This document shows, piece after piece, positions 1-64,000 of a stretch of DNA of 64,000 nt. Both the position numbers and the translations under genes were made by a program. Location of the stretch: contig OZ260106.1 of the NCBI GenBank assembly GCA_965284645.1, positions 2,815,747 to 2,879,746 of the forward strand, given 5' to 3'. The stretch's first letter is position 1; each line of letters starts with the position of its first letter. The notes beneath the pieces are model-generated. The model was not told the DNA's origin. It saw only the letters and a list, made by a program, of their open reading frames with translations, and ran no database searches. The DNA comes from an uncultured Bacteroidia bacterium. GTDB lineage: Bacteria; Bacteroidota; Bacteroidia; JAIBAJ01.

Positions 1-177
1 GATTATGCTTTGGAATCAGGAGAAGTTAAAGATTATAACTACAATGAAGCCCAATTGTTTATGAAACTTCCCACCCCTAATGTTGGGATTTCTCAATTCA
101 AGATTACACCCACCCAAAAATATAAGGTTTCTTATAACGCCGGAAAAGGAAAATTGGAGCTTCAAGGCTACCATTAG
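1..177 (+). CDS. 3' end of an unidentified upstream gene (partial, continues left of window)
   Basis: Frame 1 is open from the window start to TAG at 175-177. No recognisable domain in the 58 aa visible. Confidence 0.3.
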   Translation, partial: DYALESGEVKDYNYNEAQLFMKLPTPNVGISQFKITPTQKYKVSYNAGKGKLELQGYH

Positions 178-236
178 TCCAAATTATAACTTTTATTTCC
201 ATTTTCACTTTATCTTAGCCACCAAATTACCAGTTT

Positions 237-3200
237 ATGCAATCCCGAATTATTGCCTGTTTAACCGCTCTTTTTTTTCTAAATACATCCTTACAAGCCC
301 AAACTATTTACCATGATGGTTCTGATTATACGGAATTAGAGGTGCAGTTTGGACAAGTTGTTTTTAGACAAGTTGAGACAAACCAAGGTATAGCCTCCAT
401 TCCTTCTTTGGAAAATACAGTTCCTCTATTAAAAAAAGGTGCACCTCAATTGCTTTCGCGAGCCGTTTCTTTGGCCATCCCTAACAAGGCTGTGGCTTCC
501 ATAGAAATTATTTCGGTTGAAAGTCAATCCTATGCCAATTTTAATATCGCACCTTCAAAAGGCAATTTGAAAAGAAACCAATCTCCAGCCACTGTTCCTT
601 ATTATTATGGACCAATTTACCAACAGAATGCGCTTTTCCCAGCACAACCTGCCGAAATCAGCCATACCTATAACATGAGGTCTGTAGATGGTACTTGCCT
701 AAAGTTCTATCCCCTTCAATACAATCCGGTTACCAAAGAATTGGTTCAATATTCTTCCATACGTGTTAAAGTAACCTATGCTTATCCAAACGGTCAGGAT
801 TTTCGTAAACCTGCTCTGTCCAAAAGCTTTTCTTCCGTTATGTCTCGTCATTTCAGCAATTTCGGACAAGCGAAATACAATACGGTAGCACATGGTGAAA
901 ACATGGTAATTATAGCGCCTTCCAACTATTTCGAGACCTTAGCTCCGTTTATTTTATGGAAACAACAAATCGGTTATCAAGTAAAGTTAACGGATTATGC
1001 TACCCTTGGAAACGAAGAAGCCCTAGACCAATATATTGAAAACGAATACCTTAATAATAATGTAGGCTATGTGCTTTTGGTGGGAGATCATGAACAAATC
1101 CCTGCCTACAATACTAATTATGGCTACAGTGATAATTACTATGCCATGATCCAAGGAGATGACTGGTATCCAGAATTGTTTATGGGACGTTTTTCAGCTG
1201 AAAATACTACCCAGTTAAATACAATGGTGCAACGGGTTATCCGCTACGAGAAATTCCCACAAGACAATGGGAACTGGTATAGTGAAGCGGCTTGTATTGG
1301 CTCAAGTGAAGGACCAGGCGATGACAACGAAATTGATTTTGAACATGAAAGAGTGATTGCAGGGAAAATGACTGGCTATACTTATACACACGCCTACGAA
1401 CTATATGATGGTAGCCAAGGTGGAAATGATGCCGCTGGAAACCCAACCCCTGCCGATTTAGGAAATGTCCTTGAAAGTGGTGTGTCGTTTGTAAATTACA
1501 CTGGACATGGAAGCGAATATTCCATTGTTACTACGGAGTTTAGCAGCAATGAAGTGAATCTCTTAAATAATAAAGATAAATACCCGGTTTTTGTTTCGGT
1601 GGGATGTGTTAATGGAAATTTTACCGGAATGACCTGCTTTGCCGAAGAATGGATTCGTGCTACCGACGACAATGGAAATCCAGCAGGTGCTATCGATGCC
1701 ATGATGGCCACCATCAATCAAAGCTGGAACCCACCCATGAGTGCCCAAGATGAAATGGTTGATATCCTTACTGAGCAATATGCCGGATTCAATCCAAAGA
1801 ATTTCGGATGTATTGCCAACAATGGTTTAATGAAAATGAATGACGATTACGGCGATGCAGGAAGTGAAATGACCGCTACTTGGGTGATTTTTGGTGACCC
1901 TACTACAATGGTGCGCACAGCAGTTCCGTCGCCTTTAATCCTTTCCCATGTGCCAACTTCGCCCATCGGTACTTCCTCTTTAACCGTAAGCGGAAATGTG
2001 GAAGGAGCCGTGGTTTCGGTGACTCAAAATGGAGTAGTGCTGGCAACCGGAACCATTTCAGGTGGTTCAGCTGTTTTGAATTTCAATCCTTTATCCTCCT
2101 TGGATAGCCTTGAAGTAATTGGTTTTTCATTTAATACCAAACCTTATTTGGGCGGTGTAACCATTGTTCCGAATTCAGGTCCTTTTGTAGGTAACCACAA
2201 TTGGAATTTAGCAGATTTGAATGGAAATGGACAGCAAACCGCAAGTTACAATGATACCTTAAGGGTTTTATTCAATTTGGAAAATGTTGGTAATGGTCCT
2301 TCCAATAATGTGGTGGGCACCCTTACTACAACCGATCCCTATATTACCATCCTTGACAATACAGCCAATTTCGGTGATATGGTAGCCGGAAATTACAGCG
2401 GATTGATTGATGCTTTTGGTATCAAGGTAGCCACCTATGTCCCCAATAACCACCAAGCTTCTTTAAACGTATCCTTGTTAGATGATGCCGGAAATACTTG
2501 GAATTTCACGGTTCAGCTAACCATCTTGGCTCCGGTTCTGCAGGTAAGCGATAATTACTTTACCGAAACCTCTGGCCAAATCAATCAAAGCCTCGAAAGT
2601 GGCGAGAATGCTGATGTAGTATTGGTGTTGAATAACCTAGGAGGCGCTTCTTCTCCTGATATTTTTGGAACACTTTCTACTTCCAGTAGTTTTGTACATA
2701 TTGTAAACCCAAATGTATCCGGAAATCCAATTTCTGTTGGCAATGACGATATGTACACTTTTCAAATTGAGGTGGATGCCGATGCTCCTGTAAACAGCTA
2801 TGCCTACTTCACCTACACCGCTGCTGGCGGACCTTATGGCGATACTTTCCAATTCTCGATTCCGGTAAACCAAATTTTGGAAACCTTCGAAACTCAAGAT
2901 TTCTCCAAGTTCGATTGGTCCTTCTCCGGCACTGAACCTTGGATTACAACATCTTACCAACCTTATGAAGGAAATACCTGTTCCAAATCTGGAGCTATTA
3001 CCGATAGCCAAACTTCTATCTTACAATTAACCATAGATGTTGCAAACCAAGACAGTATTGCCTTTTTCTTCCGCACTAGCTGCGAACTGGATTGGGATTT
3101 CTTGAAATTTTTCATCAATGATGCTCAACAAAACCAATGGACAGGTGAAACCCCTTGGAACCGCGTAGTCTACAGTGTAAACCCAGGAGAAAATACATTT

Positions 3201-3566
3201 AAATGGACCTACGAAAAGGACGAATACTATTCCGATTTGGAAGATGCCGTTTACCTTGATAATATTCGTTTACCTCTAGAAGTAAAAGAAGATACAACCT
3301 CTAGCATAGCTGAAAACAAGTCTTTCGTAGGTATGGTTTTGTCCCCAAATCCAGCCAGCCAAAACGTTTCCATACAATGGAATGGTTTCAATACAACCGA
3401 AACCTTGGTTCGCTTGGTAAACAGCTTTGGTCAGGTGATCGCGATTAAAGAAGCCAGCAACCTAGATAAAGTAAGCTTCCACGTTCAAGGCTTGGCAAAA
3501 GGACTTTATCAGGTGGAAGTGTTAGACTCAAAAAACCGAATCACCCAAAAATTGATTATTGAATAA
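237..3566 (+). CDS. Peptidase C25 (gingipain-like) family secreted protease with T9SS/Por C-terminal sorting domain
   Basis: N-terminal signal peptide. Gingipain-like catalytic region (VGDHEQIPAY, YTGHGSEYS, VSVGCVNGNF His/Cys dyad context). 1109 aa with Ig-like middle domains. C-terminal ~80 aa beta-rich tail (KGLYQVEVLDSKNRITQKLIIE) typical of T9SS CTD. Confidence 0.85.
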   Translation: MQSRIIACLTALFFLNTSLQAQTIYHDGSDYTELEVQFGQVVFRQVETNQGIASIPSLENTVPLLKKGAPQLLSRAVSLAIPNKAVASIEIISVESQSYANFNIAPSKGNLKRNQSPATVPYYYGPIYQQNALFPAQPAEISHTYNMRSVDGTCLKFYPLQYNPVTKELVQYSSIRVKVTYAYPNGQDFRKPALSKSFSSVMSRHFSNFGQAKYNTVAHGENMVIIAPSNYFETLAPFILWKQQIGYQVKLTDYATLGNEEALDQYIENEYLNNNVGYVLLVGDHEQIPAYNTNYGYSDNYYAMIQGDDWYPELFMGRFSAENTTQLNTMVQRVIRYEKFPQDNGNWYSEAACIGSSEGPGDDNEIDFEHERVIAGKMTGYTYTHAYELYDGSQGGNDAAGNPTPADLGNVLESGVSFVNYTGHGSEYSIVTTEFSSNEVNLLNNKDKYPVFVSVGCVNGNFTGMTCFAEEWIRATDDNGNPAGAIDAMMATINQSWNPPMSAQDEMVDILTEQYAGFNPKNFGCIANNGLMKMNDDYGDAGSEMTATWVIFGDPTTMVRTAVPSPLILSHVPTSPIGTSSLTVSGNVEGAVVSVTQNGVVLATGTISGGSAVLNFNPLSSLDSLEVIGFSFNTKPYLGGVTIVPNSGPFVGNHNWNLADLNGNGQQTASYNDTLRVLFNLENVGNGPSNNVVGTLTTTDPYITILDNTANFGDMVAGNYSGLIDAFGIKVATYVPNNHQASLNVSLLDDAGNTWNFTVQLTILAPVLQVSDNYFTETSGQINQSLESGENADVVLVLNNLGGASSPDIFGTLSTSSSFVHIVNPNVSGNPISVGNDDMYTFQIEVDADAPVNSYAYFTYTAAGGPYGDTFQFSIPVNQILETFETQDFSKFDWSFSGTEPWITTSYQPYEGNTCSKSGAITDSQTSILQLTIDVANQDSIAFFFRTSCELDWDFLKFFINDAQQNQWTGETPWNRVVYSVNPGENTFKWTYEKDEYYSDLEDAVYLDNIRLPLEVKEDTTSSIAENKSFVGMVLSPNPASQNVSIQWNGFNTTETLVRLVNSFGQVIAIKEASNLDKVSFHVQGLAKGLYQVEVLDSKNRITQKLIIE

Positions 3567-4953
3567 CGTGAATAATGTATGCAACAAAGGCTGGATTCTT
3601 ATAGGATTCAGCCTTTTCTTTTGTTTAGGCAGCCAAGCCCAAAATAATGATTCCTTGATGGTGGCCAGGTTTTTTGAGCTGGAGCAGTCAAAAGGACTTT
3701 GTTACAGCGAACTTCGCGACCTATGTAAAAAGGTAGGGCATCGCCTCAGTGGTTCCCCTCAGGCAGAAAAAGCAGTGGATTGGACCGAAACCGAAATGAA
3801 GAAAATGGGACCTGATAAGGTGATCAAACAAGCTTGCATGGTTCCGCATTGGGAAAGAGGTCGTCCAGAGGTTTGTGTCATAAAATCCAATCCCGAACCA
3901 ATTTATTTAGATGTACTTGCCTTGGGAGGTTCCGTTGAAACCGGTGCCTCTGGAATTGAAGCTGAAGTGGTTATGGTGAAGGATTATGAGGAATTGAAAG
4001 CCTTGGGCAAAACCAACATTCAAGGCAAAATCGTGTTTTTTACCGTGGTAATGGATTCAACCCTCGACAATGCTTTTAATGCCTACAGTAAAGCCGTCAC
4101 CTACCGTTGGAAAGGTCCATCCGAAGCTGCTCGCTATGGCGCCCTTGCTTCCGTTGTGCGCAGTATGTGTACCCGAACCGACGATTATCCGCATACCGGT
4201 ACCATGCGCTACAACGATAGTCTGCCCAAAATTCCTTGCTTTGCCATTAGCACCCTGGATGCCCAAACCTTGCAAAGGCACCTCGCCTCAAAACCTTCCG
4301 ATAAGCTTTATTTACAATCTTCCTGCAAATTTTTCCCCGATGCTCCTTCCTTTAATGTCGTGGCTGAATTGACCGGTTCCGAATTCCCGAACGAAATCAT
4401 AACCCTCGGCGGACATTTAGACAGTTGGGATGTAGGTGAAGGCGCCCACGACGATGGAGCAGGGGTGGTGCAATGCATGGAATTGCTGCACTTGTTTAAA
4501 ACCATGAAAATTAAGCCAAAACGAACTATTCGGGTGGTAGCCTTTATGAACGAGGAAAACGGTGGAAGAGGAGGGAAGGAGTATGTGGCTTTTGGCCAAG
4601 CAAACGAGAAGCATATAGCTGCCTTAGAAAGTGATGAAGGCGCAGGTGCACCTATGGGTTTTGGCATTTCCGGTGCGAGCGAGCAATTTTATGGAAAGGT
4701 AAAAAAATGGGAATCCTATTTCAAACCGTTTGGACTCTATCAATGGCCTCACGAAGGTGGCGGAGCCGATATTGAACACTTGGTGGAGCAAAAGAAATGC
4801 CTTTCTATCGGATTTATTCCCGATCCCAGCAAATACTTTCATTACCACCATTCCCGGGCTGATGTATTTGAGAATGTGAACGAAGCCGATTTAAAGAACG
4901 GGGCAGCCTCCATTGCTGCCTTTGTATGGCTGCTTTCAGAGTACGGCTTGTAA
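3559..4953 (+). CDS. M28 family zinc aminopeptidase/peptidase (secreted)
   Basis: Signal peptide. M28 zinc-ligand block GGHLDSWDVGEGAHDDGAGV and ...FMNEENGG... Start overlaps the C25 gene by 8 bp, consistent with translational coupling. Confidence 0.85.
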   Translation: MNNVNNVCNKGWILIGFSLFFCLGSQAQNNDSLMVARFFELEQSKGLCYSELRDLCKKVGHRLSGSPQAEKAVDWTETEMKKMGPDKVIKQACMVPHWERGRPEVCVIKSNPEPIYLDVLALGGSVETGASGIEAEVVMVKDYEELKALGKTNIQGKIVFFTVVMDSTLDNAFNAYSKAVTYRWKGPSEAARYGALASVVRSMCTRTDDYPHTGTMRYNDSLPKIPCFAISTLDAQTLQRHLASKPSDKLYLQSSCKFFPDAPSFNVVAELTGSEFPNEIITLGGHLDSWDVGEGAHDDGAGVVQCMELLHLFKTMKIKPKRTIRVVAFMNEENGGRGGKEYVAFGQANEKHIAALESDEGAGAPMGFGISGASEQFYGKVKKWESYFKPFGLYQWPHEGGGADIEHLVEQKKCLSIGFIPDPSKYFHYHHSRADVFENVNEADLKNGAASIAAFVWLLSEYGL

Positions 4954-5020
4954 ATCAAGTAGTAAACCAAACAATTTTGATTTTTTTCCGCCGATAATTT
5001 GGATTTTTTGATATTAGCTA

Positions 5021-5028
5021 TACCTTTG
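5021..5028 (+). promoter_or_regulatory. Bacteroidetes-type -7 promoter element TACCTTTG (TAnnTTTG) with TTTG at about -33 (4998-5001) upstream of ORF 5052
   Basis: Sequence match to the TAnnTTTG consensus about 24 bp upstream of the GTG start. A TTG-containing -33-like element lies 19 bp further upstream. Confidence 0.35.
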
Positions 5029-5051
5029 TTCCCCTCTGTAAATTCGAAAAA

Positions 5052-5693
5052 GTGAAAAAACTACTACTAGGCTCCTTTTTATTTCTTGCCCTTACTGTTC
5101 AAGTAAAAGCCCAAGGGAATACCAGCGGAAACGTTGGAGTAGGCACCACCACCCCGCAAATTGATGCCGTTTTAGAAGTAACAGCTACCGATCGTGGTAT
5201 GTTAATTCCTCGTTTAGGAACAGCTGCCATCAATTCAATTTTCACAACATTTGGTCAATGCAACCCCGGTTTATTGGTTTATAATACCGACGAGAGCCAG
5301 TTTTGGTATAACAGTTCAACTTCTTTAAGTGCTCCTCCTGTTTGGGTTCAATTTCCTACTCGTATTTGTCCAACCAATTTTGTACCAGTTAATGAGTCGT
5401 ATTGCATCCTCAACAACGAGCAAACGGCCGATACTTGGTTTATGGCTGTAACCAATTGCGGTAATTTTGGTGCCAATGGCGTACCGGCTCACCTGTGCAC
5501 TTGGGCTGAGTGGTACAATGCCTGCCCCAATGCTGGAACCTTATTAATAAGCAACATGACAGGCAACAACGAATGGGTCGACGACGCTACCGGACCAAAC
5601 GAGGCCAAAGTAGTAGGAGGCACCAACTGCAGCAGTTCAGGCGAGGCCGCGGTGAATACCCAAAACACCTACCGTTGCTGCTTCAGACGTTAA
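5052..5693 (+). CDS. Secreted Cys-rich protein with tail-fibre-like N-terminal motif (GNVGVGTTTPQ..L.V....GMLIPRL...GLLVYNTD..FWYN)
   Basis: GTG start. Signal peptide MKKLLLGSFLFLALTVQVKAQ. Eight Cys in the C-terminal half. The N-terminal motif is shared with two internal segments of the 721-aa ORF at 59919. Confidence 0.55.
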   Translation: MKKLLLGSFLFLALTVQVKAQGNTSGNVGVGTTTPQIDAVLEVTATDRGMLIPRLGTAAINSIFTTFGQCNPGLLVYNTDESQFWYNSSTSLSAPPVWVQFPTRICPTNFVPVNESYCILNNEQTADTWFMAVTNCGNFGANGVPAHLCTWAEWYNACPNAGTLLISNMTGNNEWVDDATGPNEAKVVGGTNCSSSGEAAVNTQNTYRCCFRR

Positions 5694-5712
5694 ATCTATA
5701 GCAAAACTTACC

Positions 5713-5750
5713 GAAGCCGAATTTGATACCTCAAGTTCGGCTTTTTTATT
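5713..5750 (+). terminator. Rho-independent terminator after ORF 5052-5693
   Basis: 13-bp stem AAGCCGAATTTGA/TCAAGTTCGGCTT (one mismatch), 4-nt loop, followed by TTTTTTATTT. Confidence 0.6.
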
Positions 5751-5800
5751 TCCACTTGGTTTCCAATCCTTCACCAGCCAAGCCTAGGTTTTCTTTTAGG

Positions 5801-6152
5801 AATAAAAATGTGGCGGGCCCTTTTCGCCCAAAACCATTAGCACTTTATATTAGCTGAACTGCCAGGCGAAAAGGCCGGGCTATTCGCTGCAAATCCTCGC
5901 GCCTTTCGCTTACGCTCAGGCCGCTGTGGGTTTTCCGCTGCTATCCCTGCCCGGAAACAGCGTGCGGATACTTGGGTTTTAGTGGTTTAAACCCAGATTT
6001 TGCATTAGAAATCCATAAACGATTAACCCGTTGTAAATCAATTTGTATGGCCCAATTGATAAAAACTGCTATCCCGAAATTTCTTTGGGAGGGTAAACCC
6101 AACTAAATCAAGTAGTTCGGATTAATAATTCCTCCTATTGATTTGGGTTAAA
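5801..6152. repeat. Mosaic interspersed repeat locus 1: module B (minus, 5801-5957) + module A (plus, 5987-6152)
   Basis: B core ...GGCGAAAAGGCCGGGCTATTCGCTGCAAATCCTC...CTGTGGGTTTTCCGCTGCTATCCCTGCCCGG is the reverse complement of the B copy at 44352-44485. A copy begins TTAAACCCAGATTTTGCATTAGAAAT and ends ATTGATTTGGGTTAAA. Confidence 0.85.
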
Positions 6153-6432
6153 TGGAGAGATGATGAAAGTGGTTATATAACTGTTTTGTGGAAGAAAGAA
6201 GAAGGAAATAGGAGATGATAAACTTATTTTGGAGTTCCAAATAGCTCACCTAAATATACCTATTGGGGTATAAAGAAATGGTATTTTATTTTTTCTTTGG
6301 GAAGTATTTGGAAATTACCTACTCCTATTTTTGAAGGCAGATTTGGTAAAAAGAAATTTAATGGCAACTAGATGTAATTTAGAGGTCATTGAAAGACGAC
6401 TCACATAAATCACAATTAATGACATAGAATTA

Positions 6433-7002
6433 ATGCAAGACTTTATTGACCAAGCAAATAAAAATGGTGTAACACTTCTCGACAAAGGAAGGTGTCAATT
6501 TTGTGGTGCAGACTATCAAAAGGGCATTTTTGAATGTATGGACAATTATAACCATGGACTTCAATTTTTGGACTTTGTTAATCCAGAACATCAAATTTCA
6601 AGGTTTTTAAGCGTAGATGCTCATGCTTTACAACACCCAGAAATTCACGGACGGTGGAGCAATCATTTTCATTTAACAAGACTGAACATAATTCTTGACA
6701 AAAACCAAACTTGGGACTACAAAAAATCACCAATACTCAGTGACTATTTGAACGCATACAAACTAAATAGACCGAATGAGTTTCTTTCCATCCCGAAACC
6801 ATTAGAAAGAGGAAAAATAACAGCAAAAGAGTTGATTAAGGCGACATCAGCAGACGAATGTGTTGCACTAATAAAAAACTGGGCGGACGAAGTATATCAT
6901 TCATGGAGTTCAAGTTATTCAATAGTTTCTCAAATTGCAGACGGTTTTTTAGACAACATTTACAATGGAAAAACACATGACAGTAAAACAACGAACCGCT
7001 AA
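6433..7002 (+). CDS. Hypothetical protein (Cys-rich N-terminus, CxxC...C, no recognised family)
   Basis: 189-aa ORF in the AT-rich islet. GRCQFCGADYQKGIFEC suggests a small metal-binding knuckle. No family recognised from sequence. Confidence 0.45.
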   Translation: MQDFIDQANKNGVTLLDKGRCQFCGADYQKGIFECMDNYNHGLQFLDFVNPEHQISRFLSVDAHALQHPEIHGRWSNHFHLTRLNIILDKNQTWDYKKSPILSDYLNAYKLNRPNEFLSIPKPLERGKITAKELIKATSADECVALIKNWADEVYHSWSSSYSIVSQIADGFLDNIYNGKTHDSKTTNR

Positions 7003-7133
7003 CAAAGGGCAAGCTCAGAGTACGTCACAAACTGCAGGAAACGAACATAAAAACTGAAGACAACATTCAATCCCTTCAAAAACAAAAAGACCATCAAATC
7101 TTTAAAAGCAAAAAATAGCTACCAAGGAATATT

Positions 7134-7523
7134 CTATTTGCTTTTCAATTTTTGTTTATTTAATTTATAATCGACACCCCACTTTGCCATAGTTTGTATA
7201 ACTGGCGACAAAGTAAGACCAAACTCCGTTAGGTTATATTCTACTTTGGGTGGTATTTCTGCATAAATTTTTCTACTAATAATTCCATCATCTTCTAATT
7301 CTCTTAACTGTTGTGTAAGCATAGATTGAGTGATGCCCACTACACTGCGTTTCAATTCACCAAACCTTGCAGGGGCTGTATGGTAGATTGCGTTGATAAG
7401 AATAGGCTTCCATTTTCCACCTAAAACCTTCATCGTTGCAGTTACTGGACAATTATTCTCATCAAAAATAAAAGTTTTTTTAGTTTCAATTAACTGATTA
7501 TCAATATTAGTATTTTTATTCAT
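7134..7523 (-). CDS. HxlR-family winged-helix transcriptional regulator
   Basis: Canonical HxlR core CPVTATMKVLGGKWKPILINAIYHTAPARFGELKRSVVGITQSMLTQQLRELEDDGIISRKIY. Divergent from a YciI-like gene. Confidence 0.85.
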   Translation of the reverse strand: MNKNTNIDNQLIETKKTFIFDENNCPVTATMKVLGGKWKPILINAIYHTAPARFGELKRSVVGITQSMLTQQLRELEDDGIISRKIYAEIPPKVEYNLTEFGLTLSPVIQTMAKWGVDYKLNKQKLKSK

Positions 7524-7617
7524 ACTTACTTTGCTTTAATGTCCTACTTGTTGAATTTAAAATAACATTGTTTTTTTGCACTACAAATATAAATAGAACA
7601 ACTTAAAAACAAACAAA

Positions 7618-7959
7618 ATGGAAAAATTCATTCTTATTTTTAGAGGTGGTAATACGCATATTTCCACTGCTAATTCACAAGCCGCAATGGACATAATTAA
7701 AACTTGGGACAATTGGATGCAAGGACTTGCCGAAAAAGGAATTCTTGCTGGAGGCGATGCTCTGCAAGTATCAGGCAAGAATGTGAAAAGTTCAAAAAAA
7801 GTAGTTTCAGATGGTCCATATGCTGACGGAAATGAAATGGTTGGTGGCTACTTAATAGTAAATGCAAAAAACATTGAAGCAGCTGTTGAAATTTCAAAAG
7901 GTTGTCCGATTTTAAGTGAAGAAGGAAGCGTTGAAGTTCGCCCAATTCAATTAAGATAA
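7618..7959 (+). CDS. YciI-like (DGPF domain) small protein
   Basis: 113 aa. ...GGYLIVNAKNIEAAVEISKGCPIL...VEVRPI matches the YCII-related fold family. Classic divergent partner of HxlR regulators. Confidence 0.75.
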   Translation: MEKFILIFRGGNTHISTANSQAAMDIIKTWDNWMQGLAEKGILAGGDALQVSGKNVKSSKKVVSDGPYADGNEMVGGYLIVNAKNIEAAVEISKGCPILSEEGSVEVRPIQLR

Positions 7960-8011
7960 ATACAAAGTATGGAGTATTCTTCAGCGTATTAAGACATCAA
8001 CAAAACTATTG

Positions 8012-8055
8012 ACCATCTTTTTCGCAATAAAGCGAGAAAGATGGTAGTTTTTTTT
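8012..8055 (+). terminator. Rho-independent terminator after YciI-like gene
   Basis: ACCATCTTT ... AAAGATGGT 9-bp stem, 16-nt loop, followed by AGTTTTTTTT. Confidence 0.6.
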
Positions 8056-8253
8056 ACACCAATTCAAAAAAGCAATCTTGGCAAGCTAATAACAAGCCAA
8101 CGCTTCAAGACAATTCCAAACCTTGGACAATTTGACCTAAAATACTAAACGTTAGCACCTAGCATAGACTCCGGTTTGGGCGATTTGTACATTTGAGTTG
8201 TCACAAATTTCCACAAGAAAGGTGAAAGATGGTTGTTGAAAATAGTTTCTCTT

Positions 8254-8341
8254 TTTGCGACAGGATGTTGTAAGAAGAGCACTATTATTGTTACAGTCAA
8301 ACAGAATATTTGTCGCAAATATTTACTAATTTTGCGACAAA
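8254..8341 (+). promoter_or_regulatory. Operator/promoter region of the abiEi-abiEii operon: perfect 11-bp inverted repeat plus an extra upstream half-site
   Basis: Perfect 11-bp inverted repeat TTTGTCGCAAA (8309-8319) / TTTGCGACAAA (8331-8341) with an 11-bp spacer. Third half-site TTTGCGACA at 8254-8262. The palindrome overlaps a TAATTTTG (TAnnTTTG) -7-like element at 8327-8334, about 26 bp upstream of the TTG start. Confidence 0.55.
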
Positions 8342-8359
8342 ATTTAAAAAGTCATAACC

Positions 8360-8968
8360 TTGCAAAGTATTGAAAAGCAAATAGAAAAGGTCATTAAAAG
8401 CAAACCAAGAGGTTCATTGGTGTTACCTGCTGATTTTTTGCTCTATGGAACATCAAAGGCTGTTCAAAAATCATTAGAACGCTTGGAAGAAAAGCAAGTG
8501 ATTGTTCGAGTAGCGCATGGTATTTATGTACGTCCAAAAATAAGTAAGCTAATTGGGCCACTTACCCCCTCAGCGGAAGAAGTTGCGGAGGCTATTGCCA
8601 AGCGAGACAGGATACGCACTGTACCTACAGGTAGTTATGCTTTGAATGCATTAGGGTTGAGTACTCAAGTGCCGATGAATATTGTGCTACTTACTGATGG
8701 TTCACCTCGAGAAATAAAAGTAGGCAAACGAACCATAAAATTTAAGAAAACCACACCTAAAAACCTGTTGGCAAAAGGCAAAATAAGTCGCTTGGTAATT
8801 CAAGCCCTTAAAGAGATAGGCAATGGGAAAGTAACAGAAGATGAAGAAATAAAAATATTGGATATACTTAAAAAGGAAAACGAAAAAAAACTAAAAAACG
8901 ACATTGCTCTTACACCTGTGTGGATTCAAAAAATAATGAATAAAGCATTGATCATTGGCAAAGATTGA
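8360..8968 (+). CDS. AbiEi-family type IV toxin-antitoxin antitoxin / transcriptional regulator
   Basis: TTG start. About 200 aa with an N-terminal winged-HTH-like segment (GSLVLPADFLLYGTSKAVQKSLERLEEKQVIVRVAHGIYV). Sits immediately upstream of, and overlapping, an AbiEii nucleotidyltransferase gene. Confidence 0.7.
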   Translation: MQSIEKQIEKVIKSKPRGSLVLPADFLLYGTSKAVQKSLERLEEKQVIVRVAHGIYVRPKISKLIGPLTPSAEEVAEAIAKRDRIRTVPTGSYALNALGLSTQVPMNIVLLTDGSPREIKVGKRTIKFKKTTPKNLLAKGKISRLVIQALKEIGNGKVTEDEEIKILDILKKENEKKLKNDIALTPVWIQKIMNKALIIGKD

Positions 8969-9998
8969 TTTTTACCAAATAGATAAGGCCGAAAAAGCAG
9001 CCATCTTTACAGAGATTGCTACCCAAAAGGGAATGAATCCTTTTGCAGTAGAGAAAGACTGGTGGGTAAGCCGAACCTTAGAAATTATCTTTCAAATGCC
9101 CATTGCAGAGCATTTAGTTTTTAAAGGCGGTACATCATTAAGTAAGGCGTGGAAACTCATCAATCGATTTTCAGAAGATATTGATTTAGCTATTGATAAG
9201 GAGTATTTTGGATTTAAGGGAGAGTTAGGAAAGAATCAAAGAGATAAACTCAGAAAAACAGCAGGTGCTTATACTACCGGAACTTTCTTTGAAGAGTTAA
9301 AGAAGAGCTTTGAAGGGAAAGGATTTAAGGATTTAAAATTTGTAGTGATTGAAGCCAAAGACAGCGACCAAGATCCAAGAGTATTAGAGATTTACTATCC
9401 CAACATCATCAAAGCGAAATCAGAATATCTCTTACCAAGAGTGCAGATTGAAGTTAGTTGCCGTTCTTTAAGAGAACCCTTTACTGCAAAGTCTTTTGGG
9501 GCATTGGTAGATGAATTTTATCCTGATAAAAATTTTGCTGAAAAGCTATTTGAAGTTCCAACCGTAAATGCAGAGCGTACATTTTTGGAAAAAATATTCT
9601 TGTTACATGAAGAATTTCAGCGTCCGATTGAAAAAATGCGAGTAGACAGATTAAGCCGCCATTTGTACGATGTTTATCAATTGGCAAAAGCAGGAATTGC
9701 TGAAAAAGCAATCAACGATAAAGAACTTTACGAAACCATTGTAGCACATAGATACAAATTTTCAAGAGTTGGCGAAGTGGATTATAACAAACATAACCCT
9801 AAAACAATAAATCCTATTCCCAAAGAAATAGTAATTGCAGATTGGGAAGAAGATTACACCAAAATGAAAGAAGCTATGATATACGGTGAGAACAAGCCAA
9901 GTTTTAAGGATTTGATAATCAATTTAATGGAATTAATTGAACAACTGCAAGTCGTTGAATGGCCTTTTCAACTTGAATTTCCTATTCCTAATTCTTAA
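8955..9998 (+). CDS. AbiEii/AbiGii-family nucleotidyltransferase toxin (DUF1814)
   Basis: Diagnostic motifs EKDWWVSRTLE ... LVFKGGTSLSKAWKLINRFSEDIDLAID (GS-x10-DxD nucleotidyltransferase). 14-bp overlap with the upstream antitoxin gene. Confidence 0.85.
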   Translation: MAKIDFYQIDKAEKAAIFTEIATQKGMNPFAVEKDWWVSRTLEIIFQMPIAEHLVFKGGTSLSKAWKLINRFSEDIDLAIDKEYFGFKGELGKNQRDKLRKTAGAYTTGTFFEELKKSFEGKGFKDLKFVVIEAKDSDQDPRVLEIYYPNIIKAKSEYLLPRVQIEVSCRSLREPFTAKSFGALVDEFYPDKNFAEKLFEVPTVNAERTFLEKIFLLHEEFQRPIEKMRVDRLSRHLYDVYQLAKAGIAEKAINDKELYETIVAHRYKFSRVGEVDYNKHNPKTINPIPKEIVIADWEEDYTKMKEAMIYGENKPSFKDLIINLMELIEQLQVVEWPFQLEFPIPNS

Positions 9999-10086
9999 TT
10001 GAAAATTCGAAATTGACTATGACAGATAACAGGATAATACAAGATTAGACCGTTGTGAAAGCTAAAAATGGAGATTTATGATTTTT

Positions 10087-10428
10087 TTAACCCTGATTGC
10101 GCATTAGCATTTCATAAACGAATAATCAGTTGTAAATCAACTTGTTTATCCAAATTGATAACCACAATTATCCCGAAATTTCTTCGAGAGGGAAAAACCC
10201 ACTAAAACAAGTAGTTTGAATTAATAATCCTCCAATGGATTAATTTTGGTTAAAGCACCCCGGGCAACGATAGGAACGGAAAGCCCACAGGCCAGACGTA
10301 GCGCTAGCGAAGACTGGCCGAGGACTTGCAGTGGATAGCGTGGCCCTACCGCCCATGCAGCAAACTAAAGTTCCAGGTAGACTGCGGTATTGGCGGTAGG
10401 GAGCCCGCCTAAAAAGAAAAAATGAGAA
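10087..10428. repeat. Mosaic repeat locus 2: module A (plus, 10087-10255) + module B (plus, 10256-10428)
   Basis: A: TTAACCCTGATTGCGCATTAGCATTTCATAAACG...TTAATTTTGGTTAAAG. B: CCCGGGCAACGATAGGAACGGAAAGCCCACAGG-[GGCCAGACGTAGCGCTAGCGAAGACTGGCC hairpin]-GAGGACTTGCAGTGGATAGCGTGGCCC...GGCGGTAGGGAGCCCGCC-A-rich tail. Confidence 0.85.
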
Positions 10429-10468
10429 AGTTTTTAAAGCTTATTTAGGTGCTAGGGCAAGAGTTGGA

Positions 10469-11146
10469 TTAATCCTCCAATAAATCAGGTCGCCTAGTTT
10501 TGGTGCGCTCCAAGGACTGTTCGTGCCGCCATTCGTCAATCTTTTTTTGGTGCCCACTGAGCAATACATCGGGTACTTTCATGCCTTCGAAATCGGCTGG
10601 ACGGGTGTAAACGGGAGGGGCCAACAAATTATCCTGAAATGAATCGCTTAGGGCCGAGGTTTCGTCGCCAATGGAGCCAGGTATGAGCCTTATGATGCTG
10701 TCGCACAACACGGCAGCTGCCAATTCGCCTCCGCTTAAAACGTAGTCGCCAATGGAAATCTCTAGTGTAACGTATTTCTCCCTGATTCGCTGGTCGATGC
10801 CTTTGTAATGCCCACAAATAAAGAGCAGGTTGCTTAAGGTGGAAAGTCGGTTGGCCACAGCCTGGTTGTGTGTAATGCCGTCGGGGGTAAGGAAAATGAT
10901 TTCGTCGTAGCTTCTTTGCTTTTTCAATGCCTCAATGCAATTGGACAAAGGAAGGGGCATCAAAACCATACCAGCTCCGCCACCAAAAGGATAATCGTCG
11001 ACCTGGCGGTGTTTGTAAGGAGTGTAGTCGCGGAGCTGGTGCACCTGAATTTCCACTATGCCTTTTTCGCGCGCACGTTTAACAATACTGTGCCCAAAAG
11101 GACTTTCCAGTAGTTCGGGTAAAACCGTAATTATATCGATTCTCAT
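10469..11146 (-). CDS. trmD: tRNA (guanine37-N1)-methyltransferase
   Basis: [11 protein letters not shown]...; SPOUT-fold TrmD motifs ([31 protein letters not shown]). Confidence 0.9.
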
Positions 11147-11162
11147 TCCTTTGGGGGAGGAA

Positions 11163-12191
11163 CTAAGCTACGGTCCAGGTGTTTTTTCCACGCAATAAGG
11201 CATCCAAATCGCCTTCGCCTTTGGCCTTTGCTTCTTCCAACTGCTGTTCCATGGCCTCTTCGTAAGTAAAGCGATTTTCGGTATAAAACACACCAAACGG
11301 ACGAGGTAAATGGCCTTCGGTAGCCGGATTATCGAAGAAACGGGTTAAAATTGAAGCCTTTACTCGGTCGGTTTCGTCGTGAATCCATAAATCGTTCAAG
11401 GAATTTCCTTCCAGTTCAACGATAACAGGTTTAAAACCATCCAATTTGATTCCTTTGTTTTTATTGGCCCCGAAAACCAAGGGTTGTCCATGCTCTACAA
11501 ACAAGGTTTCTTCAGCTTTTGATGATTTTTCGGTAAATACTTCAAAGGCTCCGTCGTTGAACACATTGCAGTTTTGGTAAATCTCCAACATAGAAGTGCC
11601 TTTGTGCTGGTGGGCACGCTTTAACATGGTACGCAAATGGATGGGATCGCGATCCATGCTGCGGGCCACAAAAGTAGCATCAGCTCCCATGCACAAGGCC
11701 AAAGGGTTAAAGGGATGATCGATGGCGCCCATCGGAGAAGATTTGGTGATTTTTCCTTTTTCGGAAGTAGGGGAGTATTGTCCTTTTGTTAACCCGTAAA
11801 TTTGGTTATTGAACAAAAGCACATTCACATCGAAGTTGCGGCGAAGCATGTGGATAAGGTGGTTGCCACCAATGGAAAGTGCATCACCATCGCCGGTTAC
11901 AAGCCACACACTGAGGTCGGGACGAGCCCCTTTCAAACCGCTTGCAATGGCCGTGGCTCTTCCGTGAATACTGTGCATACCAAAAGTTTCCATGTAATAG
12001 GGGAAACGGCTTGAGCATCCGATACCTGAAACGAAGACCAATTTTTCTTTAGGAATTCCCAGTTCAGGAATTACTGTTTGAACTTGTTTGAGGATAGAAT
12101 AATCGCCGCAGCCCGGGCACCAACGCACATCTTGGTCGGTAACCAGTTCTTTGGAGGTATAGGCTATAGGGTTGTTTGTAGTTTCAGACAT
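11163..12191 (-). CDS. korB: 2-oxoglutarate/2-oxoacid:ferredoxin oxidoreductase beta subunit (TPP-binding)
   Basis: WCPGCGDY Cys motif. TPP-binding GDGD...N region. Adjacent to the alpha subunit gene. Confidence 0.85.
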
Positions 12192-12202
12192 AGTAAATAC
12201 GT

Positions 12203-14056
12203 TTAGTTGGCCAATACTTCGTCAATTTTTTCCTTGATTTCTTTGGTCGTAAAAGGAATACCTTTGATTTTGTTGAAACCTTCGGCAGGTACGAGGTATT
12301 TATCACGAATGATGCGCACCAATTGACCGTTGTTCATTTCTGGCACGATGATTTTATCGAAATTCTTCAAAATTTCTCCTAAGTTTTTAGGCAAAGGATT
12401 AAGGTATTTGATATGGATATGGGAAACTGAAAGACCTTCGTTCAGGGCTTGTTTTACAGCAGCGGTGATGGAACCATAGGTGCTTCCCCAACCAATGATC
12501 AACAATTTGCCTTTTTCAGGTCCGTTGTCGATGCTTTGCAAAGGCACGTAATCGGCTATTTTATCCACTTTGGCCTGGCGCATTTTCACCATAAATTCGT
12601 GGTTAGCCGGGTCGTAGCTGATATTACCAGTTTCATGTTCCTTTTCGAGTCCGCCGATGCGGTGTTCCAAACCTTTGGTGCCCGGAATAGCCCACTCGCG
12701 GCCTAATTTCTCGTTGCGTTTGTAAGGAAGAAACTTACCATCGGCTGTTTTTGAATCGATGGTGGCAAAAACAGGTTTAATTTTTGGTAAATCTGCTGCC
12801 TTCGGGAATTTCCATGGCTCGGCACCATTGGCAATATATCCATCGGAAAGGAAGAAAACAGGTAACATGTGCTCCACAGCAATTCGAGCTGCTTCGATAA
12901 TGGTATCGAAACAATCGGAAGGTGATTTGGCTGCGATTACTGCCACGGGTGATTCCCCGTTACGACCATAAATGGCTTGCATTAAATCCGCTTGTTCCGT
13001 TTTAGTGGGCAATCCGGTGGAAGGTCCACCCCGTTGCACATTGATCAAAAGCAAGGGTAATTCCAACATCAAGGCCAAACCAATGGCTTCACCTTTAAGG
13101 GCAATACCTGGTCCGGAAGAAGATGTAACCCCCAAGGTTCCGCCGAAACTAGCTCCGATGGCTGAGGCTACGGCAGCAATTTCGTCCTCGGCTTGGAAGG
13201 TTTTGATATTGAAGTTTTTGTACTTAGATAGTTCGTGTAAAATGTCGGAAGCAGGTGTAATAGGGTAGGTGCCAAAAAACAGTTGCAAACCCGATAGTTT
13301 CGAGGCTGCAATCAAACCGAGTGCGGTTGCCTGGTTACCCATAATGTTGCGGTATTCCCCAGGTTCCATGGTAGCCTTCTCCACTTGGTAGCGTGTCATA
13401 AAGGTTTCGCTGGTTTCACCGAAGTGGTATCCTGCTTTCAACACTTTGGTATTGGCCTCAACAATTTCAGGTTTTTTCTTGAACTGTTCTTTTACATAGT
13501 TGATACTGTAATCTAGCGGGCGGTTGTACATCCACAAAATAAATCCGAGGACGAACATGTTCTTGGTTCGGTCAATTTCCTTGGTACCCAAACCGCTATC
13601 TGCCAAGGCAGCCTTGGTCATTTTGGTAATATCCAGCTTAAAAACCTTGTAGTTATCTAAGGAACCATCGTCCAAAGGAGTAGCACCATCAGGGTATTTC
13701 GCTAATTTAAGGTTTTTGGGGTCGAAACCATCGATGTTTGCGATGATTATTCCACCTTTTTTAAGTTGTTTTAAGTTGGCCTTTAAAGCTGCGGCATTCA
13801 TCACTACCAATACATCGCAATCGTCGCCTGGTGTGTAAATTTCTTCACTCCCGAAATGAAGCTGGAAGCCCGAAACACCAGCTAATGTTCCTTGCGGGGC
13901 ACGTATTTCGGCAGGGAAATTTGGGAAAGTACTTAAATCGTTGCCAAAAAGGGCATTTGTATTGGTAAACTGGGTTCCTGTTAATTGAATTCCATCTCCA
14001 CTATCACCGGCAAAAAGTATGGTGACATCCTTCTTAATTTCTGTTGTTTTGTTCAT
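12203..14056 (-). CDS. korA: 2-oxoglutarate/2-oxoacid:ferredoxin oxidoreductase alpha subunit
   Basis: 617 aa. Pyruvate-flavodoxin/ferredoxin oxidoreductase domains I/II. Directly upstream of korB. Confidence 0.85.
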   Translation of the reverse strand: MNKTTEIKKDVTILFAGDSGDGIQLTGTQFTNTNALFGNDLSTFPNFPAEIRAPQGTLAGVSGFQLHFGSEEIYTPGDDCDVLVVMNAAALKANLKQLKKGGIIIANIDGFDPKNLKLAKYPDGATPLDDGSLDNYKVFKLDITKMTKAALADSGLGTKEIDRTKNMFVLGFILWMYNRPLDYSINYVKEQFKKKPEIVEANTKVLKAGYHFGETSETFMTRYQVEKATMEPGEYRNIMGNQATALGLIAASKLSGLQLFFGTYPITPASDILHELSKYKNFNIKTFQAEDEIAAVASAIGASFGGTLGVTSSSGPGIALKGEAIGLALMLELPLLLINVQRGGPSTGLPTKTEQADLMQAIYGRNGESPVAVIAAKSPSDCFDTIIEAARIAVEHMLPVFFLSDGYIANGAEPWKFPKAADLPKIKPVFATIDSKTADGKFLPYKRNEKLGREWAIPGTKGLEHRIGGLEKEHETGNISYDPANHEFMVKMRQAKVDKIADYVPLQSIDNGPEKGKLLIIGWGSTYGSITAAVKQALNEGLSVSHIHIKYLNPLPKNLGEILKNFDKIIVPEMNNGQLVRIIRDKYLVPAEGFNKIKGIPFTTKEIKEKIDEVLAN

Positions 14057-14067
14057 TTAGATAATAC

Positions 14068-14319
14068 TTAAATAGCAAAAAGATCTTCGGTGGCCGCTTC
14101 AACCGCTGTGATTTCAGGGGCTGCTTTTTTAATAGCTTCCTCTACACCGGCTTTCATAGTCATATGCCGCATACTGCAAGAGGAGCAGGCACCCAATAAT
14201 TTGACTCTAACCACCTTTTCTGGGGTAATTTCCAAAAGTTCAATATCCCCACCGTCGTTTTGCAAGAAAGGACGCAAGGAATCCAGTGCTGACAAAACTC
14301 GGTTTTCTAATTCATTCAT
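14068..14319 (-). CDS. NifU-like (Nfu) Fe-S cluster scaffold domain protein
   Basis: 83 aa with LGACSSCSMRHMTMKAGVEEAI, the conserved CxxC of NifU C-terminal domains. First gene of the apparent nfu-korA-korB operon. Confidence 0.75.
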   Translation of the reverse strand: MNELENRVLSALDSLRPFLQNDGGDIELLEITPEKVVRVKLLGACSSCSMRHMTMKAGVEEAIKKAAPEITAVEAATEDLFAI

Positions 14320-14442
14320 TATGAGTGGTATATTTCTTTTTGGACTTTAATCCTTGATGCTTGCAAATATGAGTAATAAAGGCTTAGGTATTTATGTAAA
14401 TTATCATGTTTTCCTTAGCCTTTAGCAGATTTTTTTCAATTC

Positions 14443-15696
14443 TCAGATATTCCCTTCGCCGACAAGTAAAACTGGATTTTCAAGGTACTTTTTGAGTGTT
14501 TGTAAAAAGGATGCTCCACTGGCACCGTCTACCACCCGATGGTCGCAGCTTAAGGTCACTTTCATCACATGTCCGGGCACAACTTGTCCGTTTTTCACCA
14601 CTGGCACATCACTTATGCCACCCACTGCCAATATACAAGCATCGGGCGGATTGATGATGGCTGTGAATTCTTCAATTCCAAACATGCCTAAATTACTTAT
14701 GGTAAAGGTGTTTCCTTGCCAATCAGCAGGTTGTAGTTTCTTCTCCTTGGCTCGTTTTCCGAGGTCTTTCACCTCCGCTGCAATTTCGGAAAGTGGTTTT
14801 GAATCGGCAAACCGGATTACAGGCACCAAAAGTCCATCTTCAACGGCTACAGCCACACCAATATGTGTATGTTCGTTGTAACGGATTTTATCGCCTAACC
14901 ATGCCGAATTTACAGCAGGATGTTTTTTGAGGCTTAAAGCTGAAGCTTTGATTACCAAATCGTTGAAGGAGATTTTAACGGGGCTCACTTCATTTATAGC
15001 GGTTCGAGCCTGCATTGCGGCCTCCATATCAATTGAAACCGTTAAGTAAAAGTGAGGCGCACTGAATTTGCTTTCGGCTAAGCGTTTTGCAATGGTTTTA
15101 CGCATTTGCGAAACAGAAACTTCCGTAAAGCGTTCCTCCCTAACGATACTGCGAGATCCGCCTTGGTAATTTTCAATATCGCGTTTGATTACCCTTCCAC
15201 CATCTCCACTGCCTTTAATTTTATTAACATCCACTCCTTTTTCCTGGGCTAATAATTTAGCCAAAGGCGATGCTTTTAAGCGGTCGTTTGTAGCTGATGA
15301 AACCGGAATCGTTTCGGTTTTCGCAACTGGTGCAGGACTGGTGGCAACCGGAGTTGGAGCAGGGGGGGCGGCAACTTCCTTAGCTGGGGCTGGAGTACTT
15401 TCAACAATTGGGGTCACTTTGGTAGTCTCAGCTGCTAACAGAGCCGTAATATCCTCACCAGCTTTTCCTAAAACCGCCAAAATACTATCAACCGGCGCCG
15501 CTTTTCCTTCCTGCACACCAATATGAAGCAGAACACCATCTTGAAAGGATTCAAATTCCATGGTTGCTTTATCGGTTTCGATATCAGCCAACAACTCCCC
15601 TGATTTGACGGGGTCGCCTACTTTTTTATGCCACTTGGCTACCACACCTTCGGTCATGGTGTCGCTCAATTTGGGCATCTTAACTGTCTCTGCCAT
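14443..15696 (-). CDS. Dihydrolipoamide acyltransferase (E2) of a 2-oxoacid (pyruvate) dehydrogenase complex
   Basis: N-terminal lipoyl domain (IETDKATMEFESF). Ala/Pro-rich linker. C-terminal catalytic domain with DHRVVDGA. Confidence 0.85.
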   Translation of the reverse strand: MAETVKMPKLSDTMTEGVVAKWHKKVGDPVKSGELLADIETDKATMEFESFQDGVLLHIGVQEGKAAPVDSILAVLGKAGEDITALLAAETTKVTPIVESTPAPAKEVAAPPAPTPVATSPAPVAKTETIPVSSATNDRLKASPLAKLLAQEKGVDVNKIKGSGDGGRVIKRDIENYQGGSRSIVREERFTEVSVSQMRKTIAKRLAESKFSAPHFYLTVSIDMEAAMQARTAINEVSPVKISFNDLVIKASALSLKKHPAVNSAWLGDKIRYNEHTHIGVAVAVEDGLLVPVIRFADSKPLSEIAAEVKDLGKRAKEKKLQPADWQGNTFTISNLGMFGIEEFTAIINPPDACILAVGGISDVPVVKNGQVVPGHVMKVTLSCDHRVVDGASGASFLQTLKKYLENPVLLVGEGNI

Positions 15697-15716
15697 AATT
15701 ATTTATATTGTTTTAC

Positions 15717-16712
15717 TTAATCTTTTAAATAAGGGTAATCGTTTTCGGCATACACATCCACATAGAGTTCACTTGCATCGGGGTAAGGTGATTCTTCTGC
15801 GAATTTTACCGAATCTTCCACTATTTCATTCACCCTTTTTTGAATGTTTTCTAAATCTTGATCGCTTGCCCATTTATTCTCTAGAATGGTGTTAAGCACT
15901 TTCTGAATTGGGTCTTGGGCTTTGTAATTCTCAACTTCCTCCTTGGTGCGGTATTTAGCAGGATCGCTCATGCTATGGCCACGGTAGCGATAGGTTTTCA
16001 TTTCGAGTAGGGTAGGACCTCCTCCTTTTCTGGCTCTTCCTACGGCTTCTTCTATAGCTTGGTGCACCGCTTCAACAGTCATACCATCAACGGCAAAAGA
16101 GGGCATTTCATAGGCATGTCCCAGCTTATATAAATCGGTGATGTTGGACGTTCTTTCTACGGAGGTACCCATGGCGTAGTTGTTATTTTCGATGATAAAA
16201 ATAACTGGTAGTTTCCAAGTCATAGCCATGTTAAGAGCTTCATGGAAGGCTCCTTGCCTAACCGCGCCATCACCCATGTAGCAAAGCGTTACATTGTCGG
16301 TTCCATTGTAATAATCCACAAAAGCAATTCCAGCCCCTAGTGGAATTTGTCCACCAACAATACCATGTCCACCAAAGAAGCGATGTTCTTTCGAAAACAT
16401 ATGCATACTGCCACCTTTTCCTTTGGAGCAACCGGTAATTTTTCCGAATAATTCAGCCATAACAGCTCGGGGAGTTACACCCTTAGCAATAGGATGCACA
16501 TGGTCGCGGTAGGCGGTTATCATGTTGTCGCTCGGACGAAGCACGCTGGAAGCTCCGGCTACCAAGGCCTCTTGACCGATATACAAATGGCAGAAACCTC
16601 GAATCTTTTGTTGAATATAAAGTTGACCTGCTTTCTCTTCAAACTTGCGGTAGAGTAACATTTCCTCATACCATTTCAAGTATTGTTCCTTGTTGAACGT
16701 CGTTTTTTCCAT
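15717..16712 (-). CDS. pdhA: Pyruvate dehydrogenase E1 component alpha subunit (TPP-dependent)
   Basis: E1-alpha family motifs (YRGHSMSDP, GDGAVRQGAFHEALNMA). The likely start is the internal Met MEKTTFNKEQ at 16712 rather than the longer track ORF ending at 16781. Confidence 0.8.
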   Translation of the reverse strand: MEKTTFNKEQYLKWYEEMLLYRKFEEKAGQLYIQQKIRGFCHLYIGQEALVAGASSVLRPSDNMITAYRDHVHPIAKGVTPRAVMAELFGKITGCSKGKGGSMHMFSKEHRFFGGHGIVGGQIPLGAGIAFVDYYNGTDNVTLCYMGDGAVRQGAFHEALNMAMTWKLPVIFIIENNNYAMGTSVERTSNITDLYKLGHAYEMPSFAVDGMTVEAVHQAIEEAVGRARKGGGPTLLEMKTYRYRGHSMSDPAKYRTKEEVENYKAQDPIQKVLNTILENKWASDQDLENIQKRVNEIVEDSVKFAEESPYPDASELYVDVYAENDYPYLKD

Positions 16713-16929
16713 AAAATAGAATTCAAGAGCAAAAGTAGGGTAAATGCCAATAGGAGAATCTGGTTTGAAAAGTACAATCAACCGAGTGATGTGAAAAAGC
16801 AGAGAATGACCTACAGCAATAAGGCTTATGGAATGATGTTAATTTCATTTAAACTTCAAAAATGGAAGGTATTCCAATATGTATACTTTTGCGAAAAGCT
16901 AAATTCCTTTAACGTAAAATCTTACTCCT

Positions 16930-17433
16930 ATGGCTTGTTTTAAAGTAAATAGAAAACTCCACTTGATTTTTTTGTTGATTCTAACTTTTCAATTTCAAGG
17001 AAATGCTCAAACTTTATTGAAGAACTTTGATGAATTGATGAATGCTCTAAAGGCTGGGAAATCGGTTAAGACAGTTATTTATTATGAAAAATGCAAGCTA
17101 TTTTCGGATGGGATAGAAAAGCCCGAATCGCCTAATGCCATTGGCGGTATGCGCTTAGATACGTATGAGTATTTTGATTCGAGTGTATTCAAGAATAAAG
17201 TGCCTTCCTTTGTTACAAGTTCTCAAACGGTTTTAATTAACCATTCCTATTATGGTTACGTTTACAATTATGTGAAAGTGAAAGTGCGTATTGATCAAAC
17301 CGTTGAAATTACAGCTCGATACCTGAAACCTAGAAAATTTTCTTCCAAATTCAAAGTAGTCATGGATGAGGTTTTTAAAGGAAAAATATATGATGGAACC
17401 AACGATGCAGGGGTTTGGTTTTATGCCGAATAG
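16930..17433 (+). CDS. Hypothetical secreted protein
   Basis: Signal peptide ending ...FQGNAQ. No family recognised. Confidence 0.45.
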   Translation: MACFKVNRKLHLIFLLILTFQFQGNAQTLLKNFDELMNALKAGKSVKTVIYYEKCKLFSDGIEKPESPNAIGGMRLDTYEYFDSSVFKNKVPSFVTSSQTVLINHSYYGYVYNYVKVKVRIDQTVEITARYLKPRKFSSKFKVVMDEVFKGKIYDGTNDAGVWFYAE

Positions 17434-17528
17434 ATGGAAAGTTTGTCGAGTAGGAATTACTTAAAAATCGGTTTGTTCATCCAATGTTAAGCCTTTGCGT
17501 TGTTTTTCTTTTTTTTAAGGATTTGTCT

Positions 17529-18269
17529 ATGAAAAAATTAGGATTAGTTTTGGTTTTAGCTGTTTTTCAGTCAGTTGCAGGGATAGCCCAGGTTGTGCCA
17601 GCGGGACGGTTGTTGTACGAGAACAGCTTGAAGGCCAAGGCGGATACTCTGGGATGGAAACTGGAAGGCAAGGCCGAAGTTGAATTTTTAAACGATTGGA
17701 TGCATGTGTATTCGCCAAATCAGGCCCAACATCATGTGTTTTGGTGTCCGGTTTCGTTTCCTAGTGATTTTATAGCTGAATGGGACGTACAAAACCAAGA
17801 TCCAAAAGCAGGTTTATGTATTGTATTCTTTGCAGCCGAAGGGGAAAAAGAAGCCGATATCTTTTCGCCAAAACTCAAAACTCGAACCGGTGTTTTTAAG
17901 CAATATACCAAGGGCGATATCAACAACTACCACATTTCTTATTATGCCAATAATCCGAACGAAAAAGGCCGGACCAATGCCAATTTGCGGAAAAACAGCG
18001 GGTTCAAAAAGGTACAATCCTTAACCGAAGGAATACCTAAAAATGACACCTTGGTGCACCGTTGCCAATTGGTTAAGCGCAAAGGACGAATTTTATTTTA
18101 TGTAGATACCAAAAAAGTAATCGATTGGCAAGATGGCCAAGCTTGGGGTGGAGGACGAATAGGGTTTAGGCAAATGAAATGGACCCATTTTGCGTATCGA
18201 AACTTTAAGGTTTGGGAAGCCGGAGAAGTGGTGATTCCAGAAATACCGGTAGGCGCGAGGAAAAACTAA
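17529..18269 (+). CDS. Hypothetical secreted protein (possible concanavalin/LamG-like jelly-roll, DUF1080/DUF1961-like)
   Basis: Signal peptide MKKLGLVLVLAVFQSVAGIAQ (internal Met start preferred over 17484). The C-terminal GGRIGFRQ...FAYRNFKVWE pattern resembles laminin-G-like hydrolase folds. Weak. Confidence 0.4.
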   Translation: MKKLGLVLVLAVFQSVAGIAQVVPAGRLLYENSLKAKADTLGWKLEGKAEVEFLNDWMHVYSPNQAQHHVFWCPVSFPSDFIAEWDVQNQDPKAGLCIVFFAAEGEKEADIFSPKLKTRTGVFKQYTKGDINNYHISYYANNPNEKGRTNANLRKNSGFKKVQSLTEGIPKNDTLVHRCQLVKRKGRILFYVDTKKVIDWQDGQAWGGGRIGFRQMKWTHFAYRNFKVWEAGEVVIPEIPVGARKN

Positions 18270-18275
18270 ATCAAA

Positions 18276-18968
18276 TTGAAACACATGGGAACTTGGCATA
18301 CCAAAATTGACGGAAATGATACCTTTCAGGATATTTACCAAGGATTTTATCAGTTGTACAACCAAGGTGCGAGTCCGCAGCAGGCTTCAGCTCAGATAAA
18401 GGCCGATTTTGTTGCTTATTGGATGGATGAAGAGGATAGGAACAATGCTTTATTTGCTTTGGTTTTAGCCCAATGGGAAACCAAATGCTTGGAAAAGGAA
18501 TTGCTTGCTGAAGTTAAGGACATACTTTCCACCGGAAAAGATTTGGAAGTTTGGAAGGCATTGGGCGCCAGCGTTGAACAGTTGGAAGAAAGAAAGCTGG
18601 AATTGGCTAGTTTTTGGAAGAAGGTTTCGGTGGAGAGAGAAAAGCCGAAACGTAGGATTAGGCCCAAATGGGAATTTGCACTCAGACTGCGGTTGAGCTT
18701 AGTCTCACCCGATGGAAAAAAGGTGTTGGAGGTGAACGATGAAATTGTAAACCATCATTATACCTGCACCAGTGCGTTGTTGAACTGGGAGAGAGGAGGA
18801 GGCGGTGTGTTTAATTATATCGGTGAGGGAAAAGATTTGAAAGCCCAATGGTTGGATGCCCAAACCTTGGAAATTCATCATGAAAAAGGCTTAGAATTCC
18901 ATCAGAAGAACCCAAGTTTGTACTTTTTTGGAGAGGAAGTTAGGATAGTTTACAAGGAGCTTAGGTAG
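18276..18968 (+). CDS. Hypothetical protein
   Basis: 230-aa ORF, no signal peptide, no recognised domain. Same strand and tightly packed with the two upstream hypotheticals. Confidence 0.4.
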   Translation: MKHMGTWHTKIDGNDTFQDIYQGFYQLYNQGASPQQASAQIKADFVAYWMDEEDRNNALFALVLAQWETKCLEKELLAEVKDILSTGKDLEVWKALGASVEQLEERKLELASFWKKVSVEREKPKRRIRPKWEFALRLRLSLVSPDGKKVLEVNDEIVNHHYTCTSALLNWERGGGGVFNYIGEGKDLKAQWLDAQTLEIHHEKGLEFHQKNPSLYFFGEEVRIVYKELR

Positions 18969-19066
18969 GAAGATTTGAACCTTGGTCTCTAAGGTGTTTT
19001 GTTGGTAAAAAGGCTAAATTGTTGAATGGTAATAATTGCATCCAAGCTTAAAGTCTGTGCTTCTTT

Positions 19067-19213
19067 CCGGGTAGGGATAGGAACGGAAAGCCCACAGGGA
19101 TGCGGAGGAACGGAGCAGACCGAGGACTTGCAGTGTATAGCCCGACCATGAGCCATGCACCAAAGTTTAAAACAAAGGAGAATGTGAAAAGGCGAATGGG
19201 ACCCGCCAAATAA
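19067..19213 (+). repeat. Mosaic repeat locus 3: solitary module B (plus)
   Basis: CCGGGTAGGGATAGGAACGGAAAGCCCACAGGG...CGAGGACTTGCAGTGTATAGCCCGACC...GGCGAATGGGACCCGCCAAATAAG. Confidence 0.8.
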
Positions 19214-19340
19214 GTATTAAAATTATATTCTTTAAGGGTTGAGGAAGGAGCCAAGGTTTCGATTTTATTCAAGCAAATTTGTTTATAAATTCAGGGCTAG
19301 GAACCCTGTTTGAAATGGGATAACTCTTTAATTTTACGGC

Positions 19341-21191
19341 ATGGCAGAAGAAGAAGAAGTTAAATACGACGAAGGCAATATTAGAACCCTCGATTGGAAA
19401 GAACATATCCGATTGAGGGCTGGCATGTATATCGGTAAATTGGGTGATGGTTCGAGTACCGACGATGGAATTTATATTCTTATCAAAGAGGTGATTGACA
19501 ATGCCATCGATGAATTTGTGATGGGAAATGGTCGTACTGTAGAAATTACCGTGAAAGATAAGCGTGTGAAAGTAAGGGATTACGGTAGGGGGATACCGCT
19601 TGGAAAGGTGATTGATTGTGTGAGTAAGATTAATACCGGGGGGAAATACGATAGTTTGGCTTTTAAGAAATCGGTGGGACTGAATGGAGTTGGTACCAAA
19701 GCTGTGAATGCTCTTAGTTCGTATTTTAGGGTACAAAGTATACGCGACGACAAGACCAAGGTGGCAGAATTTAACCAAGGAAACATCGTTGTGGATGCGC
19801 CGGTAGAAGAATGCAACTTGCGCAAAGGTACCATAGTGACTTTCGAGCCGGATGACACAATTTTCCACAATTTCCACTTCATTCACCAGTACATCGAAAA
19901 AATGTGCTGGAATTATTGCTACCTCAATCCCGGGTTGACCATTTACCTTAATGGGGAAAAAATATATTCGGAAAATGGATTGAAAGACCTGTTGCAAAAC
20001 AATATTTCCGAAGAAATACTCTATCCGATAATTCATTTGCGGGGGAACGATATTGAAGTAGCCCTCACGCATGGGAATAGCTACGGGGAAGAATACTATA
20101 GCTTTGTTAATGGACAGTTTACCACCCAAGGCGGTACCCACCAATCTGCTTTCAGGGAGGAAATTGCCAAGGTGATTCGGAATTTCTATAAAAAGGATTT
20201 TGAAACCACCGATATCCGCACCAGTATTATTGCTGCGGTGAGTGTGAAAGTAATGGAACCGGTTTTTGAAAGCCAAACCAAAACCAAACTAGGTTCGGCT
20301 GTGATTGCACCGGATGGACCTTCGTTGAAATCGTTTATTGGCGATTTTCTTTCCAAGGAATTGGACAATTACCTGCATAAAAACCAGGAAACGGCCGATG
20401 CTTTGCTCCGTAAAATCCTCCAAAGCGAAAGGGAAAGAAAAGATATGGCCGGCATTAAAAAACTGGCCAAAGAAAGAGCTAAAAAAGCCAGTCTGCACAA
20501 CCGCAAACTCAGGGATTGTAGGTTGCATTTTAACACAACCGATGAAAGAAGGCTGGAAACAACCCTTTTCATAACCGAGGGTGACAGTGCGAGTGGATCC
20601 ATTACCAAAAGTAGGGATGTGAATACCCAAGCGGTTTTTAGCTTGAAAGGTAAACCGCTGAACTGCTATGGCATGACCAAAAAAGTGGTGTATGAAAACG
20701 AGGAATTCAATCTTTTGCAAGCGGCTTTGAACATTGAAGAATCGCTGGAAGACCTACGTTACAACAATATTGTAATAGCCACCGATGCCGATAACGATGG
20801 TATGCATATTCGATTGTTGATGATTACCTTCTTTTTACAGTTTTTTCCTGATTTGGTGAAGAACGGACATTTGTTCATTCTCCAAACGCCCTTGTTTAGG
20901 GTGAGAAACAAGAAGGAAACCCGTTATTGCTATTCGGAAGAGGAAAAACTATCGGCCATTGAAGCCTTGGGACCTAGGCCAGAGATTACTCGATTTAAAG
21001 GTTTGGGAGAAATTTCGCCTGACGAGTTCAAGCATTTTATTGGAAAAGATATCCGTCTCGACCCTGTTATTATTGGGAAAGACTCCCATATCAGCCAGTT
21101 GTTGAACTATTACATGGGAAGTAATACACCGGATCGGCAAATGTTTATTATTGAAAATCTGCGGGTCGAAGCCGATTTAGTGGAAAATTAG
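19341..21191 (+). CDS. parE: Type IIA topoisomerase subunit B, most likely topoisomerase IV ParE (616 aa, no GyrB insert)
   Basis: GHKL ATPase motifs ([23 protein letters not shown]), TOPRIM ([20 protein letters not shown]). Length and absence of a C-terminal GyrB insertion favour ParE. Confidence 0.75.
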
Positions 21192-21206
21192 TACATTTGA
21201 AACCTG

Positions 21207-21698
21207 ATGAGGAAGGTGGTACGATACCTGTTTTTATTCTTGCTTAGTGCTGGGGCGCTTGCTTCGTGCAAGAAAACGGAATACGTTTATCAAATCGAAA
21301 ACGAAAACCTGTATGCCGATAATGCGGGCAAGGTAAAGGTGAAATCGGACGAACAATTTGTATCGATTCTGTATGCCAACCTTTTTCAAGAAGCACTGGG
21401 GGCCAACGAATTGGTGAGAGTGGTTCGTTGTATCCGAGCCAATGGTGATAAGGACTTGATCCACGAAGTACTGGTTTCTAATTTCATGAACCGTCCGGAT
21501 GTGCAATTGCCCGAAGCGGAATTTATGCGTTCCAATCCTGATTCATTTGTGGTAGAAACCTACAAACGTTTTTTGGTTCGGTATCCAACTGAAGCCGAGA
21601 AAACCTGGTTTAGGAATTATATCAATACCCATCCGACCGTTACACCTGAAATCGTTTACTCTTCCTTCGCTATTAGCAACGAATACCAATTTTACTAG
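21207..21698 (+). CDS. Hypothetical lipoprotein
   Basis: Lipobox LSAGALASC. First of four same-strand secreted-protein genes with 3-10 bp gaps. Confidence 0.45.
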   Translation: MRKVVRYLFLFLLSAGALASCKKTEYVYQIENENLYADNAGKVKVKSDEQFVSILYANLFQEALGANELVRVVRCIRANGDKDLIHEVLVSNFMNRPDVQLPEAEFMRSNPDSFVVETYKRFLVRYPTEAEKTWFRNYINTHPTVTPEIVYSSFAISNEYQFY

Positions 21699-21701
21699 GT
21701 T

Positions 21702-23039
21702 ATGCAAAGACGTTCCTTTATAAAGAAAGCCGCCACCGCCACAGCTGGTGCTTTTGCATTGCCTTATATTTTGCCGAGTGGTCGATTGTTTGCCTCTACC
21801 CAAGCTCCTTTAGCTCAGCATGTTATTTTAATCATGTTTGCCGGTGGTGTTCGGCAACAGGAAAGTGTATTGCAACGTTATTTGGACGATAGCCAAGGCA
21901 TGGGAATTCCGGGCAACATCATGTACAATATGTTCAATGGTGCCCCTCCAACAGCGAAGATTGTTTACGGTACCGATGGTTTTATTGCTGGTGATACACC
22001 CATACCTTCCTTGTTAAACCAAAGTTTACAAAGCCAAGGAACTTTGTTTTCTGAACTTCGCTCTGGCACTACAGGACACTACAACGGTTTAAATGCAATT
22101 GTTCAGGGAAATACCCTTTATACCCAAGGTTTGAAACAAAAACCAATTCATCCTACCATATTTGAATATGCCCGTCGCCATGGAAATTTTCCTGCATCGA
22201 AGGTGTGGTTTGTAGGCAATGGCATTGGAAATTCTACGCCTTTATTGAATTACAGTACCCATCCCGATTATGGTGCGGCTTATGGTGCTAATTTTTTGGC
22301 TCCAACCATTGTTTTTGGAAATGAAGGGTTAACCTATATGTCTAACAGCAAGGTTTACCATCCAGAAGAGGAATTGGGACCGATGTACGAAATGAAGTAT
22401 TTCCTGGATAAGAATTTTAAAAATGCTGCCGGAACCTTGGAAGGTATTCACAACACCGACGAAGAGAAGCAAAACATCAAGGAGTTCTTCAAAGAAATGT
22501 ACCAAAAATCTCAGGATGGTACCATTGCCTTTCCGCCGGTAGTAGACAATGGCGATTTGAAAACCATCGGTTATGCCTGCGAGGTAGCCAAATGGTTTAA
22601 GCCGAATGTATTAGCTATCAATATGAGTGCTGTAGATGGATGCCATAGCAATTTTACTGGTTATTTAAGGTCCTTGCACAGGGCTGATCATGCGGTGGGA
22701 CATATTTGGAACTATATTCAAACCCAGGTACCGGAAATGGCGGGCAATACTGCTATTATCTTGGCACCGGAATGTGGCCGAAACCTAAACCACAACCCCA
22801 TCTTGGACGAAAACGATTGGTATGCCTTCGATCACAGCGACCAAAACTCTTTGCGGGTTTTCGGAATGATGGCCGGCCCCTCCATTCCATCCAATTTAAC
22901 CGTTGGAAGCAATGTTCAACCTGTTGGAAATACGGTGGATATTGTTCCTACCATGGCTGAAATTTTAGGATTTAAAAACGAGGTGGTTTCTTCCGGACTA
23001 TTGGCTGGAGATTCCATGAGCTGGTTTGATCGATTGTAA
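21702..23039 (+). CDS. Tat-signal sulfatase-fold protein, DUF1501-like
   Basis: Twin-arginine-like N-terminus MQRRSFIKKAATATAGAFALP followed by HVILIMFAGGVRQQES (resembles the DUF1501 VIxLFxxGGxSxxD block). C-terminal D-H-containing blocks. Confidence 0.4.
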   Translation: MQRRSFIKKAATATAGAFALPYILPSGRLFASTQAPLAQHVILIMFAGGVRQQESVLQRYLDDSQGMGIPGNIMYNMFNGAPPTAKIVYGTDGFIAGDTPIPSLLNQSLQSQGTLFSELRSGTTGHYNGLNAIVQGNTLYTQGLKQKPIHPTIFEYARRHGNFPASKVWFVGNGIGNSTPLLNYSTHPDYGAAYGANFLAPTIVFGNEGLTYMSNSKVYHPEEELGPMYEMKYFLDKNFKNAAGTLEGIHNTDEEKQNIKEFFKEMYQKSQDGTIAFPPVVDNGDLKTIGYACEVAKWFKPNVLAINMSAVDGCHSNFTGYLRSLHRADHAVGHIWNYIQTQVPEMAGNTAIILAPECGRNLNHNPILDENDWYAFDHSDQNSLRVFGMMAGPSIPSNLTVGSNVQPVGNTVDIVPTMAEILGFKNEVVSSGLLAGDSMSWFDRL

Positions 23040-23042
23040 GCC

Positions 23043-24002
23043 ATGAGAAATACCAATTCCATAGCCGCTCTGTTTGGATTAAGCTATTTGCTTATCGTTT
23101 TGGATGCCTGTAAAAAAGAGGCACCAACTCCCTTTAGAAATGACGACGATACCGAGCAAACCAATCCTGATTCAGTAGCTCCGCCCGATCCAAAGAGTTT
23201 TGCCGGACTACAATACTATATTTTTAAACCAACTTGCGCCAACAGCGGTTGCCACGATGGAACTTTCGAGCCCGATTTCAGGACCATCCAAAGTAGCTAC
23301 AACACCTTGGTTTATAGGCCTATAATTAAAAACAATCCTCAAAACTCCTTTACCTTTCGGGTGGTTCCCTACCAACCGGATGCCTCCGTTCTGATAAACC
23401 GCCTAACTGTGGATATCGACGGATTGAGCGGAATTATGCCTTTGATTACCGATCCCAATGCCGAATGGAGCTTGAAAAAGGAGGAGCATATCCAAAATAT
23501 CCGGGATTGGATTTTGAATGGTGCAAAAGATGTGTTTGGTCAGGTTCCACAACCCGGTAACAGAGAGCCCCAATTGTTGGGCATTATGGTTACGCCGGTT
23601 GGAAGCACCACGCCCTATCCACGTTCCGGAACCAATGCGGTGGATGTAATTGCCGGTGTAGGTTCGGTTGATGTGTGGATTGCCGTAGGAGACGATAGCA
23701 CGGCTGCTTCCGCTTTGGGTAGTCCAAGTGTGAAATTCTCGGGTAATCCTTACGATTATAGTTCAGCTTCGGGAATAAACCTTCAAACTGTTCCTGGTGG
23801 AGTTTCCAATGTTGGTTTTAGCGGCGATATGGTTCAGTTTACCCACAAGGCAACCTATTCCATTCCTACTTTATTTGGCGATACCACCATCTTTTTCCGT
23901 TCCTATTTTCAAGATCCCAAACAGCCCGGGATAACCGAAATGCCTGAATCAGGTAGCTTGCAACATGTATTGGATTATTGTTCATTTAAACTTTCAAATT
24001 AG
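23043..24002 (+). CDS. Hypothetical lipoprotein with non-canonical CX4CH (CANSGCH) motif
   Basis: Lipobox LDAC. FKPTCANSGCHDG resembles the F..C..CH.G heme-c context but with 4-residue spacing. Confidence 0.4.
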   Translation: MRNTNSIAALFGLSYLLIVLDACKKEAPTPFRNDDDTEQTNPDSVAPPDPKSFAGLQYYIFKPTCANSGCHDGTFEPDFRTIQSSYNTLVYRPIIKNNPQNSFTFRVVPYQPDASVLINRLTVDIDGLSGIMPLITDPNAEWSLKKEEHIQNIRDWILNGAKDVFGQVPQPGNREPQLLGIMVTPVGSTTPYPRSGTNAVDVIAGVGSVDVWIAVGDDSTAASALGSPSVKFSGNPYDYSSASGINLQTVPGGVSNVGFSGDMVQFTHKATYSIPTLFGDTTIFFRSYFQDPKQPGITEMPESGSLQHVLDYCSFKLSN

Positions 24003-24011
24003 ATAAGGTAA

Positions 24012-24470
24012 GTGTTTGAAAATAAAAGAAATATAGTATTATTTTTTCTGTTCATTTTTGTATGGATTTTCATTGGTTCCTGCAAGAAAGAAACAGAAAC
24101 CAATACGGCTCCCGAAATCTCCAATCTGGTCATTACGCCGCATTCAATAATAGAGTGGGTAGATTCGGTAGAAATTCGCTTCGATTATAAAGATTTAGAA
24201 GGCGATATTGGAGAAGAAGATCCTAATATAAAAACATTGGAAATCAAAGATTCGAGACTTGATGAATCCGATTTCTACCACATTCAACCACTTACCCCTA
24301 ACGACAAAGTTTATTCGTCTCAAGGAACCTTAACGGTTAAGCTAAATTCCATGTTTAGATTGGGCAATGCCGCCTTCGAAAAATTCACCTTCACCATTTC
24401 TCTCCGCGATAGAGCTGGAAACAAGAGCAATGAAATTCGGAGTGATACCCTGCAAGTTGCGATTTTTTAA
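24012..24470 (+). CDS. Hypothetical lipoprotein
   Basis: Signal peptide/lipobox IFIGSC. 152 aa. Confidence 0.4.
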   Translation: MFENKRNIVLFFLFIFVWIFIGSCKKETETNTAPEISNLVITPHSIIEWVDSVEIRFDYKDLEGDIGEEDPNIKTLEIKDSRLDESDFYHIQPLTPNDKVYSSQGTLTVKLNSMFRLGNAAFEKFTFTISLRDRAGNKSNEIRSDTLQVAIF

Positions 24471-24532
24471 AGTTCCAAATTGCTTATGTTGTTATCTTAA
24501 TTTTTCTTACGTTTGTTAGTCAAATATCAAGT

Positions 24533-25606
24533 ATGAAAACAAAATCCTTAAAGTACTGGATGGTTATGCAAGGACCCATTATTGCTATCATTTCCTTTGT
24601 CGGACATGGTGCGCTTGCTTGGTTGTTGCCCATGTATGCCTTTGTTTTGATTCCAATCGCCGAACTGTTTTTGCCGGCTACAACCGAGAATATGTCGGAG
24701 GCTGAAGAAGAAATTGCCTTGGCCGATCCTTGGTACGATTGGGCCGTTTACCTCATGGTACCGATTCAATACGGTTTGCTGGCCTTTTATCTGTACACCA
24801 TTTGTTACACTGAAAACACCCTGTTTGAATTGGTCGGAAAAACATTTTCTATGGGTATAGGGTGTGGAATTTTAGGTATCAATTTGGGACATGAATTGGG
24901 GCACCGGATTAAGCCTTCCGAGCGATTTATGGCAAAAGCTTTGTTGCTCACTTCCATGTATATGCATTTCTTTATCGAGCATAACCGTGGTCACCATAAA
25001 AACGTGGCAACGCCTTTAGATCCAGCCACTTCTCGTTATGGCGAGATTGTTTATTTCTTTTGGTTTCGTTCCATTATCAACAGTTGGTTTTCGGCTTGGG
25101 AACTGGAGGTGAAGCGTTTAAAAAAGGATAATCAGCCCATACTTTCGCTGAGCAATGAAATGATTCGCTACATCCTTATTCAATTCAGTTTTTGCGCCTT
25201 CATTTTTGCCATATTCGGTTTAAAAGGATTGCTGGGCTTTTTGTCAGTTGCCTTTATTGGAATTTTACTTTTAGAAACGGTCAACTATATTGAGCACTAC
25301 GGTTTGACCCGCAAGAAAAGTCAAGGTGAAGCCTACGAGCGTGTTTTACCTGTTCACAGCTGGAATTCCAACCATGTCATCGGCCGTTTATTGCTTTTTG
25401 AATTGTCACGTCACAGCGATCATCACTATAAGGCGAGTCGTAAATACCAGATTTTGAGGCATTTCGAAGATAGTCCACAAATGCCTACCGGTTATCCGGG
25501 TATGATTGTTTTGGCCTTGGTTCCGCCTTTGTGGTTTTACGTGATGCACCGCAACATTGCCAAGTACAGCCAATTGCATCCAGAAGCGGTTAAAGCTTGG
25601 GCTTAA
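24533..25606 (+). CDS. AlkB-like integral-membrane alkane 1-monooxygenase / fatty-acid desaturase-family di-iron hydroxylase
   Basis: All four His boxes of the AlkB/XylM family: HELGHR, EHNRGHH, NYIEHYGL, HSDHH. Multiple TM helices. Confidence 0.8.
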   Translation: MKTKSLKYWMVMQGPIIAIISFVGHGALAWLLPMYAFVLIPIAELFLPATTENMSEAEEEIALADPWYDWAVYLMVPIQYGLLAFYLYTICYTENTLFELVGKTFSMGIGCGILGINLGHELGHRIKPSERFMAKALLLTSMYMHFFIEHNRGHHKNVATPLDPATSRYGEIVYFFWFRSIINSWFSAWELEVKRLKKDNQPILSLSNEMIRYILIQFSFCAFIFAIFGLKGLLGFLSVAFIGILLLETVNYIEHYGLTRKKSQGEAYERVLPVHSWNSNHVIGRLLLFELSRHSDHHYKASRKYQILRHFEDSPQMPTGYPGMIVLALVPPLWFYVMHRNIAKYSQLHPEAVKAWA

Positions 25607-25607
25607 T

Positions 25608-25764
25608 TTTTTTATTTTTTGGCGGGCACCATTCGCAAAAACAGGTTCGTCATTAAATTAAAATTTGGCAAGGCGAATGGTCGGGCTATACGCTGCAAGT
25701 CCTCGTCCAGTCTACGTTTCACTTCGTCTGTCCTGTGGGCTTTACGCTTCTATCCCTTCCCGGA
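25608..25764 (-). repeat. Mosaic repeat locus 4: solitary module B (minus)
   Basis: TTTTTTATTTTTGGCGGGCACCATTCGC...GGCGAATGGTCGGGCTATACGCTGCAAGTCCTCG...CCTGTGGGCTTTACGCTTCTATCCCTTCCCGG. Confidence 0.8.
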
Positions 25765-25839
25765 GCCTCCGAAATAGTTTTGGCAAATAGAACAAGCATT
25801 TGCTTTTCACTCAGTGTGGTAAAAAAATAAAGTAAGAAT

Positions 25840-26499
25840 TTAGGCCGCAGCCATTCTTTCCTTCTCTTTCAGGATTTCCAGGGTTTTCACGGCTTTTTTG
25901 AAAAGTGAACCTTGGTCTTGATTTTTTTCAGCTTTGGTGTAAATAGGTGAGGCAGGACTGAAAATAATGGCTTGGGTTGTATTGGCAAAAAACTGGGAAA
26001 GTTCAACTGCTTCTGTAGTGGAGTTTGCACCAAGAATAATGGTGGAATAGTCCATAAGTTTTAGCATAGTTTGGCTGTTGTAGTCACCAATAACGATAAT
26101 CCCCATTACTTTTTCCTGAATCACTTTGCTTAGTTTGTGCAGTTTAGAAATGGCATCGGATTCATTCATAATCCAAACAATTTGCTTTTCAGGAATAAAC
26201 TGAAGCGCTTCCAAGGCATTGGGAATGGACGAACTTAGGGAGTCGTTATAATAACTAACACCGTCAATGGTTGCTACTTTTTCGCACCTAGAATGACCTG
26301 AATAAACATCTGAAACGCTTTCTGATACTATTTCATGGTGCAACATTAGCAACAAGGTATCAAAATCATCTTCGGATGGAATGGCGGTTTGATTATATGT
26401 GGTGGATTCGACCATTTTTCGACGAGTAAAAATAGAAATTCTTTGGGTTCTTAACATAGTATTTTCATAAATAGTTAAAAAAAATCGGTCAACAACCAA
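25840..26499 (-). pseudogene. MurD-like (UDP-N-acetylmuramoylalanine-D-glutamate ligase) C-terminal half only; probable gene remnant
   Basis: Matches only the C-terminal ~190 residues of Mur ligases (YYNDSLSSS ~ INDSKATN; IIFSPASPIYTKAEKNQDQGSLF ~ [23 protein letters not shown]). It lacks the N-terminal Rossmann domain, the P-loop and the GGxDKG block. Only 118 bp of non-coding sequence lie upstream. Confidence 0.45.
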
Positions 26500-26617
26500 A
26501 CCTTTGCTTTTGCGCTTTCCTAAAATTTAGAATTCGCCAAGGACATAAGGTTTAAATGGTTTATTGGTTTTATCACCCAAATTATTAACTTTACCCAACT
26601 AAATAAAAGTATACTTT

Positions 26618-28198
26618 ATGAGAAAATTTACCTTTGGAATGCTTGTTCTCCTGTTCGGAACACTTGCAAATTCGCAAGCCCAAACTTGGTCGCAAGAAGT
26701 AGCTCCAATCATTTTTAATAAATGCGGGAGTTGCCATAATCCAGGAGGAGTAGGGCATTATTCTTTGCTAAGCTTTGAAGATGCTTATTATTTGCGTTAT
26801 TCCATCCAGGATAGAGTAGTGAACGGGAAAATGCCACCTTGGCCTCCAGATACAAACTATACTCGCTTATCCCATGAGCGAATTCTTACACAGCAAGAAA
26901 TTCAGACTCTTTCCGATTGGGTTGATAATGGTGCCTTAAGTGGAGATCTTTCCACAGCTCCCCAGCCACCAACCTACAACAATGGACCTGAACTTACTGA
27001 CTATGACTTGGAATTGACCATGCCAATTTATACCGTAAATACAGTTTCAGATTTGTATCGTTGTTTTGTATTGCCTCCTAATATTACTGAAAATAAAATG
27101 ATTACGGGATTAGAAGTTATTCCAGGCAATAAAAATATAGTACACCATGTGCTTGTTTTCTCAGATACAACCCACCAAGCCCAAGTATTGGATGCTGGCG
27201 ACCCAGAACCTGGATATACCAATTTTGGCGGTACCGGAACCCCCAATCCTACTTTATTGGCTGGCTGGGTGCCCGGATCAAGAGCCTTACAGATGCCTGC
27301 TAATTTTGGAATAAAACTGTTTTCCAATGCTGATGTAGTTATTCAGATTCATTATCCAGGTGGAGTTTTCAATGAAACCGATAGCACAAAAATCCGATTG
27401 AAATTTGCACCAACTGTCACCGGTATGAGACAAGTGAATACTGCGCCAATCCTGAATCATATAATTGGATTGACGAATGGACCATTGGTAATTCCTGCAA
27501 ATGAAACAAAAACCTTTTACACCTCCTATACCATTCCAGCTGTGAATGTTTCCTTGTTGAGTGTTGCGCCGCACATGCATCTCATTGGAAGAAATATTGT
27601 AGCATTTGCTGTATCTCCTCAACAAGACACCATTCCTTTTATTCGAATCAATGATTGGGATTTTCATTGGCAAGGTTTCTATAACTTCAAAAAAATAGTC
27701 AAAGTCCCAGCAAACTCTACCTTTTATGGCGAAGCATTTTATGACAATACGTCGAATAATCCAGCCAATCCCAACAATCCGCCTCAAACTGTTTCAGTGG
27801 GTGAAGGAACAGCCGATGAAATGTGTTTGGTTTATTTTCAATACACCCCATATTTTCCCGGCGATGAAAATATTACCATTGATAGTACGGACATATTAAC
27901 CGGAACAGAATCGTTTGATTTTTCTGATAAAATTAAAACGGTCCAACTTTACGAGCCTTATCCAAATCCTTCTAAATCCAACTTGGCCTATATTGATTTT
28001 TATCTTCCTGAAACTGGAGATGTGGAATTACAAATCCTTGATTTATCGGGCAAAACCGTATTTCAACAAAGTTGGAAGGCTATATCCAATGGAATCACAA
28101 CAAAAAAATTGGATCTGGGAGGTTTAGCTCAAGGATCTTATGTTTTCCGATTGGAATCCAATGGTTTAGTGCGAACAAAAAATTGGATAAAAGATTAA
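26618..28198 (+). CDS. Secreted fusion protein: N-terminal c-type cytochrome-like CxxCH domain + PHM/DBH-like copper type II monooxygenase domain + T9SS C-terminal sorting domain
   Basis: Signal peptide. IIFNKCGSCHNPGGVG (CXXCH). PHM-like ligand pattern IVHHVLVF ... QIHYP (CuH) and APHMHLIGR ... ADEMCLVYFQY (CuM His-x-His + Met). C-terminal YPNPS...LQILDLSGKTVF...GSYVFRL Por/T9SS tail. Confidence 0.6.
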   Translation: MRKFTFGMLVLLFGTLANSQAQTWSQEVAPIIFNKCGSCHNPGGVGHYSLLSFEDAYYLRYSIQDRVVNGKMPPWPPDTNYTRLSHERILTQQEIQTLSDWVDNGALSGDLSTAPQPPTYNNGPELTDYDLELTMPIYTVNTVSDLYRCFVLPPNITENKMITGLEVIPGNKNIVHHVLVFSDTTHQAQVLDAGDPEPGYTNFGGTGTPNPTLLAGWVPGSRALQMPANFGIKLFSNADVVIQIHYPGGVFNETDSTKIRLKFAPTVTGMRQVNTAPILNHIIGLTNGPLVIPANETKTFYTSYTIPAVNVSLLSVAPHMHLIGRNIVAFAVSPQQDTIPFIRINDWDFHWQGFYNFKKIVKVPANSTFYGEAFYDNTSNNPANPNNPPQTVSVGEGTADEMCLVYFQYTPYFPGDENITIDSTDILTGTESFDFSDKIKTVQLYEPYPNPSKSNLAYIDFYLPETGDVELQILDLSGKTVFQQSWKAISNGITTKKLDLGGLAQGSYVFRLESNGLVRTKNWIKD

Positions 28199-28298
28199 AC
28201 AAAAAATAATCTGTTTAAAATCGTTAATTCATAATAATATGAACGATTTTCTAATATTTTTATCCCCTCTATTAACCTGTAAACCTTAAAAAATCACT

Positions 28299-29966
28299 AT
28301 GGATAAAAATCTGTGGCTAAAGAATTACCCGGAAGGTGTTCCGCATGAAGTAAGCCCTAATACATTTAATAATGTAGTCGAAATTTTTGAACAAAGTTGT
28401 AAGAACTACAGCGACCTACCTGCCTTTGAAAACATGGGCGCCGTATTGACTTATGCTGACTTAGAAAGGTTGGCTACCAACTTTGCTGCCTATCTTCAAA
28501 ACAAAACGGATTTGGTACCAGGCGATAAAATTGCCATTCAGATGCCAAATATTTTGCAATATCCCGTGGCCTTGTACGGAGCTATGAAAGCTGGATTGAT
28601 TGTGGTGAATACCAATCCGCTTTATACACCAAGGGAAATGGAATACCAATTCAAGGATTCAGGAGCAAAAGCCATTGTTATTGTGGCCAACTTTGCTGAT
28701 AGCCTTGAACAAGTAATAAAAAATACCTCTATCAAACATGTTTTCCTAACCGAAATCGGCGATTTGATGGGATTCCCAAAGAAACATATCGTCAATTTCG
28801 TTTTGAAATATGTTAAGAAAATGGTTCCAAGCTTTAACCTTCCGCAAGCCATTTCTTTTTCTTCTGCCTTGGCCGATAATGGGTTGAAGTTTAAAAAGGT
28901 AAAAATCCTACCGGATGATATAGCCTTCCTACAATATACCGGCGGTACAACTGGGGTTTCTAAAGGTGCCATTTTGAACCACTTCAATATTGTGGCTAAT
29001 ATGGAACAAATGAATGCTTGGATGCAAACTGCCGTGAAAGATAGAATTGAAGTTATCATCACGCCATTGCCGCTTTACCATATTTTCTCCTTAACGGTAA
29101 ACTGTTTAGGGTTTATGTCGAAAGGTGGTAAAAACGTTTTAATCACCAATCCAAGAGATATTCCAGGTTTCGTAAAAGAACTGAAAAAACACAAATTCAC
29201 TATCATTACAGGGGTGAATACATTGTTTAATGCATTACTTAATAATGAGGAGTTCAATAAATTGGATTTCAGTCATTTAAAAGTAACAGTTGGAGGTGCG
29301 ATGGCTGTTCAAAGACTGGTAGCCGAGCGTTGGAAAAAAGTAACTGGTTGTGTATTGACCGAGGGGTATGGTTTAACTGAAAGTTCACCTGCAGCATCAG
29401 CCAATCCAATCGTAGGAGGTAAGGATCGCATTGGTACCATAGGTTTGCCAATTCCTAGTACCGAATTCAAATTGATGGATGATGATGACCAAGAAGTTCC
29501 ATTGGGACAACCCGGTGAAATCTGGATTAAAGGTCCTCAAGTGATGCAGGGTTATTACAACAAACCAGATGAAACTGCAAAAGTGATTACAGTAGACGGC
29601 TGGCTAAAAACAGGTGATATAGCAATCTTCACTGAAGAAGGCTACTTCAAAATCGTGGATCGTAAAAAAGATATGATTTTGGTATCTGGATTTAATGTGT
29701 ATCCGAACGAAATCGAAGATGTTGTAGCTTCTTGTCCTGGAGTTTTGGAAGTAGCCGCTATCGGTATTCCGGACGAAAAATCAGGCGAAGTAGTGAAAAT
29801 CTTTGTAGTGAAAAAAGACCAAAGTTTGACCGAAGATGCGGTGATGGCTTATTGTAAAGAAAACCTAACTGGTTATAAATTACCTAAACACATCGAATTT
29901 AGAGCTGAACTTCCAAAAACCAACGTTGGTAAAATCCTTCGTAGGGCTTTGAGAGACCAGAAATAG
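28299..29966 (+). CDS. fadD: Long-chain-fatty-acid--CoA ligase
   Basis: AMP-binding signature [29 protein letters not shown], and a conserved C-terminal Lys. Confidence 0.9.
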
Positions 29967-29985
29967 TAAAAATTCACGCAAAACA

Positions 29986-30022
29986 AATGCCCAGTTATTC
30001 TGTAGCTGGGCATTTTTCTTTT
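29986..30022 (+). terminator. Rho-independent terminator after fadD
   Basis: AATGCCCAG / CTGGGCATT 9-bp stem, 11-nt loop, followed by TTTCTTTT. Confidence 0.6.
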
Positions 30023-30036
30023 AAATCCTGCTCCAA

Positions 30037-30648
30037 ATGTATATTCCTAAACAATTTTCTATGCCCGAAGGCGATGTGCTGGACTTTATTCGATCCAATC
30101 CATTCGGAATTTTAGTAACAGCAGCAGCAGATGGCATAAAGGCTACGCACATACCATTTCATGTAAAGGAAACAAACAATTCTTGGGTGCTTTGGGCCCA
30201 TTTAGCGGGTGCTAATCCACATGCTTCTTGCTTGTTGGAAAAGGAACATTTAGCTATATTTTCAGGTGTACACGCTTACGTTTCCTCTTCTTGGTACAAA
30301 AATGTAAATGTTTCTACCTGGAATTACGAGGCCGTGCATGTTACAGGAACTATCCAATTGCTTTCTGAATCAGAATTGTTGGAGGCGCTAAACGAACTAA
30401 CCAATTCCTATGAGCATGGACAAGAGTCGCCGCTCACATTAGACAAAATTCCAACAAAAATGGTTTCTGCTTATTTGAAGGAAATTGTAGGCTTCGCATT
30501 TCATCCCCAAAAGGTAGAAGCAAAGGCAAAGCTCAGCCAAAACCGCAACCGGCAGGATCATGCTTCCATTGTTTCTCACCTTGAAAAACAAGTTGACCCC
30601 TTAGCTCAAGAAGTGGCCAAAAAAATGAAGAAGAACCGACTAGGCTAG
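30037..30648 (+). CDS. paiB: PaiB-family FMN-binding negative transcriptional regulator
   Basis: MYIPKQFSMPEGDVLDFIRSNPFGILVT N-terminus typical of PaiB/YwhH-like proteins. 203 aa. Confidence 0.7.
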   Translation: MYIPKQFSMPEGDVLDFIRSNPFGILVTAAADGIKATHIPFHVKETNNSWVLWAHLAGANPHASCLLEKEHLAIFSGVHAYVSSSWYKNVNVSTWNYEAVHVTGTIQLLSESELLEALNELTNSYEHGQESPLTLDKIPTKMVSAYLKEIVGFAFHPQKVEAKAKLSQNRNRQDHASIVSHLEKQVDPLAQEVAKKMKKNRLG

Positions 30649-33600
30649 GAGGGAGGTCCTTCTTTTATTACTTCAACCCAAGTTCCTGATTTACGAGCAT
30701 AGTAAGAATTGTCGTACATCGCTTCTACGCTCGGACCTGAAAGGAAGAATTTACCCAAATAGGCAGCATTCAATTGAATTCGGTACACCTTGGTTTGGTT
30801 CTTTCCTAAATTGAAATAGGTATAAACCCTATCATCCCTAATATCTTGGTAAGTGAAATCGCTGTTGGCAACTTGCGCTCCTAAATTGGTGTTGTCTTCC
30901 ATGCGCACATTTCTGATTTCCCATCCCGAAGCAAACACCTGCGACAAGGCCAATTGACGAATATCGATTCCTGACATGGCATTGGCTAGGGTAACTTCGG
31001 CCACAAAGTCTGTACCTTGGTTCAAGTGGCTTATGTCAATAGGATTGCCTTTTAGGTCTTTATAGGTGACTTTCATTTCCATATTAGATGATTCGTCCTT
31101 GGTTTGCTCAAAACTGGGTCGTCCGGTGGTCGTTAACTGAATGAACATTGGGCCTGCTCCTGCATCATTCTTAATGGTGATTTTTCCGAAAGGTTTGGCA
31201 TTTAAATCAATGGATTTTTTGAAACTCAATCCGGTGGTTTTAATACGGGTGTTGGTTCCGTTAATACTTAAGCTTCCCGATAATCCTTTTTGCTTGGAAT
31301 TGCCAACGAATTTGCTCATAGCCATTAAACTATAAGCGGTAGTTTGGGTACTGTAATAAGCATCCCTGTTTAATTCCAAGGCTAATTCTTTGGCTTTCAT
31401 TCCAGCTAATCCGGTTTGTCCCAGCAGTAGCATGGTTTCCAAAATCATGGCATCATCCCGTGTGCTTGAACCAAAGCTATAATCCATTTCCCTGTAGGGT
31501 TTTACTTTATTGGCTTGGTTTTGAACTAATTTCAGGGCCACATCTTTTTGTCCGGCCAAGGCATATGCGGCTGCCAATCGCCACCTTGCCTGGAGACTCA
31601 GGTTAGCTTTTTCTCGTAATCGGTTCATGGCGCTTAATACCGGAACTTTGGCTAAGGCCAAGGTATACAAGCGATAGGCTTGGGTATGGTCATCGTCGGA
31701 ATAATAATAATTCAAATACGCATTTGGTCTCCAGCTTAGGGCCGCCTTCTTTTGGAATTCAATCCATTTTGATTTCCAGCCGCTGGGTAAACTGTAGCCT
31801 TGAGCTTCGGCTTCCAACATAAAATGTCCACTGTAATTGCTTCCCCAATGGTTTGGATCATTTTCCCCCGGCCAATAACTCATTCCGCCATCCGTAGTTT
31901 GGAACCCTTTCAGGCGTTTAATTCCTTCTATGATATTTTTATCAATTGTGGCTTTGCGGTTTGGATCCAAATCCATAACCTTGCTTAAATACAATTGAGG
32001 GAAAACGGAAGATGTAGTTTGTTCTACACAGCCATGTGGGTAAACAATCAAATAATCCAGTCGCTTTTCTAGGTTGAAATTTTGAATGCCCGAGACTTCT
32101 ATGGTAGCTTTGTTTGTGCCAGCCGAACCAAATGAAGCGTAGTCAAGGCTGATGGATTGTCCGGCTGGAACCACCTGATTCGAGGTTCTTGAAACAGGCA
32201 TATTGGGGTTTCTAACCTCGATTTCAATTTCATCTTTCGAATGGTGACTACCTGAACTGGCTTCCACGGCAATTTTTGTAACCCCTACACTGTTTTTTAC
32301 TTTCAATTCAAAGGTTGCTACTTGGTCGCCAACTTCATTAAAGGTTAAGGATTGAGTAGGATTGGAAACAACTGAAACTAGATTTCCTGCCTTTACCTTG
32401 AGGGTAACGTTTTTAACCGATTTTTCCATGGCAAACACCGTAACCGGAAGTTTTACAGTTTCTTCTGGTCCGAGTACTCTTGGCAAAGTAGCCAGTACCA
32501 TTAAAGGTTTTCTAACTGCAACTGTTTTTTCGGCTAGGCCATAGGCTCCATCTTGTCCGGCCACTACCATAACCCTCACCGAACCTACATATGGTGGAAC
32601 ATCGATAGCGTGGTTCTTGGTTTGTCCGGCTGGAAGGTAAAAAGGACCAACGAAACGTACCATAGGTTTAAAGCGGTTGGCTTTGGAACCTTCTTTGCCA
32701 TGTAAGCCTTCATCACCTCCAATTCCTAAAACGGTTTCAATTTCGCCGGCCCAAGCTCCAATTACTTGGTCGAACAAATCCCAAGTCCTTACGCCAAGCG
32801 CCTCTCTGGCATAAAAACTTTCCCAGGCATCCGGAGTTTTGAATCGGGTAAGGTCCAACAAGCCTTCATCCACAATGGCTAAGGTATAGGTCATTGCCTT
32901 GCCATTGGCTTCGCTAATTTTTACATTGGTTTTGCTTTCCGGTTGCAAAACTTCAGCCATGGAAATACTAGGTTTCAGGTGGGTATTGGGATCTTCTATC
33001 CGTATTGGAATAACGCCATATTGCCGAATGGGCAAATCATTAATGGTTTGCTTAAAAGGCTGCACCAGGGTGACATACGCATAAATATTCGGTGTCATTT
33101 CGGAAGAAGCTTTGAATTTTACTTCATTTTGTCCCTTGTTTAGGCTCACCCAAAAGGCTTTTAGCACTCTTGAGCCCGTTTCTAGGCTTATCAGTGCACG
33201 GCTGTTTTCCATGGCCGGAATGGAAAGTTTGATGTCATCGCCAGGGGCAAAAACCTCCTTGTTGGCACTAAAGTTCACGGTCGAAGGTGCTTTTCCGCCA
33301 TCACCTTCTCGGGTCCACCAATTTTCCCAATCAAACCAAACTTCGGAGCTGGTGCAATGTCCGCTTTCCAAATCGGTAATGCTTAGGCGGTACCTTCCCC
33401 AATCATCATTTTCGATTTTGAAGTTAAAATTACAGGTTCCATTGCTGCCGGTAGTTTCTTCGAGTTCAATCTTTTGATCGCCATATTCATAACTTTCGTA
33501 ATCGTAGTCGCCATCTTCATTGTCCCACCACCATCTCCAGGATAATTTCTTAAGAACCATTTTTAATCTTCGTCCATTGGCTGCTGCTCCTTTTTCTGTA

Positions 33601-36254
33601 ACGGAAATAGCCTTTATAGTTTGGTCTTTTCCGGTTACCAAAGGTTTGGGTTGAAGGGCATCACCAGGTTTGATAAATCCTGCATAGTGGGAATATGGAG
33701 AATAATCCAAGGAGTATTTGTCTATACTAAAATTACCTCCTTCTTCATAAACCCTCGTTTTAAAATAAACCCTGGCCATACCGTTGCCTTTGGCTTGGTC
33801 ATTGAATTGGAGTTTGAAATTTGTTGCTCCATTTTCATCCAAACGCCCATCAAAAACACTGGTTTCTTCACTTTCCAATTTACTGATATTGTTTTCGAAA
33901 TAGTAATTTTTAAAGGCTTTAAATTCGGTTGGAATTTTAGAGAAACTCATATTGACATCAGCCTTTAGGTTTCGGGCAGGTGTGCCATGCAACCAATTGG
34001 AAGTTAAATGGATGGATGGGGCTGTTTCATTGGAGTAGTATTTTTCCGTTCCGGGATCAAGCTTGATTTTGAGTCGATTAGGCATAACCGTTTCAATTTT
34101 CAAAGTTTTGGAAAAATTGGTGGATCCTACCTTGAAATTGGCTGTCCAGTTTCCGGTTGGACTGCCTTTTTCGGTAACCACTGTGAAATTGTAAAAACCA
34201 TTGAGGGGATTGGCTTTTACCATTCGATGGAACAATTGTCCTTGGGGTGTAAGCAGTTCCATGGTTACCGGGAAATTCTTAGGAAGTTTTTTAAGCTTAT
34301 CTTCTAAAATCAAGGTCAGGAAAAGGCTATCGCCAGGTCTCCAAACACCTCTTTCACCATAAATAAAGGCCTTTATTCCTTTTTGAACCGTTTCGCCACC
34401 AATATCGAACATGCCCAATTGTTGGTTCGACCATTCATCCACTTTTAAATAGCCTCTTTCTTTTCCTTTTTTAGCAACCAAAATAAAGGGATTGGTTTTA
34501 AGGGTTGTCAAAACCAGGCCTTCGTCGTTGGTAACACCTGTGAATATCAATTGTTTTTGAAAATCATAAACTTCCACGGTAATACCTGCCAAGGGTTGGG
34601 TTGTATTCAAATTGTTTACCGCCACCATGAAGGTATTGTCGTTGCCACGTTTGGCGACCATGCCAAAATTTGAAGCCAAAATATTTCGGGATTGTGCACC
34701 AGCTTCGCGGTAATAGGCAGCATTGCAAGGATTGTTGCGTTGCGACCAGTCGTAGCCAGATTCATATGCATCATAATCCATTTCTGAATAGTCGTTGTAA
34801 TAGCCCCAACGTGTAGGCCCAACTTCCTCTTCTTGAGTAGATTTAAGTTCTTCCAATTCGATGGGTTTGTTTTCCTGTCCGGGACAATCGCAAATGCCAA
34901 AACTTTTTTTGAAGCTTAAACTAACCCTGTAAATGGCTCCAGGCTCGGTTTTTACCAAGGATGAAATATCGATGCCATACCTTTTCCATTCGTTCGAAAC
35001 AGTAGTGGAATTGTTTAAGAGAATAGTCTTTTTCCGAACGACCTTTCCAACCCTGCTCAGTTCTCTGTCTTCGTTTAAGGCATTGGTTTGGAGGAACTGG
35101 GTAATATTGTTTTCAAAAATCTTTACCACTTTTACATCTACTGCCTTAAGGTTAATGGCTTCGAAGGGCAAAACCAAACCTTTGCCATCGGGCAATATGC
35201 TGCCCGAACCAAGAATTTTTACAGCGGGCGAATTATTGGAAAAGGAAACGGTGGAGGCATAATCGCTGCCCAGTTTCTTGCCTTTGGCATTGGCAAGGTC
35301 GCCTAAAACGCGCAAGGTATAGGTTCCAGAAACCTTAGTGGAGGTGTATAATCTGACCTCGTTATGGGCATGGTAATATTTGAGATCACTTAATCCTTCT
35401 ATTTCGAACAAACCATTCGGAATTAAGCCTTCAGACAAGATATCTGAAAACTGTATCGAAATGTATTGATCACCTGCATTCACGGCTTTTACCCGGGTAA
35501 CTTTAAAGGTGGAGAGCGATGGAATTTCCACGTTGATCAATCCATCCTTTTCTAATCCGATCGACGAAGCATTGTATTGAATCTGCACTTCGGATGCTGC
35601 TTCTCCACGGTTGATGCTGTCGATGGTAAAGGTGTGGGTGCGTTGGTCGGTACTGTGCACCCAACTAGAATTCAGTTTGTCGCGACCTTGTCCGAATTTA
35701 AAAAAGCCTTCCAATTGTTGTCCGTCGATAGCATCAGCTGTTTTTACGGTACCTAAAATTCCAACTTTGTTTTCCAGACTTAGGGAATAACCGGCCACAT
35801 GGTCGATTTCCACTTCAATGGCTTGTTGGATGGTTTTAAAGGCAAAGTTGAAAGACTTTAAATCCTCTTTTACCGGAAGCAGTTTGTCGAGCTTGAAACT
35901 GGCCTTATACACCTGATCGGAGGGAAGTTTTTGATCGGGTCTGAATTCGATTGTTTTGGAATCGGTCCACACCACTTTTCCAGCAATCGAAGGTTCAAAG
36001 TCGAAATATTCGTTCGGAACTGGTGTATTCAATTCCACCGGTATTCCTACATCGGCAGAAAGGAGGATTTTTACCGGACTTTGGGTTGAAATGACCCCGG
36101 CGGTAAACGCTTGGATGTATTCAGCAAATTCCGGATTGATAGGAGGGAAGAGCTCCGAATGAATAGCGCGGGCATTGCTGCAATGAAAGGATTTAAAAGT
36201 AGATAAAGAAATGAGGATGCCTCCAAGAAGGCTGAGGATGAATATCCGTTTCAT
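30645..36254 (-). CDS. Bacterial alpha-2-macroglobulin family protein with intact thioester motif (GCVEQ)
   Basis: 1869 aa. Signal peptide. MG/bMG domains. Thioester YPHGCVEQTTSSVFPQLYL. Receptor-binding-like C-terminal domain. No pbpC neighbour. 4-bp convergent overlap with paiB. Confidence 0.9.
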   Translation of the reverse strand: MKRIFILSLLGGILISLSTFKSFHCSNARAIHSELFPPINPEFAEYIQAFTAGVISTQSPVKILLSADVGIPVELNTPVPNEYFDFEPSIAGKVVWTDSKTIEFRPDQKLPSDQVYKASFKLDKLLPVKEDLKSFNFAFKTIQQAIEVEIDHVAGYSLSLENKVGILGTVKTADAIDGQQLEGFFKFGQGRDKLNSSWVHSTDQRTHTFTIDSINRGEAASEVQIQYNASSIGLEKDGLINVEIPSLSTFKVTRVKAVNAGDQYISIQFSDILSEGLIPNGLFEIEGLSDLKYYHAHNEVRLYTSTKVSGTYTLRVLGDLANAKGKKLGSDYASTVSFSNNSPAVKILGSGSILPDGKGLVLPFEAINLKAVDVKVVKIFENNITQFLQTNALNEDRELSRVGKVVRKKTILLNNSTTVSNEWKRYGIDISSLVKTEPGAIYRVSLSFKKSFGICDCPGQENKPIELEELKSTQEEEVGPTRWGYYNDYSEMDYDAYESGYDWSQRNNPCNAAYYREAGAQSRNILASNFGMVAKRGNDNTFMVAVNNLNTTQPLAGITVEVYDFQKQLIFTGVTNDEGLVLTTLKTNPFILVAKKGKERGYLKVDEWSNQQLGMFDIGGETVQKGIKAFIYGERGVWRPGDSLFLTLILEDKLKKLPKNFPVTMELLTPQGQLFHRMVKANPLNGFYNFTVVTEKGSPTGNWTANFKVGSTNFSKTLKIETVMPNRLKIKLDPGTEKYYSNETAPSIHLTSNWLHGTPARNLKADVNMSFSKIPTEFKAFKNYYFENNISKLESEETSVFDGRLDENGATNFKLQFNDQAKGNGMARVYFKTRVYEEGGNFSIDKYSLDYSPYSHYAGFIKPGDALQPKPLVTGKDQTIKAISVTEKGAAANGRRLKMVLKKLSWRWWWDNEDGDYDYESYEYGDQKIELEETTGSNGTCNFNFKIENDDWGRYRLSITDLESGHCTSSEVWFDWENWWTREGDGGKAPSTVNFSANKEVFAPGDDIKLSIPAMENSRALISLETGSRVLKAFWVSLNKGQNEVKFKASSEMTPNIYAYVTLVQPFKQTINDLPIRQYGVIPIRIEDPNTHLKPSISMAEVLQPESKTNVKISEANGKAMTYTLAIVDEGLLDLTRFKTPDAWESFYAREALGVRTWDLFDQVIGAWAGEIETVLGIGGDEGLHGKEGSKANRFKPMVRFVGPFYLPAGQTKNHAIDVPPYVGSVRVMVVAGQDGAYGLAEKTVAVRKPLMVLATLPRVLGPEETVKLPVTVFAMEKSVKNVTLKVKAGNLVSVVSNPTQSLTFNEVGDQVATFELKVKNSVGVTKIAVEASSGSHHSKDEIEIEVRNPNMPVSRTSNQVVPAGQSISLDYASFGSAGTNKATIEVSGIQNFNLEKRLDYLIVYPHGCVEQTTSSVFPQLYLSKVMDLDPNRKATIDKNIIEGIKRLKGFQTTDGGMSYWPGENDPNHWGSNYSGHFMLEAEAQGYSLPSGWKSKWIEFQKKAALSWRPNAYLNYYYSDDDHTQAYRLYTLALAKVPVLSAMNRLREKANLSLQARWRLAAAYALAGQKDVALKLVQNQANKVKPYREMDYSFGSSTRDDAMILETMLLLGQTGLAGMKAKELALELNRDAYYSTQTTAYSLMAMSKFVGNSKQKGLSGSLSINGTNTRIKTTGLSFKKSIDLNAKPFGKITIKNDAGAGPMFIQLTTTGRPSFEQTKDESSNMEMKVTYKDLKGNPIDISHLNQGTDFVAEVTLANAMSGIDIRQLALSQVFASGWEIRNVRMEDNTNLGAQVANSDFTYQDIRDDRVYTYFNLGKNQTKVYRIQLNAAYLGKFFLSGPSVEAMYDNSYYARKSGTWVEVIKEGPPS

Positions 36255-36451
36255 GGATAAATAGGTTATAGTTTGGAAAACGTTGAAAAACAGGGTTTTA
36301 TTTTAGAATTAACCAAAGAAATCCGGGCATTTTTTTACCCGATTTTGGTTTGAAAATCCAAGCTAAAATTAAAGAGGAAAGAAAAGTGTACAGAAAATAG
36401 TTTTCAAAAAGAAACCAACAACGAACGAACTAAGATGCACCTAAGAGCGAA

Positions 36452-37177
36452 CTATTGCAATTTTTTCATGGACTCGATTTCGGAGTACAAAGCCCTGTCT
36501 TCTTCAGCCGAAACAAGGTCACCCATTTTGATTTTGGCCATGGCCCTGTTATAATAAGCCATGGAGAATTTAGGGTCGAGTTCGATGGCAATTGAATAAT
36601 CGGAAAGAGCCCCGTCGTAATCCATAAGTTTACGTTTTGCCATACCCCGGTTATTAAAGTAAATGGGATTGTTGGCCTGGAAGGAAATAGCCTTGGTATA
36701 CATTTGAATAGCAAGTTCGAATTGTCCTTTTTTACGGTAAACCACCCCGAGGGCATTGTAGCCTTCCGCAAAATTAGGATTTAGTAAAAGTGCTTTCCTA
36801 ATATCGTTTTCTTCACCAATGGTATCGCGGTAAAGTCCTTTTATAACAGAACGGTTCAGGTAAGCTTCAAAAAGATTTGGGTCGTATTCAAGTGCTTTGT
36901 TGTAATCGGCCAGGGCGCCTTCAAAATCTTTCATCTCCTTTTTTGCCTTGCCTCGGTTACAATAAGCTATGGCATAGGTTGGACTTAAGGAAAGTGCGAA
37001 GGAATAGTTTTCAATGGCTGATTTATAGTTTCCTTCCACTTGGTTATCGTCGCCTGATGCTGTAAACTGCTTGGAATAGATTAAGTTTTCCTCAACAGAA
37101 CCTGATGTAGTTGATTTTTTGCAACTACTCAAAAACAGCAATGCACAGAAGAATATGCTACAGATGGATTTCATCAT
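36452..37177 (-). CDS. TPR-repeat lipoprotein
   Basis: Lipobox LFLSSC. Five or more 34-aa TPR units (AIAYCNRGKAKKEMKDFEGALADYNKALEYDPN...). Confidence 0.75.
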   Translation of the reverse strand: MMKSICSIFFCALLFLSSCKKSTTSGSVEENLIYSKQFTASGDDNQVEGNYKSAIENYSFALSLSPTYAIAYCNRGKAKKEMKDFEGALADYNKALEYDPNLFEAYLNRSVIKGLYRDTIGEENDIRKALLLNPNFAEGYNALGVVYRKKGQFELAIQMYTKAISFQANNPIYFNNRGMAKRKLMDYDGALSDYSIAIELDPKFSMAYYNRAMAKIKMGDLVSAEEDRALYSEIESMKKLQ

Positions 37178-37249
37178 GAAAACTTTGGCAAGTTTATGAA
37201 TTTTTCGCTAAATTGTTATTTTAATCGTCGAACGACCTGAAATTATCCA

Positions 37250-37706
37250 TAAACCCAGATTACGCATTAGAAATACATAAACGATTAACCAGTTGTAAAT
37301 CAATTTGGATGGCCAAATTGATAACAACTGCTATCCCGAAATTTCTTCGGGAGGGGTAAACCCAACTAAATCAAGTAGTTCGGATTTTTAAATCCTCCTA
37401 TTGATTAATTTGGGATAAAAAAGGGTATGCATGATTTATCAATGAAGGGAATTTGAATAGGACCAGCCCTATTTTGGGGGAAGCCCTTAGAAGAAGCCAA
37501 AATTGAAATGCAAAACTAAAATACTTCGCCAACAACCGGGCACGAAGACCAATCGGGCAGGGATAGCAGTGGAAAGCCCGCAAACCAGCCGTAGCGCAGC
37601 AAGCTGGTTGAGGACTTGGAACGAATAGCCCGACCATTCGCCCAGCACAACTATTAAATCTGGGTAGAATGGAGCTGGCGAATGGGGCCCGCCAAATAAA
37701 AAAAAG
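37250..37706 (+). repeat. Mosaic repeat locus 5: module A (plus, 37250-37418) + 135-bp spacer + module B (plus, 37554-37706)
   Basis: A: AAACCCAGATTACGCATTAGAAATACATAAACG...TTGATTAATTTGGGATAAAA. B: CGGGCAGGGATAGCAGTGGAAAGCCCGC-[AACCAGCCGTAGCGCAGCAAGCTGGTT hairpin]-GAGGACTTGGAACGAATAGCCCGACCATTCGCC...GGCGAATGGGGCCCGCCAAATAAAAAAAAG. Confidence 0.85.
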
Positions 37707-37820
37707 AAGGGTTAAAGTCTCGTTTAAGCATCGGGGTACAATTTGGATTTGCATTCAAAATTTCCATAATCCAGCCTTGGGTATCGAATCGGGAGGGGAA
37801 AAGTTTACCTTTGTCCTGCA

Positions 37821-38384
37821 ATGCACACTGTGGAGCCATTTTTTCAATGGGATAGTTTATATTCTGCCGAAACGGATCCGTATTCTCCATTTTATGGTGT
37901 GGAGCATAGTGAATTTTACTATTCCAAGACACTTTACAATTATTATATTCATCCGCAGTGGGAGGAATTTGGTTCGTCAACCCTTTATTTAAAGGTTTTA
38001 TTTGCCGAATATGATGATTTTGGCGGGGTAATTTTGGAAATGATGGGTGAATGGAACGATGCTTTGCACAATGATATCATGCATTTGAAGCGTGAAGTGG
38101 TGGATCATTTTGTGTCGAGAGGCATACAAAAATTTATTGTCATAGGGGAGAATGTGCTCAATTTTCATAGTTCGGAAGAAGATTATTACCAAGAATGGCA
38201 GGAAGATGTGGAGGAAGGGTGGATTGTTTTTGTGAATTTCAGGAGGCATGTATGGCAAGAAATGAAACAGGCCAGGTTGGGATATTATGTTGAACTTTTG
38301 CCTGATGAGATCAATTGGAGACGGTCTCAGCCAATGGAATTATTACATCAAGTAGATAGCTTTATAAATCGAAGAATCAATTAA
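37821..38384 (+). CDS. Hypothetical protein (acidic, Trp/Tyr-rich)
   Basis: 187-aa ORF directly upstream of, and same strand as, rlmB. No recognised domain. Confidence 0.4.
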   Translation: MHTVEPFFQWDSLYSAETDPYSPFYGVEHSEFYYSKTLYNYYIHPQWEEFGSSTLYLKVLFAEYDDFGGVILEMMGEWNDALHNDIMHLKREVVDHFVSRGIQKFIVIGENVLNFHSSEEDYYQEWQEDVEEGWIVFVNFRRHVWQEMKQARLGYYVELLPDEINWRRSQPMELLHQVDSFINRRIN

Positions 38385-38388
38385 TTAA

Positions 38389-39135
38389 ATGGAAAACAGG
38401 ACTAAGTCGGGAATACTATTTGGAATCCATCCGGTAATGGAGGCCTTGAAAGCGGGAAAGGAATTGGAATGCGTGTTTATTCAATCGGGATTGCGGGGAC
38501 AAGGATTTCAGGAGCTGACCAAACTGATTGCGGAGAAGAAGGCTGTGGTGAAGCATGTTCCGATTCAAAAGTTGAACCAATTTACCCGGTCTAATCACCA
38601 AGGCGTTGTGGCTATTGTTTCGGAAATCGACTATCAGCCATTGGAAGAAATTGTGGCCAGTATATTTGAGCGAGGTGAAAATCCATTGGTGGTGGTATTG
38701 GATCGCATAACCGACACCCGTAATTTGGGCGCTATTGCCCGTACGGCCGAGAGTGCTGGGGCGCATGCGATTGTGGTGCCTACCCAAGGTTCGGCTATGA
38801 TTAACGGAGATACTGTAAAAACCAGTGCAGGGGCTTTGAACCACTTGCCGGTTTGTAAGGTGAAGAACCTGACCGATGCGGTGGTGTACCTAAAAACTTC
38901 GGGTTTGCAGATTGTGGCAGCTACCGAGAAATCAAAGCTGAATTATTACCAAACGGATTTTACCAACCCGACCGCTATTTTGATGGGATCGGAAGAAACA
39001 GGTATTTCTTCCAATCTTTTTAAATTATGTGATGCCGAAGTGAAAATTCCAATGCTGGGACAAACCGGAAGTTTGAATGTATCGGTGGCTGCCGGGGTTT
39101 TGCTGTACGAAGCGGTAAGGCAACGCTTGCAATAA
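38389..39135 (+). CDS. rlmB: 23S rRNA (guanosine-2'-O)-methyltransferase, TrmH/SpoU family
   Basis: SPOUT motifs: VVLDRITDTRNLGAIARTAESAGAH, LMGSEETGIS, GQTGSLNVSVAAGVLLYE. Confidence 0.8.
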   Translation: MENRTKSGILFGIHPVMEALKAGKELECVFIQSGLRGQGFQELTKLIAEKKAVVKHVPIQKLNQFTRSNHQGVVAIVSEIDYQPLEEIVASIFERGENPLVVVLDRITDTRNLGAIARTAESAGAHAIVVPTQGSAMINGDTVKTSAGALNHLPVCKVKNLTDAVVYLKTSGLQIVAATEKSKLNYYQTDFTNPTAILMGSEETGISSNLFKLCDAEVKIPMLGQTGSLNVSVAAGVLLYEAVRQRLQ

Positions 39136-39148
39136 GAAATGGAATAAA

Positions 39149-39604
39149 TTAGTCTTGTGTTCTATTTAGCCTAATAGTCAACTTGATAATAGAATCCAGC
39201 ATTTCCACATAGTTGGAGTCATCATCAGAGGTCAAAACATAACTATCGGCATCGGTTTTTTCAATATTAAACCGACCGTTTATGAAGTTATCCAAGACTA
39301 GGTGCATATTCGTTTTGGTTTCCAACTGCCATTCGCCTTCTCGGGTAAAAACTAGGGTATCGTTTACGGTATAGGAGGCAATTACAATATCATTGTTGGC
39401 AAAGTCTAGGCTATACACACATTGGCTTCCTATTACATTGTAGGAAGGGAAAAACAAGGTGCGAGGATCGGCTGAATCCCTGTTCATTTTCAAGCTGGTG
39501 ATACGCCAAGTTCCATCCAAGAAGTTGTCCTCCTCAGTTTTCCTACAGGTACTTAGCAAAAGGATTAACCCTAAGGCAATCGGAATAAACAGCAACTTTT
39601 TCAA
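39149..39604 (-). CDS. Hypothetical lipoprotein (lipocalin-like size)
   Basis: Lipobox LLLSTC. 151 aa. Confidence 0.45.
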   Translation of the reverse strand: MKKLLFIPIALGLILLLSTCRKTEEDNFLDGTWRITSLKMNRDSADPRTLFFPSYNVIGSQCVYSLDFANNDIVIASYTVNDTLVFTREGEWQLETKTNMHLVLDNFINGRFNIEKTDADSYVLTSDDDSNYVEMLDSIIKLTIRLNRTQD

Positions 39605-39720
39605 ACCGCCTAATTTTGTCTCAAAGGAAATAAAAATTTGTTTTCAACAAACTATTAACGTGTAATTAACATAAATAGTTACGAATAAGGGATTGTTTAT
39701 TTCCTAAGCAAAGCCTTGAT

Positions 39721-40176
39721 CTACTTGTGCTGTGCCTCAAATTGGTTGAGTACTTTGGAGGCAAAAAGATAGATTCGTTCAACCATTATTCCGAATCCCA
39801 TCCAGGCAAAAACGTAATCAAGTCGGATATAACCGGCAATATGGAGGCCTTCTTTGTACTCCCATGGGCAACTTCCGGTAAAAACATCCAGCAGCCAGCC
39901 GGTTAGAAATTCAAAGCCAAAAATGACTACAGCATAAAGGAAGGCTCTCAGAAAAATAGTCCATTGTTGGATTTTTTCGATTAACAAGGGTCCCATTAAA
40001 CTGATACAGCCATAAATTGGAAACATCCAAATATAGCTTTGTCCCATTAAGCGCAGAGAAAAAAGCGGCGTTCCGTAGGCTTTTACCGTATCGACAATGG
40101 CCGTAAAAAAAATTTCGGCTGTAATACCGATGCAGCCAAAAAGGATAAAGAGTATTAGACTTTTCTTGAGTTTCAT
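39721..40176 (-). CDS. Small integral membrane protein (possible PF06541 'putative ABC-transporter type IV'-like, CPWEY motif)
   Basis: Four predicted TM helices. A GSCPWEYKEG motif similar to the CPWDY signature of that family. Weak. Confidence 0.4.
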   Translation of the reverse strand: MKLKKSLILFILFGCIGITAEIFFTAIVDTVKAYGTPLFSLRLMGQSYIWMFPIYGCISLMGPLLIEKIQQWTIFLRAFLYAVVIFGFEFLTGWLLDVFTGSCPWEYKEGLHIAGYIRLDYVFAWMGFGIMVERIYLFASKVLNQFEAQHK

Positions 40177-40179
40177 GAA

Positions 40180-40890
40180 TTAAGACACCGCTCCTTCGCG
40201 TTTTCTAATGGTTCGTTGTTCAATTCGTTTCTCGTAGTTTACACCTTGAAAAATGCGTTGAACAAAAATACCTGGGGTGTGGATTTGGTCGGGGTCCAAT
40301 TCGCCAGCAGGAACCAATTCTTCCACTTCGGCAATGGTAATTTTACCGGCCATGGCCATCATCGGATTAAAGTTCCGGGCGGTAGCTTTAAAAATCAAGT
40401 TGCCGTGTACGTCGCCTTTCCAAGCCTTAACAATAGCAAAATCAGCCTTCAACCAGCTTTCCAAAATGTATTTCTTTCCATCGAATTCGCGAACCTCCTT
40501 GCCTTGGGCAACTTCGGTTCCATAGCCAGCCGGAGTGAAAAATGCCGGAATACCTGCACCACCTGCACGGAGACGCTCTGCCAAAGTTCCTTGTGGTATC
40601 AAATCAACTTCGAGTTCGCCCGATAGCAATTGTCTTTCAAACTCTGCATTTTCGCCTACGTAGGACGAGATCATTTTCTTGATTTGGTGGTTTTTAAGCA
40701 ACAAGCCCAAACCAAAATCATCAACCCCAGCATTGTTGGAAATACAGGTCAATTGGTTTACGCCTTTGGCTACGAGGGCCGAAATACAATTTTCTGGAAT
40801 ACCGCAAAGTCCGAAACCACCCAGCATTAAGGTCATACCACTTTCAATGCCCTGAATGGCCACTTCTGCGTTTGCTACCGTTTTATTCAT
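40180..40890 (-). CDS. scoA: 3-oxoacid CoA-transferase subunit A (ScoA/AtoD family)
   Basis: N-terminal ...[30 protein letters not shown]..., characteristic of the CoA-transferase family I alpha subunit. No B subunit adjacent. Confidence 0.75.
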
Positions 40891-41392
40891 GCCACAAAAA
40901 TAAGAGGCTTACCGGCAATCTGCTAATAATTTTATTGGACCGCTATAAAATTGTCATTTCCTTGAAAAACAGTCTTTTGGAAATTTTCATTTTCCTTAGT
41001 GTGGACAATGAATTGGAAAAGTTGAACTTGAAATATGTTTCAATTTGTTCCTAGCGTTGGGAAGAGGGAAGTTGAAAACTTAAGCGAAGGTCCTGAAAAT
41101 TAAATTTCAATCCCGTTTAGGCTTTAGAAAAAGTGTAATGTTTTGAATTGGAATTTAAATAATGATTTCAGGGTTTAGTCTGTATAGCTGAATTATAAAT
41201 TATAGAATAGGATATGGGAATGGATTCATTTGAGGTGAAGCGGTGCGGTTTGTCTTTTCTAACACGTCTAGATTTCGCCCGTCTGGTGCGCAAGGTGATT
41301 GCTAGTTGTATTTAAATCTATGCCCCTGCTGCAACTAAAGGTGCTAAGAAAGTTAAGTTATTTCAGGTTTATTTTACTCTCAAATTTATCCA

Positions 41393-41545
41393 TGGGAGGA
41401 TTTATTAATCCGATTGGTCTGATATAGCTGGGTTGCATCTTTTGGAGTATTTTGGGATAGCAGTTGGGTTTCATAAAGACATACAGATTGCAAAACAACT
41501 GGACCATTGTTAAAGCCTTAGAAATACGTAACCTGGGTTCAAAAA
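41393..41545 (-). repeat. Mosaic repeat locus 6: degenerate module A (minus) in the 5' leader region of the cysteine desulfurase gene
   Basis: GGGAGGATTTATTAATCCGA...GGGATAGCAGTTGGG...ACAACTGG...CCTTAGAAATACGTAACCTGGGTT aligns with block-wise identity to A(-) at 43972-44150. Confidence 0.55.
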
Positions 41546-41605
41546 CCTTTGCAAATTGGAACATGATTCTTATTATGAAAAATAAATTTACAAATCCTTC
41601 TACCT

Positions 41606-42769
41606 TTGCCCCAAATTACAACCATGCAAGTTTATTTAGACAATGCAGCCACAACGCCCCTCGACAAAGAGGTGTTGGAGGCCATGCTTCCTTACATGTC
41701 TGAACATTTCGGAAATCCTTCCTCTATCCATAGTTACGGACGAAAAACGCGGTCTGCCATTGAACAGGCCCGAAAATCGGTAGCCAACTACCTGCATGTG
41801 TCACCCTCCGAAATTTTTTTCACTTCGGGCGGTACCGAGGCTAACAATACAGCTATTCAATGCAGTATTTATGACCTCAATATCAAGCATGCCATTTCAT
41901 CGCCCATCGAGCACCATGCCGTTACCCATACCTTGGAAGCTATGGAAAAACGAGGGGTAATAAAATTGAGTTGGGTAAATATTCTACCCGACGGACATGT
42001 GGATTTGGAAAGCCTAGAGCACTTGCTGGCAACCAACGAAAGAAGCTTTATTTCCTTGATGCATGCCAACAATGAAATCGGCAATCTTTTGAATTTGAAC
42101 AGGGTTTCAGAACTGGCCCAACAATACAATGCCATTTTGCATACCGATACGGTGCAAACTATGGGGCATTATGGCTTTAACTTGCAGGAGACCAAGGTTC
42201 ATTTTTTAAGTTGTGCGGCTCATAAATTTCATGGTCCTAAAGGTGTGGGCTTTTTGTATGTGAATTCCGAAATCAAGATCAATCCTTTGATATACGGTGG
42301 AGCCCAGGAGCGCAACATGCGTGGCGGAACCGAAAATTTGTATGGCATTATTGGATTAGCCAAAGCTCTAGAAATTGCCAATGCCCACCAGCAAGAGCAT
42401 ATCGACCATATTTTAGGTTTAAAAAACTACATGATTGAGCGGCTCGAATCCTTATTTCCAGATGTGAAGTTTAACGGCGATGCCAAAGGGAAATCCTTGT
42501 ATACCGTATTAAACGTTTCTTTGCCGCCCAGCGAAAAGGCCGAAATGCTGTTGTTCAGTTTAGATATTTGCGGCATAGCGGCTTCAGGCGGAAGTGCGTG
42601 CAGCAGTGGTACCGAAATAGGTTCCCATGTGTTGCGTGCCTTACATGCCGATCCGAGTCGTCCTTCGGTTCGTTTTTCGTTCAGCAAATTTACCACCAAA
42701 GAAGAAATCGATTATACCATAGACCAACTTGCTCGCATATACGAGGTAGAGGCGGTTTCCCATTCCTAG
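41606..42769 (+). CDS. iscS: Cysteine desulfurase, group I (IscS/NifS-like), PLP-dependent
   Basis: Class V aminotransferase fold. PLP-Lys context SCAAHKFHGPKGVG. Group I active-site loop SGGSACSSG. Confidence 0.8.
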   Translation: MPQITTMQVYLDNAATTPLDKEVLEAMLPYMSEHFGNPSSIHSYGRKTRSAIEQARKSVANYLHVSPSEIFFTSGGTEANNTAIQCSIYDLNIKHAISSPIEHHAVTHTLEAMEKRGVIKLSWVNILPDGHVDLESLEHLLATNERSFISLMHANNEIGNLLNLNRVSELAQQYNAILHTDTVQTMGHYGFNLQETKVHFLSCAAHKFHGPKGVGFLYVNSEIKINPLIYGGAQERNMRGGTENLYGIIGLAKALEIANAHQQEHIDHILGLKNYMIERLESLFPDVKFNGDAKGKSLYTVLNVSLPPSEKAEMLLFSLDICGIAASGGSACSSGTEIGSHVLRALHADPSRPSVRFSFSKFTTKEEIDYTIDQLARIYEVEAVSHS

Positions 42770-42776
42770 TTTACCC

Positions 42777-43619
42777 ATGATTGTCAGTGAAAACGGTGTG
42801 CTTTGTCCGGCCACCAGTGTACGTTTCGGAATTACCAACCGATCCTTTCGCTACGGCGATGGTTGTTTTGAGTCCATTCGTTTGGTAAATGGGAAGGCAC
42901 CTTTTTTAAAATACCATTTCAATCGCCTTAGCGAAACCACCGATGTGTTAAAGTTGGAATTGCCAGCCAGTTTCACCCACGATTATTTCGAAAAGCAGAT
43001 CCAGGCTTTAGCAGAGGCCAATAATTTAGCGGAGGGCGGCTACATTCGTCTTACCGTTTTTAGGCACGACGGTGGTTTTTACCTGCCGGGAGCCAACAAT
43101 GCCTCTTTTGTGATGGAGGCTTATTCTTTGGACCACAATCATTTTCAGTGCAATACCAATGGGTTGACGCTTGGATTGTTTCAAGAAATTCCCAAGCCCA
43201 AGGGTTTATTGGCCAATTTTAAAACCAACAATTCCTTGGTTTATGTGTTGGCTTCCATTTATTGCAAAGAGCATGGCTTAGACGATTGTTTGTTGGTAAA
43301 CGAGGACGGAAACATAGTTGAATCAACCAATTCCAATGTATTTATGCTGCTTGATGGCGAAATTATAACACCTCCTTTGTCCGAGGGCTGTTTAGGTGGG
43401 GTGGCACGTAAGGTATTGCTCGATTTGTTGCAGGAAAAGGGGGAGGATGTTTACGAGCGGGCCATTTCCGTAGAGCAAGCCATGAGGGCGGAGGAAATAA
43501 TCGTTACCAATGCCGTTCGCGGTCCCCGTTGGACCCAAGGACTTGGTCAGGGCCAAATGAATCGCACCCAGCAATGGAATCGTTGGTTAAATGAAAGGGT
43601 AGGGGTGAAGGTAGGGTAA
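42777..43619 (+). CDS. Class IV aminotransferase family protein (aminodeoxychorismate lyase PabC-like / BCAT-like)
   Basis: 280 aa. FRYGDGCFESIR, the catalytic-Lys region and ExTxSNVF-type block (VESTNSNVFML) typical of PLP fold-type IV. Confidence 0.7.
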   Translation: MIVSENGVLCPATSVRFGITNRSFRYGDGCFESIRLVNGKAPFLKYHFNRLSETTDVLKLELPASFTHDYFEKQIQALAEANNLAEGGYIRLTVFRHDGGFYLPGANNASFVMEAYSLDHNHFQCNTNGLTLGLFQEIPKPKGLLANFKTNNSLVYVLASIYCKEHGLDDCLLVNEDGNIVESTNSNVFMLLDGEIITPPLSEGCLGGVARKVLLDLLQEKGEDVYERAISVEQAMRAEEIIVTNAVRGPRWTQGLGQGQMNRTQQWNRWLNERVGVKVG

Positions 43620-43635
43620 GTTGCTGGATGCTATC

Positions 43636-44560
43636 CATTTCTATTTTCTATTTTCTATTTTCTAATTTCTCATTTTTTCCCCAATTTTTAATTTTTAATT
43701 CGCTAATTTTTAATTTATTAGGCGGGCTCCCTTTCGCCCAAATACAGCTTTTTCCTTTGAAACAATTTATTCTGCTAGGGCTCAAGGGCCACGCTATCGC
43801 CCATACTCCTCGGTCTGCTCCGTTCCTCCGCAGCCCTGTGGGGTATTTGGCTCTATCGTTGCCCGGACCCTTGCCTAAGTTTTGGTGGGTGGAAAAAAGT
43901 TTTGGAGCTGCTTGGGCTGGGGTGATTTTGGGGGCAGAGCCAGTAAGTGAATTTACCGAAAAATACTTCTTAAACCCAAATTAATCAATAGGAGGATTTA
44001 TTAATCCGAACTACTTGATTTAGTTGGGTTTACCCCTCCCGAAGAAATTTCGGGATAGCAGTTGTTATCAATTTGGCCATACAAATGGATTTACAACTGG
44101 TTAATCGTTTATGCATTTCTAATGCGTAATCTGGGTTAAACCCAAATTCAGCATTAGAAATCTATTACAGCTTCCAACTGCTTCAAATACAAGGATTTCA
44201 GAACAATTTTTGACTTCAAAATAGTTTACTATTCCTTCACCCAAAAATTAACCTGAAACCCTCGTCTTTATTGCATTTGAAAGCTTCATTTCGATTTCTA
44301 ATGCGTAATCTGGGTTTAAACCACCAAAACCCAAGTACCAGCACGCACTTTCCGGGCAGGGATAGCAGCGGAAAACCCACAGCGGCCTGAGCGTAAGCGA
44401 AAGGCGCGAGGATTTGCAGCGAATAGCCCGACCTGAACGCCACTTGCACCATGCTTGGACTCAGGGAAAAGTTTTTGTGGCGGAAGGGCACGCATAAGTA
44501 ATTAAAAATTAGGGAATTAAAAATTAAGAATTAGAAAAGAGAAGAGAGAAAAGAGTTTCT
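43636..44560. repeat. Mosaic repeat locus 7: ~0.9-kb imperfect palindromic assembly bounded by ~70-bp AT-rich inverted repeats (IR-L, B-, A-, A fragments, B+, IR-R)
   Basis: IR-L, 43636-43712: tandem heptamers CTATTTT x3-4, then TAATTTTTAATTCGCTAATTTTTAATTTATTA. B(-) at 43712-43870 and A(-) at 43972-44150. A-terminus fragments at 44157-44172 and 44294-44322. B(+) at 44352-44485. IR-R, 44490-44560: AATTAAAAATTAGGGAATTAAAAATTAAGAATTAGAAAAGAGAAGAGAG is the reverse-complement counterpart of IR-L. Confidence 0.8.
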
Positions 44561-44566
44561 CTGGAA

Positions 44567-45472
44567 TTAGGGTTCAAAGGCATCTAAAACGGGTTTGCCA
44601 TCCCAACAGCTTGGAATTTGAAGTCCGAAAAGATGGGCTAGGGTAGCGCCGGTATCAATAGTTACAACCGATTTGCTTTTCAAGGTATGGTTTTTCTTGA
44701 TTCCAGGACCTTGGATTATCCATGGAATGTTCATTTCTCCTTCTGTTATCCATCCATGGTGTTTGCCCCGTCCGCCATGGTCGGCTGTAAGAATTATGGT
44801 GGTTTGCTCAAAAATACCATTTCGTTTTAAGGCCGCTATAACCTCCCCCACCAATGAATCGACCTTTTCTACATCTTTATAATACAGCGGGGTTTTATGG
44901 CCATAGGTATGTCCGGCATGATCTACATTATCAAAATGCAAAAACAATAAATCGGGCATGCCTTGCTCAATGGTTTGAATGGCCCAATAAGCGGTACTAT
45001 CTTCGGTTTTGGTACATTTTGCAAAACTTATATCTTTCGGGTTGACAAGTCGGTTGTACTCATCCCAATGGTGCAATAACACAATTTTCTTATCCGGTTT
45101 TTGCTCGTGCAACAGGGTATAAACGGAAGGCCATAATTGTCCGGCGGGTCTACCACAATAGGCCTTTTTGGTAGCCTTTTCCATACTAAATCCATTTTTG
45201 GGAATATGTGTCTTTCTGGGCTTGGCTCCCATAATCATGCTGGCCCAATTTGGACTGCTCGAACTTGGGTAAATGCACCTAGCTTTAAACGTATAACTCC
45301 CGTTTTCCCATAGTTTTTTGATATTGGGCGCATTGGCTTTCGGAAAGGCATAGCCACCCAACCCGTCGATTCCGATAAGTAAAACATAGTTGCCCCCATT
45401 GCGGGTTTGAGCCAAAATGGAAGAAATGTTAATAAATGCTGAAAAAAACAAAAAAATTAAAAATTTAATCAT
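44567..45472 (-). CDS. Type I phosphodiesterase / nucleotide pyrophosphatase (alkaline-phosphatase superfamily, NPP-like), secreted
   Basis: Signal peptide (internal Met start MIKFLIFLFF preferred). Metal-ligand blocks LLIGIDGLGGYA, HFDNVDHAGHTYG, LTADHGG. Confidence 0.8.
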   Translation of the reverse strand: MIKFLIFLFFSAFINISSILAQTRNGGNYVLLIGIDGLGGYAFPKANAPNIKKLWENGSYTFKARCIYPSSSSPNWASMIMGAKPRKTHIPKNGFSMEKATKKAYCGRPAGQLWPSVYTLLHEQKPDKKIVLLHHWDEYNRLVNPKDISFAKCTKTEDSTAYWAIQTIEQGMPDLLFLHFDNVDHAGHTYGHKTPLYYKDVEKVDSLVGEVIAALKRNGIFEQTTIILTADHGGRGKHHGWITEGEMNIPWIIQGPGIKKNHTLKSKSVVTIDTGATLAHLFGLQIPSCWDGKPVLDAFEP

Positions 45473-45523
45473 GTGAAGTGGTTGTGATAAAAAATATATT
45501 TGACCGCCTGCAATTATATCGAT

Positions 45524-47176
45524 ATGTTTATTCCCAAAGCTCAAAATTGGATAATAATTTTATTTTTCCTTTTTAAGCCTTTCTTGAGTTTCGCCCAGAA
45601 CATTACCCATGGTCCTGTTGTTGGTGGATTGACCGATTCGCAGGCTAGAATTTATGTAAGAACCTCAAAACCAATGCCTGGTAAATTGGTTTTGGAAAAT
45701 GAAGGGCAAAAGTTAAGTTGGAATTTTACTACCACAACCGAAAGAGATAATGCCACCATAATTGATGTGGATGGATTAAAATCGAATGCATTGTATACCA
45801 TTCAATTCTTTTTCGGTTCAGACAAACCTGACTCTTTGGGAGGTTCCTTTACCACTTTTCCCAAACCTGGTGAAGCAGGCAATTATGTGTTTGTTACCGG
45901 TTCGTGCCAAGAGTCGGAGAATATGAAAACCTTTGACCGGATGGCCGAACTCAAACCAAGGATGATGATTCATACGGGTGATTTTACCTATCCTAGTTAT
46001 CAGATGGGAGATGAGTATCCATTTACATATGCCTCTGTGCAAGAATCTTTTAGAAGACGTTACCAAGAGAAAAGAATGAAGGAAATGCTTCGATCGGTGC
46101 CCATTGCTTATATTGCAGATGATGACGATGGTTGGGGTTGTGCCTATGAAGAAGGGTCGGCTGGGGTGAGGGTTGAAATGCAACAAAGAGGCAAGAAGAA
46201 AAAGAAAGCGATTGTCAACAAGCTTTATTCTACCAAATATTCGCAGTTGGAGCGAACCAATTGCAAAAGAGGTTATGTGGAGAATTTTCCGGGGTATGCT
46301 TTAGTCGATAGTTCGGATGGTTTCTATCATTCGTTTGTGATGGGCAATTGTGAATTTATTTTTTTGGATACCCGCTTTACGGCTGATTTGAATTACCGAA
46401 ACTTTAAATACGATAGTCTTAAAAACCATTGGACCTTCGAGCCAGATAGCAATGTAAGGTTGATTTCAAAAAAACAAATGGAATGGGCCAAGCGAAAACT
46501 AAAGGAATCAAAAGCTGATTGGAAATTTTTTGTTTGTGGATTGCCATTTAACCAAAACTTAAAACACCTGATTGATTTAGGGATTAAAACCCAAGATATT
46601 ATTGCGGGAGATGCTGGGGAAAAAGGAACAGGTTTCCGCATTGCTAGTTCATTTTCACAGTATTGGGCGGGGTTTCCCTATCAATCCAAGGAAATACTGG
46701 ATTGGCTTAAAAACAACAGCATAAAAGATGTAATTGTGATTAGTGGTGATACCCACCACAATGTGATGGACGATGGAACCAACGGAGGTTTGCCCGAAAT
46801 AAATGCCAGTGGTTTGGCCGTTGCTGGAACCCATTTGGCTTATTATATGAACAAGTTTTGCAAATTGATGGGGTATCCGAGGTACGATAAATTTGTTTGG
46901 AACCATGGAGGTGGGGGATTGAAAGGAAACAAGAATTTCAAAAATCAATTTGGGAAGATAGAAGTGATGGGAAAAGAAAAGGTAAGGATGAGTGTGGTAG
47001 ATGAAAACAACTTGACCTTAGCTGTAATGGATATCCCGCATTCCAGCCTAAATATTGAACCTAAAAAGAAACCGCATTATTTTAAAAAATTGGAAAGACG
47101 TTATTCAAGAGCTAGACCAACTGCTTGGATAGGGTTTGCCAAATTTATTGCCCGCATTCTGTTTAAACAATCTTAA
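45524..47176 (+). CDS. PhoD-like alkaline phosphatase/phosphodiesterase (PhoD_N + metallophosphatase domains)
   Basis: Signal peptide (start taken at MFIPKAQNW). N-terminal PhoD_N-like beta domain. HTGDFTYP and GDTHHNV metallophosphatase blocks. Divergent from the NPP gene. Confidence 0.65.
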   Translation: MFIPKAQNWIIILFFLFKPFLSFAQNITHGPVVGGLTDSQARIYVRTSKPMPGKLVLENEGQKLSWNFTTTTERDNATIIDVDGLKSNALYTIQFFFGSDKPDSLGGSFTTFPKPGEAGNYVFVTGSCQESENMKTFDRMAELKPRMMIHTGDFTYPSYQMGDEYPFTYASVQESFRRRYQEKRMKEMLRSVPIAYIADDDDGWGCAYEEGSAGVRVEMQQRGKKKKKAIVNKLYSTKYSQLERTNCKRGYVENFPGYALVDSSDGFYHSFVMGNCEFIFLDTRFTADLNYRNFKYDSLKNHWTFEPDSNVRLISKKQMEWAKRKLKESKADWKFFVCGLPFNQNLKHLIDLGIKTQDIIAGDAGEKGTGFRIASSFSQYWAGFPYQSKEILDWLKNNSIKDVIVISGDTHHNVMDDGTNGGLPEINASGLAVAGTHLAYYMNKFCKLMGYPRYDKFVWNHGGGGLKGNKNFKNQFGKIEVMGKEKVRMSVVDENNLTLAVMDIPHSSLNIEPKKKPHYFKKLERRYSRARPTAWIGFAKFIARILFKQS

Positions 47177-47205
47177 TTTAACCTTAACCTGTAATCTACC
47201 AAATC

Positions 47206-49530
47206 GTGTCTGAAATGAAAAAAATCGTACTTTTTTCTTGTCTATTTTTTGTAACATCCTTATTAACTGCCCAAAACGGAATCATAAACGGTTTCGTAAA
47301 AGACAAATCCAATGGGGATAAACTCACCGGAGTTGTAATTGCAGTGGATGGCGTTGCCAAAGAGGTAACAGGATTGGATGGTGATTTCAAATTAAACCTC
47401 AAAGAAGGCGAACATACCTTGAAATTTACCTATTTGGGATTTGAAGCCGTGGAAAAGAAAGTTACCGTAAAAGCAAAAGATATCCAAACCTTAACCATAC
47501 AATTATCGGGTGCTAAAAGTCTTTTGAATATGGTAGTTATCTCTTCCAGCCAATATGAAAAAGATTTAGCTAGGGAAAACGTTTCCGTTGAAGTTTTGTC
47601 AAAAGCCCAAATCAAAAACACCAATTCTATCGATTTATCCGAAACGGTGAACCGTGTGGCTGGGGTGCAGGTGCAGGATGGACAGGTTAGTATTCGGGGT
47701 GGTAGCTCTTATTCTTATGGAGTAGGGTCTAGGACAGCTGTTATGGTGGATGGTTTGACCATTGCCAGTGCCGACTTGGGGATGAACCAATGGTCTTTTG
47801 CACCGATTGAAAATGCCGAACAGGTTGAAGTGATAAAAGGTGCATCTTCGGTAGTTTATGGAAGTTCGGCTCTGAATGGGGTAATCAATATGAGGACCGC
47901 TTGGCCAAAATCAGAACCAGAAACAGAAATAACCGCGTTTTCGCAGGTTTTTGGAGTTCCAGAAAATGAATTAATGCGTTGGTGGCCTGAAGGAACAGCG
48001 CCAAGCAATTCAGGTTTGAGTTTTTCTCACAAACAAAAATTCGGAAATTTGGATTTCGTTTCAGGTGGTAATCTGTTTATTTCCAATAGTTACCTCGACC
48101 AAGGTGGAGCTGTTCGAGGACGAATTGATATTAAAACAAGATTTAACAGCAAGAAAAAACCAGGACTTCAGTACGGATTGGATATCAATTGGCAAAGGGA
48201 AAACAACGGACTCTTTTTTCTTTCTAAGGACCTTTCTGACAGCGCCTATTTAGCAGGCAGTTGGTCAGACAATAGGTATATGCAAACCTATATTGACCCG
48301 CATTTAACCTATGCTGGAACAAATGGTGCTAAACACATCCTTCGATTCCGTTATTTAAATGTATTCCGTTGGGGAAATGGGGTAGATCCAAACGCGAATT
48401 CACATTCCATAAACGGAGACTACCAGTTTCAAAAGAAATTTAAGGAAAGGGCTGTTCTTACTACGGGTTTACCTTTTAATATGGGTTTTTCTCGCAGTAA
48501 CTTGTATGAAGGTTTACGGTTGAGTTATTTTGGAGCGGCTTATGCCCAAGGGGAGTACTTTGTAGGCAAAAGGTTTACAGCTACTGCAGGACTAAGGTAT
48601 GAAATCAATGGTATTGATTCCTATGTGCAGTGGGGTATTCCAGTATTCCGTTCTGGAATCAACTACCAAATAGCCAAAGCAACTTTCCTCAGAGCTTCCT
48701 ACGGACAATCCTACCGCCAACCTACTATTGGCGAGAGGTTTGTAGATGCAAGTTTCTCCATTTTGAAAATTGTTCCCAACCCTGATTTGCAAGTTGAAAA
48801 AGGATGGAGTGCTGAAATTGGTATGAAACAAGGATTCCGAATTGGGAATTTTAATGCCTTGTTGGATGCAGCCTTTTTTTGGCAACAGTATGACAAGTTT
48901 GTAGAATACCGTTTTGGAATCTACAATTATAAAGGAGTTATGGGACAGGATACCTCAAGTTTTGGTTTAAAACCGTTTAATGTTGCTGGGGCAAGAATTG
49001 CCGGATACGAAGTTGGTATAATGGGAGAAGGAAATATTGGAAAGGTAAATATCCGGGTAATGGGTGGTTATACCTATACTTTCCCTGGCGATTTAGATTC
49101 GAACTCTACAGTGAAAAATGCTGGTAAATATTTAGCTGATTTCTTCAAATATTCTACCAAAAGAATTGATAGTGCCTATGCCTACAACAATACGCTTCAA
49201 TTTAGAAACCGCCATTTGGTAAGAGGTGATATCGAGATTAGTTACAAAAAATTCTCGGTTGGATACACCATTTATTACGGCAGTTTTCCGGAGAAAATCC
49301 CTCAAATCTTCTACTTATTGGATGGTTTCTTAAATTACAACTACTACGATTACCAAAAGAAACATATCAAGGGTGATTTGGTAATGGATATTCGCGCTGG
49401 GTATGAGATCACTCCTAAAGTTAGACTTGGTTTTGTTTGCAAAAACTTAACGAATCATTTATATTCTACCAGACCGGGTATTATGGAGGCGCCAAGGAAT
49501 TTTACACTTCAACTGCGTTATAAAATCTAA
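47206..49530 (+). CDS. TonB-dependent outer-membrane receptor with N-terminal carboxypeptidase-regulatory-like domain
   Basis: Signal peptide. CarbopepD_reg-like N-terminus (GIINGFVKDKSNGDKLTGVVIAV). Plug domain (VEVIKGASSVVYGSSALNGVINM). Beta-barrel ending in aromatic ...LQLRYKI. Confidence 0.8.
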   Translation: MSEMKKIVLFSCLFFVTSLLTAQNGIINGFVKDKSNGDKLTGVVIAVDGVAKEVTGLDGDFKLNLKEGEHTLKFTYLGFEAVEKKVTVKAKDIQTLTIQLSGAKSLLNMVVISSSQYEKDLARENVSVEVLSKAQIKNTNSIDLSETVNRVAGVQVQDGQVSIRGGSSYSYGVGSRTAVMVDGLTIASADLGMNQWSFAPIENAEQVEVIKGASSVVYGSSALNGVINMRTAWPKSEPETEITAFSQVFGVPENELMRWWPEGTAPSNSGLSFSHKQKFGNLDFVSGGNLFISNSYLDQGGAVRGRIDIKTRFNSKKKPGLQYGLDINWQRENNGLFFLSKDLSDSAYLAGSWSDNRYMQTYIDPHLTYAGTNGAKHILRFRYLNVFRWGNGVDPNANSHSINGDYQFQKKFKERAVLTTGLPFNMGFSRSNLYEGLRLSYFGAAYAQGEYFVGKRFTATAGLRYEINGIDSYVQWGIPVFRSGINYQIAKATFLRASYGQSYRQPTIGERFVDASFSILKIVPNPDLQVEKGWSAEIGMKQGFRIGNFNALLDAAFFWQQYDKFVEYRFGIYNYKGVMGQDTSSFGLKPFNVAGARIAGYEVGIMGEGNIGKVNIRVMGGYTYTFPGDLDSNSTVKNAGKYLADFFKYSTKRIDSAYAYNNTLQFRNRHLVRGDIEISYKKFSVGYTIYYGSFPEKIPQIFYLLDGFLNYNYYDYQKKHIKGDLVMDIRAGYEITPKVRLGFVCKNLTNHLYSTRPGIMEAPRNFTLQLRYKI

Positions 49531-49547
49531 TTTTTTACCGGTTCAAG

Positions 49548-50576
49548 ATGAATAAATACCTGCTTTCAATGCTGTTGCTTGGATTGCCTTTTCAAAAAGC
49601 GCTATCCCAAAAACAACACCATCTTAAAATTGGCTTTGGAAGTTGCATCAGTCAGGACAACGAACAAAAGGTGTGGTATAAAGTGGATGAACTTCACCCG
49701 GATTACTTTATATTTCTGGGTGATAATATCTATGGAGATACCCAAAATATGGCCGTATTGAAGGCTAAATATGGACAATTGGGAGCAAAGCCAGGGTTGC
49801 AAAAAGTTTGGGAAAAGACAAAAATTTTAGCTGTATGGGACGATCATGATTATGGAGTGAACGATGGTGGGAAGGAATACCCAAAAAAGGAAGAAAGTAA
49901 ACAGATTTTTCTGGATTTTTTTAAAGAACCTGCTGAAAGTGAAAGGAGAAAACGACCTGGAAATTACGACCAAATTGTTATAGGTGAGGCTGGAGAAAGA
50001 GTACAATTTATCCTTTTGGATTGTCGAACTTTTCGGGATAAACTTTGTAGGGTAGGGAAGGATGAAGATTGTTATGGCGAATACGGAAAATGCGAGGATA
50101 CATCCAAAACCATGCTTGGAGATTCCCAATGGAAATGGTTGGAAGAAAGCTTGAAAGTTCCGGCAGATATTCGAATCGTTTGCACCAGTACCCAGTTTTT
50201 GGTGGATTTTAATGGATGGGAAGCCTGGGCTAATTTTCCCCATGAAAGGGAAAGGTTTATGCGCCTTATTGAAAAAACCAAAGCCAATGGACTATTCTTT
50301 ATTTCAGGAGATGTTCATTATTCTGAAATGTCGAAATTAAAAAGGCCCAATTCTTATCCGTTATATGACCTTACTGCTTCAGGAATGACCCACGGACACA
50401 GTTGTGCTGGCGAAAATATAAACCGAATTCATGGGGCGTATATGAAACCCAATTTTGGCTGGATTGATATTGATTGGAAGGGAAAGGATACGCAAATAAG
50501 CCTGAAAATTATCAGCAGTGAGGAAGGTGAAGTAAAAATTGAACACCAAATTCCGCTTAAAGAATTACAGTTCTAA
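49548..50576 (+). CDS. PhoD-like metallophosphatase (short form)
   Basis: Signal peptide. GDNIYGD ... AVWDDHDYGVNDGG ... GDVHYSE metallophosphatase/PhoD blocks. Confidence 0.7.
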   Translation: MNKYLLSMLLLGLPFQKALSQKQHHLKIGFGSCISQDNEQKVWYKVDELHPDYFIFLGDNIYGDTQNMAVLKAKYGQLGAKPGLQKVWEKTKILAVWDDHDYGVNDGGKEYPKKEESKQIFLDFFKEPAESERRKRPGNYDQIVIGEAGERVQFILLDCRTFRDKLCRVGKDEDCYGEYGKCEDTSKTMLGDSQWKWLEESLKVPADIRIVCTSTQFLVDFNGWEAWANFPHERERFMRLIEKTKANGLFFISGDVHYSEMSKLKRPNSYPLYDLTASGMTHGHSCAGENINRIHGAYMKPNFGWIDIDWKGKDTQISLKIISSEEGEVKIEHQIPLKELQF

Positions 50577-51424
50577 TGAAAAAGCTAGGATTGCTTGGTT
50601 TGTTTTTCTTGTTTTCACTATCCTCGTTCGCCCAATCAGCATTGGTACTTCTGACCTATAACATTCGTTTCAACAATCCAATGGATGGTCACTCTGCTTG
50701 GCCGAATAGAAAAAGTAGCATGATCGACAGTTTAAAGCAATTAAATGGGTCAATTTATTGCTTTCAAGAAGTACTACATGGTCAATACGAAGATTTGAAA
50801 ATGGGTTTAATGGGCTTTGAATCCTATGGCGTAGGTCGCGACAACGGAAAAAAGAAAGGGGAGATGGCTCCGATATTTTATAAAAAATCGGATTGGAACT
50901 GTTTAGAAAAAGGCAGCTTTTGGCTTAGTGAAACACCTGAAAAGCCAAGTAAAGGTTGGGATGCAAGTCTTCCCAGGATAGTTACTTGGGTTAAGCTCCA
51001 ACATCAAACAAACTCGAAAATCCTGTTTGTTTTTAATACCCATTTCGACCATAAAGGGGCAGAAGCAAGAAGGCAGTCCGGTTTATTGCTTGCTCAAAAG
51101 GCAAAGGATTTGGCCGGTTCTCATGCCTATGTAATTTGCGGTGATTTGAACCTTAGCCCCGAACATGCCGCCTATGAAGTCATCACCCAAACCTTAATTG
51201 ATAGTAGAAATGCTGCAAAAAAGGTAAATGGAACTGAATATACCTTTGCCGGTTTTGAGGTCGATAATCCTCCCAAACCACTTCATCGAATTGATTATAT
51301 ATTTGTATCTAAAGCTATGATAGTCAATGATTATAACTGTCCTGATTGGAAACAAGATTCTAATCATTGGCTAAGTGACCACCGTCCTGTATTTATTCAA
51401 TTTATCCCATTTTCAAATCCCTAA
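50576..51424 (+). CDS. Endonuclease/exonuclease/phosphatase (EEP) family protein, secreted
   Basis: Signal peptide. LLTYNIRFNN ... CFQEV ... GDLNLSPEH ... SDHRPV catalytic signature of the EEP fold. Confidence 0.75.
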   Translation: MKKLGLLGLFFLFSLSSFAQSALVLLTYNIRFNNPMDGHSAWPNRKSSMIDSLKQLNGSIYCFQEVLHGQYEDLKMGLMGFESYGVGRDNGKKKGEMAPIFYKKSDWNCLEKGSFWLSETPEKPSKGWDASLPRIVTWVKLQHQTNSKILFVFNTHFDHKGAEARRQSGLLLAQKAKDLAGSHAYVICGDLNLSPEHAAYEVITQTLIDSRNAAKKVNGTEYTFAGFEVDNPPKPLHRIDYIFVSKAMIVNDYNCPDWKQDSNHWLSDHRPVFIQFIPFSNP

Positions 51425-51436
51425 TAACCTGTTTTC

Positions 51437-53551
51437 ATGAAAAGAATTTTTCTCTTTTTACCTATTTTACTATTTGTTCATTCTGTTATTGCTCAGAAGA
51501 AAGCCAATCTGCCGGTCTTTGATCCAAGTCGGATTGAGATAGTTAGGGATTCCTTTGGCATTCCCCATATTTTCGCTAAAACAGATGCAGAAGCCGCTTA
51601 TGGTTTGGCTTGGGCAACCGCAGAAGACGATGTGGATAATGCCCAGTTTATGCTCGCTGCCATGAATGGAAGGTTAGGTGCGGTTAAAGGAGTCGATGGG
51701 GCTAAAATTGATTTTGCCGTTCAGTTTTTAGGGGTGGTTAAATATGTAGATAAGGTTTATGAAAAAGAAATTCCTGAAGATTTCAAAAGAGTGCTTGAGG
51801 GTTATGCGGCTGGAGCTAATGCGTATTTTTATGCCCATCCAGAAAGACTTTGGAGTAAAAAGCTCCTTCCGATTCGTCCGCAACATTTAGTAGCAGGATA
51901 TATGTTGGGTATGGCTTTAATGGGTGGAGTAGAAGGAACGGTAAGAAGAATGGTGGATGGCTCAATAGTCAACGATATGCTCAAACCTGAGGATGGGATA
52001 GGTTCTAATGCCTTTGCTTTTAATTCGGCCAAAACAAAAAATGGATCAAGCTTTTTGGCGGTGAATGCTCATCAACCAATCGAAGGTCTTCTTTCTTGGT
52101 ACGAGGCTCATGTGTGTAGTGAGGAAGGTTGGAATATTGTGGGGGCGCTTTTCCATGGTTCAACCACCATTTTTCTAGGAACAAACGAAAACTTGGGTTG
52201 GGCACATACAACAGGGCAATTGGATGAAATCGATACCTATAAATTAACCATGCATCCCAAAAAGAAATACTGGTACAAATACGATGGTCAATGGAAAAAA
52301 TTGGAAACCCATCGCGCCAAACTGCATGTTGGACTTGGCAAAAAGCATAAGTTTGTTATCACTGTAGGAAAGAAATTTTGGACCAGTGTTTATGGCCCAA
52401 CCATGAAAAACGACCACGGCTTTTTCTCGGTTCGGATGCCTGCTTTGATTGAACCTAAAACATCCTTACAATGGTTTAGAATGAACAAAGCCAAAAACTT
52501 TACTGAATTCCGAAAAGCATTGGAGGTGCAAGGATTATCTCGTCAGAACATCACTTATGCCGATAAAAATGATACTATCTTTTTCATTTCTAATGGATTA
52601 ATTCCCGTACGAAATAAAAACTACAATTGGAAAAAGGTCCTTCCTGGTGATACATCAGCCACTTTATGGGATCATTTTTTACCTGTTGACAGTATGGCCC
52701 AATTCCTAAATCCTGAATGTGGCTTTGTTTTCAATACCAACAATGCCGGTTATGAAGCCACTTGCTCAACCGAAAATGGCAACCTTAACATGTACAATAA
52801 AGGGATTGGATACGAGCCTGAGTTCAACAACCGTAGCCTTAGGTTTTATGAATTAATGAATGAAAAATATGCCAACACCCCTATCGATTTTGAAGATTTT
52901 AAAAAGATTAAATTCGACTATACTTTCCCTAAGCGAATTACTTATAGAGGTCAATTTTGGTTGGATAATCTCTTTAAACTTGAGGCATCCAAATATCCCG
53001 ACATTGCGGATGCTATCAATCGAATTAAAACTTTTGACCACGAAGCTGACACCCTCGATAGAAATGCTTCCATTTTCATGTTTACCATTTACCAAATGTT
53101 GAATGGTCCGCACGAAAGACTCAAAGATTTGGATAAGAATCCAACCAAAATGGAAGAAAGCTTTGTGGCCTGCATTCGGGAGGCACAAGCCCATATGATC
53201 AAACATTTTGGAAGCATCGATCAGCCGCTCGGAAAAGTGCAAGTGCTGGAAAGAGGAGGGAAGTATATTGGTTTAAATGGCGGTCCTGATGCTATTCGTG
53301 CCGTTTTTGGACATATTCAAGCCGATGGTAGAATCCGAATGGTAGCCGGCGATGGTTATATGCAATTGGTTGAATTTAAAAAGGATGGTCCTCAAATTAA
53401 CTCCATTAGTCCGTATGGCGCAAGCAGCTTTTCAGATAGCAAACATTACAACGATCAAATGTCGCCTTTCGGAAGGCATGAATTGAAAAAAATGACCTTG
53501 GACAAAAAGGAAATTTATAAAAACGCTGAAAGAATTTACCACCCTAAATAA
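51437..53551 (+). CDS. Penicillin-acylase (S45) family Ntn-hydrolase (penicillin amidase / AHL-acylase-like)
   Basis: 704 aa. Signal peptide. Alpha-subunit-like N-terminus. Internal GIGSNAFAF containing the Ser-Asn nucleophile context of the beta subunit. Confidence 0.7.
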   Translation: MKRIFLFLPILLFVHSVIAQKKANLPVFDPSRIEIVRDSFGIPHIFAKTDAEAAYGLAWATAEDDVDNAQFMLAAMNGRLGAVKGVDGAKIDFAVQFLGVVKYVDKVYEKEIPEDFKRVLEGYAAGANAYFYAHPERLWSKKLLPIRPQHLVAGYMLGMALMGGVEGTVRRMVDGSIVNDMLKPEDGIGSNAFAFNSAKTKNGSSFLAVNAHQPIEGLLSWYEAHVCSEEGWNIVGALFHGSTTIFLGTNENLGWAHTTGQLDEIDTYKLTMHPKKKYWYKYDGQWKKLETHRAKLHVGLGKKHKFVITVGKKFWTSVYGPTMKNDHGFFSVRMPALIEPKTSLQWFRMNKAKNFTEFRKALEVQGLSRQNITYADKNDTIFFISNGLIPVRNKNYNWKKVLPGDTSATLWDHFLPVDSMAQFLNPECGFVFNTNNAGYEATCSTENGNLNMYNKGIGYEPEFNNRSLRFYELMNEKYANTPIDFEDFKKIKFDYTFPKRITYRGQFWLDNLFKLEASKYPDIADAINRIKTFDHEADTLDRNASIFMFTIYQMLNGPHERLKDLDKNPTKMEESFVACIREAQAHMIKHFGSIDQPLGKVQVLERGGKYIGLNGGPDAIRAVFGHIQADGRIRMVAGDGYMQLVEFKKDGPQINSISPYGASSFSDSKHYNDQMSPFGRHELKKMTLDKKEIYKNAERIYHPK

Positions 53552-53580
53552 TTCTACTAGCTAATTTGAATGAAACCGAT

Positions 53581-53620
53581 TTAACCCAGATTACGCATTA
53601 GATCTGCATAAACGATTCCT
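53581..53620 (+). repeat. Mosaic repeat locus 8: 5' fragment of module A
   Basis: TTAACCCAGATTACGCATTAGATCTGCATAAACGATTCC matches the left terminus of module A and then diverges. Confidence 0.6.
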
Positions 53621-53680
53621 TGAAAAGTATACAAGCTTCATGGATTTGTATACTTCCTAGCCGATTGCTTATTCCCACCT

Positions 53681-54520
53681 TTGCCCCATCAAAATTTTAA
53701 GAAAATGAAAAAAGTAATCTTAATCACAGGGGCAAGTTCAGGAATGGGAAAGGAAACAGCTAAAACCCTCATAAAACAAGGCCATTCCGTTTATACTGTT
53801 GCCCGACGAATCGACCAAATGAAGGATTTGGAACAACTGGGCGGACATCCTCTAAAAATGGATGTTACCAATGAGTCTGAAATTCAAACCGTTCTAGATA
53901 CAATTATAAAAAAGGAAGGCCGGATTGATGTACTTTGGAACAATGCAGGTTATGGTTTATATGGTTCAGTAGAGGATGTTCCTTTGGCAGAAGCTAGAAG
54001 ACAATTTGAAGTTAATATTTTCGGTTTGGCCACCCTAACCCAAAAAGTTATCCCGTTTATGCGCAAGGCCAAACAGGGTACAATTATCAATACTTCCTCC
54101 ATGGGCGGTAAAATGTATACACCAATGGGTGCTTGGTACCATGCCTCTAAACATGCCTTGGAAGGATTCAGTGATTGTTTGCGTCTCGAACTTAAGGAAT
54201 TTAATATACAAGTTGTAGTGCTTGAGCCCGGAATTATCGAAACGGAATTTGGCGATGTAATGCTGGATAACATCACTCAATACTCTGGTAAAACGGTCTA
54301 TTCCGGTATCACAAACAAATTGGTAACCGCTACCAAAGCCATGTATGCCAATGGAGGAGGATCAAAACCTAGCCTGATAGCCGAAACGGTTTCTGAAATA
54401 GTTCAAGCTCAAAAACCTAAAACACGTTATAGGGTAGGGAAGTGGGCAAAACCAATGGTATGGATGCGTATTTTTCTAGGAGATCGTATATTTGACAAAG
54501 TAGTAATGAGCCAAGTATAA
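53681..54520 (+). CDS. SDR-family short-chain dehydrogenase/reductase
   Basis: TGASSGMG Rossmann motif, NNAG, catalytic YHASKHA. Confidence 0.85.
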   Translation: MPHQNFKKMKKVILITGASSGMGKETAKTLIKQGHSVYTVARRIDQMKDLEQLGGHPLKMDVTNESEIQTVLDTIIKKEGRIDVLWNNAGYGLYGSVEDVPLAEARRQFEVNIFGLATLTQKVIPFMRKAKQGTIINTSSMGGKMYTPMGAWYHASKHALEGFSDCLRLELKEFNIQVVVLEPGIIETEFGDVMLDNITQYSGKTVYSGITNKLVTATKAMYANGGGSKPSLIAETVSEIVQAQKPKTRYRVGKWAKPMVWMRIFLGDRIFDKVVMSQV

Positions 54521-54523
54521 GCC

Positions 54524-55432
54524 ATGAAACCAATTCTTCAACTGAAATCCATTTCGGATATAGCACAACTCATTCCAGGCTGGAAACCCAAACATCCCCT
54601 TGTAGCCATAATCGATTTTGCCCAGGTTGACGATTACATGCCCGAGGATACCCGCGTAAGTGCCGATTTTTATTCCCTAATGTTTAAAAACTATTGCACC
54701 AATCGATTTAAATATGGTCGTCAATCCTACGATTTTCAAGATGGAAGCTTGATTTGCATAGCCCCGAAACAGACTATAACCATGGATACTGAAATTGAAA
54801 AAAGGCCGGATCGACTAGGTTGGGGACTTTTTTTTCATCCCGATTTAATTCGTGGAACAACCTTGGGCGAAAATATTGAACAATATTCCTTCTTTACTTA
54901 CGAAATGTCTGAAGCTTTGCATCTTTCGGATAAGGAAAAACAAATTCTTTGGGACGGAGTACTGAAAATTCAAAACGAACTCGACGAGAATATTGATGTG
55001 CACAGCCAAACCTTAATTGTATCAAATATCGAACTATTGCTGAATTATTGTTTGCGATATTATGGTCGACAGTTTATAACTCGAAAATCAAATAACAGCG
55101 ATTATGTGGTTCAGGTTGAGAAACTTATAAAATCGTATTTCCGCAATTCCGATGTTCGTAACAATGGTTTGCCAACCGTGAAATATTTGGCTGAACAGGT
55201 CCATCTTTCGCCCAACTACCTCAGCGATTTATTGAAAAAAGAGACAGGAATGAATGCTCAGGACCATATTCATTACCAATTGATTGAAGAAGCCAAACGC
55301 ATCCTTTTAAATACCGACCAAAATGTAAGCGAAATCGCCTACGAACTTGGTTTTGAATATCCGCAGTATTTTAGTAAACTCTTCAAACTTAAAACCGGAA
55401 AAACCCCACTGGAATTTAGAAGTATGAATTGA
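54524..55432 (+). CDS. AraC-family transcriptional regulator
   Basis: C-terminal dual HTH AraC signature (VSEIAYELGFEYPQYFSKLFKLKTGKTPLEF). Confidence 0.85.
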   Translation: MKPILQLKSISDIAQLIPGWKPKHPLVAIIDFAQVDDYMPEDTRVSADFYSLMFKNYCTNRFKYGRQSYDFQDGSLICIAPKQTITMDTEIEKRPDRLGWGLFFHPDLIRGTTLGENIEQYSFFTYEMSEALHLSDKEKQILWDGVLKIQNELDENIDVHSQTLIVSNIELLLNYCLRYYGRQFITRKSNNSDYVVQVEKLIKSYFRNSDVRNNGLPTVKYLAEQVHLSPNYLSDLLKKETGMNAQDHIHYQLIEEAKRILLNTDQNVSEIAYELGFEYPQYFSKLFKLKTGKTPLEFRSMN

Positions 55433-55497
55433 TGAGGGTTTGAAAGGTCCCTTGGAATATTTTCTTTATATTTGTTCCAACCCTAAATTGAAAAAAA

Positions 55498-56076
55498 ATG
55501 GCTTATATCCAAACAGGAATCAACCAACCCGGCATTCTAGAACTTTTATTTTACAAAAACTCAACAGGCAATGCCCTGTCTAACTTGGCAAACACATTAT
55601 TGTTGGACAAATCGCCCTTATCAAGCGGAGAAAGGGAGTTGATAGCTTCCTATGTGTCCTATCTAAATGAGTGTGAGTTTTGTCACCTTTCCCATACAGC
55701 TGCTGCCAATGTTCATTTGGGCGATCAAGGAAAGACGGTCACTTGTGTGATCAAAGATATTGATACAGCAAATGTTTCCGAAAAAATGAAAAGCCTTTTG
55801 CGTATCGCCGGAAAGGTTCAAAAAAGTGGCAAACAGGTTACTTTGGATGATGTGAATGCTGCAAAAAGCAAAGGAGCAAACGATGAGGAAATCCATGATA
55901 CTGTTCTTATTGCCGCAGCCTTTTGTATGTTTAACAGATATGTAGATGGGTTAGGTACCACACCAGCGCGATTAGACGAATATCCAGCCATGGGAAAACG
56001 CATGGCCAAAGGGTACAAAATGCCACCCAATTTTTTGAAAAAGTTTATTCTGAAATATGTGGCCAAACGAAACTAA
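55498..56076 (+). CDS. Carboxymuconolactone decarboxylase (AhpD-like) family protein
   Basis: CMD-fold with CEFCHLSH Cys/His block. Confidence 0.65.
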   Translation: MAYIQTGINQPGILELLFYKNSTGNALSNLANTLLLDKSPLSSGERELIASYVSYLNECEFCHLSHTAAANVHLGDQGKTVTCVIKDIDTANVSEKMKSLLRIAGKVQKSGKQVTLDDVNAAKSKGANDEEIHDTVLIAAAFCMFNRYVDGLGTTPARLDEYPAMGKRMAKGYKMPPNFLKKFILKYVAKRN

Positions 56077-56285
56077 ATCCTAAAAATTAATCATTCGAGA
56101 TTGTTTTTTTTGGGAAATTGGTCTTATAGTTGAATTTTTTAGCTTAAGAAATGGGGGTTTTTATGAAAATTTAATCCCCGCTTTTAGGCTTTTAGTTAAA
56201 ACACCTTAAAAATTCTAAAAAGCCTGATTGGCGTCAGTTCTGGCAGGGCTGACTGTTCTATATTTGACTCAAAATTAAACCCCTC

Positions 56286-57530
56286 ATGAGTCCCAATTAC
56301 ATTCTAATCGCCATCCCATTTTTCTTTGGCAGTATTTTATTTGAATTTCTCTACGGCAAATTTAAAGGTAAAACTTGGTACAATTTCGAAGATGCTATTA
56401 CCAACCTTAATTTAGGTGTTGGTAGTCAGGCATTTAACGCTATGACCAAGCTTTTTATCTTTGCTATATTTACCTATATTTTCGATCATTTTGCCCCATT
56501 TAAACAGGAAGCTTCCTTCTTTTCTTTCATCATTTGCGTGGTTGCTTTCGACTTTATTTACTACTGGGCTCACCGCTGGGGACATGAGTGGAATATCTTT
56601 TGGGGTGCCCACATTGTTCACCACCAAAGCCAAGAGTACAATTTAAGTGTCGCCCTTCGTCAACCTTGGTTTCACCATTTGCTTGCCTTTGTTCTGTTCT
56701 TACCGATTCCACTTTTAGGTTTCCATCCTATCGTTTTCGGCAGTGCGGCAGCCTTTGTAACCCTTTATCAGTATTGGATCCACAGCCAAGCCATTCGCAG
56801 CTTGGGATGGTTTGAATGGATTTTCAATAGTCCTTCCCACCACCGGGTGCACCATGCCATTAATCCACAATACCTCGACAAAAACTATGCAGCCGTATTT
56901 ATCATTTGGGATCGCCTTTTCGGAACCTTTGTGAAAGAAGAAGAGGAGCCTGAATATGGCACCACTATTCCGCTCAATAGCTGGAACCCTTTTTGGGCCA
57001 ATATTCATTTTTATGTGGATGTTTTTGAAGGTATGAAAGTCGAAAAAGGACTATGGAACAAATTGTCGCTTTGGTGGAAAGGACCTGAATACTTGGGGAA
57101 ACTTCTCAATCAAGATTCAAGCAAATATAAAAACAAGGAAGGTCACGTGGATAAATACCATGTAAAACCCAAATTGAACATGCAGGTATATGTTTTGGTC
57201 CAATTCATTGCGCTTGCCTTTGGAATAGTCTCTTTTTTAGGCCATTTCAACGAATTGTCTTGGTTTTACCGCATCGTTTTCTTTTCCTTGATTATACTCA
57301 CTACCATGAATTGTGGCGCCATTCTGGAAGGTCGGAAATGGGTAAACCGTGTTGAAATCCTGCGATTTATCGTGTTTCTGCCAATTTACAACGTACTTTA
57401 CATGACCTATTACGCTTCATGGGTAAAATGGGTAATGCCGATTTCAATAGTTCTCACGATTGGTTTCTTAACCTGGCTGGCCATTAATTTTCTTTACTAC
57501 AAAAGGAAAAATCAATTGGTGAAAGGCTAG
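56286..57530 (+). CDS. Sterol desaturase / fatty-acid hydroxylase superfamily membrane protein
   Basis: His boxes HRWGHE, HIVHHQ, HHRVHH. Multiple TM segments. Confidence 0.8.
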   Translation: MSPNYILIAIPFFFGSILFEFLYGKFKGKTWYNFEDAITNLNLGVGSQAFNAMTKLFIFAIFTYIFDHFAPFKQEASFFSFIICVVAFDFIYYWAHRWGHEWNIFWGAHIVHHQSQEYNLSVALRQPWFHHLLAFVLFLPIPLLGFHPIVFGSAAAFVTLYQYWIHSQAIRSLGWFEWIFNSPSHHRVHHAINPQYLDKNYAAVFIIWDRLFGTFVKEEEEPEYGTTIPLNSWNPFWANIHFYVDVFEGMKVEKGLWNKLSLWWKGPEYLGKLLNQDSSKYKNKEGHVDKYHVKPKLNMQVYVLVQFIALAFGIVSFLGHFNELSWFYRIVFFSLIILTTMNCGAILEGRKWVNRVEILRFIVFLPIYNVLYMTYYASWVKWVMPISIVLTIGFLTWLAINFLYYKRKNQLVKG

Positions 57531-57680
57531 GAGGGAAGGTTATTGTTGTATAGGATGATTATTTTGCGAGCTCCTTTTTGTCTTTGGTTAACAGCCATAC
57601 TTCCGAATTAGGGCTAGGTAAAAGGGGCAGCTTTAAGAATCCAAATACTGGAACCTCTTACGCTTTAATGGTGAGAATAA

Positions 57681-57830
57681 GCATTAGATATCCTTTAGAA
57701 CTTAACCTTTTGTAAATCAATTTGTTTTGTCAAATTGACTTACAAATGCTATCCTGAAATGCTCGAGGAGGTGTCCAGCTAAATCAAGTAATTCAGATTA
57801 AAAGTCCTCCTTTTGATTAAATTGAGTTTA
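57681..57830 (+). repeat. Mosaic repeat locus 9: module A (plus), left terminus missing
   Basis: GCATTAGATATCCTTTAGAACTTAACCTTTTGTAAATCAATTTGTTTTGTCAAATTGA...AAATCAAGTAATTCAGATTAAAAGTCCTCCTTTTGATTAAATTGAGTTTAAAGG. Confidence 0.7.
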
Positions 57831-59276
57831 AAGGCTTTCTAAAAAGGATTTAAGCAAAGGAAAAATGTTTAAATTCTTTCCTGCAGGATTAAGGTCGAAT
57901 TCTGTTTTTAATTCCTGAATCAAAGTTGGAATTTTTTCTTGTTGTTTGCCATTTAGCAAGGTGCGAAAGGTTTTTATAATGATTTTGTCAAAATTGTCAG
58001 CTCCATTTTTTTTCAAAAATCTTTCAAAAGATACCAATATATTTTCCACTAAATCAAAATTGCCCTTTTTAAAATGGGCCATCATTTGAAAAACCTGAAG
58101 TGTAGTTTGGGTGTCAAAATGTTTTTTGACCTTTAAATTTTGTCTATATACTTCAATCCAATGGATAGTTGAAGAATAATCCTGGTATTCTAGCATGGCG
58201 CTTGAAAAAGCTGTAACTAGTGCTAAAAATAAATCAGAACGAATATAACTAAGAAAGGCCAACATTTGCTTTTCAGTTTGTTTAGCCAAAAGCATAACTC
58301 CTTGGTGGTCTTTTTGATTATCAAGCCAAACCAATTTAAACATACTGTAATACAAAAACTGGTAAAGTTTAGCCTGTTGATTTTTAAATGCATAGGAATT
58401 TAGCTCTTCGAGTAAATTACCTAATCCTTCCAGATTTCCATTAAAATAGGCAGCGGTCATACATTGGTTATAGGCATTGATTAAAGGCAACTGATCTATA
58501 GTCAAAAAATAGCTACCACTTTTACATATTTCTAGCAATTCCTTTGCCTCATTTTCTGCTTCCTGTCGCTTTCCAGCAACCGCATAAAAATTTAATTTAA
58601 TACAAGCATGGTAATGTCTGGCACGTTGACCAACCGGCAGGATTTTCCCTGTCATGGCATTATGGTTAATAATATCCATATGCAATTCCTTGATGGTTTT
58701 TCCGATTAAAGTGTAGCTGGGAGTCATAATTACCGCTTGTTGGTACAGCAGATTTTCATACAAATGGAAATTTTCCCAATTCGTAAGAACTTGTTCATAC
58801 ACCCTATTTAAGTTTTCAATCTCCTCAATTTGTTTATCACTGGTATTTATTTGCAACCAAAGTTTTCTTTTTTGATCAAGCAATTCCATTTGGTAATGAA
58901 AAAGCTCGTTTCGTTCTGCAAAGGCTAATGCTTTATTCAATTGCCGGAGTGCATCGTCTGAAAGTCCACGGCTTGCCAATAAATGGAAATTGGCAATGGT
59001 TCTTAAAAATCCAATCTGGCTCAAATTTTCCTGGTGGAATTGGCCTAAGGATTGAAGCAATGATCCAAACAAATAGTTTTTAGTTATATGCAATTTCGCT
59101 AGAGGAGTTTTGGTCTTTTTCGCCAGTATTTCATCCTCATCCGCTTTCATTTCTTCTAAAATAGTGAATACTTTAAGGTAGTTCGTTGTATTTGAATCAT
59201 CAAATCCTGAACTGGCCCATTTGCGAAAATATCCCTTCTCGGAAGGTGAAAGTGATTTGATTAATTCGAATAGCAT
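57828..59276 (-). CDS. Hypothetical all-alpha (TPR-like?) cytoplasmic protein
   Basis: 482 aa. No signal peptide. Leucine-rich helical repeats. Divergent from two secreted-protein genes. Confidence 0.45.
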   Translation of the reverse strand: MLFELIKSLSPSEKGYFRKWASSGFDDSNTTNYLKVFTILEEMKADEDEILAKKTKTPLAKLHITKNYLFGSLLQSLGQFHQENLSQIGFLRTIANFHLLASRGLSDDALRQLNKALAFAERNELFHYQMELLDQKRKLWLQINTSDKQIEEIENLNRVYEQVLTNWENFHLYENLLYQQAVIMTPSYTLIGKTIKELHMDIINHNAMTGKILPVGQRARHYHACIKLNFYAVAGKRQEAENEAKELLEICKSGSYFLTIDQLPLINAYNQCMTAAYFNGNLEGLGNLLEELNSYAFKNQQAKLYQFLYYSMFKLVWLDNQKDHQGVMLLAKQTEKQMLAFLSYIRSDLFLALVTAFSSAMLEYQDYSSTIHWIEVYRQNLKVKKHFDTQTTLQVFQMMAHFKKGNFDLVENILVSFERFLKKNGADNFDKIIIKTFRTLLNGKQQEKIPTLIQELKTEFDLNPAGKNLNIFPLLKSFLESL

Positions 59277-59373
59277 CTTTTTGAAAATTAGACTATTAGC
59301 TTTTTAAAATTGTATTTTTTGTCTTTGCCGAAGCCAAAGATTCATCTTTTTTTGATTAGACAAGTCGCAAAGT

Positions 59374-59883
59374 GTGGAATTTCTTTGTCCTCGAAATTTA
59401 ACGAACATGAAAAAAGTAATATTAGTCTTTATAGTTATACTTACCATTCCTGCCTTCAAAGTGGCAGGTCAAACAGTAGTTTCAAATGCTGGGACCTATT
59501 CGTTTCAAACAAACTATTCAGTAAATTGGACCTTGGGTGAGGTTATAACTTCAACCATTTCAAATTCTTCCACTACACTAACACAGGGTTTCAATCAGGT
59601 AGCCGGCACAATTGTAGGCATTGAAATTCCCTTTGAATCTTTTAATTTTCGTATTTACCCGAATCCATTTGAGGACGAAATTAACATCCAAGTTGGCGGA
59701 TCATTTGTTTCAGGAACCAATTTTAAAATTACGGATTTAGCGGGTCAAGTTGTAGTTGACAATGGTACCCTTGCGGGAACTAATACGGAATTAAGCTTAG
59801 GTCATTTGGTGCCAGGAATCTATTTCGTATGCTTTTCTAATTCCACCAACCATACCAGCTATAAAATTATCAAAACCAAATAA
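59374..59883 (+). CDS. Small secreted protein with T9SS/Por C-terminal sorting domain
   Basis: Signal peptide. C-terminal IYPNPFEDEINIQ...GIYFVCF...YKIIKTK typical T9SS CTD. Confidence 0.6.
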   Translation: MEFLCPRNLTNMKKVILVFIVILTIPAFKVAGQTVVSNAGTYSFQTNYSVNWTLGEVITSTISNSSTTLTQGFNQVAGTIVGIEIPFESFNFRIYPNPFEDEINIQVGGSFVSGTNFKITDLAGQVVVDNGTLAGTNTELSLGHLVPGIYFVCFSNSTNHTSYKIIKTK

Positions 59884-59918
59884 TCAACCTGTTTTCTTCA
59901 CCACTAATTTTTATTACC

Positions 59919-62084
59919 ATGAATAAACTAAGCCTTTTTTTAAGTTTTAAGTTTACCTTAATTGTTTTATTCTCCTTGGCTCAAGCTCCGGATGCATTCA
60001 ATTACCAGGCTGTAATTCGAAATGGTCAAGGCAACGTAATTGCCAATAGCAATGAGCAGTTTAAATTTGACATTCATAAAACTACTTCCAGTGGTCAGGT
60101 TGTTTATTCTGAAGAACAAATCGCCACTACGAATGCCTTTGGATTGGTTAATTTCCAAATTGGAAGAGGCACCAATCCATCGACCAGTTTCTCGGCTATA
60201 AATTGGAATGCCGGACCTTATTTTCTGGAAGTTAAGCGCATGGTGAATGGCAGTTATGAGAGCATTGGTACCCAAGAATTAATAAGTGTTCCTTTTGCTT
60301 TAAATGCTAAGAAACTAAGTCTTCCTTATTCGGAGAACTTGCAAGGCACAGATGCCAATTTTAACTCCCAACTTTCATTTACAGACATCACAACCAATTC
60401 TTTTAGCAGCGATATTTCATTTGCAAAAATTGTTAGTGACAATCGTCCGCCTTTGGAGCTTGAATCAATTAATAAAACTGGATTGAAAGTATTGTCATAC
60501 AATGCCGAAGGTGCCATGATTCAAAGCAGTTTAAATAAGCCGGCAATAATGGCCAAGTCAATTGGAAATACCAATACGGTTCATATAGAAGGTAATAGTG
60601 GTGGGACAAACAGTCAATTGTTGTTATCAGAAAGTGAGAATGATTTCGCCCGATTATCCTTTATTTCCAATTATGTGTATTGGACCGGGAACCAAACTTC
60701 CAATTTATGGACTTTGGCAGCAAAAACCGATGCTACAAATAGCAACGCCCGATTTCATTTTTATAAAACTGGCACAGGAAATATACTGTCCTTAAGTGGA
60801 GATGGAAATGTAGGAGTAGGGGTTACTGACCCAACAGCCAAATTTGAAGTTGCGGGTCAACTTAAAATAACCGGAGGTGGTCCGGGACAAGGGAAAGTTC
60901 TAACCTCAGACGCTAATGGTTTAGCAAGTTGGCAAACTCCAACGGGTGGCGGCACAGGCAACTTTTCCTTACCCTACAATTCAGGAACCTTAAATTACTC
61001 CTCTGTACCACTTTTTAGCGTAACCAATACGGATGCAGATGGATTGGAAGGAATTTCAGGTTATTTCAATGGAGTTGGAGTAAGAGGAGTAAACACCTAT
61101 TCTGGTTCTCTTAGTGCTCAAACAGTTGGCGTTTTGGGCGTAACTACCAACGGAAGTGGAATTAAGGGTGTGGTTTCCGGAACGGGAAATCCAAGTGGTA
61201 CAGCTGGTTATTTTTATGCACCTTCAAGTGGTGCAGCAATTCAAACGATTGGATTATCTTCTTTTTCCAAATCACAAAATGCCTTAATCCCAACTGCGGC
61301 TGTTGATATTGATGGAGAATTACGTTTAAGAGCCCAACAAACACCGGCAATTCTCACATCGGGATTAATTTGGTTTGATGGAAGCAATTTTAAGGGGTAT
61401 AACGGTTTAACAACGGTTAATTTTGGAGGAAGTGGAGGAAGTGGAAGCAGTGAGTGGTCGCAAACAACCGACGGGATTTTTAATACAAACCTTACCAATG
61501 TTGGCATTGGAACCAATACGCCTTATGCCAAACTTCATGTAGAAGGTGGCCAGGTTTTTATCAAAAACAGTATCAATGGTGGGTTACGAGTAACCAATAC
61601 CGGAAGCAGTGTTTCAGCTGTTGAGTTCCAGGCAGCCAATGGCACCGGATTATCAGTTTTGGCACAAAATGGTATTGATGTGCAGGCAAATGATATAGGA
61701 ATTGTGGGTGTGAGTGTTGCCACATCTGGTGGAAAAGGGATTTATGGTTTATCCTATAGCGGGACAGGAACAGGTATAGAGGCCAGCAATCTTCATAATT
61801 CAGGAATTGCCTTTAAAGTAAGCAGTGGAGGTGTTTCTGATACTGGTGGAAAGTGGTCATTTCGGATTTATCCATATAGTGGCGATTTATCTCAAATACT
61901 AATTAATTACCCCAATCAATCCATCAACGATATGTTATATATTCAATCCATAGGCAGTGGAAATGGAGCCACCAATTTTACCCTTGAGTGGGATGGGATA
62001 TTAAATATTTGGAAATTACTTCCCATCAGTGGAAATTTTGATGCGGGCCTTGCTTTTAATGTAATGGTTATCCATGCCAACTAA
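59919..62084 (+). CDS. Large secreted Gly/Ser/Thr/Asn-rich protein with repeated tail-fibre-like motifs
   Basis: Signal peptide. N-terminal APDAFNYQAVIRNGQGNVIANSNEQFKFDI block. Two internal GNVGVGVTDPTAKFEVAGQLKITGG / TNVGIGTNTPYAKLHVEGG motifs homologous to the N-terminus of ORF 5052. No T9SS tail recognised. Confidence 0.5.
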   Translation: MNKLSLFLSFKFTLIVLFSLAQAPDAFNYQAVIRNGQGNVIANSNEQFKFDIHKTTSSGQVVYSEEQIATTNAFGLVNFQIGRGTNPSTSFSAINWNAGPYFLEVKRMVNGSYESIGTQELISVPFALNAKKLSLPYSENLQGTDANFNSQLSFTDITTNSFSSDISFAKIVSDNRPPLELESINKTGLKVLSYNAEGAMIQSSLNKPAIMAKSIGNTNTVHIEGNSGGTNSQLLLSESENDFARLSFISNYVYWTGNQTSNLWTLAAKTDATNSNARFHFYKTGTGNILSLSGDGNVGVGVTDPTAKFEVAGQLKITGGGPGQGKVLTSDANGLASWQTPTGGGTGNFSLPYNSGTLNYSSVPLFSVTNTDADGLEGISGYFNGVGVRGVNTYSGSLSAQTVGVLGVTTNGSGIKGVVSGTGNPSGTAGYFYAPSSGAAIQTIGLSSFSKSQNALIPTAAVDIDGELRLRAQQTPAILTSGLIWFDGSNFKGYNGLTTVNFGGSGGSGSSEWSQTTDGIFNTNLTNVGIGTNTPYAKLHVEGGQVFIKNSINGGLRVTNTGSSVSAVEFQAANGTGLSVLAQNGIDVQANDIGIVGVSVATSGGKGIYGLSYSGTGTGIEASNLHNSGIAFKVSSGGVSDTGGKWSFRIYPYSGDLSQILINYPNQSINDMLYIQSIGSGNGATNFTLEWDGILNIWKLLPISGNFDAGLAFNVMVIHAN

Positions 62085-62125
62085 ATCTTTGTAAGAATAG
62101 AACTTACTTTTCCGAATTCAACAAC

Positions 62126-62161
62126 ATGGCTGGTTTCAAATGGATTCCAGCCATTTTTTTT
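62126..62161 (+). terminator. Rho-independent terminator after ORF 59919-62084
   Basis: ATGGCTGG / CCAGCCAT 8-bp stem, 13-nt loop, followed by TTTTTTTTT. Confidence 0.65.
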
Positions 62162-62286
62162 AATCCATTCTGGTGGTACTGACCTTGGTTTTCTAAGTAA
62201 TCAGTTTAAAATTCCATTATTTAATCTGTAATTTGAATTTTACCTATTTTTCTTTTGGTTGAAAAACCATTTATTAATCGGAATTG

Positions 62287-62556
62287 CATTTCTAATGACT
62301 CATTTGGGTGATTTCAAACTGCTTATTTTTTTATTTGGCGGGCTCCATTTTGCCCAAAACATTTGCCTAAATTTTAAGCAGTCTACCAGGCAAAATGGCC
62401 ACGCTTTCGGCGGTAGTCCTCGGTCTGTGAAGGGCTAGGCCATTAATACTTTCTTAGGGTTTAACCAAATAAATTACCTGACTGCTTTTAATAGAAAATA
62501 GGCCTAGCCCTTCACATCCCTGTGGGCTACACTGCCTCTATCGTTGCCCGAGACCC
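62287..62556 (-). repeat. Mosaic repeat locus 10: A-terminus fragment (62287-62310) + module B (minus, 62323-62556) with expanded central hairpin
   Basis: TTTTTTTATTTGGCGGGCTCCATTTTGCCC...GTCCTCGGTCT-[GTGAAGGGCTAGGCC ... 59 nt ... GGCCTAGCCCTTCAC]-ATCCCTGTGGGCTACACTGCCTCTATCGTTGCCCG. A 15-bp perfect inverted repeat replaces the short variable hairpin of the other B copies. Confidence 0.8.
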
Positions 62557-62588
62557 TTCGAACCTTAGTTTTGTCTAAAACCTACATC

Positions 62589-63467
62589 CTATCGAGGCAT
62601 ATACTTGTTGTGGTCGTCTTCTTCGAATGGCTTAACTTGTTGAACTGGCTTCTCCACTTGTTTTGAAAAGAAAGGTGTAGGCGCTTGTCCTTCAAACCCT
62701 TGGTTATGCAATGCTTTAATGCGTTTACTCAAGTGAGGATGGGTTGAAACCTTCTCCGAAAACCAAGTCCAGAATCCACCGATTTGGTCATATTGGTTAG
62801 CATACACCTTGGCATTTACCTGTTTGAATAATTTGTTTCCGGCAGCCAAAACCAACAATCCTGAAGGCGCACCCTGTGGACTTAAGGCTGATCCAATATT
62901 GTCGCAAGTGTATTCACAAGCTCTGCTGTAAGCTGAATTCAAAAAAGGAACTAAAATAGAAGGCAAGGTCAGCAATTGCTTTAAAATATGGTTGCGCTTG
63001 ATATGACCTAATTCATGACCAATCACAAAATCTAAGGTCTCCGGATGGTTCTCAAGGGCTTCATCGGCAATATTCGAATACAGTACTATGTAGTTAACTC
63101 CCATAAACTTAGTGGCAAAGGCATTCAAAACGCCTCCGGCCTGCATAATATAAACATCGGGTGTTTGCTTCAAACCCAAGGCCTGGCTTTGGCGTGTAAC
63201 AGCTTCAAATATCCTTGGAAATTGATCATAACCCACTTTCACAGCATTGCCTCTGATATAGCCCACCATTACTCCCATTTGTATGAAAAGAATCAACACA
63301 ATGACTATCAAATAACTGATTCCAAAAAGGGCATAAGGTTGATTACTAGTAAGACTATTCATTATGGAGAAAACAATAAAGGCATACCCCAACAAGGCTG
63401 CAATGATTTTAATTCCGAAATAGATATTTTCCTTCGAATGAACCTTATAGGTAATGTTAGCTTCCAT
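62589..63467 (-). CDS. M48-family zinc metalloprotease (HtpX-like), membrane-anchored
   Basis: HExxH motif GHELGHIKRNH. Two N-terminal TM helices. Confidence 0.75.
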   Translation of the reverse strand: MEANITYKVHSKENIYFGIKIIAALLGYAFIVFSIMNSLTSNQPYALFGISYLIVIVLILFIQMGVMVGYIRGNAVKVGYDQFPRIFEAVTRQSQALGLKQTPDVYIMQAGGVLNAFATKFMGVNYIVLYSNIADEALENHPETLDFVIGHELGHIKRNHILKQLLTLPSILVPFLNSAYSRACEYTCDNIGSALSPQGAPSGLLVLAAGNKLFKQVNAKVYANQYDQIGGFWTWFSEKVSTHPHLSKRIKALHNQGFEGQAPTPFFSKQVEKPVQQVKPFEEDDHNKYMPR

Positions 63468-63653
63468 GTCGTATTTTGGACGAAAATAGTAGAAAAAAAA
63501 TAATACCGAATAGACATTATGTATAGTCCAATAGTAGGCTTACATTTTCTAGAAAAGATTTGACTATCAAACTGTATCCCCGGCATTTACCATTCTAATT
63601 TTACAAATATCCTTAGGACGATTTTTAAATTAAAAATGGTATAAAAGGTTTAT

Positions 63654-64000
63654 TTAACCCAGATTACGCATTAGAAATGCATAAACGATTAACCAGTTGT
63701 AAATCAATTTTTATAGCCAAATTGATAACAACTGCTATCCCAAAATTCCTTAGGGAGGGGTAAACCCAACTAAATCAAGTAGTTCGGATTAATAAATCCT
63801 CCTATTGATTAATTTGGGTTTAATGGCAAAATGGTTTTGCTGGCACTTCACTTCCCGGGCAGGGATAGCAGTGGAAAGCCCACAGGACCGCCGTGACCCG
63901 AACCCTTTCGGGTTACAGCGGGGCGAGGACTTGGAACGGATAGCCCGGTGCTTTCGCCCCTTGCTAAAGCCAAGATTAATAGCAAAAAGGTTTTGGGCGA
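63654..64000 (+). repeat. Mosaic repeat locus 11: module A (plus, 63654-63824) + module B (plus, 63854-window end, truncated by window)
   Basis: A: TTAACCCAGATTACGCATTAGAAATGCATAAACGATTAACCAGTTGTAAATCAATT...TTGATTAATTTGGGTTTAATGG. B: CCCGGGCAGGGATAGCAGTGGAAAGCCCACAGG-[CCGCCGTGACCCGAACCCTTTCGGGTTACAGCGGGG nested hairpin]-GAGGACTTGGAACGGATAGCCCGG... Confidence 0.85.

Follow-up and report, generated by a model that had tools for sequence, protein, structure and literature searches.

Several insertion sequences are known to target REP elements, among them IS1397, ISKpn1 and some members of IS110. ISEcp1, which belongs to the IS1380 family, generates 5-bp target duplications (PMC2887853). Among intergenic structures, Flavo-1 was classed as a likely RNA with covariation by Weinberg et al. 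(2010). In F. psychrophilum its hits can run in the sense or the antisense direction relative to transcripts, and many of them are not transcribed at all (PMC9723704). The window described here, a stretch of 64,000 nucleotides from a Bacteroidota genome that probably belongs to a Sediminibacterium-like member of Chitinophagaceae, is best compared with these systems. Our overall reading, which we regard as highly probable, is that two independent selfish or neutral intergenic repeat families have accumulated in its permissive spacers, namely MITEs of the IS1380 clade (module A and element C) and a divergent, REP-like version of Flavo-1 (module B).

Seven full copies of module A and nine copies of module B are present in the window, besides one related element C and two scraps of ends (Table 1). 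The two recurring modules of the original prediction are real, as judged by nhmmer E-values of 1e-52 to 1e-13 (A) and 1e-50 to 1e-7 (B) across the window copies, and their presence in many other genomes shows that they are dispersed rather than a local duplication. The sites in the predicted catalogue are genuine, but its densest cluster (43716-44501, in the order B-, A-, element C, B+) had been overlooked, and what had been taken for fragments at 41393 and 57681 are complete though diverged copies of module A. Altogether the repeats take up 2.9 kb, or 4.5% of the window, and they make up 36% of the intergenic DNA. Of the 27 spacers with a length of 40 nt or more, 11 contain a repeat, so that describing the repeats as bracketing nearly every gene block was an overstatement. 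Modules A and B are unrelated repeat families that occupy common gene-free spacers.

Table 1 Repeat copies in the window. Coordinates of module A are given from CCC to GGG; bit scores refer to the covariance model R1 (see text) and to the Rfam model of Flavo-1.
Feature	Coordinates	Strand	Flanks, scores and evidence
Module B (Flavo-1-type)	5807-5957	-	R1 140.6 bits; Rfam Flavo-1 32.1 bits
Module A MITE	5992-6147	+	156 bp; flanks TTAAA/TTAAA; nhmmer and sequence
Module A MITE	10091-10249	+	right end degenerate (TGG); flanks TTTAA/TTAAA; nhmmer
Module B (Flavo-1-type)	10257-10414	+	R1 140.3 bits; Rfam Flavo-1 29.6 bits
Module B, alone	19064-19212	+	R1 149.8 bits; Rfam Flavo-1 33.6 bits
Module B, alone	25616-25766	-	R1 152.4 bits; Rfam Flavo-1 30.1 bits
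Module A MITE, young	37254-37414	+	flanks ATAAA/ATAAA; nhmmer
Module B	37550-37698	+	R1 139.3 bits; Rfam Flavo-1 38.1 bits
Module A, old, diverged, full-length	41379-41537	-	flanks no longer matching; nhmmer
Module B	43716-43869	-	R1; locus comparison with relatives
Module A MITE, young	43975-44135	-	flanks TTAAA/TTAAA; nhmmer
Element C, palindromic MITE, 174 bp	44141-44314		25-nt inverted ends, same family as A
Module B	44349-44501	+	R1 118.2 bits; Rfam Flavo-1 34.9 bits
Module A left-end fragment, solo	53582-53618	+	nhmmer
Module A, old, diverged, full-length	57669-57826	+	flanks TTTAA/TTTAA; nhmmer
Right-end TIR scrap, solo, degenerate	62287-62312		sequence
Module B, hairpin-1 tip expanded by ~70 nt	62332-62554	-	R1 65.4 bits; sequence
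Module A MITE, young	63658-63818	+	flanks TTTAA/TTTAA; nhmmer
Module B, cut by window end	63852-64000	+	R1 78.3 bits; Rfam Flavo-1 27.8 bits

As predicted, module A is a genuine non-autonomous element with terminal inverted repeats (TIRs), that is, a MITE. Its ends, CCCAGATTACGCATTAGAAAT...GGG, are enclosed by 5-bp target duplications with the consensus TTNAA. The flank had been described as TTAA-like sequence; it is AT-rich, but it is in fact this target duplication, which is perfect at four young window copies (TTAAA, ATAAA, TTAAA and TTTAA). Of 30 complete elements, 22 have identical 5-nt flanks and 26 agree at the central N. A genome scan found the end pattern in at least 108 stretches, almost all from Bacteroidota, with a modal element size of 167-179 bp among the end-pattern matches listed; the ends also bound hundreds of short elements throughout the phylum. 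The copy at 43975-44135 is 98% identical to one in a Sediminibacterium MAG (L028) and has a TTAAA flank in common with the adjacent element C. Across genera, compensatory changes preserve the internal hairpins of module A, something that a bare substrate of a transposase would not require.

The same ends bound complete 1458-bp insertion sequences of the IS1380 family, with a 429-aa transposase and 5-bp duplications. Full copies of these end in CCCAAATTATGCAATAGCGAAAT / CCCGGATTATGCAATAGAAATC, the duplications being TTTAA, ATTAT and ATAAA, and the reconstructed transposase has more than 4809 homologues of 429 aa. On an Aliarcobacter plasmid, an IS1380-family element with the ends CCCAGATTATGCAATAG / CCCGCATTATGCAATAG has the target duplication ATAAA, and NCBIfam NF033539 covers positions 1-197 and 210-416. 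The left end of ISEcp1, read directly as CCTAGATTCTACGT..., agrees with that of the MITE in 13 of 22 nucleotides, seven of them among the first eight. The complete elements that we recovered come from Campylobacterota-like contigs, and the Bacteroidota evidence consists of two contig-end fragments: a Flavobacteriales contig (L050) opens with the C-terminus of an IS1380-like transposase followed by ATTTCTAATGCGTAATCTGGG, which equals the end of module A for 21 nt, and L029 shows the same arrangement. Module A had been considered unmatched to any described family; its ends and target duplication are those of IS1380-family insertion sequences. On these sequence features, module A and element C are assigned to the MITEs of this clade. 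The predicted lack of a transposase in the window is borne out by tblastn with IS1380 transposases (E>0.5) and by Pfam searches of 20 flanking or small ORFs, and mobilization of module A must therefore occur in trans. Because no autonomous copy of the parent was found in the window's own lineage, we infer this mode of mobilization there: a DDE transposase of the IS1380 type, whose gene lies elsewhere in the genome or was once part of it, would act in trans on the window copies by recognizing the 21-25-nt ends, and would place module A and element C at AT-rich TTNAA sites with duplication of 5 bp.

Module B had also been thought to match no described family. It is a divergent, extended member of Flavo-1 (RF01705), with seven of nine copies matching the whole Rfam model at 28-38 bits, below the gathering cut-off of 42 bits. 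Rows of the original seed of Flavo-1 have the sequence GCGUGAGGGAUAGAAGCGG...ACAGCGGAUAGCCCGACC. The covariance model R1, trained on window copies only (omitting 62332-62554 and 63852-64000), recovers 110 full-length matches among loci chosen by the Flavo-1 core pattern, and these include all ten above-cut-off Rfam hits in L117-L136. Both modules, then, map to families that are already catalogued, the outcome that the original prediction had itself named as counting against it. Module B has sharp boundaries and measures 90-155 nt. Each window copy, when folded singly, gives one common Y shape composed of a closing stem (P0), the Flavo-1 hairpin with its invariant loops GAUAG.AGCGG / AGCG.AUAGCC, a second, variable hairpin and the tail CC(C)AAAU, and this architecture is conserved across distant taxa. 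The copy at 25616-25766 abuts with its 3' end the stop codon of the gene at 24533-25606. At 43716-43869, relatives with 97% and 86% protein identity also carry module B, differing in subtype; relatives at 70% and 59% lack it.

The R1-based alignment has 95.7% of cells paired, compared with 73% after shuffling and 28-43% after sliding, and contains 445 double changes. In 2236 cells G-T appears 18 times and A-C 21 times; with G-T as rare as A-C, the counts show neither an excess of wobble pairs nor an asymmetry between strands. Upstream of module B we found no conservation beyond position -8 and no -7 box with constant spacing, and downstream no T-run. Its orientation relative to neighboring genes is random, and no protein recurs as a neighbor. 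This almost purely Watson-Crick covariation, together with the lack of a conserved promoter or terminator and of orientation bias, leads us to read module B, with modest confidence, as a REP-like DNA repeat rather than as an independently transcribed sRNA gene. The hairpins would then act at the DNA level, in single-stranded DNA, during spread, recombination or protein binding. Against this reading, searches for an enzyme, a target duplication or a precise empty site of module B returned none, and module B looks unlike the REPs given for the Bacteroidetes RAYT subclass. The other possibility is a structured non-coding RNA, be it a family of sRNA genes or an element acting in cis, whose structure is selected as RNA. 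Loops that are nearly invariant and not self-complementary, together with a strict polarity, are classic features of functional RNA and count against the DNA-repeat reading; covariation is very strong in P0 and in both hairpins, the architecture persists in distant taxa, and Weinberg et al. had come to the RNA classification. We nevertheless consider an RNA doubtful, given the wobble counts, the absence of promoter, terminator and orientation bias, a density of nine copies per 64 kb and the many antisense or untranscribed copies in the F. psychrophilum transcriptome.

The remaining alternatives concern module A and the pairing of the modules. Derivation of module A from an IS5/IS1031-type or IS982-type element, with ends ACCC...GGGT and a 3-bp TNA duplication, would suit the fact that T-N-A is the best-documented matching part of the flank. 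The ends of IS982 start with AC, its family is common in Bacteroidota (PMC9769881), and the outer flank positions, informative in only about 12 copies, disagree in three, in the manner of CTAAA/TTAAA. But a right outer base other than T equals the left base in L025, L036 and the window copy at 37254, and by eye the outer bases also match in L026, L071, L072 and L083. Autonomous elements with these exact ends, moreover, encode IS1380-family transposases and have 5-bp duplications such as ATTAT and ATAAA, which leaves this derivation with hardly any credence. Scarcely more credible is the predicted single two-module mosaic system, a composite element moved as a unit or shuffled by one machinery. 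The 5-bp duplications enclose only module A, the distance between A and B ranges from 4 to 130 nt with module A in either orientation, and each module occurs solo (A at 41379 and 57669, B at 19064 and 25616). No MITE end lies within 600 nt of any of 121 Flavo-1 copies sampled from metagenomes, and TIR-selected loci yield only four B-like hits in 695 kb. Set against this are the co-occurrence of B in six of nine TIR-bearing spacers (P=0.006), the position of the MITE on the 5' side of B in all six intact pairs, the 93% match between 5865-6013 and 44293-44441 over B, spacer and TIR, and MITEs adjoining a Flavo-1 unit in L035 and L028 as well. The explanation we favor is that the adjacency of A and B follows from their persisting only in gene-free spacers, five of the six convergent ones being occupied. 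The uniform 5' placement and the co-occurrence hint at more than a shared tolerance of spacers; the MITE may locally favor TTNAA sites that flank B on its 5' side.

The occupied convergent spacers, the hairpin-rich nature of both modules and the compensated hairpins of module A could also suggest that the repeats are maintained at operon ends as terminators, a role that had been proposed, or as insulators. This is unlikely. Terminator-like sites are not enriched (11 observed vs 11.8 expected; 14 vs 16.1 expected), and only two touch a module, both weak. The module B tail is A-rich rather than T-rich, adjacent genes own separate canonical hairpin-plus-T-run terminators (5713-5744 and 62130-62160), and repeats are also present in the divergent promoter spacers 37178-37820 and 40891-41605. 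Neither module supplies canonical terminators.

Module A shares with the IS1380 family (ISEcp1 and the 429-aa clade) ends of 21-25 nt that start CC(C/T)A(G/A)ATT, matching the end of an IS1380-like element on a Flavobacteriales contig exactly for 21 nt, and a 5-bp duplication upon insertion at AT-rich sites; it differs in having no transposase, a length of 156-164 bp rather than 1458-1656 bp, an interior unrelated to the IS and a right end that retains only ~10 nt of the repeat. Like the bacterial MITEs Correia/NEMIS, RUP and MITECca01 of Cardinium, it is short and non-coding, with TIRs, target duplications and many intergenic copies, presumably mobilized in trans by a parental IS. Its parent is IS1380, whereas RUP derives from IS630 and MITECca01 from IS982, and its end sequence is common to many different interiors, phylum-wide and beyond. 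The repeated adjoining of a mobile element and a structured intergenic repeat recalls the REP-targeting insertion sequences, although module A inserts beside the repeat and not within it, and the association is missing in 121 random Flavo-1 loci. Module B has the Flavo-1 core GGGAUAG.AGCGG ... AGCG.AUAGCCCGACC, the variable tip stem, the restriction to Bacteroidota and the many copies per genome; it departs from Flavo-1 in its sub-threshold scores, in a second hairpin of ~60 nt and in the P0 stem and CCAAAU tail, which lie outside the 76-nt Rfam model. Unlike REP/BIME and REPIN sequences (RAYT, TnpA-REP), it has no GTAG/CGTC foot and no identified cognate Y1 transposase, is much larger and branched instead of a single hairpin, and is not arranged in inverted pairs, 43716/44349 excepted. 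In common with them it is very abundant, exclusively intergenic, structured and found in either orientation, forms subfamilies within a single genome, keeps its stems by compensatory change and serves as a landing area for other mobile elements.

Profile searches, each seeded with a single copy, recovered seven full-length copies and one 37-nt fragment of module A (copies of 156-164 bp) and nine copies of module B in the window. The copies were also aligned and listed as repeat families, and the original observation of repeats of both modules is confirmed. The loci it named do hold repeats, but the densest cluster of the window had been overlooked. This cluster includes element C, a palindromic miniature inverted-repeat element (MITE) of 174 bp with inverted ends of 25 nt (22 of 25 matching). 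Of the 27 spacers that reach 40 nt or more, 11 contain repeats, as do five of the six convergent spacers; repeat DNA sums to 2.9 kb, accounting for 4.5% of the window and for 36% of its intergenic part. The surrounding genes are ordinary housekeeping genes, whose reading is unaffected by the repeat findings; no tRNA was found in the window, and an encoded T9SS sorting domain assigns it to Bacteroidota. A query for an exact match to one window protein gave no database record. The nearest sequence relative of the window repeats, among the matches listed, is a Sediminibacterium MAG.

Coordinates of features in the window and in loci fetched from other genomes or metagenomes (L-numbers)
Sequence	Position	Strand	Feature
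Window	8360-9998		DUF6088 protein and AbiEii nucleotidyltransferase toxin genes, 14-nt overlap; AT-rich (GC 0.34-0.35); the two resemble a type IV toxin-antitoxin system or an abortive-infection pair
Window	18001-20000		GC skew +0.27, strongest in the window; long opposite-strand ORFs overlap nearby
Window	19269-20276	-	Long ORF overlapping the next
Window	19341-21191	+	Long ORF, taken as the real gene of the two
Window	30645-36254	-	Very long ORF, 1869 aa
Window	42777-43619		Aminotransferase locus
Window	43716-44501		Densest repeat cluster; order B-, A-, element C, B+
Window	44141-44314		Element C
Window	43620-43727 and 44488-44566		Low-complexity tails of 60-90 nt (TTCTATTTTCT...) adjoining each of the two B copies at its 3' end; inverted repeats of one another
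Window	62332-62554		B copy with the tip of hairpin 1 enlarged by about 70 nt
Window	62430-62510		The enlargement, with a perfect closing stem of 10 bp (GGGCTAGGCC/GGCCTAGCCC)
L028	6446-6616		MITE copy in a Sediminibacterium MAG, 98.2% identical to window 43970-44140
L028	154-1845		Collinear homologues of genes at window 21270-22985, just 36-70% protein identity
L051	2503-2674		172-bp MITE of the module A end family in a Flavobacterium MAG, TTTAA duplication; appears to lie within, or at the extreme end of, a coding region whose ORF resumes beyond
L106	~1697-4094	-	2398-bp element with the inverted ends of the MITE and a TTTAA duplication, without transposase; three small ORFs (163, 178 and 182 aa), two with signal-peptide-like N-termini; looks like a cargo-carrying non-autonomous MITE relative
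L238	211792-214820 (plasmid pACIB)		IS1380-family element of Aliarcobacter cibarius, lying among a nest of further transposase genes
L250	927-1171		Relative at 97% protein identity; its B copy beside the same gene belongs to the 44349 subtype and not to that of 43869

Module A and element C are non-coding and 156-174 bp long, and module A has inverted ends of about 10-11 nt. Identical 5-nt flanks enclose 22 of the 30 complete elements; the flank consensus on either side is TTNAA, and its free central base is the same on both sides in 26 of the 30. The young copies of module A in the window show four perfect duplications (TTAAA, ATAAA, TTAAA and TTTAA). Some copies have a base other than T at the outer flank position and nevertheless the same base on both sides (ATAAA, ATTAA, GTAAA), which favours a 5-bp duplication with termini CCC...GGG; a duplication of 3 bp (TNA) instead keeps a small residual probability. 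A scan with the left-end pattern, with one genome per species, found it in at least 108 stretches of other genomes, nearly all from Bacteroidota. Among the matches listed are Flavobacterium, Algoriphagus, Chitinophaga, Saprospiraceae, Pedobacter and Cyclobacteriaceae, with a few stretches from other phyla, and these loci frequently lie at contig ends, as repeats would. Only 16 of the listed loci have the interior of module A. The others have just the ends of 21-25 nt in common and differ in their interiors; most are imperfect palindromes of considerable length, the modal size being 167-179 bp. One Chitinophaga MAG carries near-identical copies on four of its contigs. Two internal hairpins of module A are kept by compensatory changes across genera. 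One window spacer that includes A is 716 nt long; its syntenic counterpart in L111, a distant relative that provides no precise empty site, measures 185 nt. The inverted ends, target duplications and dispersed copies bear out the earlier view of module A as a MITE.

A literature search found no paper containing the end sequence of module A; a Cardinium MITE paper and a MITE-virus preprint were considered as leads and judged irrelevant. Only six end matches were present in 2.9 million viral contigs, which argues that phage carriage is no major route. The identity between the MITE copies of L028 and the window, set against that of their collinear genes, suggests recent horizontal spread of the MITE, unless the compared genes are paralogues.

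IS1380-family elements have CC termini and make 5-bp duplications, and this family was considered because the MITE termini and duplications resemble these. The left end of ISEcp1, read directly in plasmid pEK499 (CCTAGATTCTACGTCAGTACTTC), agrees with the end of the MITE at 13 of 22 positions, 7 of them among the first 8; this member of the IS1380 family generates 5-bp duplications on insertion (PMC2887853). A tblastn search of all fetched sequences with the ISEcp1 transposase gave two informative matches. On the Aliarcobacter cibarius plasmid, two gene halves, separated by an IS5 insertion, correspond to positions 1-197 and 210-416 of the NCBIfam IS1380 model (NF033539), and the element ends (CCCAGATTATGCAATAG and CCCGCATTATGCAATAG) have ATAAA at either flank. 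L050, a contig of a Flavobacteriales MAG, opens with 116 nt of coding sequence for the C-terminal end of an IS1380-like transposase (...KKRRSWFDGLWNYAKIFEFPFVISNA, then stop), which leads into ATTTCTAATGCGTAATCTGGG followed by TTAAG, with 21 nt identical to the left end of module A. The same arrangement is found in L029. For the reconstructed Aliarcobacter transposase there are over 4809 homologues (429 aa, PF13701), and ten full IS copies measure 1458 bp, with untranslated ends of 84 nt, a left end CCCAAATTATGCAATAGCGAAAT, a right end CCCGGATTATGCAATAGAAATC and duplications TTTAA, ATTAT and ATAAA. The elements that match the MITE ends and encode an IS1380-type transposase are L238, L239-L248 and L050, with transposase matches to NF033539 and PF13701, and the duplication is 5 bp in MITEs and full IS copies alike, within the 4-5 bp typical of IS1380.

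No common ORF, and hence no transposase, was seen inward of the end among the listed loci (at least 108), because the first scan pattern demanded GCATTAG and autonomous elements carry GCAATAG; the pattern CCCAGATTA(C/T)GCA(T/A)TAG allows both variants. When the 34-nt end was compared with plasmids by blastn, nearly all matches were due to chance and one (H3) was a real IS1380 end, and the 38-aa transposase C-terminus (with GK added, padded to 40 aa) gave no matches as a search query. As the original prediction had stated of transposases, no IS1380 transposase was found in the 64-kb window, from which we infer that module A is mobilised in trans. Judged from these sequence comparisons, the parent family of module A is IS1380, and module A itself would be a new addition to MITEs. 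MITEs of this set, very widespread in Bacteroidota and apparently uncatalogued, can now be assigned to the IS1380 family, with one conserved end of 21-25 nt serving many interiors, a 2.4-kb cargo element included. The assignment is useful for repeat annotation and for the reading of broken MAG assemblies.

Module B has a different identity. At gathering thresholds Rfam gave no match in the window. In E-value mode, seven of the nine B copies match Flavo-1 (RF01705) along all 76 positions of the model, with scores of 27.8-38.1 bits where the gathering cut-off is 42, the other two being unreported. The Flavo-1 seed rows and B share the same core, with B matches covering model positions 1-76, and the stem pairs covary. 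Each window copy folded alone (alifold was run too) gives one architecture: P0 (CGGGC...GCCCG) serves as closing stem, next come the Flavo-1 hairpin and another of about 60 nt, and CCAAAUA forms the tail. A covariance model from window copies only (R1), trained on seven with two held out, recovers both held-out copies. Applied to 100 metagenome loci picked by the Flavo-1 core pattern alone, it gives 110 full-length matches, and it finds all 10 above-cut-off Rfam hits in the checked subset L117-L136. Over the 110 copies the P0 sequence varies freely (GCGUG/CACGC, GCAGC/GCUGC, GCAUU/AAUGC and others), paired cells amount to 95.7%, versus 73% when shuffled and 28-43% with partners slid, and double changes number 445; the second hairpin ranges from absent to about 60 nt. 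The R1 recovery, the covariation and the variable second hairpin argue that module B is a divergent, extended member of Flavo-1, a motif already known and not a new family. The Rfam model describes the family only in part: it covers one portion of a bigger Y-shaped unit, and much of the family escapes it. The repeats had been taken as uncatalogued, a view that does not survive the E-value match of B to Flavo-1 and the IS1380 ends of A. In L117-L136 only about half of the core-pattern copies reach the Rfam cut-off; thus Flavo-1 is under-annotated outside Flavobacteria. Some contigs (L119, L123, L128 and L194) carry two or three Flavo-1 copies.

The two modules had been proposed to form one mosaic system. 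Six of the nine spacers with a terminal-inverted-repeat (TIR) element also contain B (hypergeometric P=0.006), the MITE lies on the 5' side of B in all six intact pairs, and two loci are 93% alike over B, spacer and TIR, one TIR being from A and the other from C. However, the 5-bp duplications enclose A alone and not A plus B, the gap between them can be as short as 4 nt or as long as 130 nt, both modules are also found by themselves, and no MITE TIR lies within 600 nt of any of 121 random Flavo-1 copies. We conclude that A and B are independent families accumulating in the same tolerant spacers; an insertion preference of the MITE local to B is possible. The suggestion that the repeats serve as terminators fares no better. 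Consensus scans of the window showed no enrichment of terminator-like sites, only two such sites, both weak, touch a module, and the genes next to repeats have their own hairpin-plus-T-run terminators. Promoter scans showed no enrichment either.

Flavo-1 has been on file as a candidate sRNA for 15 years, and a question worth following is whether it is an RNA at all. Its loops are invariant and non-complementary, as in an RNA, but there is no excess of wobble pairs: these (18) and A-C mismatches (21) are equally scarce among 2236 cells, and the helices of B look constrained alike on both strands. Nor is a promoter or terminator apparent, as no conservation extends upstream of position -8 around B copies, no Bacteroidota -7 box lies at a fixed distance and no T-run follows downstream. 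In the F. psychrophilum transcriptome, Flavo-1 matches are sense or antisense to transcripts, with many outside them (PMC9723704). The orientation of B relative to neighbouring genes is random, and 121 Flavo-1 copies had no recurrent protein neighbour, in a sampling that a single-copy gene would escape. At the aminotransferase locus, B occupies the same place, in different subtypes, in relatives whose protein identity is 97% and 86%, and relatives at 70% and 59% are devoid of it. Taken together, these data agree more readily with a REP-like repeat than with an sRNA gene. We put a DNA-level, REP-like nature of B at a little under an even chance, and a functional RNA somewhat lower. The three observations that call the sRNA label into question (wobble pairs, promoter/terminator, orientation) are cheap and can be checked with existing RNA-seq data.

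The inverted tails beside the two clustered B copies and the subtype swap in L250 point to inversion or conversion between B copies. A SINE-like retroelement origin, considered for the A-rich tail of B, was rejected, as the tail is unconserved and is pyrimidine-rich in L110. Flavo-1 as an "atypical REP" of Bacteroidetes RAYT subclass 2.6 was likewise set aside, the REPs tabulated for 2.6 being unlike it; no cognate Y1 (HUH) transposase gene was found in the window.

Tentatively, and with the odds somewhat against so specific a picture, Flavo-1 may represent, in Bacteroidota, a REP-like DNA element of large size and branched shape, with helices constrained as Watson-Crick DNA hairpins, that would be spread or maintained by an enzyme and whose 5' flank may in some genomes be a preferred landing zone for IS1380-type MITEs. 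BIMEs consist of regularly alternating inverted units with defined linkers, whereas A and B are irregular in spacing and orientation. REP and REPIN sequences present a GT[AG]G (or CGTC) foot beside a simple hairpin, whereas B is footless and branched.

What the first reader, a model, noticed from the sequence alone, without database searches (positions are those of the whole stretch)
6153..10086. AT-rich ~3.9-kb islet flanked by mosaic repeats carrying an AbiEi/AbiEii abortive-infection (type IV TA) pair, HxlR/YciI and an unknown Cys-rich ORF
The segment between repeat locus 1 and repeat locus 2 is visibly more AT-rich than its neighbours. It holds five genes. One is a 189-aa unknown with a CxxC...C knuckle. 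There is a divergent HxlR regulator / YciI-like pair. There is also an overlapping abiEi (winged-helix antitoxin) / abiEii (DUF1814 nucleotidyltransferase; EKDWWV, FKGGTSLSKAW, SEDIDL) operon. AbiE-type nucleotidyltransferase toxins are established phage-defence / plasmid-stabilisation modules. Their presence between mobile-looking repeats, inserted between a secreted-protein gene and trmD, marks this as a horizontally acquired defence islet. The unknown 189-aa ORF is a candidate additional defence or accessory component worth examining.
Basis: partly seen in the sequence, partly recalled or inferred. Interest (0 to 1): 0.55.

Follow-up and report, generated by a model that had tools for sequence, protein, structure and literature searches.

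The report
Orphan AbiE cassette from a BREX locus
The AT-rich 3.9-kb segment is real and holds an intact, ordinary AbiEi/AbiEii toxin-antitoxin pair that still carries the first nine codons of a BREX gene, so it is a broken-off piece of a larger phage-defence locus sitting beside two unrelated small gene modules.

Summary
Window 6153-10086 is the most AT-rich 3.9-kb stretch of the window (GC 0.345 against a mean of 0.407). Its five genes have the five lowest GC3 values of 51 ORFs. HMMs confirm DUF5946, HxlR, YCII, AbiEi (the DUF6088 type) and AbiEii (PF08843).

The interpretation needs four corrections.
1. The flanking "mosaic repeats" belong to a family scattered across the window: a 158-nt MITE-like unit and Flavo-1-like GC-rich units. 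They are not island-specific borders.
2. The five genes form three independent modules. DUF5946 lies elsewhere among small housekeeping-type accessory genes, never next to AbiE, so nothing ties it to defence.
3. The abiE cassette (8192-10049) is 75-82% identical at DNA level to cassettes embedded between pglX and pglZ of type-1 BREX loci in other Bacteroidota. It is followed by a nine-codon pglZ stub (10019-10048). It is therefore a fragment of a BREX locus. No other BREX gene is in the window.
4. A 2026 preprint reclassifies AbiE from type IV to type VII.

AbiEii keeps the catalytic residues and the Ser phospho-acceptor. A conspecific strain has it cut by an IS630 element. This is a new member of a known kind, of modest interest.

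The parts
5869..5955 (-). GC-rich repeat unit G1, a Flavo-1-RNA-like motif below the Rfam threshold
   Evidence: RF01705, 32.1 bits against a gathering score of 42, full model 1-76. It is one of seven such matches in the window.
5986..6143 (+). AT-rich repeat unit A1 (MITE-like, 12-nt terminal inverted repeat TTAACCCAGATT / AATTTGGGTTAA)
   Evidence: It is 92% identical to the copies at 37250-37406 and 43983-44144(-), and 81% to A2. No significant RNA fold (z -1.5 and +0.2).
6433..7002 (+). DUF5946 gene: 189 aa, Cys/His-rich, all-alpha, function unknown. Independent single-gene module.
7134..7523 (-). HxlR-family winged-helix regulator, divergent from the YCII gene
   Evidence: PF01638 E 6e-30. 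More than 100 homologues at 82-93% identity.
7618..7959 (+). YCII-domain protein, 113 aa
   Evidence: PF03795 E 1.2e-10.
8012..8045 (+). Intrinsic-terminator-like hairpin (14 pairs followed by a T run) that closes the YCII transcription unit
8192..10049 (+). Block of DNA homology to abiE cassettes embedded in BREX loci: promoter/operator region, abiEi, abiEii, spacer and the start of pglZ
   Evidence: blastn 75-82% identity to L165-L170, L175 and L176. In the DISARM-like locus L174 the homology ends at 10004.
8234..8262 (.). Distal, degenerate operator-like inverted repeat (TGTTGAAAA-N11-TTTGCGACA)
   Evidence: It corresponds to the second and third palindromes upstream of abiEi in L165, L167 and L169.
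8309..8341 (.). Proximal operator-like perfect palindrome TTTGTCGCAAA-N11-TTTGCGACAAA. It overlaps a Bacteroidetes-type -7 box TAATTTTG (8327-8334).
   Evidence: 100% complementary arms. Equivalent TGTAACAAAT-N9-ATTTGTTACA palindromes occur upstream of abiEi in L165, L167 and L169. The promoter assignment is inference.
8360..8968 (+). abiEi antitoxin/repressor, DUF6088 type, 202 aa
   Evidence: PF19570 E 3e-83, covering profile 1-172/172. PADLOC AbiEi PDLC02226 E 2e-70. NCBIfam TAA_AbiEi only 27 bits against a cut-off of 150.
8955..9998 (+). abiEii nucleotidyltransferase toxin, 347 aa, overlapping abiEi by 14 nt
   Evidence: PF08843 E 3.7e-39; PADLOC PDLC02289 E 1e-98. G58 G59-x15-D75-I-D77, R71, S73, K213 and R235-HLY-D239 are present. 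No private change at family-invariant positions.
10019..10048 (+). pglZ stub: ATG ACA GAT AAC AGG ATA ATA CAA GAT TAG, translating to MTDNRIIQD*
   Evidence: It matches the PglZ N-termini MTDNWIIQDIEKH of L165, L169, L175 and L176, with the same 20-nt spacing after the abiEii stop. PglZ identity of the L165 protein: PADLOC E 4e-301.
10085..10241 (+). AT-rich repeat unit A2
   Evidence: Four of the 32 differences from conspecific L001 cluster at 10202-10219.
10259..10349 (+). GC-rich repeat unit G2, Flavo-1-like and below threshold
   Evidence: RF01705, 29.6 bits.

Best explanation
The segment is a composite, horizontally acquired accessory region. It holds three unrelated modules, lodged between dispersed intergenic repeats upstream of trmD.

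**Module 1** is a stand-alone DUF5946 gene. It encodes a Zn-knuckle plus helical protein of unknown function. It is most likely a small metal-binding accessory protein, not a defence gene.

**Module 2** is a divergent HxlR regulator / YCII pair. This is probably a small-molecule or redox-responsive unit in which HxlR controls the YCII gene.

**Module 3** is a self-contained abiEi-abiEii cassette that was torn out of a type-1 BREX locus.
- In its closest relatives this cassette sits between pglX and pglZ.
- Here it keeps its own operator/promoter, both intact genes, the BREX-type spacer and nine codons of pglZ. Every other BREX gene is missing from the window.

**Inferred mode of action, from characterised homologues.**
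- AbiEi binds the palindrome over the promoter and represses the operon.
- AbiEi also binds AbiEii and induces its auto-phosphorylation on Ser73, which silences the toxin.
- When this control fails, for example on phage infection or loss of the cassette, AbiEii acts as a polymerase-beta-type nucleotidyltransferase. It probably adds nucleotides to tRNA 3' ends, which blocks aminoacylation, translation and growth. This gives abortive infection and/or post-segregational addiction.

**Shown here:** gene content, composition, homology, the BREX origin, motif conservation and the strain-level disruption.
**Inferred:** repression, phosphorylation, the tRNA target and any phage defence.
For: **Composition.** The segment is the lowest-GC window and its genes have the five lowest GC3 values.

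**Family assignments.**

**BREX origin.**
- Six independent contigs with AbiEii of 80-83% identity were read for the four nearest BREX-associated proteins. The four that reach upstream carry DUF6088-AbiEii after pglX. The four that reach downstream carry pglZ-brxL after it. The short contigs reach only one side. The flanking proteins of L165 are PglX, PglZ and BrxL by PADLOC (E 0, 4e-301, 6e-276).
- A fifth protein's contig (L174) is a DISARM-like locus, with the cassette between DrmD and DrmMI.
- One contiguous blastn alignment covers 8192/8430-10049 at 75-82% identity. It runs through the spacer into the pglZ start.
- The stub translates to MTDNRIIQD*, against MTDNWIIQD in PglZ.
- No other BREX protein matches anywhere in the window.

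**The cassette looks functional.**
- Profile coverage is full length.
- The motif residues G58 G59-x15-D75xD77, R71 and S73 equal S. agalactiae R63, T65, D67 and D69.
- The motif alignment with PDB 6y56 agrees.
- dN/dS is 0.08-0.10.
- There are no private substitutions at invariant columns.
- A perfect palindrome lies upstream, matching those of homologous loci.

**Independence of the modules.** DUF5946 contexts lack AbiE, HxlR and YCII. AbiE contexts lack DUF5946, HxlR and YCII.

**The region varies between strains.** In conspecific contig L001 (99.1% identical over 3.65 kb) an IS630 element cuts abiEii inside motif I, and unrelated genes follow.

**Mechanism.** Dy et al. 2014 (PMC3985639); bioRxiv 10.64898/2026.01.19.700257; the MenT papers listed.
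Against: - No genome with an empty site, or with a complete BREX locus at this position, was available. The direction and number of acquisition events are therefore inferred.
- The identity contrast between islet and core genes rests on different databases. Islet proteins were searched in the 5.8-billion-protein set. TrmD was searched in GTDB representatives and M28 in JGI contigs.
- Synonymous sites between the window cassette and the sampled BREX cassettes are saturated (dS above 1). None of the sampled loci is therefore the donor.
- Structural confirmation failed. The AF2 model of AbiEii was poor (pLDDT 62), so its Foldseek hits are meaningless. phmmer against PDB found nothing for either protein.
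- AbiEi is far below the NCBIfam equivalog cut-off.
- Motif IV reads RHLYD instead of the published +DxxD.
- Phage defence is not guaranteed. S. agalactiae AbiE protected E. coli against none of 32 phages.
Confidence: 0.72

Rival explanations
1. In-situ decay. A complete type-1 BREX locus once lay between the secreted-protein gene and trmD. Deletions, perhaps by recombination between A or G repeat copies, removed brxA-pglX on one side and pglZ-brxL on the other. The abiE cassette survived because losing it is lethal (addiction).
For: - The pglZ stub ends 35 nt before repeat A2.
- Repeats of this family show clustered differences between strains, which suggests recombination or gene conversion.
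- The right junction (A2/G2 + stub + abiEii 3' end) is shared by conspecific contigs L001 and L002.
- TA cassettes are known to stabilise DNA (PMC3985639).
Against: - There is no pglX remnant to the left of the cassette.
- Two unrelated modules, not BREX debris, lie on the left.
- The cassette (GC 0.35-0.37) is more AT-rich than both its host and the sampled BREX cassettes (GC 0.39-0.43). That fits import from a low-GC donor at least as well.
- No relative with a full BREX locus at this site is known.
Confidence: 0.3
2. The whole 3.9 kb is one mobile unit, delimited and moved by the two direct A repeats. This would work like a composite transposon, a MITE pair, or a circular element integrated by recombination at an A unit.
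For: A units flank the segment in direct orientation, exactly at the composition boundaries, with G units outside them. At about 44 kb a G-A-G arrangement exists without cargo.
Against: - A1 is closer to the copies at 37 kb and 44 kb (92%) than to A2 (81%).
- Spacing between A and G units differs between sites.
- No transposase or recombinase lies in or next to the segment.
- The three modules occur separately in other genomes.
- A and G units were not found in 2.3 Mb of other Bacteroidota loci. A shared vehicle is therefore unsupported.
Confidence: 0.1
3. The abiE pair is an inert relic. It has been orphaned from BREX and is no longer expressed or toxic, so it is on its way to being lost.
For: - Its usual genomic partners are gone.
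- The distal operator is degenerate.
- The TTG start codons are as listed by the ORF tool.
- A conspecific strain has already lost a functional copy through IS630.
Against: - Both ORFs are full length, with the conserved 14-nt overlap.
- All catalytic residues and the phospho-acceptor are kept.
- There are zero private changes at positions invariant in 32 homologues.
- A perfect proximal palindrome overlaps a promoter-like box.
- Inactivation of the toxin by an IS in L001 is what one expects for an active, costly toxin.
Confidence: 0.15
4. The region is native. Its low GC simply reflects short, weakly expressed accessory genes, not transfer.
For: Other short ORFs in the window are also AT-rich, for example 16930-17433 at GC 0.34.
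Against: - Five adjacent genes hold the five lowest GC3 ranks of 51.
- The three islet proteins searched have relatives of 80-93% identity in other families or classes.
- The pglZ stub shows that at least module 3 came from another genomic context.
Confidence: 0.05

Closest known systems
AbiE (AbiEi/AbiEii) abortive-infection toxin-antitoxin systems of Lactococcus lactis and Streptococcus agalactiae; the homologous MenA/MenT systems of Mycobacterium tuberculosis
   Same: - A bicistronic, overlapping antitoxin-toxin operon.
- The toxin is a DUF1814/PF08843 polymerase-beta-type nucleotidyltransferase with hGG-x15-DhD, the motif-II Arg and a Ser/Thr phospho-acceptor two residues before the first Asp.
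- The antitoxin is a winged-helix protein matching AbiEi models.
- An inverted repeat lies over the promoter.
   Different: - The antitoxin is of the DUF6088 type. It is only weakly similar to the NCBIfam AbiEi equivalog (27 bits against 150).
- There is no detectable sequence match to the solved AbiEi 6Y8Q or to MenT structures, apart from a motif-level hit to 6y56.
- Motif IV is RHLYD rather than +DxxD.
- The toxin is longer (347 aa).
- No functional data exist for this clade.
Accessory cassettes embedded in type-1 BREX loci, for example the ATPase + DUF4435 pair between pglX and pglZ of Salmonella StySA (PMC9009780)
   Same: In the nearest relatives the abiE cassette occupies the same pglX-pglZ junction as the Salmonella accessory genes. 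It diverges roughly in step with PglZ and BrxL.
   Different: - In the window only the cassette and nine codons of pglZ remain. It is an orphan, not part of a BREX system.
- I found no paper in the searched library that describes AbiE embedded in BREX.
DUF6088 + AbiEii/AbiGii pairs annotated on plasmids (Rhizobium, Agrobacterium, Bacteroides fragilis)
   Same: The same two-family pair. It is annotated on 459 PLSDB plasmids, which is consistent with a stabilisation role.
   Different: Identity is only about 32% (40% for B. fragilis). The window copy is chromosomal and belongs to a BREX/DISARM-associated Bacteroidota clade.
Flavo-1 RNA motif (RF01705; Weinberg et al. 2010, PMC2864571) and MITE-like intergenic repeats
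   Same: The GC-rich units next to the segment align over the full Flavo-1 model. The AT-rich unit has 12-nt terminal inverted repeats, like a MITE.
   Different: All seven Flavo-1-like copies score below the gathering threshold (27.8-38.1 against 42 bits). The AT-rich unit matches no Rfam family and shows no significant fold.

Membership tests
AbiE toxin-antitoxin / abortive infection system | Toxin carries the DUF1814 / AbiEii nucleotidyltransferase domain | tested here: met
   PF08843 E 3.7e-39, 135.5 bits against a cut-off of 22.5, profile positions 9-235 of 238. PADLOC AbiEii PDLC02289 E 1.2e-98.
AbiE toxin-antitoxin / abortive infection system | NTase motifs I and II: hG[G/S]-x15-DhD with an Arg in motif II (Dy et al. 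2014) | tested here: met
   F56-K-G58-G59, then 15 residues, then D75-I-D77; R71. All are invariant in 33 homologues.
AbiE toxin-antitoxin / abortive infection system | Motif III (Lys among hydrophobic residues) and motif IV (+DxxD) | tested here: inconclusive
   K213 in EKIFLL is present and invariant. Motif IV reads R235-H-L-Y-D239: the first acidic residue is His, and it is invariant in this clade. It aligns with RDLYD of PDB 6y56.
AbiE toxin-antitoxin / abortive infection system | Ser/Thr phospho-acceptor equivalent to S. agalactiae AbiEii T65 and MenT3 S78 | tested here: met
   S73 lies two residues before D75, as T65 lies before D67. It is invariant. Phosphorylation itself was not tested.
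AbiE toxin-antitoxin / abortive infection system | Upstream, overlapping gene for an AbiEi-type winged-helix antitoxin | tested here: met
   PADLOC AbiEi PDLC02226 E 2.1e-70, full length. Pfam DUF6088 E 3e-83. 14-nt overlap. Caveats: NCBIfam TAA_AbiEi scores only 27 bits against a cut-off of 150, and there is no PDB sequence hit.
AbiE toxin-antitoxin / abortive infection system | Inverted-repeat operator in the promoter for autoregulation | tested here: met
   Perfect 11-nt arms at 8309-8319 and 8331-8341, plus a degenerate second site. Equivalent palindromes occur in homologous loci. Binding was not tested.
AbiE toxin-antitoxin / abortive infection system | Toxicity of AbiEii, neutralisation by AbiEi, phage resistance | not testable with these tools
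   This needs expression and infection assays.
BREX type 1 | Core genes brxA, brxB, brxC, pglX, pglZ and brxL present | tested here: not met
   tblastn of PglX, PglZ, BrxL and the accessory proteins from L165, L167 and L169 against the whole window gave nothing below E 0.2. Only a nine-codon pglZ stub remains, at 10019-10048.
Integrated genomic island or mobile element | Integrase or transposase, tRNA or att site, element-specific direct repeats | tested here: not met
   No tRNA in the window. No recombinase among the five genes. The flanking repeats are a dispersed family, and each is closer to other copies than to its partner.
Integrated genomic island or mobile element | Atypical composition, and closer relatives in distant taxa than the core genes have | tested here: met
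   Different databases were used for the core genes.
Integrated genomic island or mobile element | Absent from the same site in close relatives | tested here: inconclusive
   Only conspecific contigs exist. L001 shares the right junction but is rearranged at an IS630 inside abiEii. The next-closest sequences found had 74% TrmD identity (GTDB genomes) and 51% M28 identity (JGI metagenome contigs), with no synteny.
DUF5946 (PF19371) | Match to the family profile above the gathering score | tested here: met
   87.5 bits against 28, profile positions 2-141 of 141.
Flavo-1 RNA (RF01705) | Covariance-model score at or above the gathering threshold | tested here: not met
   Seven full-length matches at 27.8-38.1 bits against 42. 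They are related to the family but below threshold.

The most novel reading that the evidence does not exclude
This DUF6088-type AbiE clade may be a functional second layer of Bacteroidota BREX and DISARM loci, not a casual passenger. It co-diverges with PglZ and BrxL and always sits inside the operon. It might, for example, be released when the Lon-like BrxL or phage interference removes AbiEi. On this reading the window shows the addictive cassette outliving its parent system: a molecular fossil of BREX decay that still works as a stand-alone abortive-infection or addiction module.
Probability: 0.2. Interest if true: 0.55.

Novelty: new member of a known kind. Interest (0 to 1): 0.3.

Why it matters
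As an AbiE locus it adds little. The family is widespread and is routinely found by PADLOC or DefenseFinder. Two points have some value.

First, the pglZ stub gives a clear, sequence-level example of how a toxin-antitoxin cassette leaves a large defence system and persists alone. This bears on how defence islands are assembled and eroded.

Second, the nearest relatives show a conserved AbiE cassette inside BREX and DISARM-like operons of Bacteroidota. I did not find this association described in the searched literature. It could be tested for functional coupling.

The negative result on DUF5946 matters too. Co-location here is not evidence that it is a defence gene.

Tried and rejected
- **Synteny test in relatives.** A genome-contig scan with TrmD gave 74% identity at best and no shared neighbours. 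A metagenome scan with the M28 peptidase gave 51% at best and no synteny. Exact look-ups of AbiEii, DUF5946 and the secreted protein found nothing. No empty-site comparison was therefore possible.
- **L171.** This contig looked like a strain breakpoint inside the DUF5946 gene. Its first 170 nt read as 23S rRNA on my inspection (not tool-confirmed), so I treated it as an assembly chimera and discarded it.
- **Structure route for AbiEii.** The AF2 model was poor (pLDDT 62; the catalytic half was below 50) and the Foldseek PDB hits were meaningless. phmmer and a profile search against PDB gave only a motif-level hit to 6y56.
- **Repeat unit A as a structured RNA.** No Rfam family matched, the fold z-scores were -1.5 and +0.2, and only 2 of 47 predicted pairs covary. 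Rejected in favour of a MITE-like repeat.
- **Phage origin.** There was no IMG/VR match for AbiEii, and the PHROG hits were only to unknown-function families.
- **BREX remnants to the left of the cassette, or elsewhere in the window.** None found.
- **DUF5946 on plasmids.** No PLSDB match.
- **Literature on AbiE inside BREX.** Nothing explicit was found.

Full report
**1. The observation**

The segment 6153-10086 has GC 0.345. The flank with the peptidase genes has 0.430 and the trmD-kor flank 0.454. The segment is the minimum of all 3934-nt windows in the 64 kb (mean 0.407, sd 0.021). Its five ORFs have GC3 of 0.22-0.30. These are the five lowest of 51 ORFs of at least 90 aa.

| Coordinates | Family | Evidence |
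|---|---|---|
| 6433-7002 (+) | DUF5946 | Pfam E 1.6e-24 |
| 7134-7523 (-) | HxlR | Pfam E 6e-30 |
| 7618-7959 (+) | YCII | Pfam E 1.2e-10 |
| 8360-8968 (+) | AbiEi, DUF6088 type | Pfam E 3e-83; PADLOC E 2e-70 |
| 8955-9998 (+) | AbiEii, PF08843 | Pfam E 3.7e-39; PADLOC E 1e-98 |

The quoted peptide motifs are at AbiEii residues 33-38, 56-66 and 73-78. trmD (10469-11146, minus strand) and a signal-peptide protein (5052-5693) flank the segment.

**2. The repeats**

The 158-nt AT-rich unit that flanks the segment (5986-6143 and 10085-10241; direct orientation, 81% identical) also occurs at four other places: 37250-37406, 43983-44144 (minus strand), 63653-63826 and 57681-57818. The left copy is 92% identical to the copies at 37 kb and 44 kb, so it is closer to them than to its supposed partner. 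The unit has 12-nt terminal inverted repeats. It shows no convincing RNA structure.

The GC-rich units next to it are full-length but sub-threshold matches to the Flavo-1 RNA motif. Seven of them occur in the window, at 27.8-38.1 bits against a gathering score of 42. The motif was defined in PMC2864571.

Neither unit was found in 2.3 Mb of other Bacteroidota loci. Both were found only in conspecific contigs. Differences between the window and the conspecific contig L001 cluster in these repeats: 8 of 32 fall within 200 nt. That suggests fast turnover or gene conversion. The repeats are therefore a lineage-specific intergenic family. They may favour rearrangement, but they do not define a mobile element. 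There is no tRNA in the window and no recombinase in the segment.

**3. Origin of the abiE cassette**

AbiEii has thousands of homologues, and more than 100 of them are 76-83% identical. They come from Sphingobacteriales, Flavobacterium and Mongoliitalea among others.

I read the genomic context of five of the nearest proteins.
- For four of them, six independent contigs were read. Those that reach upstream show pglX before DUF6088-AbiEii. Those that reach downstream show pglZ-brxL after it. Together they place the pair inside type-1 BREX loci (L165-L170, L175, L176). PADLOC models confirm PglX, PglZ and BrxL for the L165 proteins (E 0, 4e-301, 6e-276).
- The fifth is a DISARM-like locus, with the pair between DrmD and DrmMI (L174).

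At the DNA level, window 8192-10049 aligns with these loci as one block at 75-82% identity. The block runs past the abiEii stop, through a 20-nt spacer, and into ATGACAGATAACAGGATAATACAAGATTAG. This translates to MTDNRIIQD*. PglZ in the BREX loci begins MTDNWIIQDIEKH at exactly the same spacing. In the DISARM-like context the homology stops at 10004, so the extra 45 nt are BREX-specific. No other BREX protein has any match in the window.

The cassette is therefore a fragment of a BREX locus. Among the BREX loci, AbiEi and AbiEii diverge about as much as PglZ and BrxL do. The cassette is thus a stable resident of that BREX lineage. The pglX-pglZ junction is a known site for accessory genes in Salmonella StySA (PMC9009780). 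I found no paper describing AbiE at that position.

**4. Is the orphan cassette functional?**

- Both ORFs are full length against their profiles and keep the 14-nt overlap seen in all relatives.
- AbiEii has G58-G59, 15 residues, then D75-I-D77, with R71 and S73. These correspond to R63, T65 (the phospho-acceptor), D67 and D69 of S. agalactiae AbiEii.
- The same stretch, and the RHLYD stretch, align with the MenT-type structure 6y56.
- Motif IV is RHLYD rather than +DxxD, and it is invariant in this clade.
- dN/dS against the BREX-embedded copies is 0.08-0.10.
- The window protein has no private substitution at any column that is invariant in the other 32 homologues.
- Upstream lies a perfect palindrome, TTTGTCGCAAA-N11-TTTGCGACAAA (8309-8341). 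It overlaps a TAnnTTTG box, and a degenerate second site lies further up. The relatives have two or three equivalent palindromes.

This matches the published behaviour of AbiEi as an autorepressor that binds inverted repeats (and the Hampton et al. 2018 reference seen).

The mechanism I infer is that of the family.
- AbiEi represses the operon and induces AbiEii auto-phosphorylation. The system is type VII according to the 2026 preprint.
- Free AbiEii is a nucleotidyltransferase that blocks translation. In the MenT relatives it does so by extending tRNA 3' ends.

None of this was tested here. Phage defence is not assured, because S. agalactiae AbiE protected E. coli against none of 32 phages.

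**5. The other two modules**

*DUF5946.*
- It is a small family: 107 clusters at 50% identity among 1.84 billion representatives, almost all stand-alone proteins of 160-190 aa.
- It is nevertheless very conserved, at 70-88% identity across Cyclobacteriaceae, Kapabacteria, Fluviicola, a Pedobacter plasmid and others.
- In two long contigs it lies among RibD_C, GNAT, SnoaL and DinB-type genes and a group II intron, with no AbiE, HxlR or YCII nearby. DNA similarity to the window is confined to the gene and at most 57 nt upstream.
- It has no PADLOC or PHROG hit.
- A confident AF2 model (pLDDT 87) is an all-alpha bundle with an N-terminal CxxC...C knuckle and a cluster of invariant histidines. It resembles no solved structure.
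- I see no evidence that it is a defence component.

*HxlR.* It has more than 100 relatives at 82-93% identity. With the divergent YCII gene and a strong terminator (8012-8045) it forms a separate unit.

**6. Horizontal origin and history**

Composition and the identity contrast support foreign origin. The three islet proteins searched reach 80-93% identity in other families or classes. TrmD reaches at most 74% and M28 at most 51%. The caveat is that different databases were used.

The only close relatives are conspecific contigs.
- L002 shares the right junction exactly.
- L001 (99.1% identical over 3.65 kb) shares trmD, the repeats, the pglZ stub and the 3' part of abiEii.
- In L001 an IS630-family element sits at the TA inside the codons for motif I (window 9137-9138), and unrelated genes follow it.

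The acquisition therefore predates the split of these strains. The locus is unstable, and the toxin has been knocked out in one strain.

Two histories remain open. Either the BREX fragment arrived as a fragment, or it is what remains of a complete BREX locus at this site. I cannot decide between them. I give the in-situ decay version about 0.3.

**7. Verdict**

This is an ordinary AbiE module in a composite low-GC accessory segment, and it is a new member of a known kind. The useful additions are three:
- the origin of the cassette from BREX, shown by the pglZ stub;
- the conserved embedding of this AbiE clade in BREX and DISARM-like operons;
- the absence of any link between DUF5946 and defence.

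Noticed in passing
window 37552-37639(+), 44351-44437(+), 19061-19151(+), 5869-5955(-), 25675-25764(-), 10259-10349(+), 63854-63954(+): Seven full-length matches to the Flavo-1 RNA model (RF01705), all below the gathering score (27.8-38.1 against 42 bits). This looks like a divergent, multi-copy Flavo-1-like family in a lineage outside the model's seed. Several copies create spurious GC-rich ORFs, for example 37398-37754 and 43628-43984.
   Followed up: partly
window 5986-6143, 10085-10241, 37250-37406, 43983-44144(-), 57681-57818, 63653-63826: A 158-nt AT-rich repeat with 12-nt terminal inverted repeats (MITE-like). It is often paired with a Flavo-1-like unit in varying order and spacing. It was seen only in conspecific contigs, and strain differences cluster within it.
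   Followed up: partly
L169 2783-2815, 6565-6631, 9045-9130, 11850-11920; L165 3482-3518, 9040-9067; window 9990-10015: Most intergenic spacers examined in the Bacteroidota BREX loci carry tandem CCTAATT / TTCCTAATTGAAAA-type repeats just upstream of the next gene; the spacer examined in L167 does not. Their function is unknown. They could be a translation-initiation or recombination signal.
   Followed up: no
L001 3654-4762: An IS630-family element with TIR TATAAAGTCTAATA, a TA target, and a transposase split into HTH and DDE ORFs. It is inserted in abiEii motif I of a conspecific strain. The DNA beyond it (a peptidase C45/AAT-like gene and a T9SS pectate-lyase-like gene) has no counterpart in the window.
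   Followed up: partly
L174 1-9221: The same AbiE cassette sits between a DrmD/DpdE-like SNF2 helicase and a DrmMI-like methyltransferase. So the cassette is also embedded in a DISARM-like locus, not only in BREX.
   Followed up: partly
window 57828-59276(-) and 16930-17433(+): Two further low-GC ORFs (GC 0.34). One is a 482-aa protein with no Pfam match, directly next to an AT-rich repeat unit. The other is a VirK-like protein. Both are possible additional acquired genes.
   Followed up: no
L171 1-170: A metagenome contig joins what reads on inspection as a 23S rRNA fragment (not tool-confirmed) to the DUF5946 gene at window position 6473. This is an assembly chimera that mimics a strain breakpoint.
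   Followed up: yes
window 8199-8235 and L165 7288-7322, L167 7255-7285, L169 7257-7285: Upstream of the abiEi operators lies a conserved box, GTCACAAATTTCGACAAGA, within a palindrome. The arms of the palindrome differ between loci but stay complementary (TTTCGTCA/TGACGAAA against CTGTCACA/TGTGACAG). In the window the palindrome is degenerate.
   Followed up: no

Follow-up and report, generated by a model that had tools for sequence, protein, structure and literature searches.

A predicted autoregulatory operator at the promoter of a DUF6088-type abiE operon from an uncultured Bacteroidia bacterium

The abiE operon and its promoter region

The stretch of DNA analysed here, 64,000 nucleotides from an uncultured Bacteroidia bacterium and referred to below as the window, contains two co-oriented genes on the plus strand whose arrangement corresponds to the layout of an AbiE operon, as predicted from the genes themselves. 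The first (8360–8968) encodes an abiEi-like antitoxin and predicted repressor of 202 residues, with a TTG start codon at 8360 that aligns with the ATG or GTG starts of homologues. The second, abiEii (8955–9998), lies directly downstream, overlaps the first gene by 14 nt, and encodes a predicted toxin of the DUF1814 nucleotidyltransferase type (PF08843, E = 3.7e-39; PADLOC AbiEii, E = 1e-98). The pair is flanked by a YCII gene on one side and by trmD on the other.

An earlier note on this DNA had called the first gene abiEi. The name is supported by the PADLOC AbiEi model PDLC02226 (E = 2e-70), by the neighbouring abiEii gene and by the predicted fold, but not by the curated AbiEi sequence models, since the protein scores below the cut-offs of Pfam AbiEi_4 (16.4 versus 25 bits), Pfam AbiEi_3_N (15.6 versus 26 bits) and NCBIfam NF047376 (27 versus 150). 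In terms of sequence it belongs to the Pfam family DUF6088 (E = 3e-83; 278 bits versus a cut-off of 25), with residues 7–178 matching model positions 1–172. This family is centred on Bacteroidota, has more than 6,000 relatives of the protein at E ≤ 1e-10, and is mentioned only in passing in the literature that was searched.

As for the structure, a sequence search of the PDB with the protein and with a shallow profile gave no match, and an earlier AlphaFold model, computed from 33 close homologues, was limited to the N-terminal winged helix (pLDDT of 61 for the C-terminal domain) and returned only generic winged-helix matches in a fold search. The AlphaFold2 model obtained from a 75-sequence alignment has a pLDDT of 91 and a pTM of 0.78, and its N-terminal part is predicted to have the order H1-S1-H2-H3-wing, with helices at residues 4–14, 23–29 and 32–44 and strands within 49–57. 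As a whole, the model has the two-domain fold of AbiEi, with the winged helix joined to a C-terminal domain. The top Foldseek matches of this model are two chains of Streptococcus agalactiae AbiEi (6y8q_D and 6y8q_A; probability 1.00, TM 0.40–0.51), and Mycobacterium tuberculosis Rv2827c (1zel) is ranked 9th and 12th. Because the Foldseek E-values are weak (1e-3), the likeness to AbiEi is one of fold only, and the sequence identity to S. agalactiae AbiEi is 13%. By its modelled fold and gene context, the protein is AbiEi-like, yet it falls outside the curated sequence models. Helix H3, encoded by 8453–8491 (plus strand; residues 32–44), is the predicted recognition helix, and carries Lys33, Gln36, Lys37 and Glu40, residues that mark the CG operator class described below.

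Upstream of the operon, a terminator-like hairpin with a T run (8012–8054, plus strand) ends the YCII gene and opens a regulatory intergenic region of 305 bp. Close to the start codon, this region contains a perfect 11-bp inverted repeat at 8309–8341, denoted O1, which is the predicted proximal operator. The left arm TTTGTCGCAAA (8309–8319, plus strand) and the right arm TTTGCGACAAA (8331–8341, plus strand) flank an 11-nt spacer, TATTTACTAAT (8320–8330), so that O1 spans 33 bp and ends 18 nt before the TTG at 8360. A repeat search of the window gave 100% complementarity over the 11 bp, and direct reading of the sequence likewise confirms the repeat and the N11 spacing described earlier. A 12th base pair, present in most relatives, is absent in the window. 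The bases at the centre of the arms (TGTCGCA/TGCGACA) place O1 in what is here called the CG class, and the left arm is in itself a small palindrome, AATATTTG (8305–8312)/CAAATATT (8316–8323).

Apart from O1, the 64-kb window has no perfect inverted repeat with arms of 11 bp or longer and a gap of at most 20, but first-order Markov simulations predict 0.9 such repeats per 64 kb. By itself, O1 is within chance expectation, and its position and conservation must therefore carry the argument. What does go beyond chance is the position on the promoter, the conservation in homologous loci, and the clustering of a 9-mer, TTTGCGACA, whose three copies in the 64 kb (both strands counted; 0.66 expected) all lie inside 8254–8339. 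Within the window the motif is thus no common word.

The promoter assignment is based on TAATTTTG (8327–8334, plus strand), which fits the Bacteroidetes sigma-A consensus TAnnTTTG, overlaps the spacer and the right arm, and shares its TTTG with the latter. The proposal that the palindrome overlaps a −7-like promoter element is thereby borne out. In Flavobacterium psychrophilum, the TAnnTTTG box occupies positions −12 to −5 (PMC9723704), and the median 5′ UTR is 24 nt. With the same placement of the box, transcription would start at about 8339 (plus strand), within the right arm, and the 5′ UTR would be about 21 nt long; the left arm would extend from about −30 to −20, and the right arm from about −8 to +3. 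The distance from TAATTTTG to the start codon agrees with the usual lengths of 5′ UTRs. Among homologous loci, a TAnnTTTG box is present at 42 of 45 proximal sites but at only two of 32 distal ones.

While the −7 box and its distance to the start codon are like those of Bacteroidetes sigma-A promoters, the spacing to the nearest upstream TTTG appears to be shorter. The canonical distance between the −33 element (TTG/TTTG) and the −7 box is about 19 nt in such promoters. The nearest TTTG upstream of TAATTTTG is located in the left arm, 14 nt away, and there is no TTG at about 19 nt. With this spacing, the left-arm TTTG is an unlikely −33 element, and the palindrome is therefore probably not simply a −33/−7 pair. 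A scan for sigma-70-type promoters, which is unsuited to Bacteroidetes promoters, returned nothing at the site.

Conservation of the palindrome and co-variation with helix H3

A genome scan for relatives of the protein gave 46 loci (47–86% identity), or 47 counting the window, from Chitinophagales, Saprospiraceae, Flavobacteriales, Cytophagales, Bacteroidales, Sphingobacteriales and other groups. The same palindrome is present in 45 of the 47, and in most of them it begins 50 or 51 nt ahead of the start codon, amid intergenic DNA that cannot be aligned. At the corresponding position, a more distant homologue (L043) has two copies of another palindrome. Across many families of Bacteroidota, the abiE cassette and its operator appear to travel as a unit. 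Close relatives have the abiE pair inside BREX loci, between pglX and pglZ.

It is the conservation across homologous loci, and nothing else, that rejects the reading of O1 as a chance palindrome in AT-rich intergenic DNA. The number of perfect repeats expected per window would by itself allow for that reading, but the recurrence at one position in 45 of the 47 loci leaves it with next to no probability.

The consensus of the conserved sites is TTTGT-xy-CAAAT, N9, ATTTG-y′x′-ACAAA, with a geometry that is mostly 12-9-12 in the relatives. The two central bases xy are CG in six loci including the window, CA in about 20, AA in about 17 and CC in one, and the opposite arm carries the exact complement in 44 of the 45, i.e., the arms vary symmetrically. 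Symmetric changes of this kind would also keep a stem intact, and the palindrome might then work as a nucleic-acid hairpin, either as a stem-loop in read-through RNA or as a cruciform, that acts as terminator, insulator or stabiliser. The predicted RNA hairpin has a folding energy of −13.7 kcal/mol (z = −4.7), the sole asymmetric proximal site (L029) would give a G-U pair, and some of the copies found in phages (see below) lie between co-directional genes. However, the −7 box is situated in the loop and right arm of such a hairpin, and a transcription start at about 8339 would leave the left arm untranscribed. Furthermore, out of 16 dinucleotides that could form the centre, only three to four occur, and the sequence of the arms is itself conserved, which a stem would not need. 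The hairpin is AT-rich and is followed by no T run, and no Rfam family is assigned, with matches far below threshold; on these grounds the palindrome resembles neither an intrinsic terminator nor a known structured RNA. A hairpin would also leave the co-variation with protein residues, described next, unexplained, and we regard this role as highly improbable.

Co-variation between the arm centres and helix H3 suggests instead that the arms are read by protein. In an alignment of 41 proteins from loci with a clear class, the columns with the highest mutual information with operator class are 40, 44, 37 and 33, with 36 lower down. Position 36 is arginine in 35 of 35 CA and AA loci, and glutamine or glycine in all six CG loci; position 37 is leucine or isoleucine in 17 of 17 AA loci, and lysine or glutamine in the other 24 of 24. 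Lysine at position 33 occurs in the CG class only. The corresponding Fisher p values for the association of helix and class are 2e-7 and 7e-12, calculated without correction for phylogeny. In a tree of residues 50–202 the classes are interleaved, with a nearest neighbour of the same class for 29 of the 41 proteins, and the link between helix and operator is therefore not one of simple shared ancestry. In line with this, a protein only 57% identical to that of the window (L040) has a CG operator and has Lys33, Lys37 and Glu40 in common with it. In two models, residues 33, 36, 37, 40 and 44 are predicted to lie on one face of helix H3 (residues 32–44), inside an arc of 100 degrees, with pLDDT values of 82–96. 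H3 is the third helix of the winged helix, the place from which a recognition helix contacts bases.

An independent set of proteins was obtained by scanning metagenome contigs for the exact CG palindrome, which gave 35 distinct DUF6088 helix variants downstream, 33 of them readable along the full helix. Among these 33, Lys33 is present in 32, Lys37 in all and Glu40 in 32, while position 36 is Gln, Asn, Ser, Gly or Ala in every case and never Arg. As for the two remaining variants, one is partial (L139) and has Arg at position 36, and the other has no aligned residues.

Taken as a pattern in sequences, the co-variation is the strongest evidence that the protein encoded in cis reads the arms. 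The distance from the operator to the H3 codons is only about 120 bp, and modular recombination or linkage could therefore add to the association. In six loci, a CG palindrome and a remnant of about 20–25 codons of another abiEi 5′ end precede an intact CA- or AA-class cassette, which points to replacement of modules composed of the promoter and the N terminus.

Distal palindromes upstream of the main site

The third copy of TTTGCGACA, at 8254–8262, is in right-arm orientation, and lies 46 nt before the left arm of O1 and 77 bp, start to start, from the right arm. The earlier note had taken it for a third half-site that could mediate cooperativity. The half-site is there, but it is not alone. 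According to the repeat search, 8233–8262 is an 80% direct copy of 8310–8339, and the third half-site is therefore the right arm of a degenerate second palindrome. This distal site (site 3, 8232–8264, CG class) has a degraded left arm, GTTGTTGAAAA, next to the intact right arm TTTGCGACA, and aligns with the intact pair TTGTCGCAAAT..TTTTGCGACA in four close relatives (L047, L051, L052 and L053).

Two more distal sites in the window appear to have decayed in a similar way. In site 2 (8266–8297, AA class), TTGTAAGAAG...TTGTTACA, the left arm carries substitutions and 2 bp have been lost, so that the arm offset is 20 rather than 22; the relatives have TTGTAACAAAT-N-TTTTGTTACA in this place. Site 4 (8195–8229, CA class) has retained its left arm GTTGTCACAAA (8197–8207), while the right arm is degraded to AGGTGAAAGA, as compared with ATGTGACAGA in the relatives. 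In five loci whose proteins are 89–91% identical to that of the window (L047, L048 and L051–L053), four tandem palindromes spaced 35–45 bp apart precede abiEi. Their order in close relatives is CA, CG, AA and then the promoter-proximal CG. The protein has still closer relatives (P0002 and P0003, 97–98% identity), and the comparison of distal sites covers the five loci named above. The intergenic region of the window is colinear with the array, but each distal site is damaged and the proximal one alone is intact. In the family, 32 distal palindromes were found, at spacings of 35, 41–46 or 77–79 bp.

Judged from these alignments, the distal sites look like relics, and TTTGCGACA at 8254–8262 would be the surviving arm of a decayed auxiliary palindrome that may serve as a weak extra site at most. 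Alternatively, the half-site could still assist the main operator as a functional auxiliary site, through looping or cooperation. Upstream auxiliary palindromes are common in the family, the 9-mer is a perfect cognate arm, and in S. agalactiae one AbiEi monomer binds each arm (PMC7319586). Against this, all three distal palindromes of the window have one mutated arm and one of them a 2-bp deletion, although the sites are intact in L047 and L051–L053. The spacing of 77 bp moreover corresponds to 7.3 helical turns, which puts 8254–8262 off-phase with the main operator. An auxiliary function of the half-site is accordingly judged unlikely, if still worth some consideration, and a role in cooperativity in this genome, as suggested in the earlier note, is doubtful.

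Proposed autoregulation, known AbiE systems and palindromes in phages

Based on the placement and conservation of the palindrome, the symmetric variation and co-variation of its arms and the fold of the protein, 8309–8341 is probably the main operator of the abiE operon, through which the DUF6088-type AbiEi would exert negative autoregulation. From these features we infer physical binding, its stoichiometry, the transcription start and repression. In the mechanism that we propose, two copies of the protein would each insert the winged-helix recognition helix H3 into one arm, and Lys33, Gln36, Lys37 and Glu40 would read the central arm bases, CG in this case. With arm centres 22 bp apart, or about two helical turns, the two proteins would approach the double helix from one side. 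As the TTTG of the −7 box and the predicted start both fall in the right arm, and the left arm covers about −30 to −20, RNA polymerase would be kept off an occupied operator, and transcription of abiEi-abiEii would stay low. The proposal of an autoregulatory operator that is read by the N-terminal winged helix is in this respect supported by the position in 45 of 47 loci, the symmetric arms, the helix co-variation and the −7 box at 42 of 45 sites, with the reservation, considered below, that the motif is not private to these operons. Moreover, a simple model with one protein does not explain why distal sites of close relatives belong to the CA and AA classes when the cognate class is CG.

Self-repression through inverted repeats that overlap the promoter is known from S. 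agalactiae AbiEi and from M. tuberculosis Rv2827c (PMC3985639; PMC7319586). The abiEi-abiEii operon of S. agalactiae (Dy et al. 2014, PMC3985639; Beck et al. 2020, PMC7319586), bicistronic like that of the window, likewise has an inverted repeat on its core promoter, no more than about 60 bp from the start codon, and this repeat contains an 11-bp core that is perfect. The half-sites also have similar outer bases, with TGTTGC in S. agalactiae and TGTCGC in the window, and the antitoxin (6Y8Q) is the best structural match to the modelled protein, in spite of the low sequence identity and a different Pfam family. The geometries of the sites differ. In S. agalactiae the core TGTTGCTTTTA-N27-TAAAAGCAACA, which overlaps the promoter, is extended to 23-3-23 (PMC3985639), as compared with 11-11-11 in the window and 12-9-12 in its relatives. 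The S. agalactiae promoter is of the −35/−10 type, and not of the −7 type of Bacteroidetes. For S. agalactiae AbiEi, it has been demonstrated that the protein binds, acts cooperatively and bends the DNA, features that are only predicted for the window. Compared with the model systems, discrete centre classes with a matching helix code are a feature of the DUF6088 loci.

The regulatory region of Rv2827c, with the repeats IR1–IR4 (PMC7319586), in some ways resembles the arrays of the window's relatives. Several tandem inverted repeats that differ in sequence and affinity are located upstream of and over the promoter and regulate the protein's own operon, and the relatives have up to four tandem palindromes, of which the window keeps only the promoter-proximal one intact. 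Rv2827c is on the other hand a larger protein, its repeats are 23 bp long with gaps of 13 and 4 bp, and no counterpart has been described for distal sites of different centre classes. A further parallel is found in type II antitoxins, which repress their own operons by promoter occlusion, as we propose for the window; the antitoxin fold is different, and AbiE toxins are not known as co-repressors. A 2026 preprint on S. agalactiae, according to which AbiEi binds AbiEii and induces its auto-phosphorylation, concerns toxin neutralisation and not the operator.

The palindrome is not confined to abiE promoters. The exact CG palindrome was found in 129 locus groups, 35 of which have a DUF6088 gene immediately downstream, with 19 nt after the pattern as the most frequent distance. 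The next best real gene family near the palindrome accounts for six of the 129, and two larger clusters of neighbours look like spurious antisense ORFs. In IMG/VR, 86 of 92 loci with the exact CG palindrome lack an adjacent DUF6088 gene despite room on both sides, one has such a gene, and five are too close to a contig end to judge. Overall, the palindrome family has hundreds of members on phage contigs that lie at the promoters of unrelated genes and lack a neighbouring DUF6088 gene. The genes that follow such orphan sites include an HNH endonuclease, an integrase, chaperonin-like and RecA-like genes and unknown ones, and at 77 of 112 distinct orphan sites a TAnnTTTG box overlaps an arm. The motif search outside the window, advised in the earlier note, therefore has a mixed outcome.

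Among viral contigs, the CA and AA forms of the palindrome are no less common than the CG form. An unbiased sample of TGTNNCAAAT-N10-TTTGNNACA comprised 90 distinct sites with centres that are almost exclusively CA, AA and CG; mixed AA/CA sites are frequent, and 46 of the 90 are symmetric, compared with a chance expectation of 1 in 16. The asymmetric CG/CA pattern was found in 44 loci. No shared neighbour gene family was detected at the orphan sites among 181 locus groups, and apart from L231 and L306 the fetched viral loci contain no DUF6088-like winged helix or similar recognition helix. An origin as abiEi remnants was rejected as a general explanation, and applies to a few sites only, e.g., L219 and L180. 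A single CA-class site (LC168164, 46053–46085) was found in a cultured phage, Tenacibaculum pT24, flanked by genes that give no clue to its function, and since this is the only copy in the first 50 kb, a promoter class repeated within one phage was also rejected. A literature search for the motif words returned unrelated primer sequences only.

Because hundreds of phage sites have no DUF6088 gene nearby, another protein may recognise the palindrome. The abiE promoter could in that case be one of many mobile-element targets of a different regulator, encoded by the host or by a phage, and the low share of DUF6088 neighbours in both surveys, the diversity of the genes that follow orphan sites and the presence of a site in pT24 are consistent with this idea. 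It does not account for the finding, made in two independent data sets, that the arm centre tracks the recognition-helix residues of the adjacent DUF6088 protein. In addition, DUF6088 is the only gene family that is recurrently linked to the motif, and the cassette is accompanied by its operator in many Bacteroidota families. At the abiE promoter, recognition by a different factor is therefore considered improbable, and autoregulation by the cis-encoded AbiEi is the preferred reading.

A related and rather speculative idea, to which we assign a low probability, is that the portable palindromes TGT[C/A][G/A]CAAAT-N9/10-ATTTG..ACA, common to DUF6088 abiE cassettes and phage orphan sites and with the same three centre classes in both, are bound by host AbiEi also on phage DNA. 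If so, AbiEi would be more than a self-repressor and could silence phage promoters directly. Alternatively, phage DNA could titrate AbiEi off its operator and off the toxin, in what would be a DNA-based sensing of infection. Mixed-class arrays in the BREX-embedded relatives would then be nodes at which paralogous AbiE systems influence one another.

The practical gain for the window is modest, and consists of an annotated promoter, a predicted operator and a likely transcription start for one defence operon. The logic of autorepression is already known; only two antitoxins have been established as regulators of their own AbiE operons, and the present locus extends its reach, by prediction, to DUF6088. 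Of wider interest is the correspondence between residues 33, 36, 37 and 40 and a CG, CA or AA centre, which would amount to a simple recognition code of a kind that the model systems lack, and which opens operator specificity, the swapping of cassettes and cross-talk among paralogous AbiE systems to direct tests. The orphan sites of phages finally raise the question of whether these antitoxins, or another regulator of the same specificity, act on phage promoters.

Arm symmetry and a variant palindrome

Each arm of the operator upstream of abiEi in the window is itself a small palindrome, ATTTG-N3-CAAAT (8305–8323 and 8330–8343), as exemplified by AATATTTG and CAAATATT flanking a central TCG, and because of this internal symmetry TTTG, a tetramer also present in the sigma-A promoter elements, can be read on either strand of an arm. 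A Pedobacter sp. locus encoding a distant homologue (53% identity; L043, 2887–2965) carries another palindrome, TTTGTCACCTTT-N9-AAAGGTGACAAA, of which two copies, 45 bp apart, occupy the same upstream position as elsewhere in the family. Compared with the family palindrome, the outer bases are unchanged and the inner bases are altered symmetrically.

Genomic setting of the abiE pair

In the window, the abiE pair lies outside any BREX locus, and its upstream neighbours encode a DUF5946 protein (6433–7002), an HxlR-type regulator (7134–7523, minus strand) and a YCII-domain protein (7618–7959). An HxlR gene is also present upstream on the contig that carries P0002 and P0003, two AbiEi relatives with 97–98% identity. 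In the relatives L047–L053 (89–91% AbiEi identity), the pair is housed in a BREX locus, inserted between pglX, which encodes an Eco57I/MmeI-type methyltransferase, and pglZ. The abiEi start codon in the window is TTG (8360), and that of the relatives ATG or GTG; the antitoxin is possibly translated more weakly in the window genome as a result of the TTG start.

Orphan palindromes in phage-like contigs

Hundreds of phage-like contigs (IMG/VR loci L174–L265 and L267–L577; metagenome loci L054–L173) contain a single orphan member of the palindrome family, with CG, CA or AA as the two central bases of each arm, at the promoter of an unrelated gene. The genes behind these promoters include those for HNH endonuclease, integrase, GroEL-like and RecA-like proteins. 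Neither a gene of DUF6088, the Pfam family of the antitoxin, nor a similar winged helix or a common neighbour gene was found in the phage-like contigs with orphan sites. One CA-class site, with TAnnTTTG boxes on both strands, is found in a cultured phage, the Tenacibaculum jumbo phage pT24 (LC168164.1, 46053–46085; L266, 3001–3033), in a 250-bp gap flanked by two hypothetical genes. The first 50 kb of pT24 contain no second copy.

Tandem arrays and cassette replacement

Four tandem palindromes precede abiEi in the close relative L047 (1330–1480), and in the same region of L048, L051, L052 and L053, with the class order CA, CG, AA, CG. The three distal sites of these arrays do not fit the class expected of the protein encoded next to them; cross-talk between paralogues, or a gradation in affinity, might lie behind such mixed-class sites. 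At six other loci (L002, L023, L027, L031, L032 and L033), about 20–25 codons from the 5' end of another abiEi survive behind a CG-class palindrome 140–275 nt upstream of abiEi, and an intact CA- or AA-class cassette lies downstream of this remnant. These truncated 5' ends behind CG-class palindromes indicate that abiE cassettes are replaced, with a breakpoint near codons 20–25.
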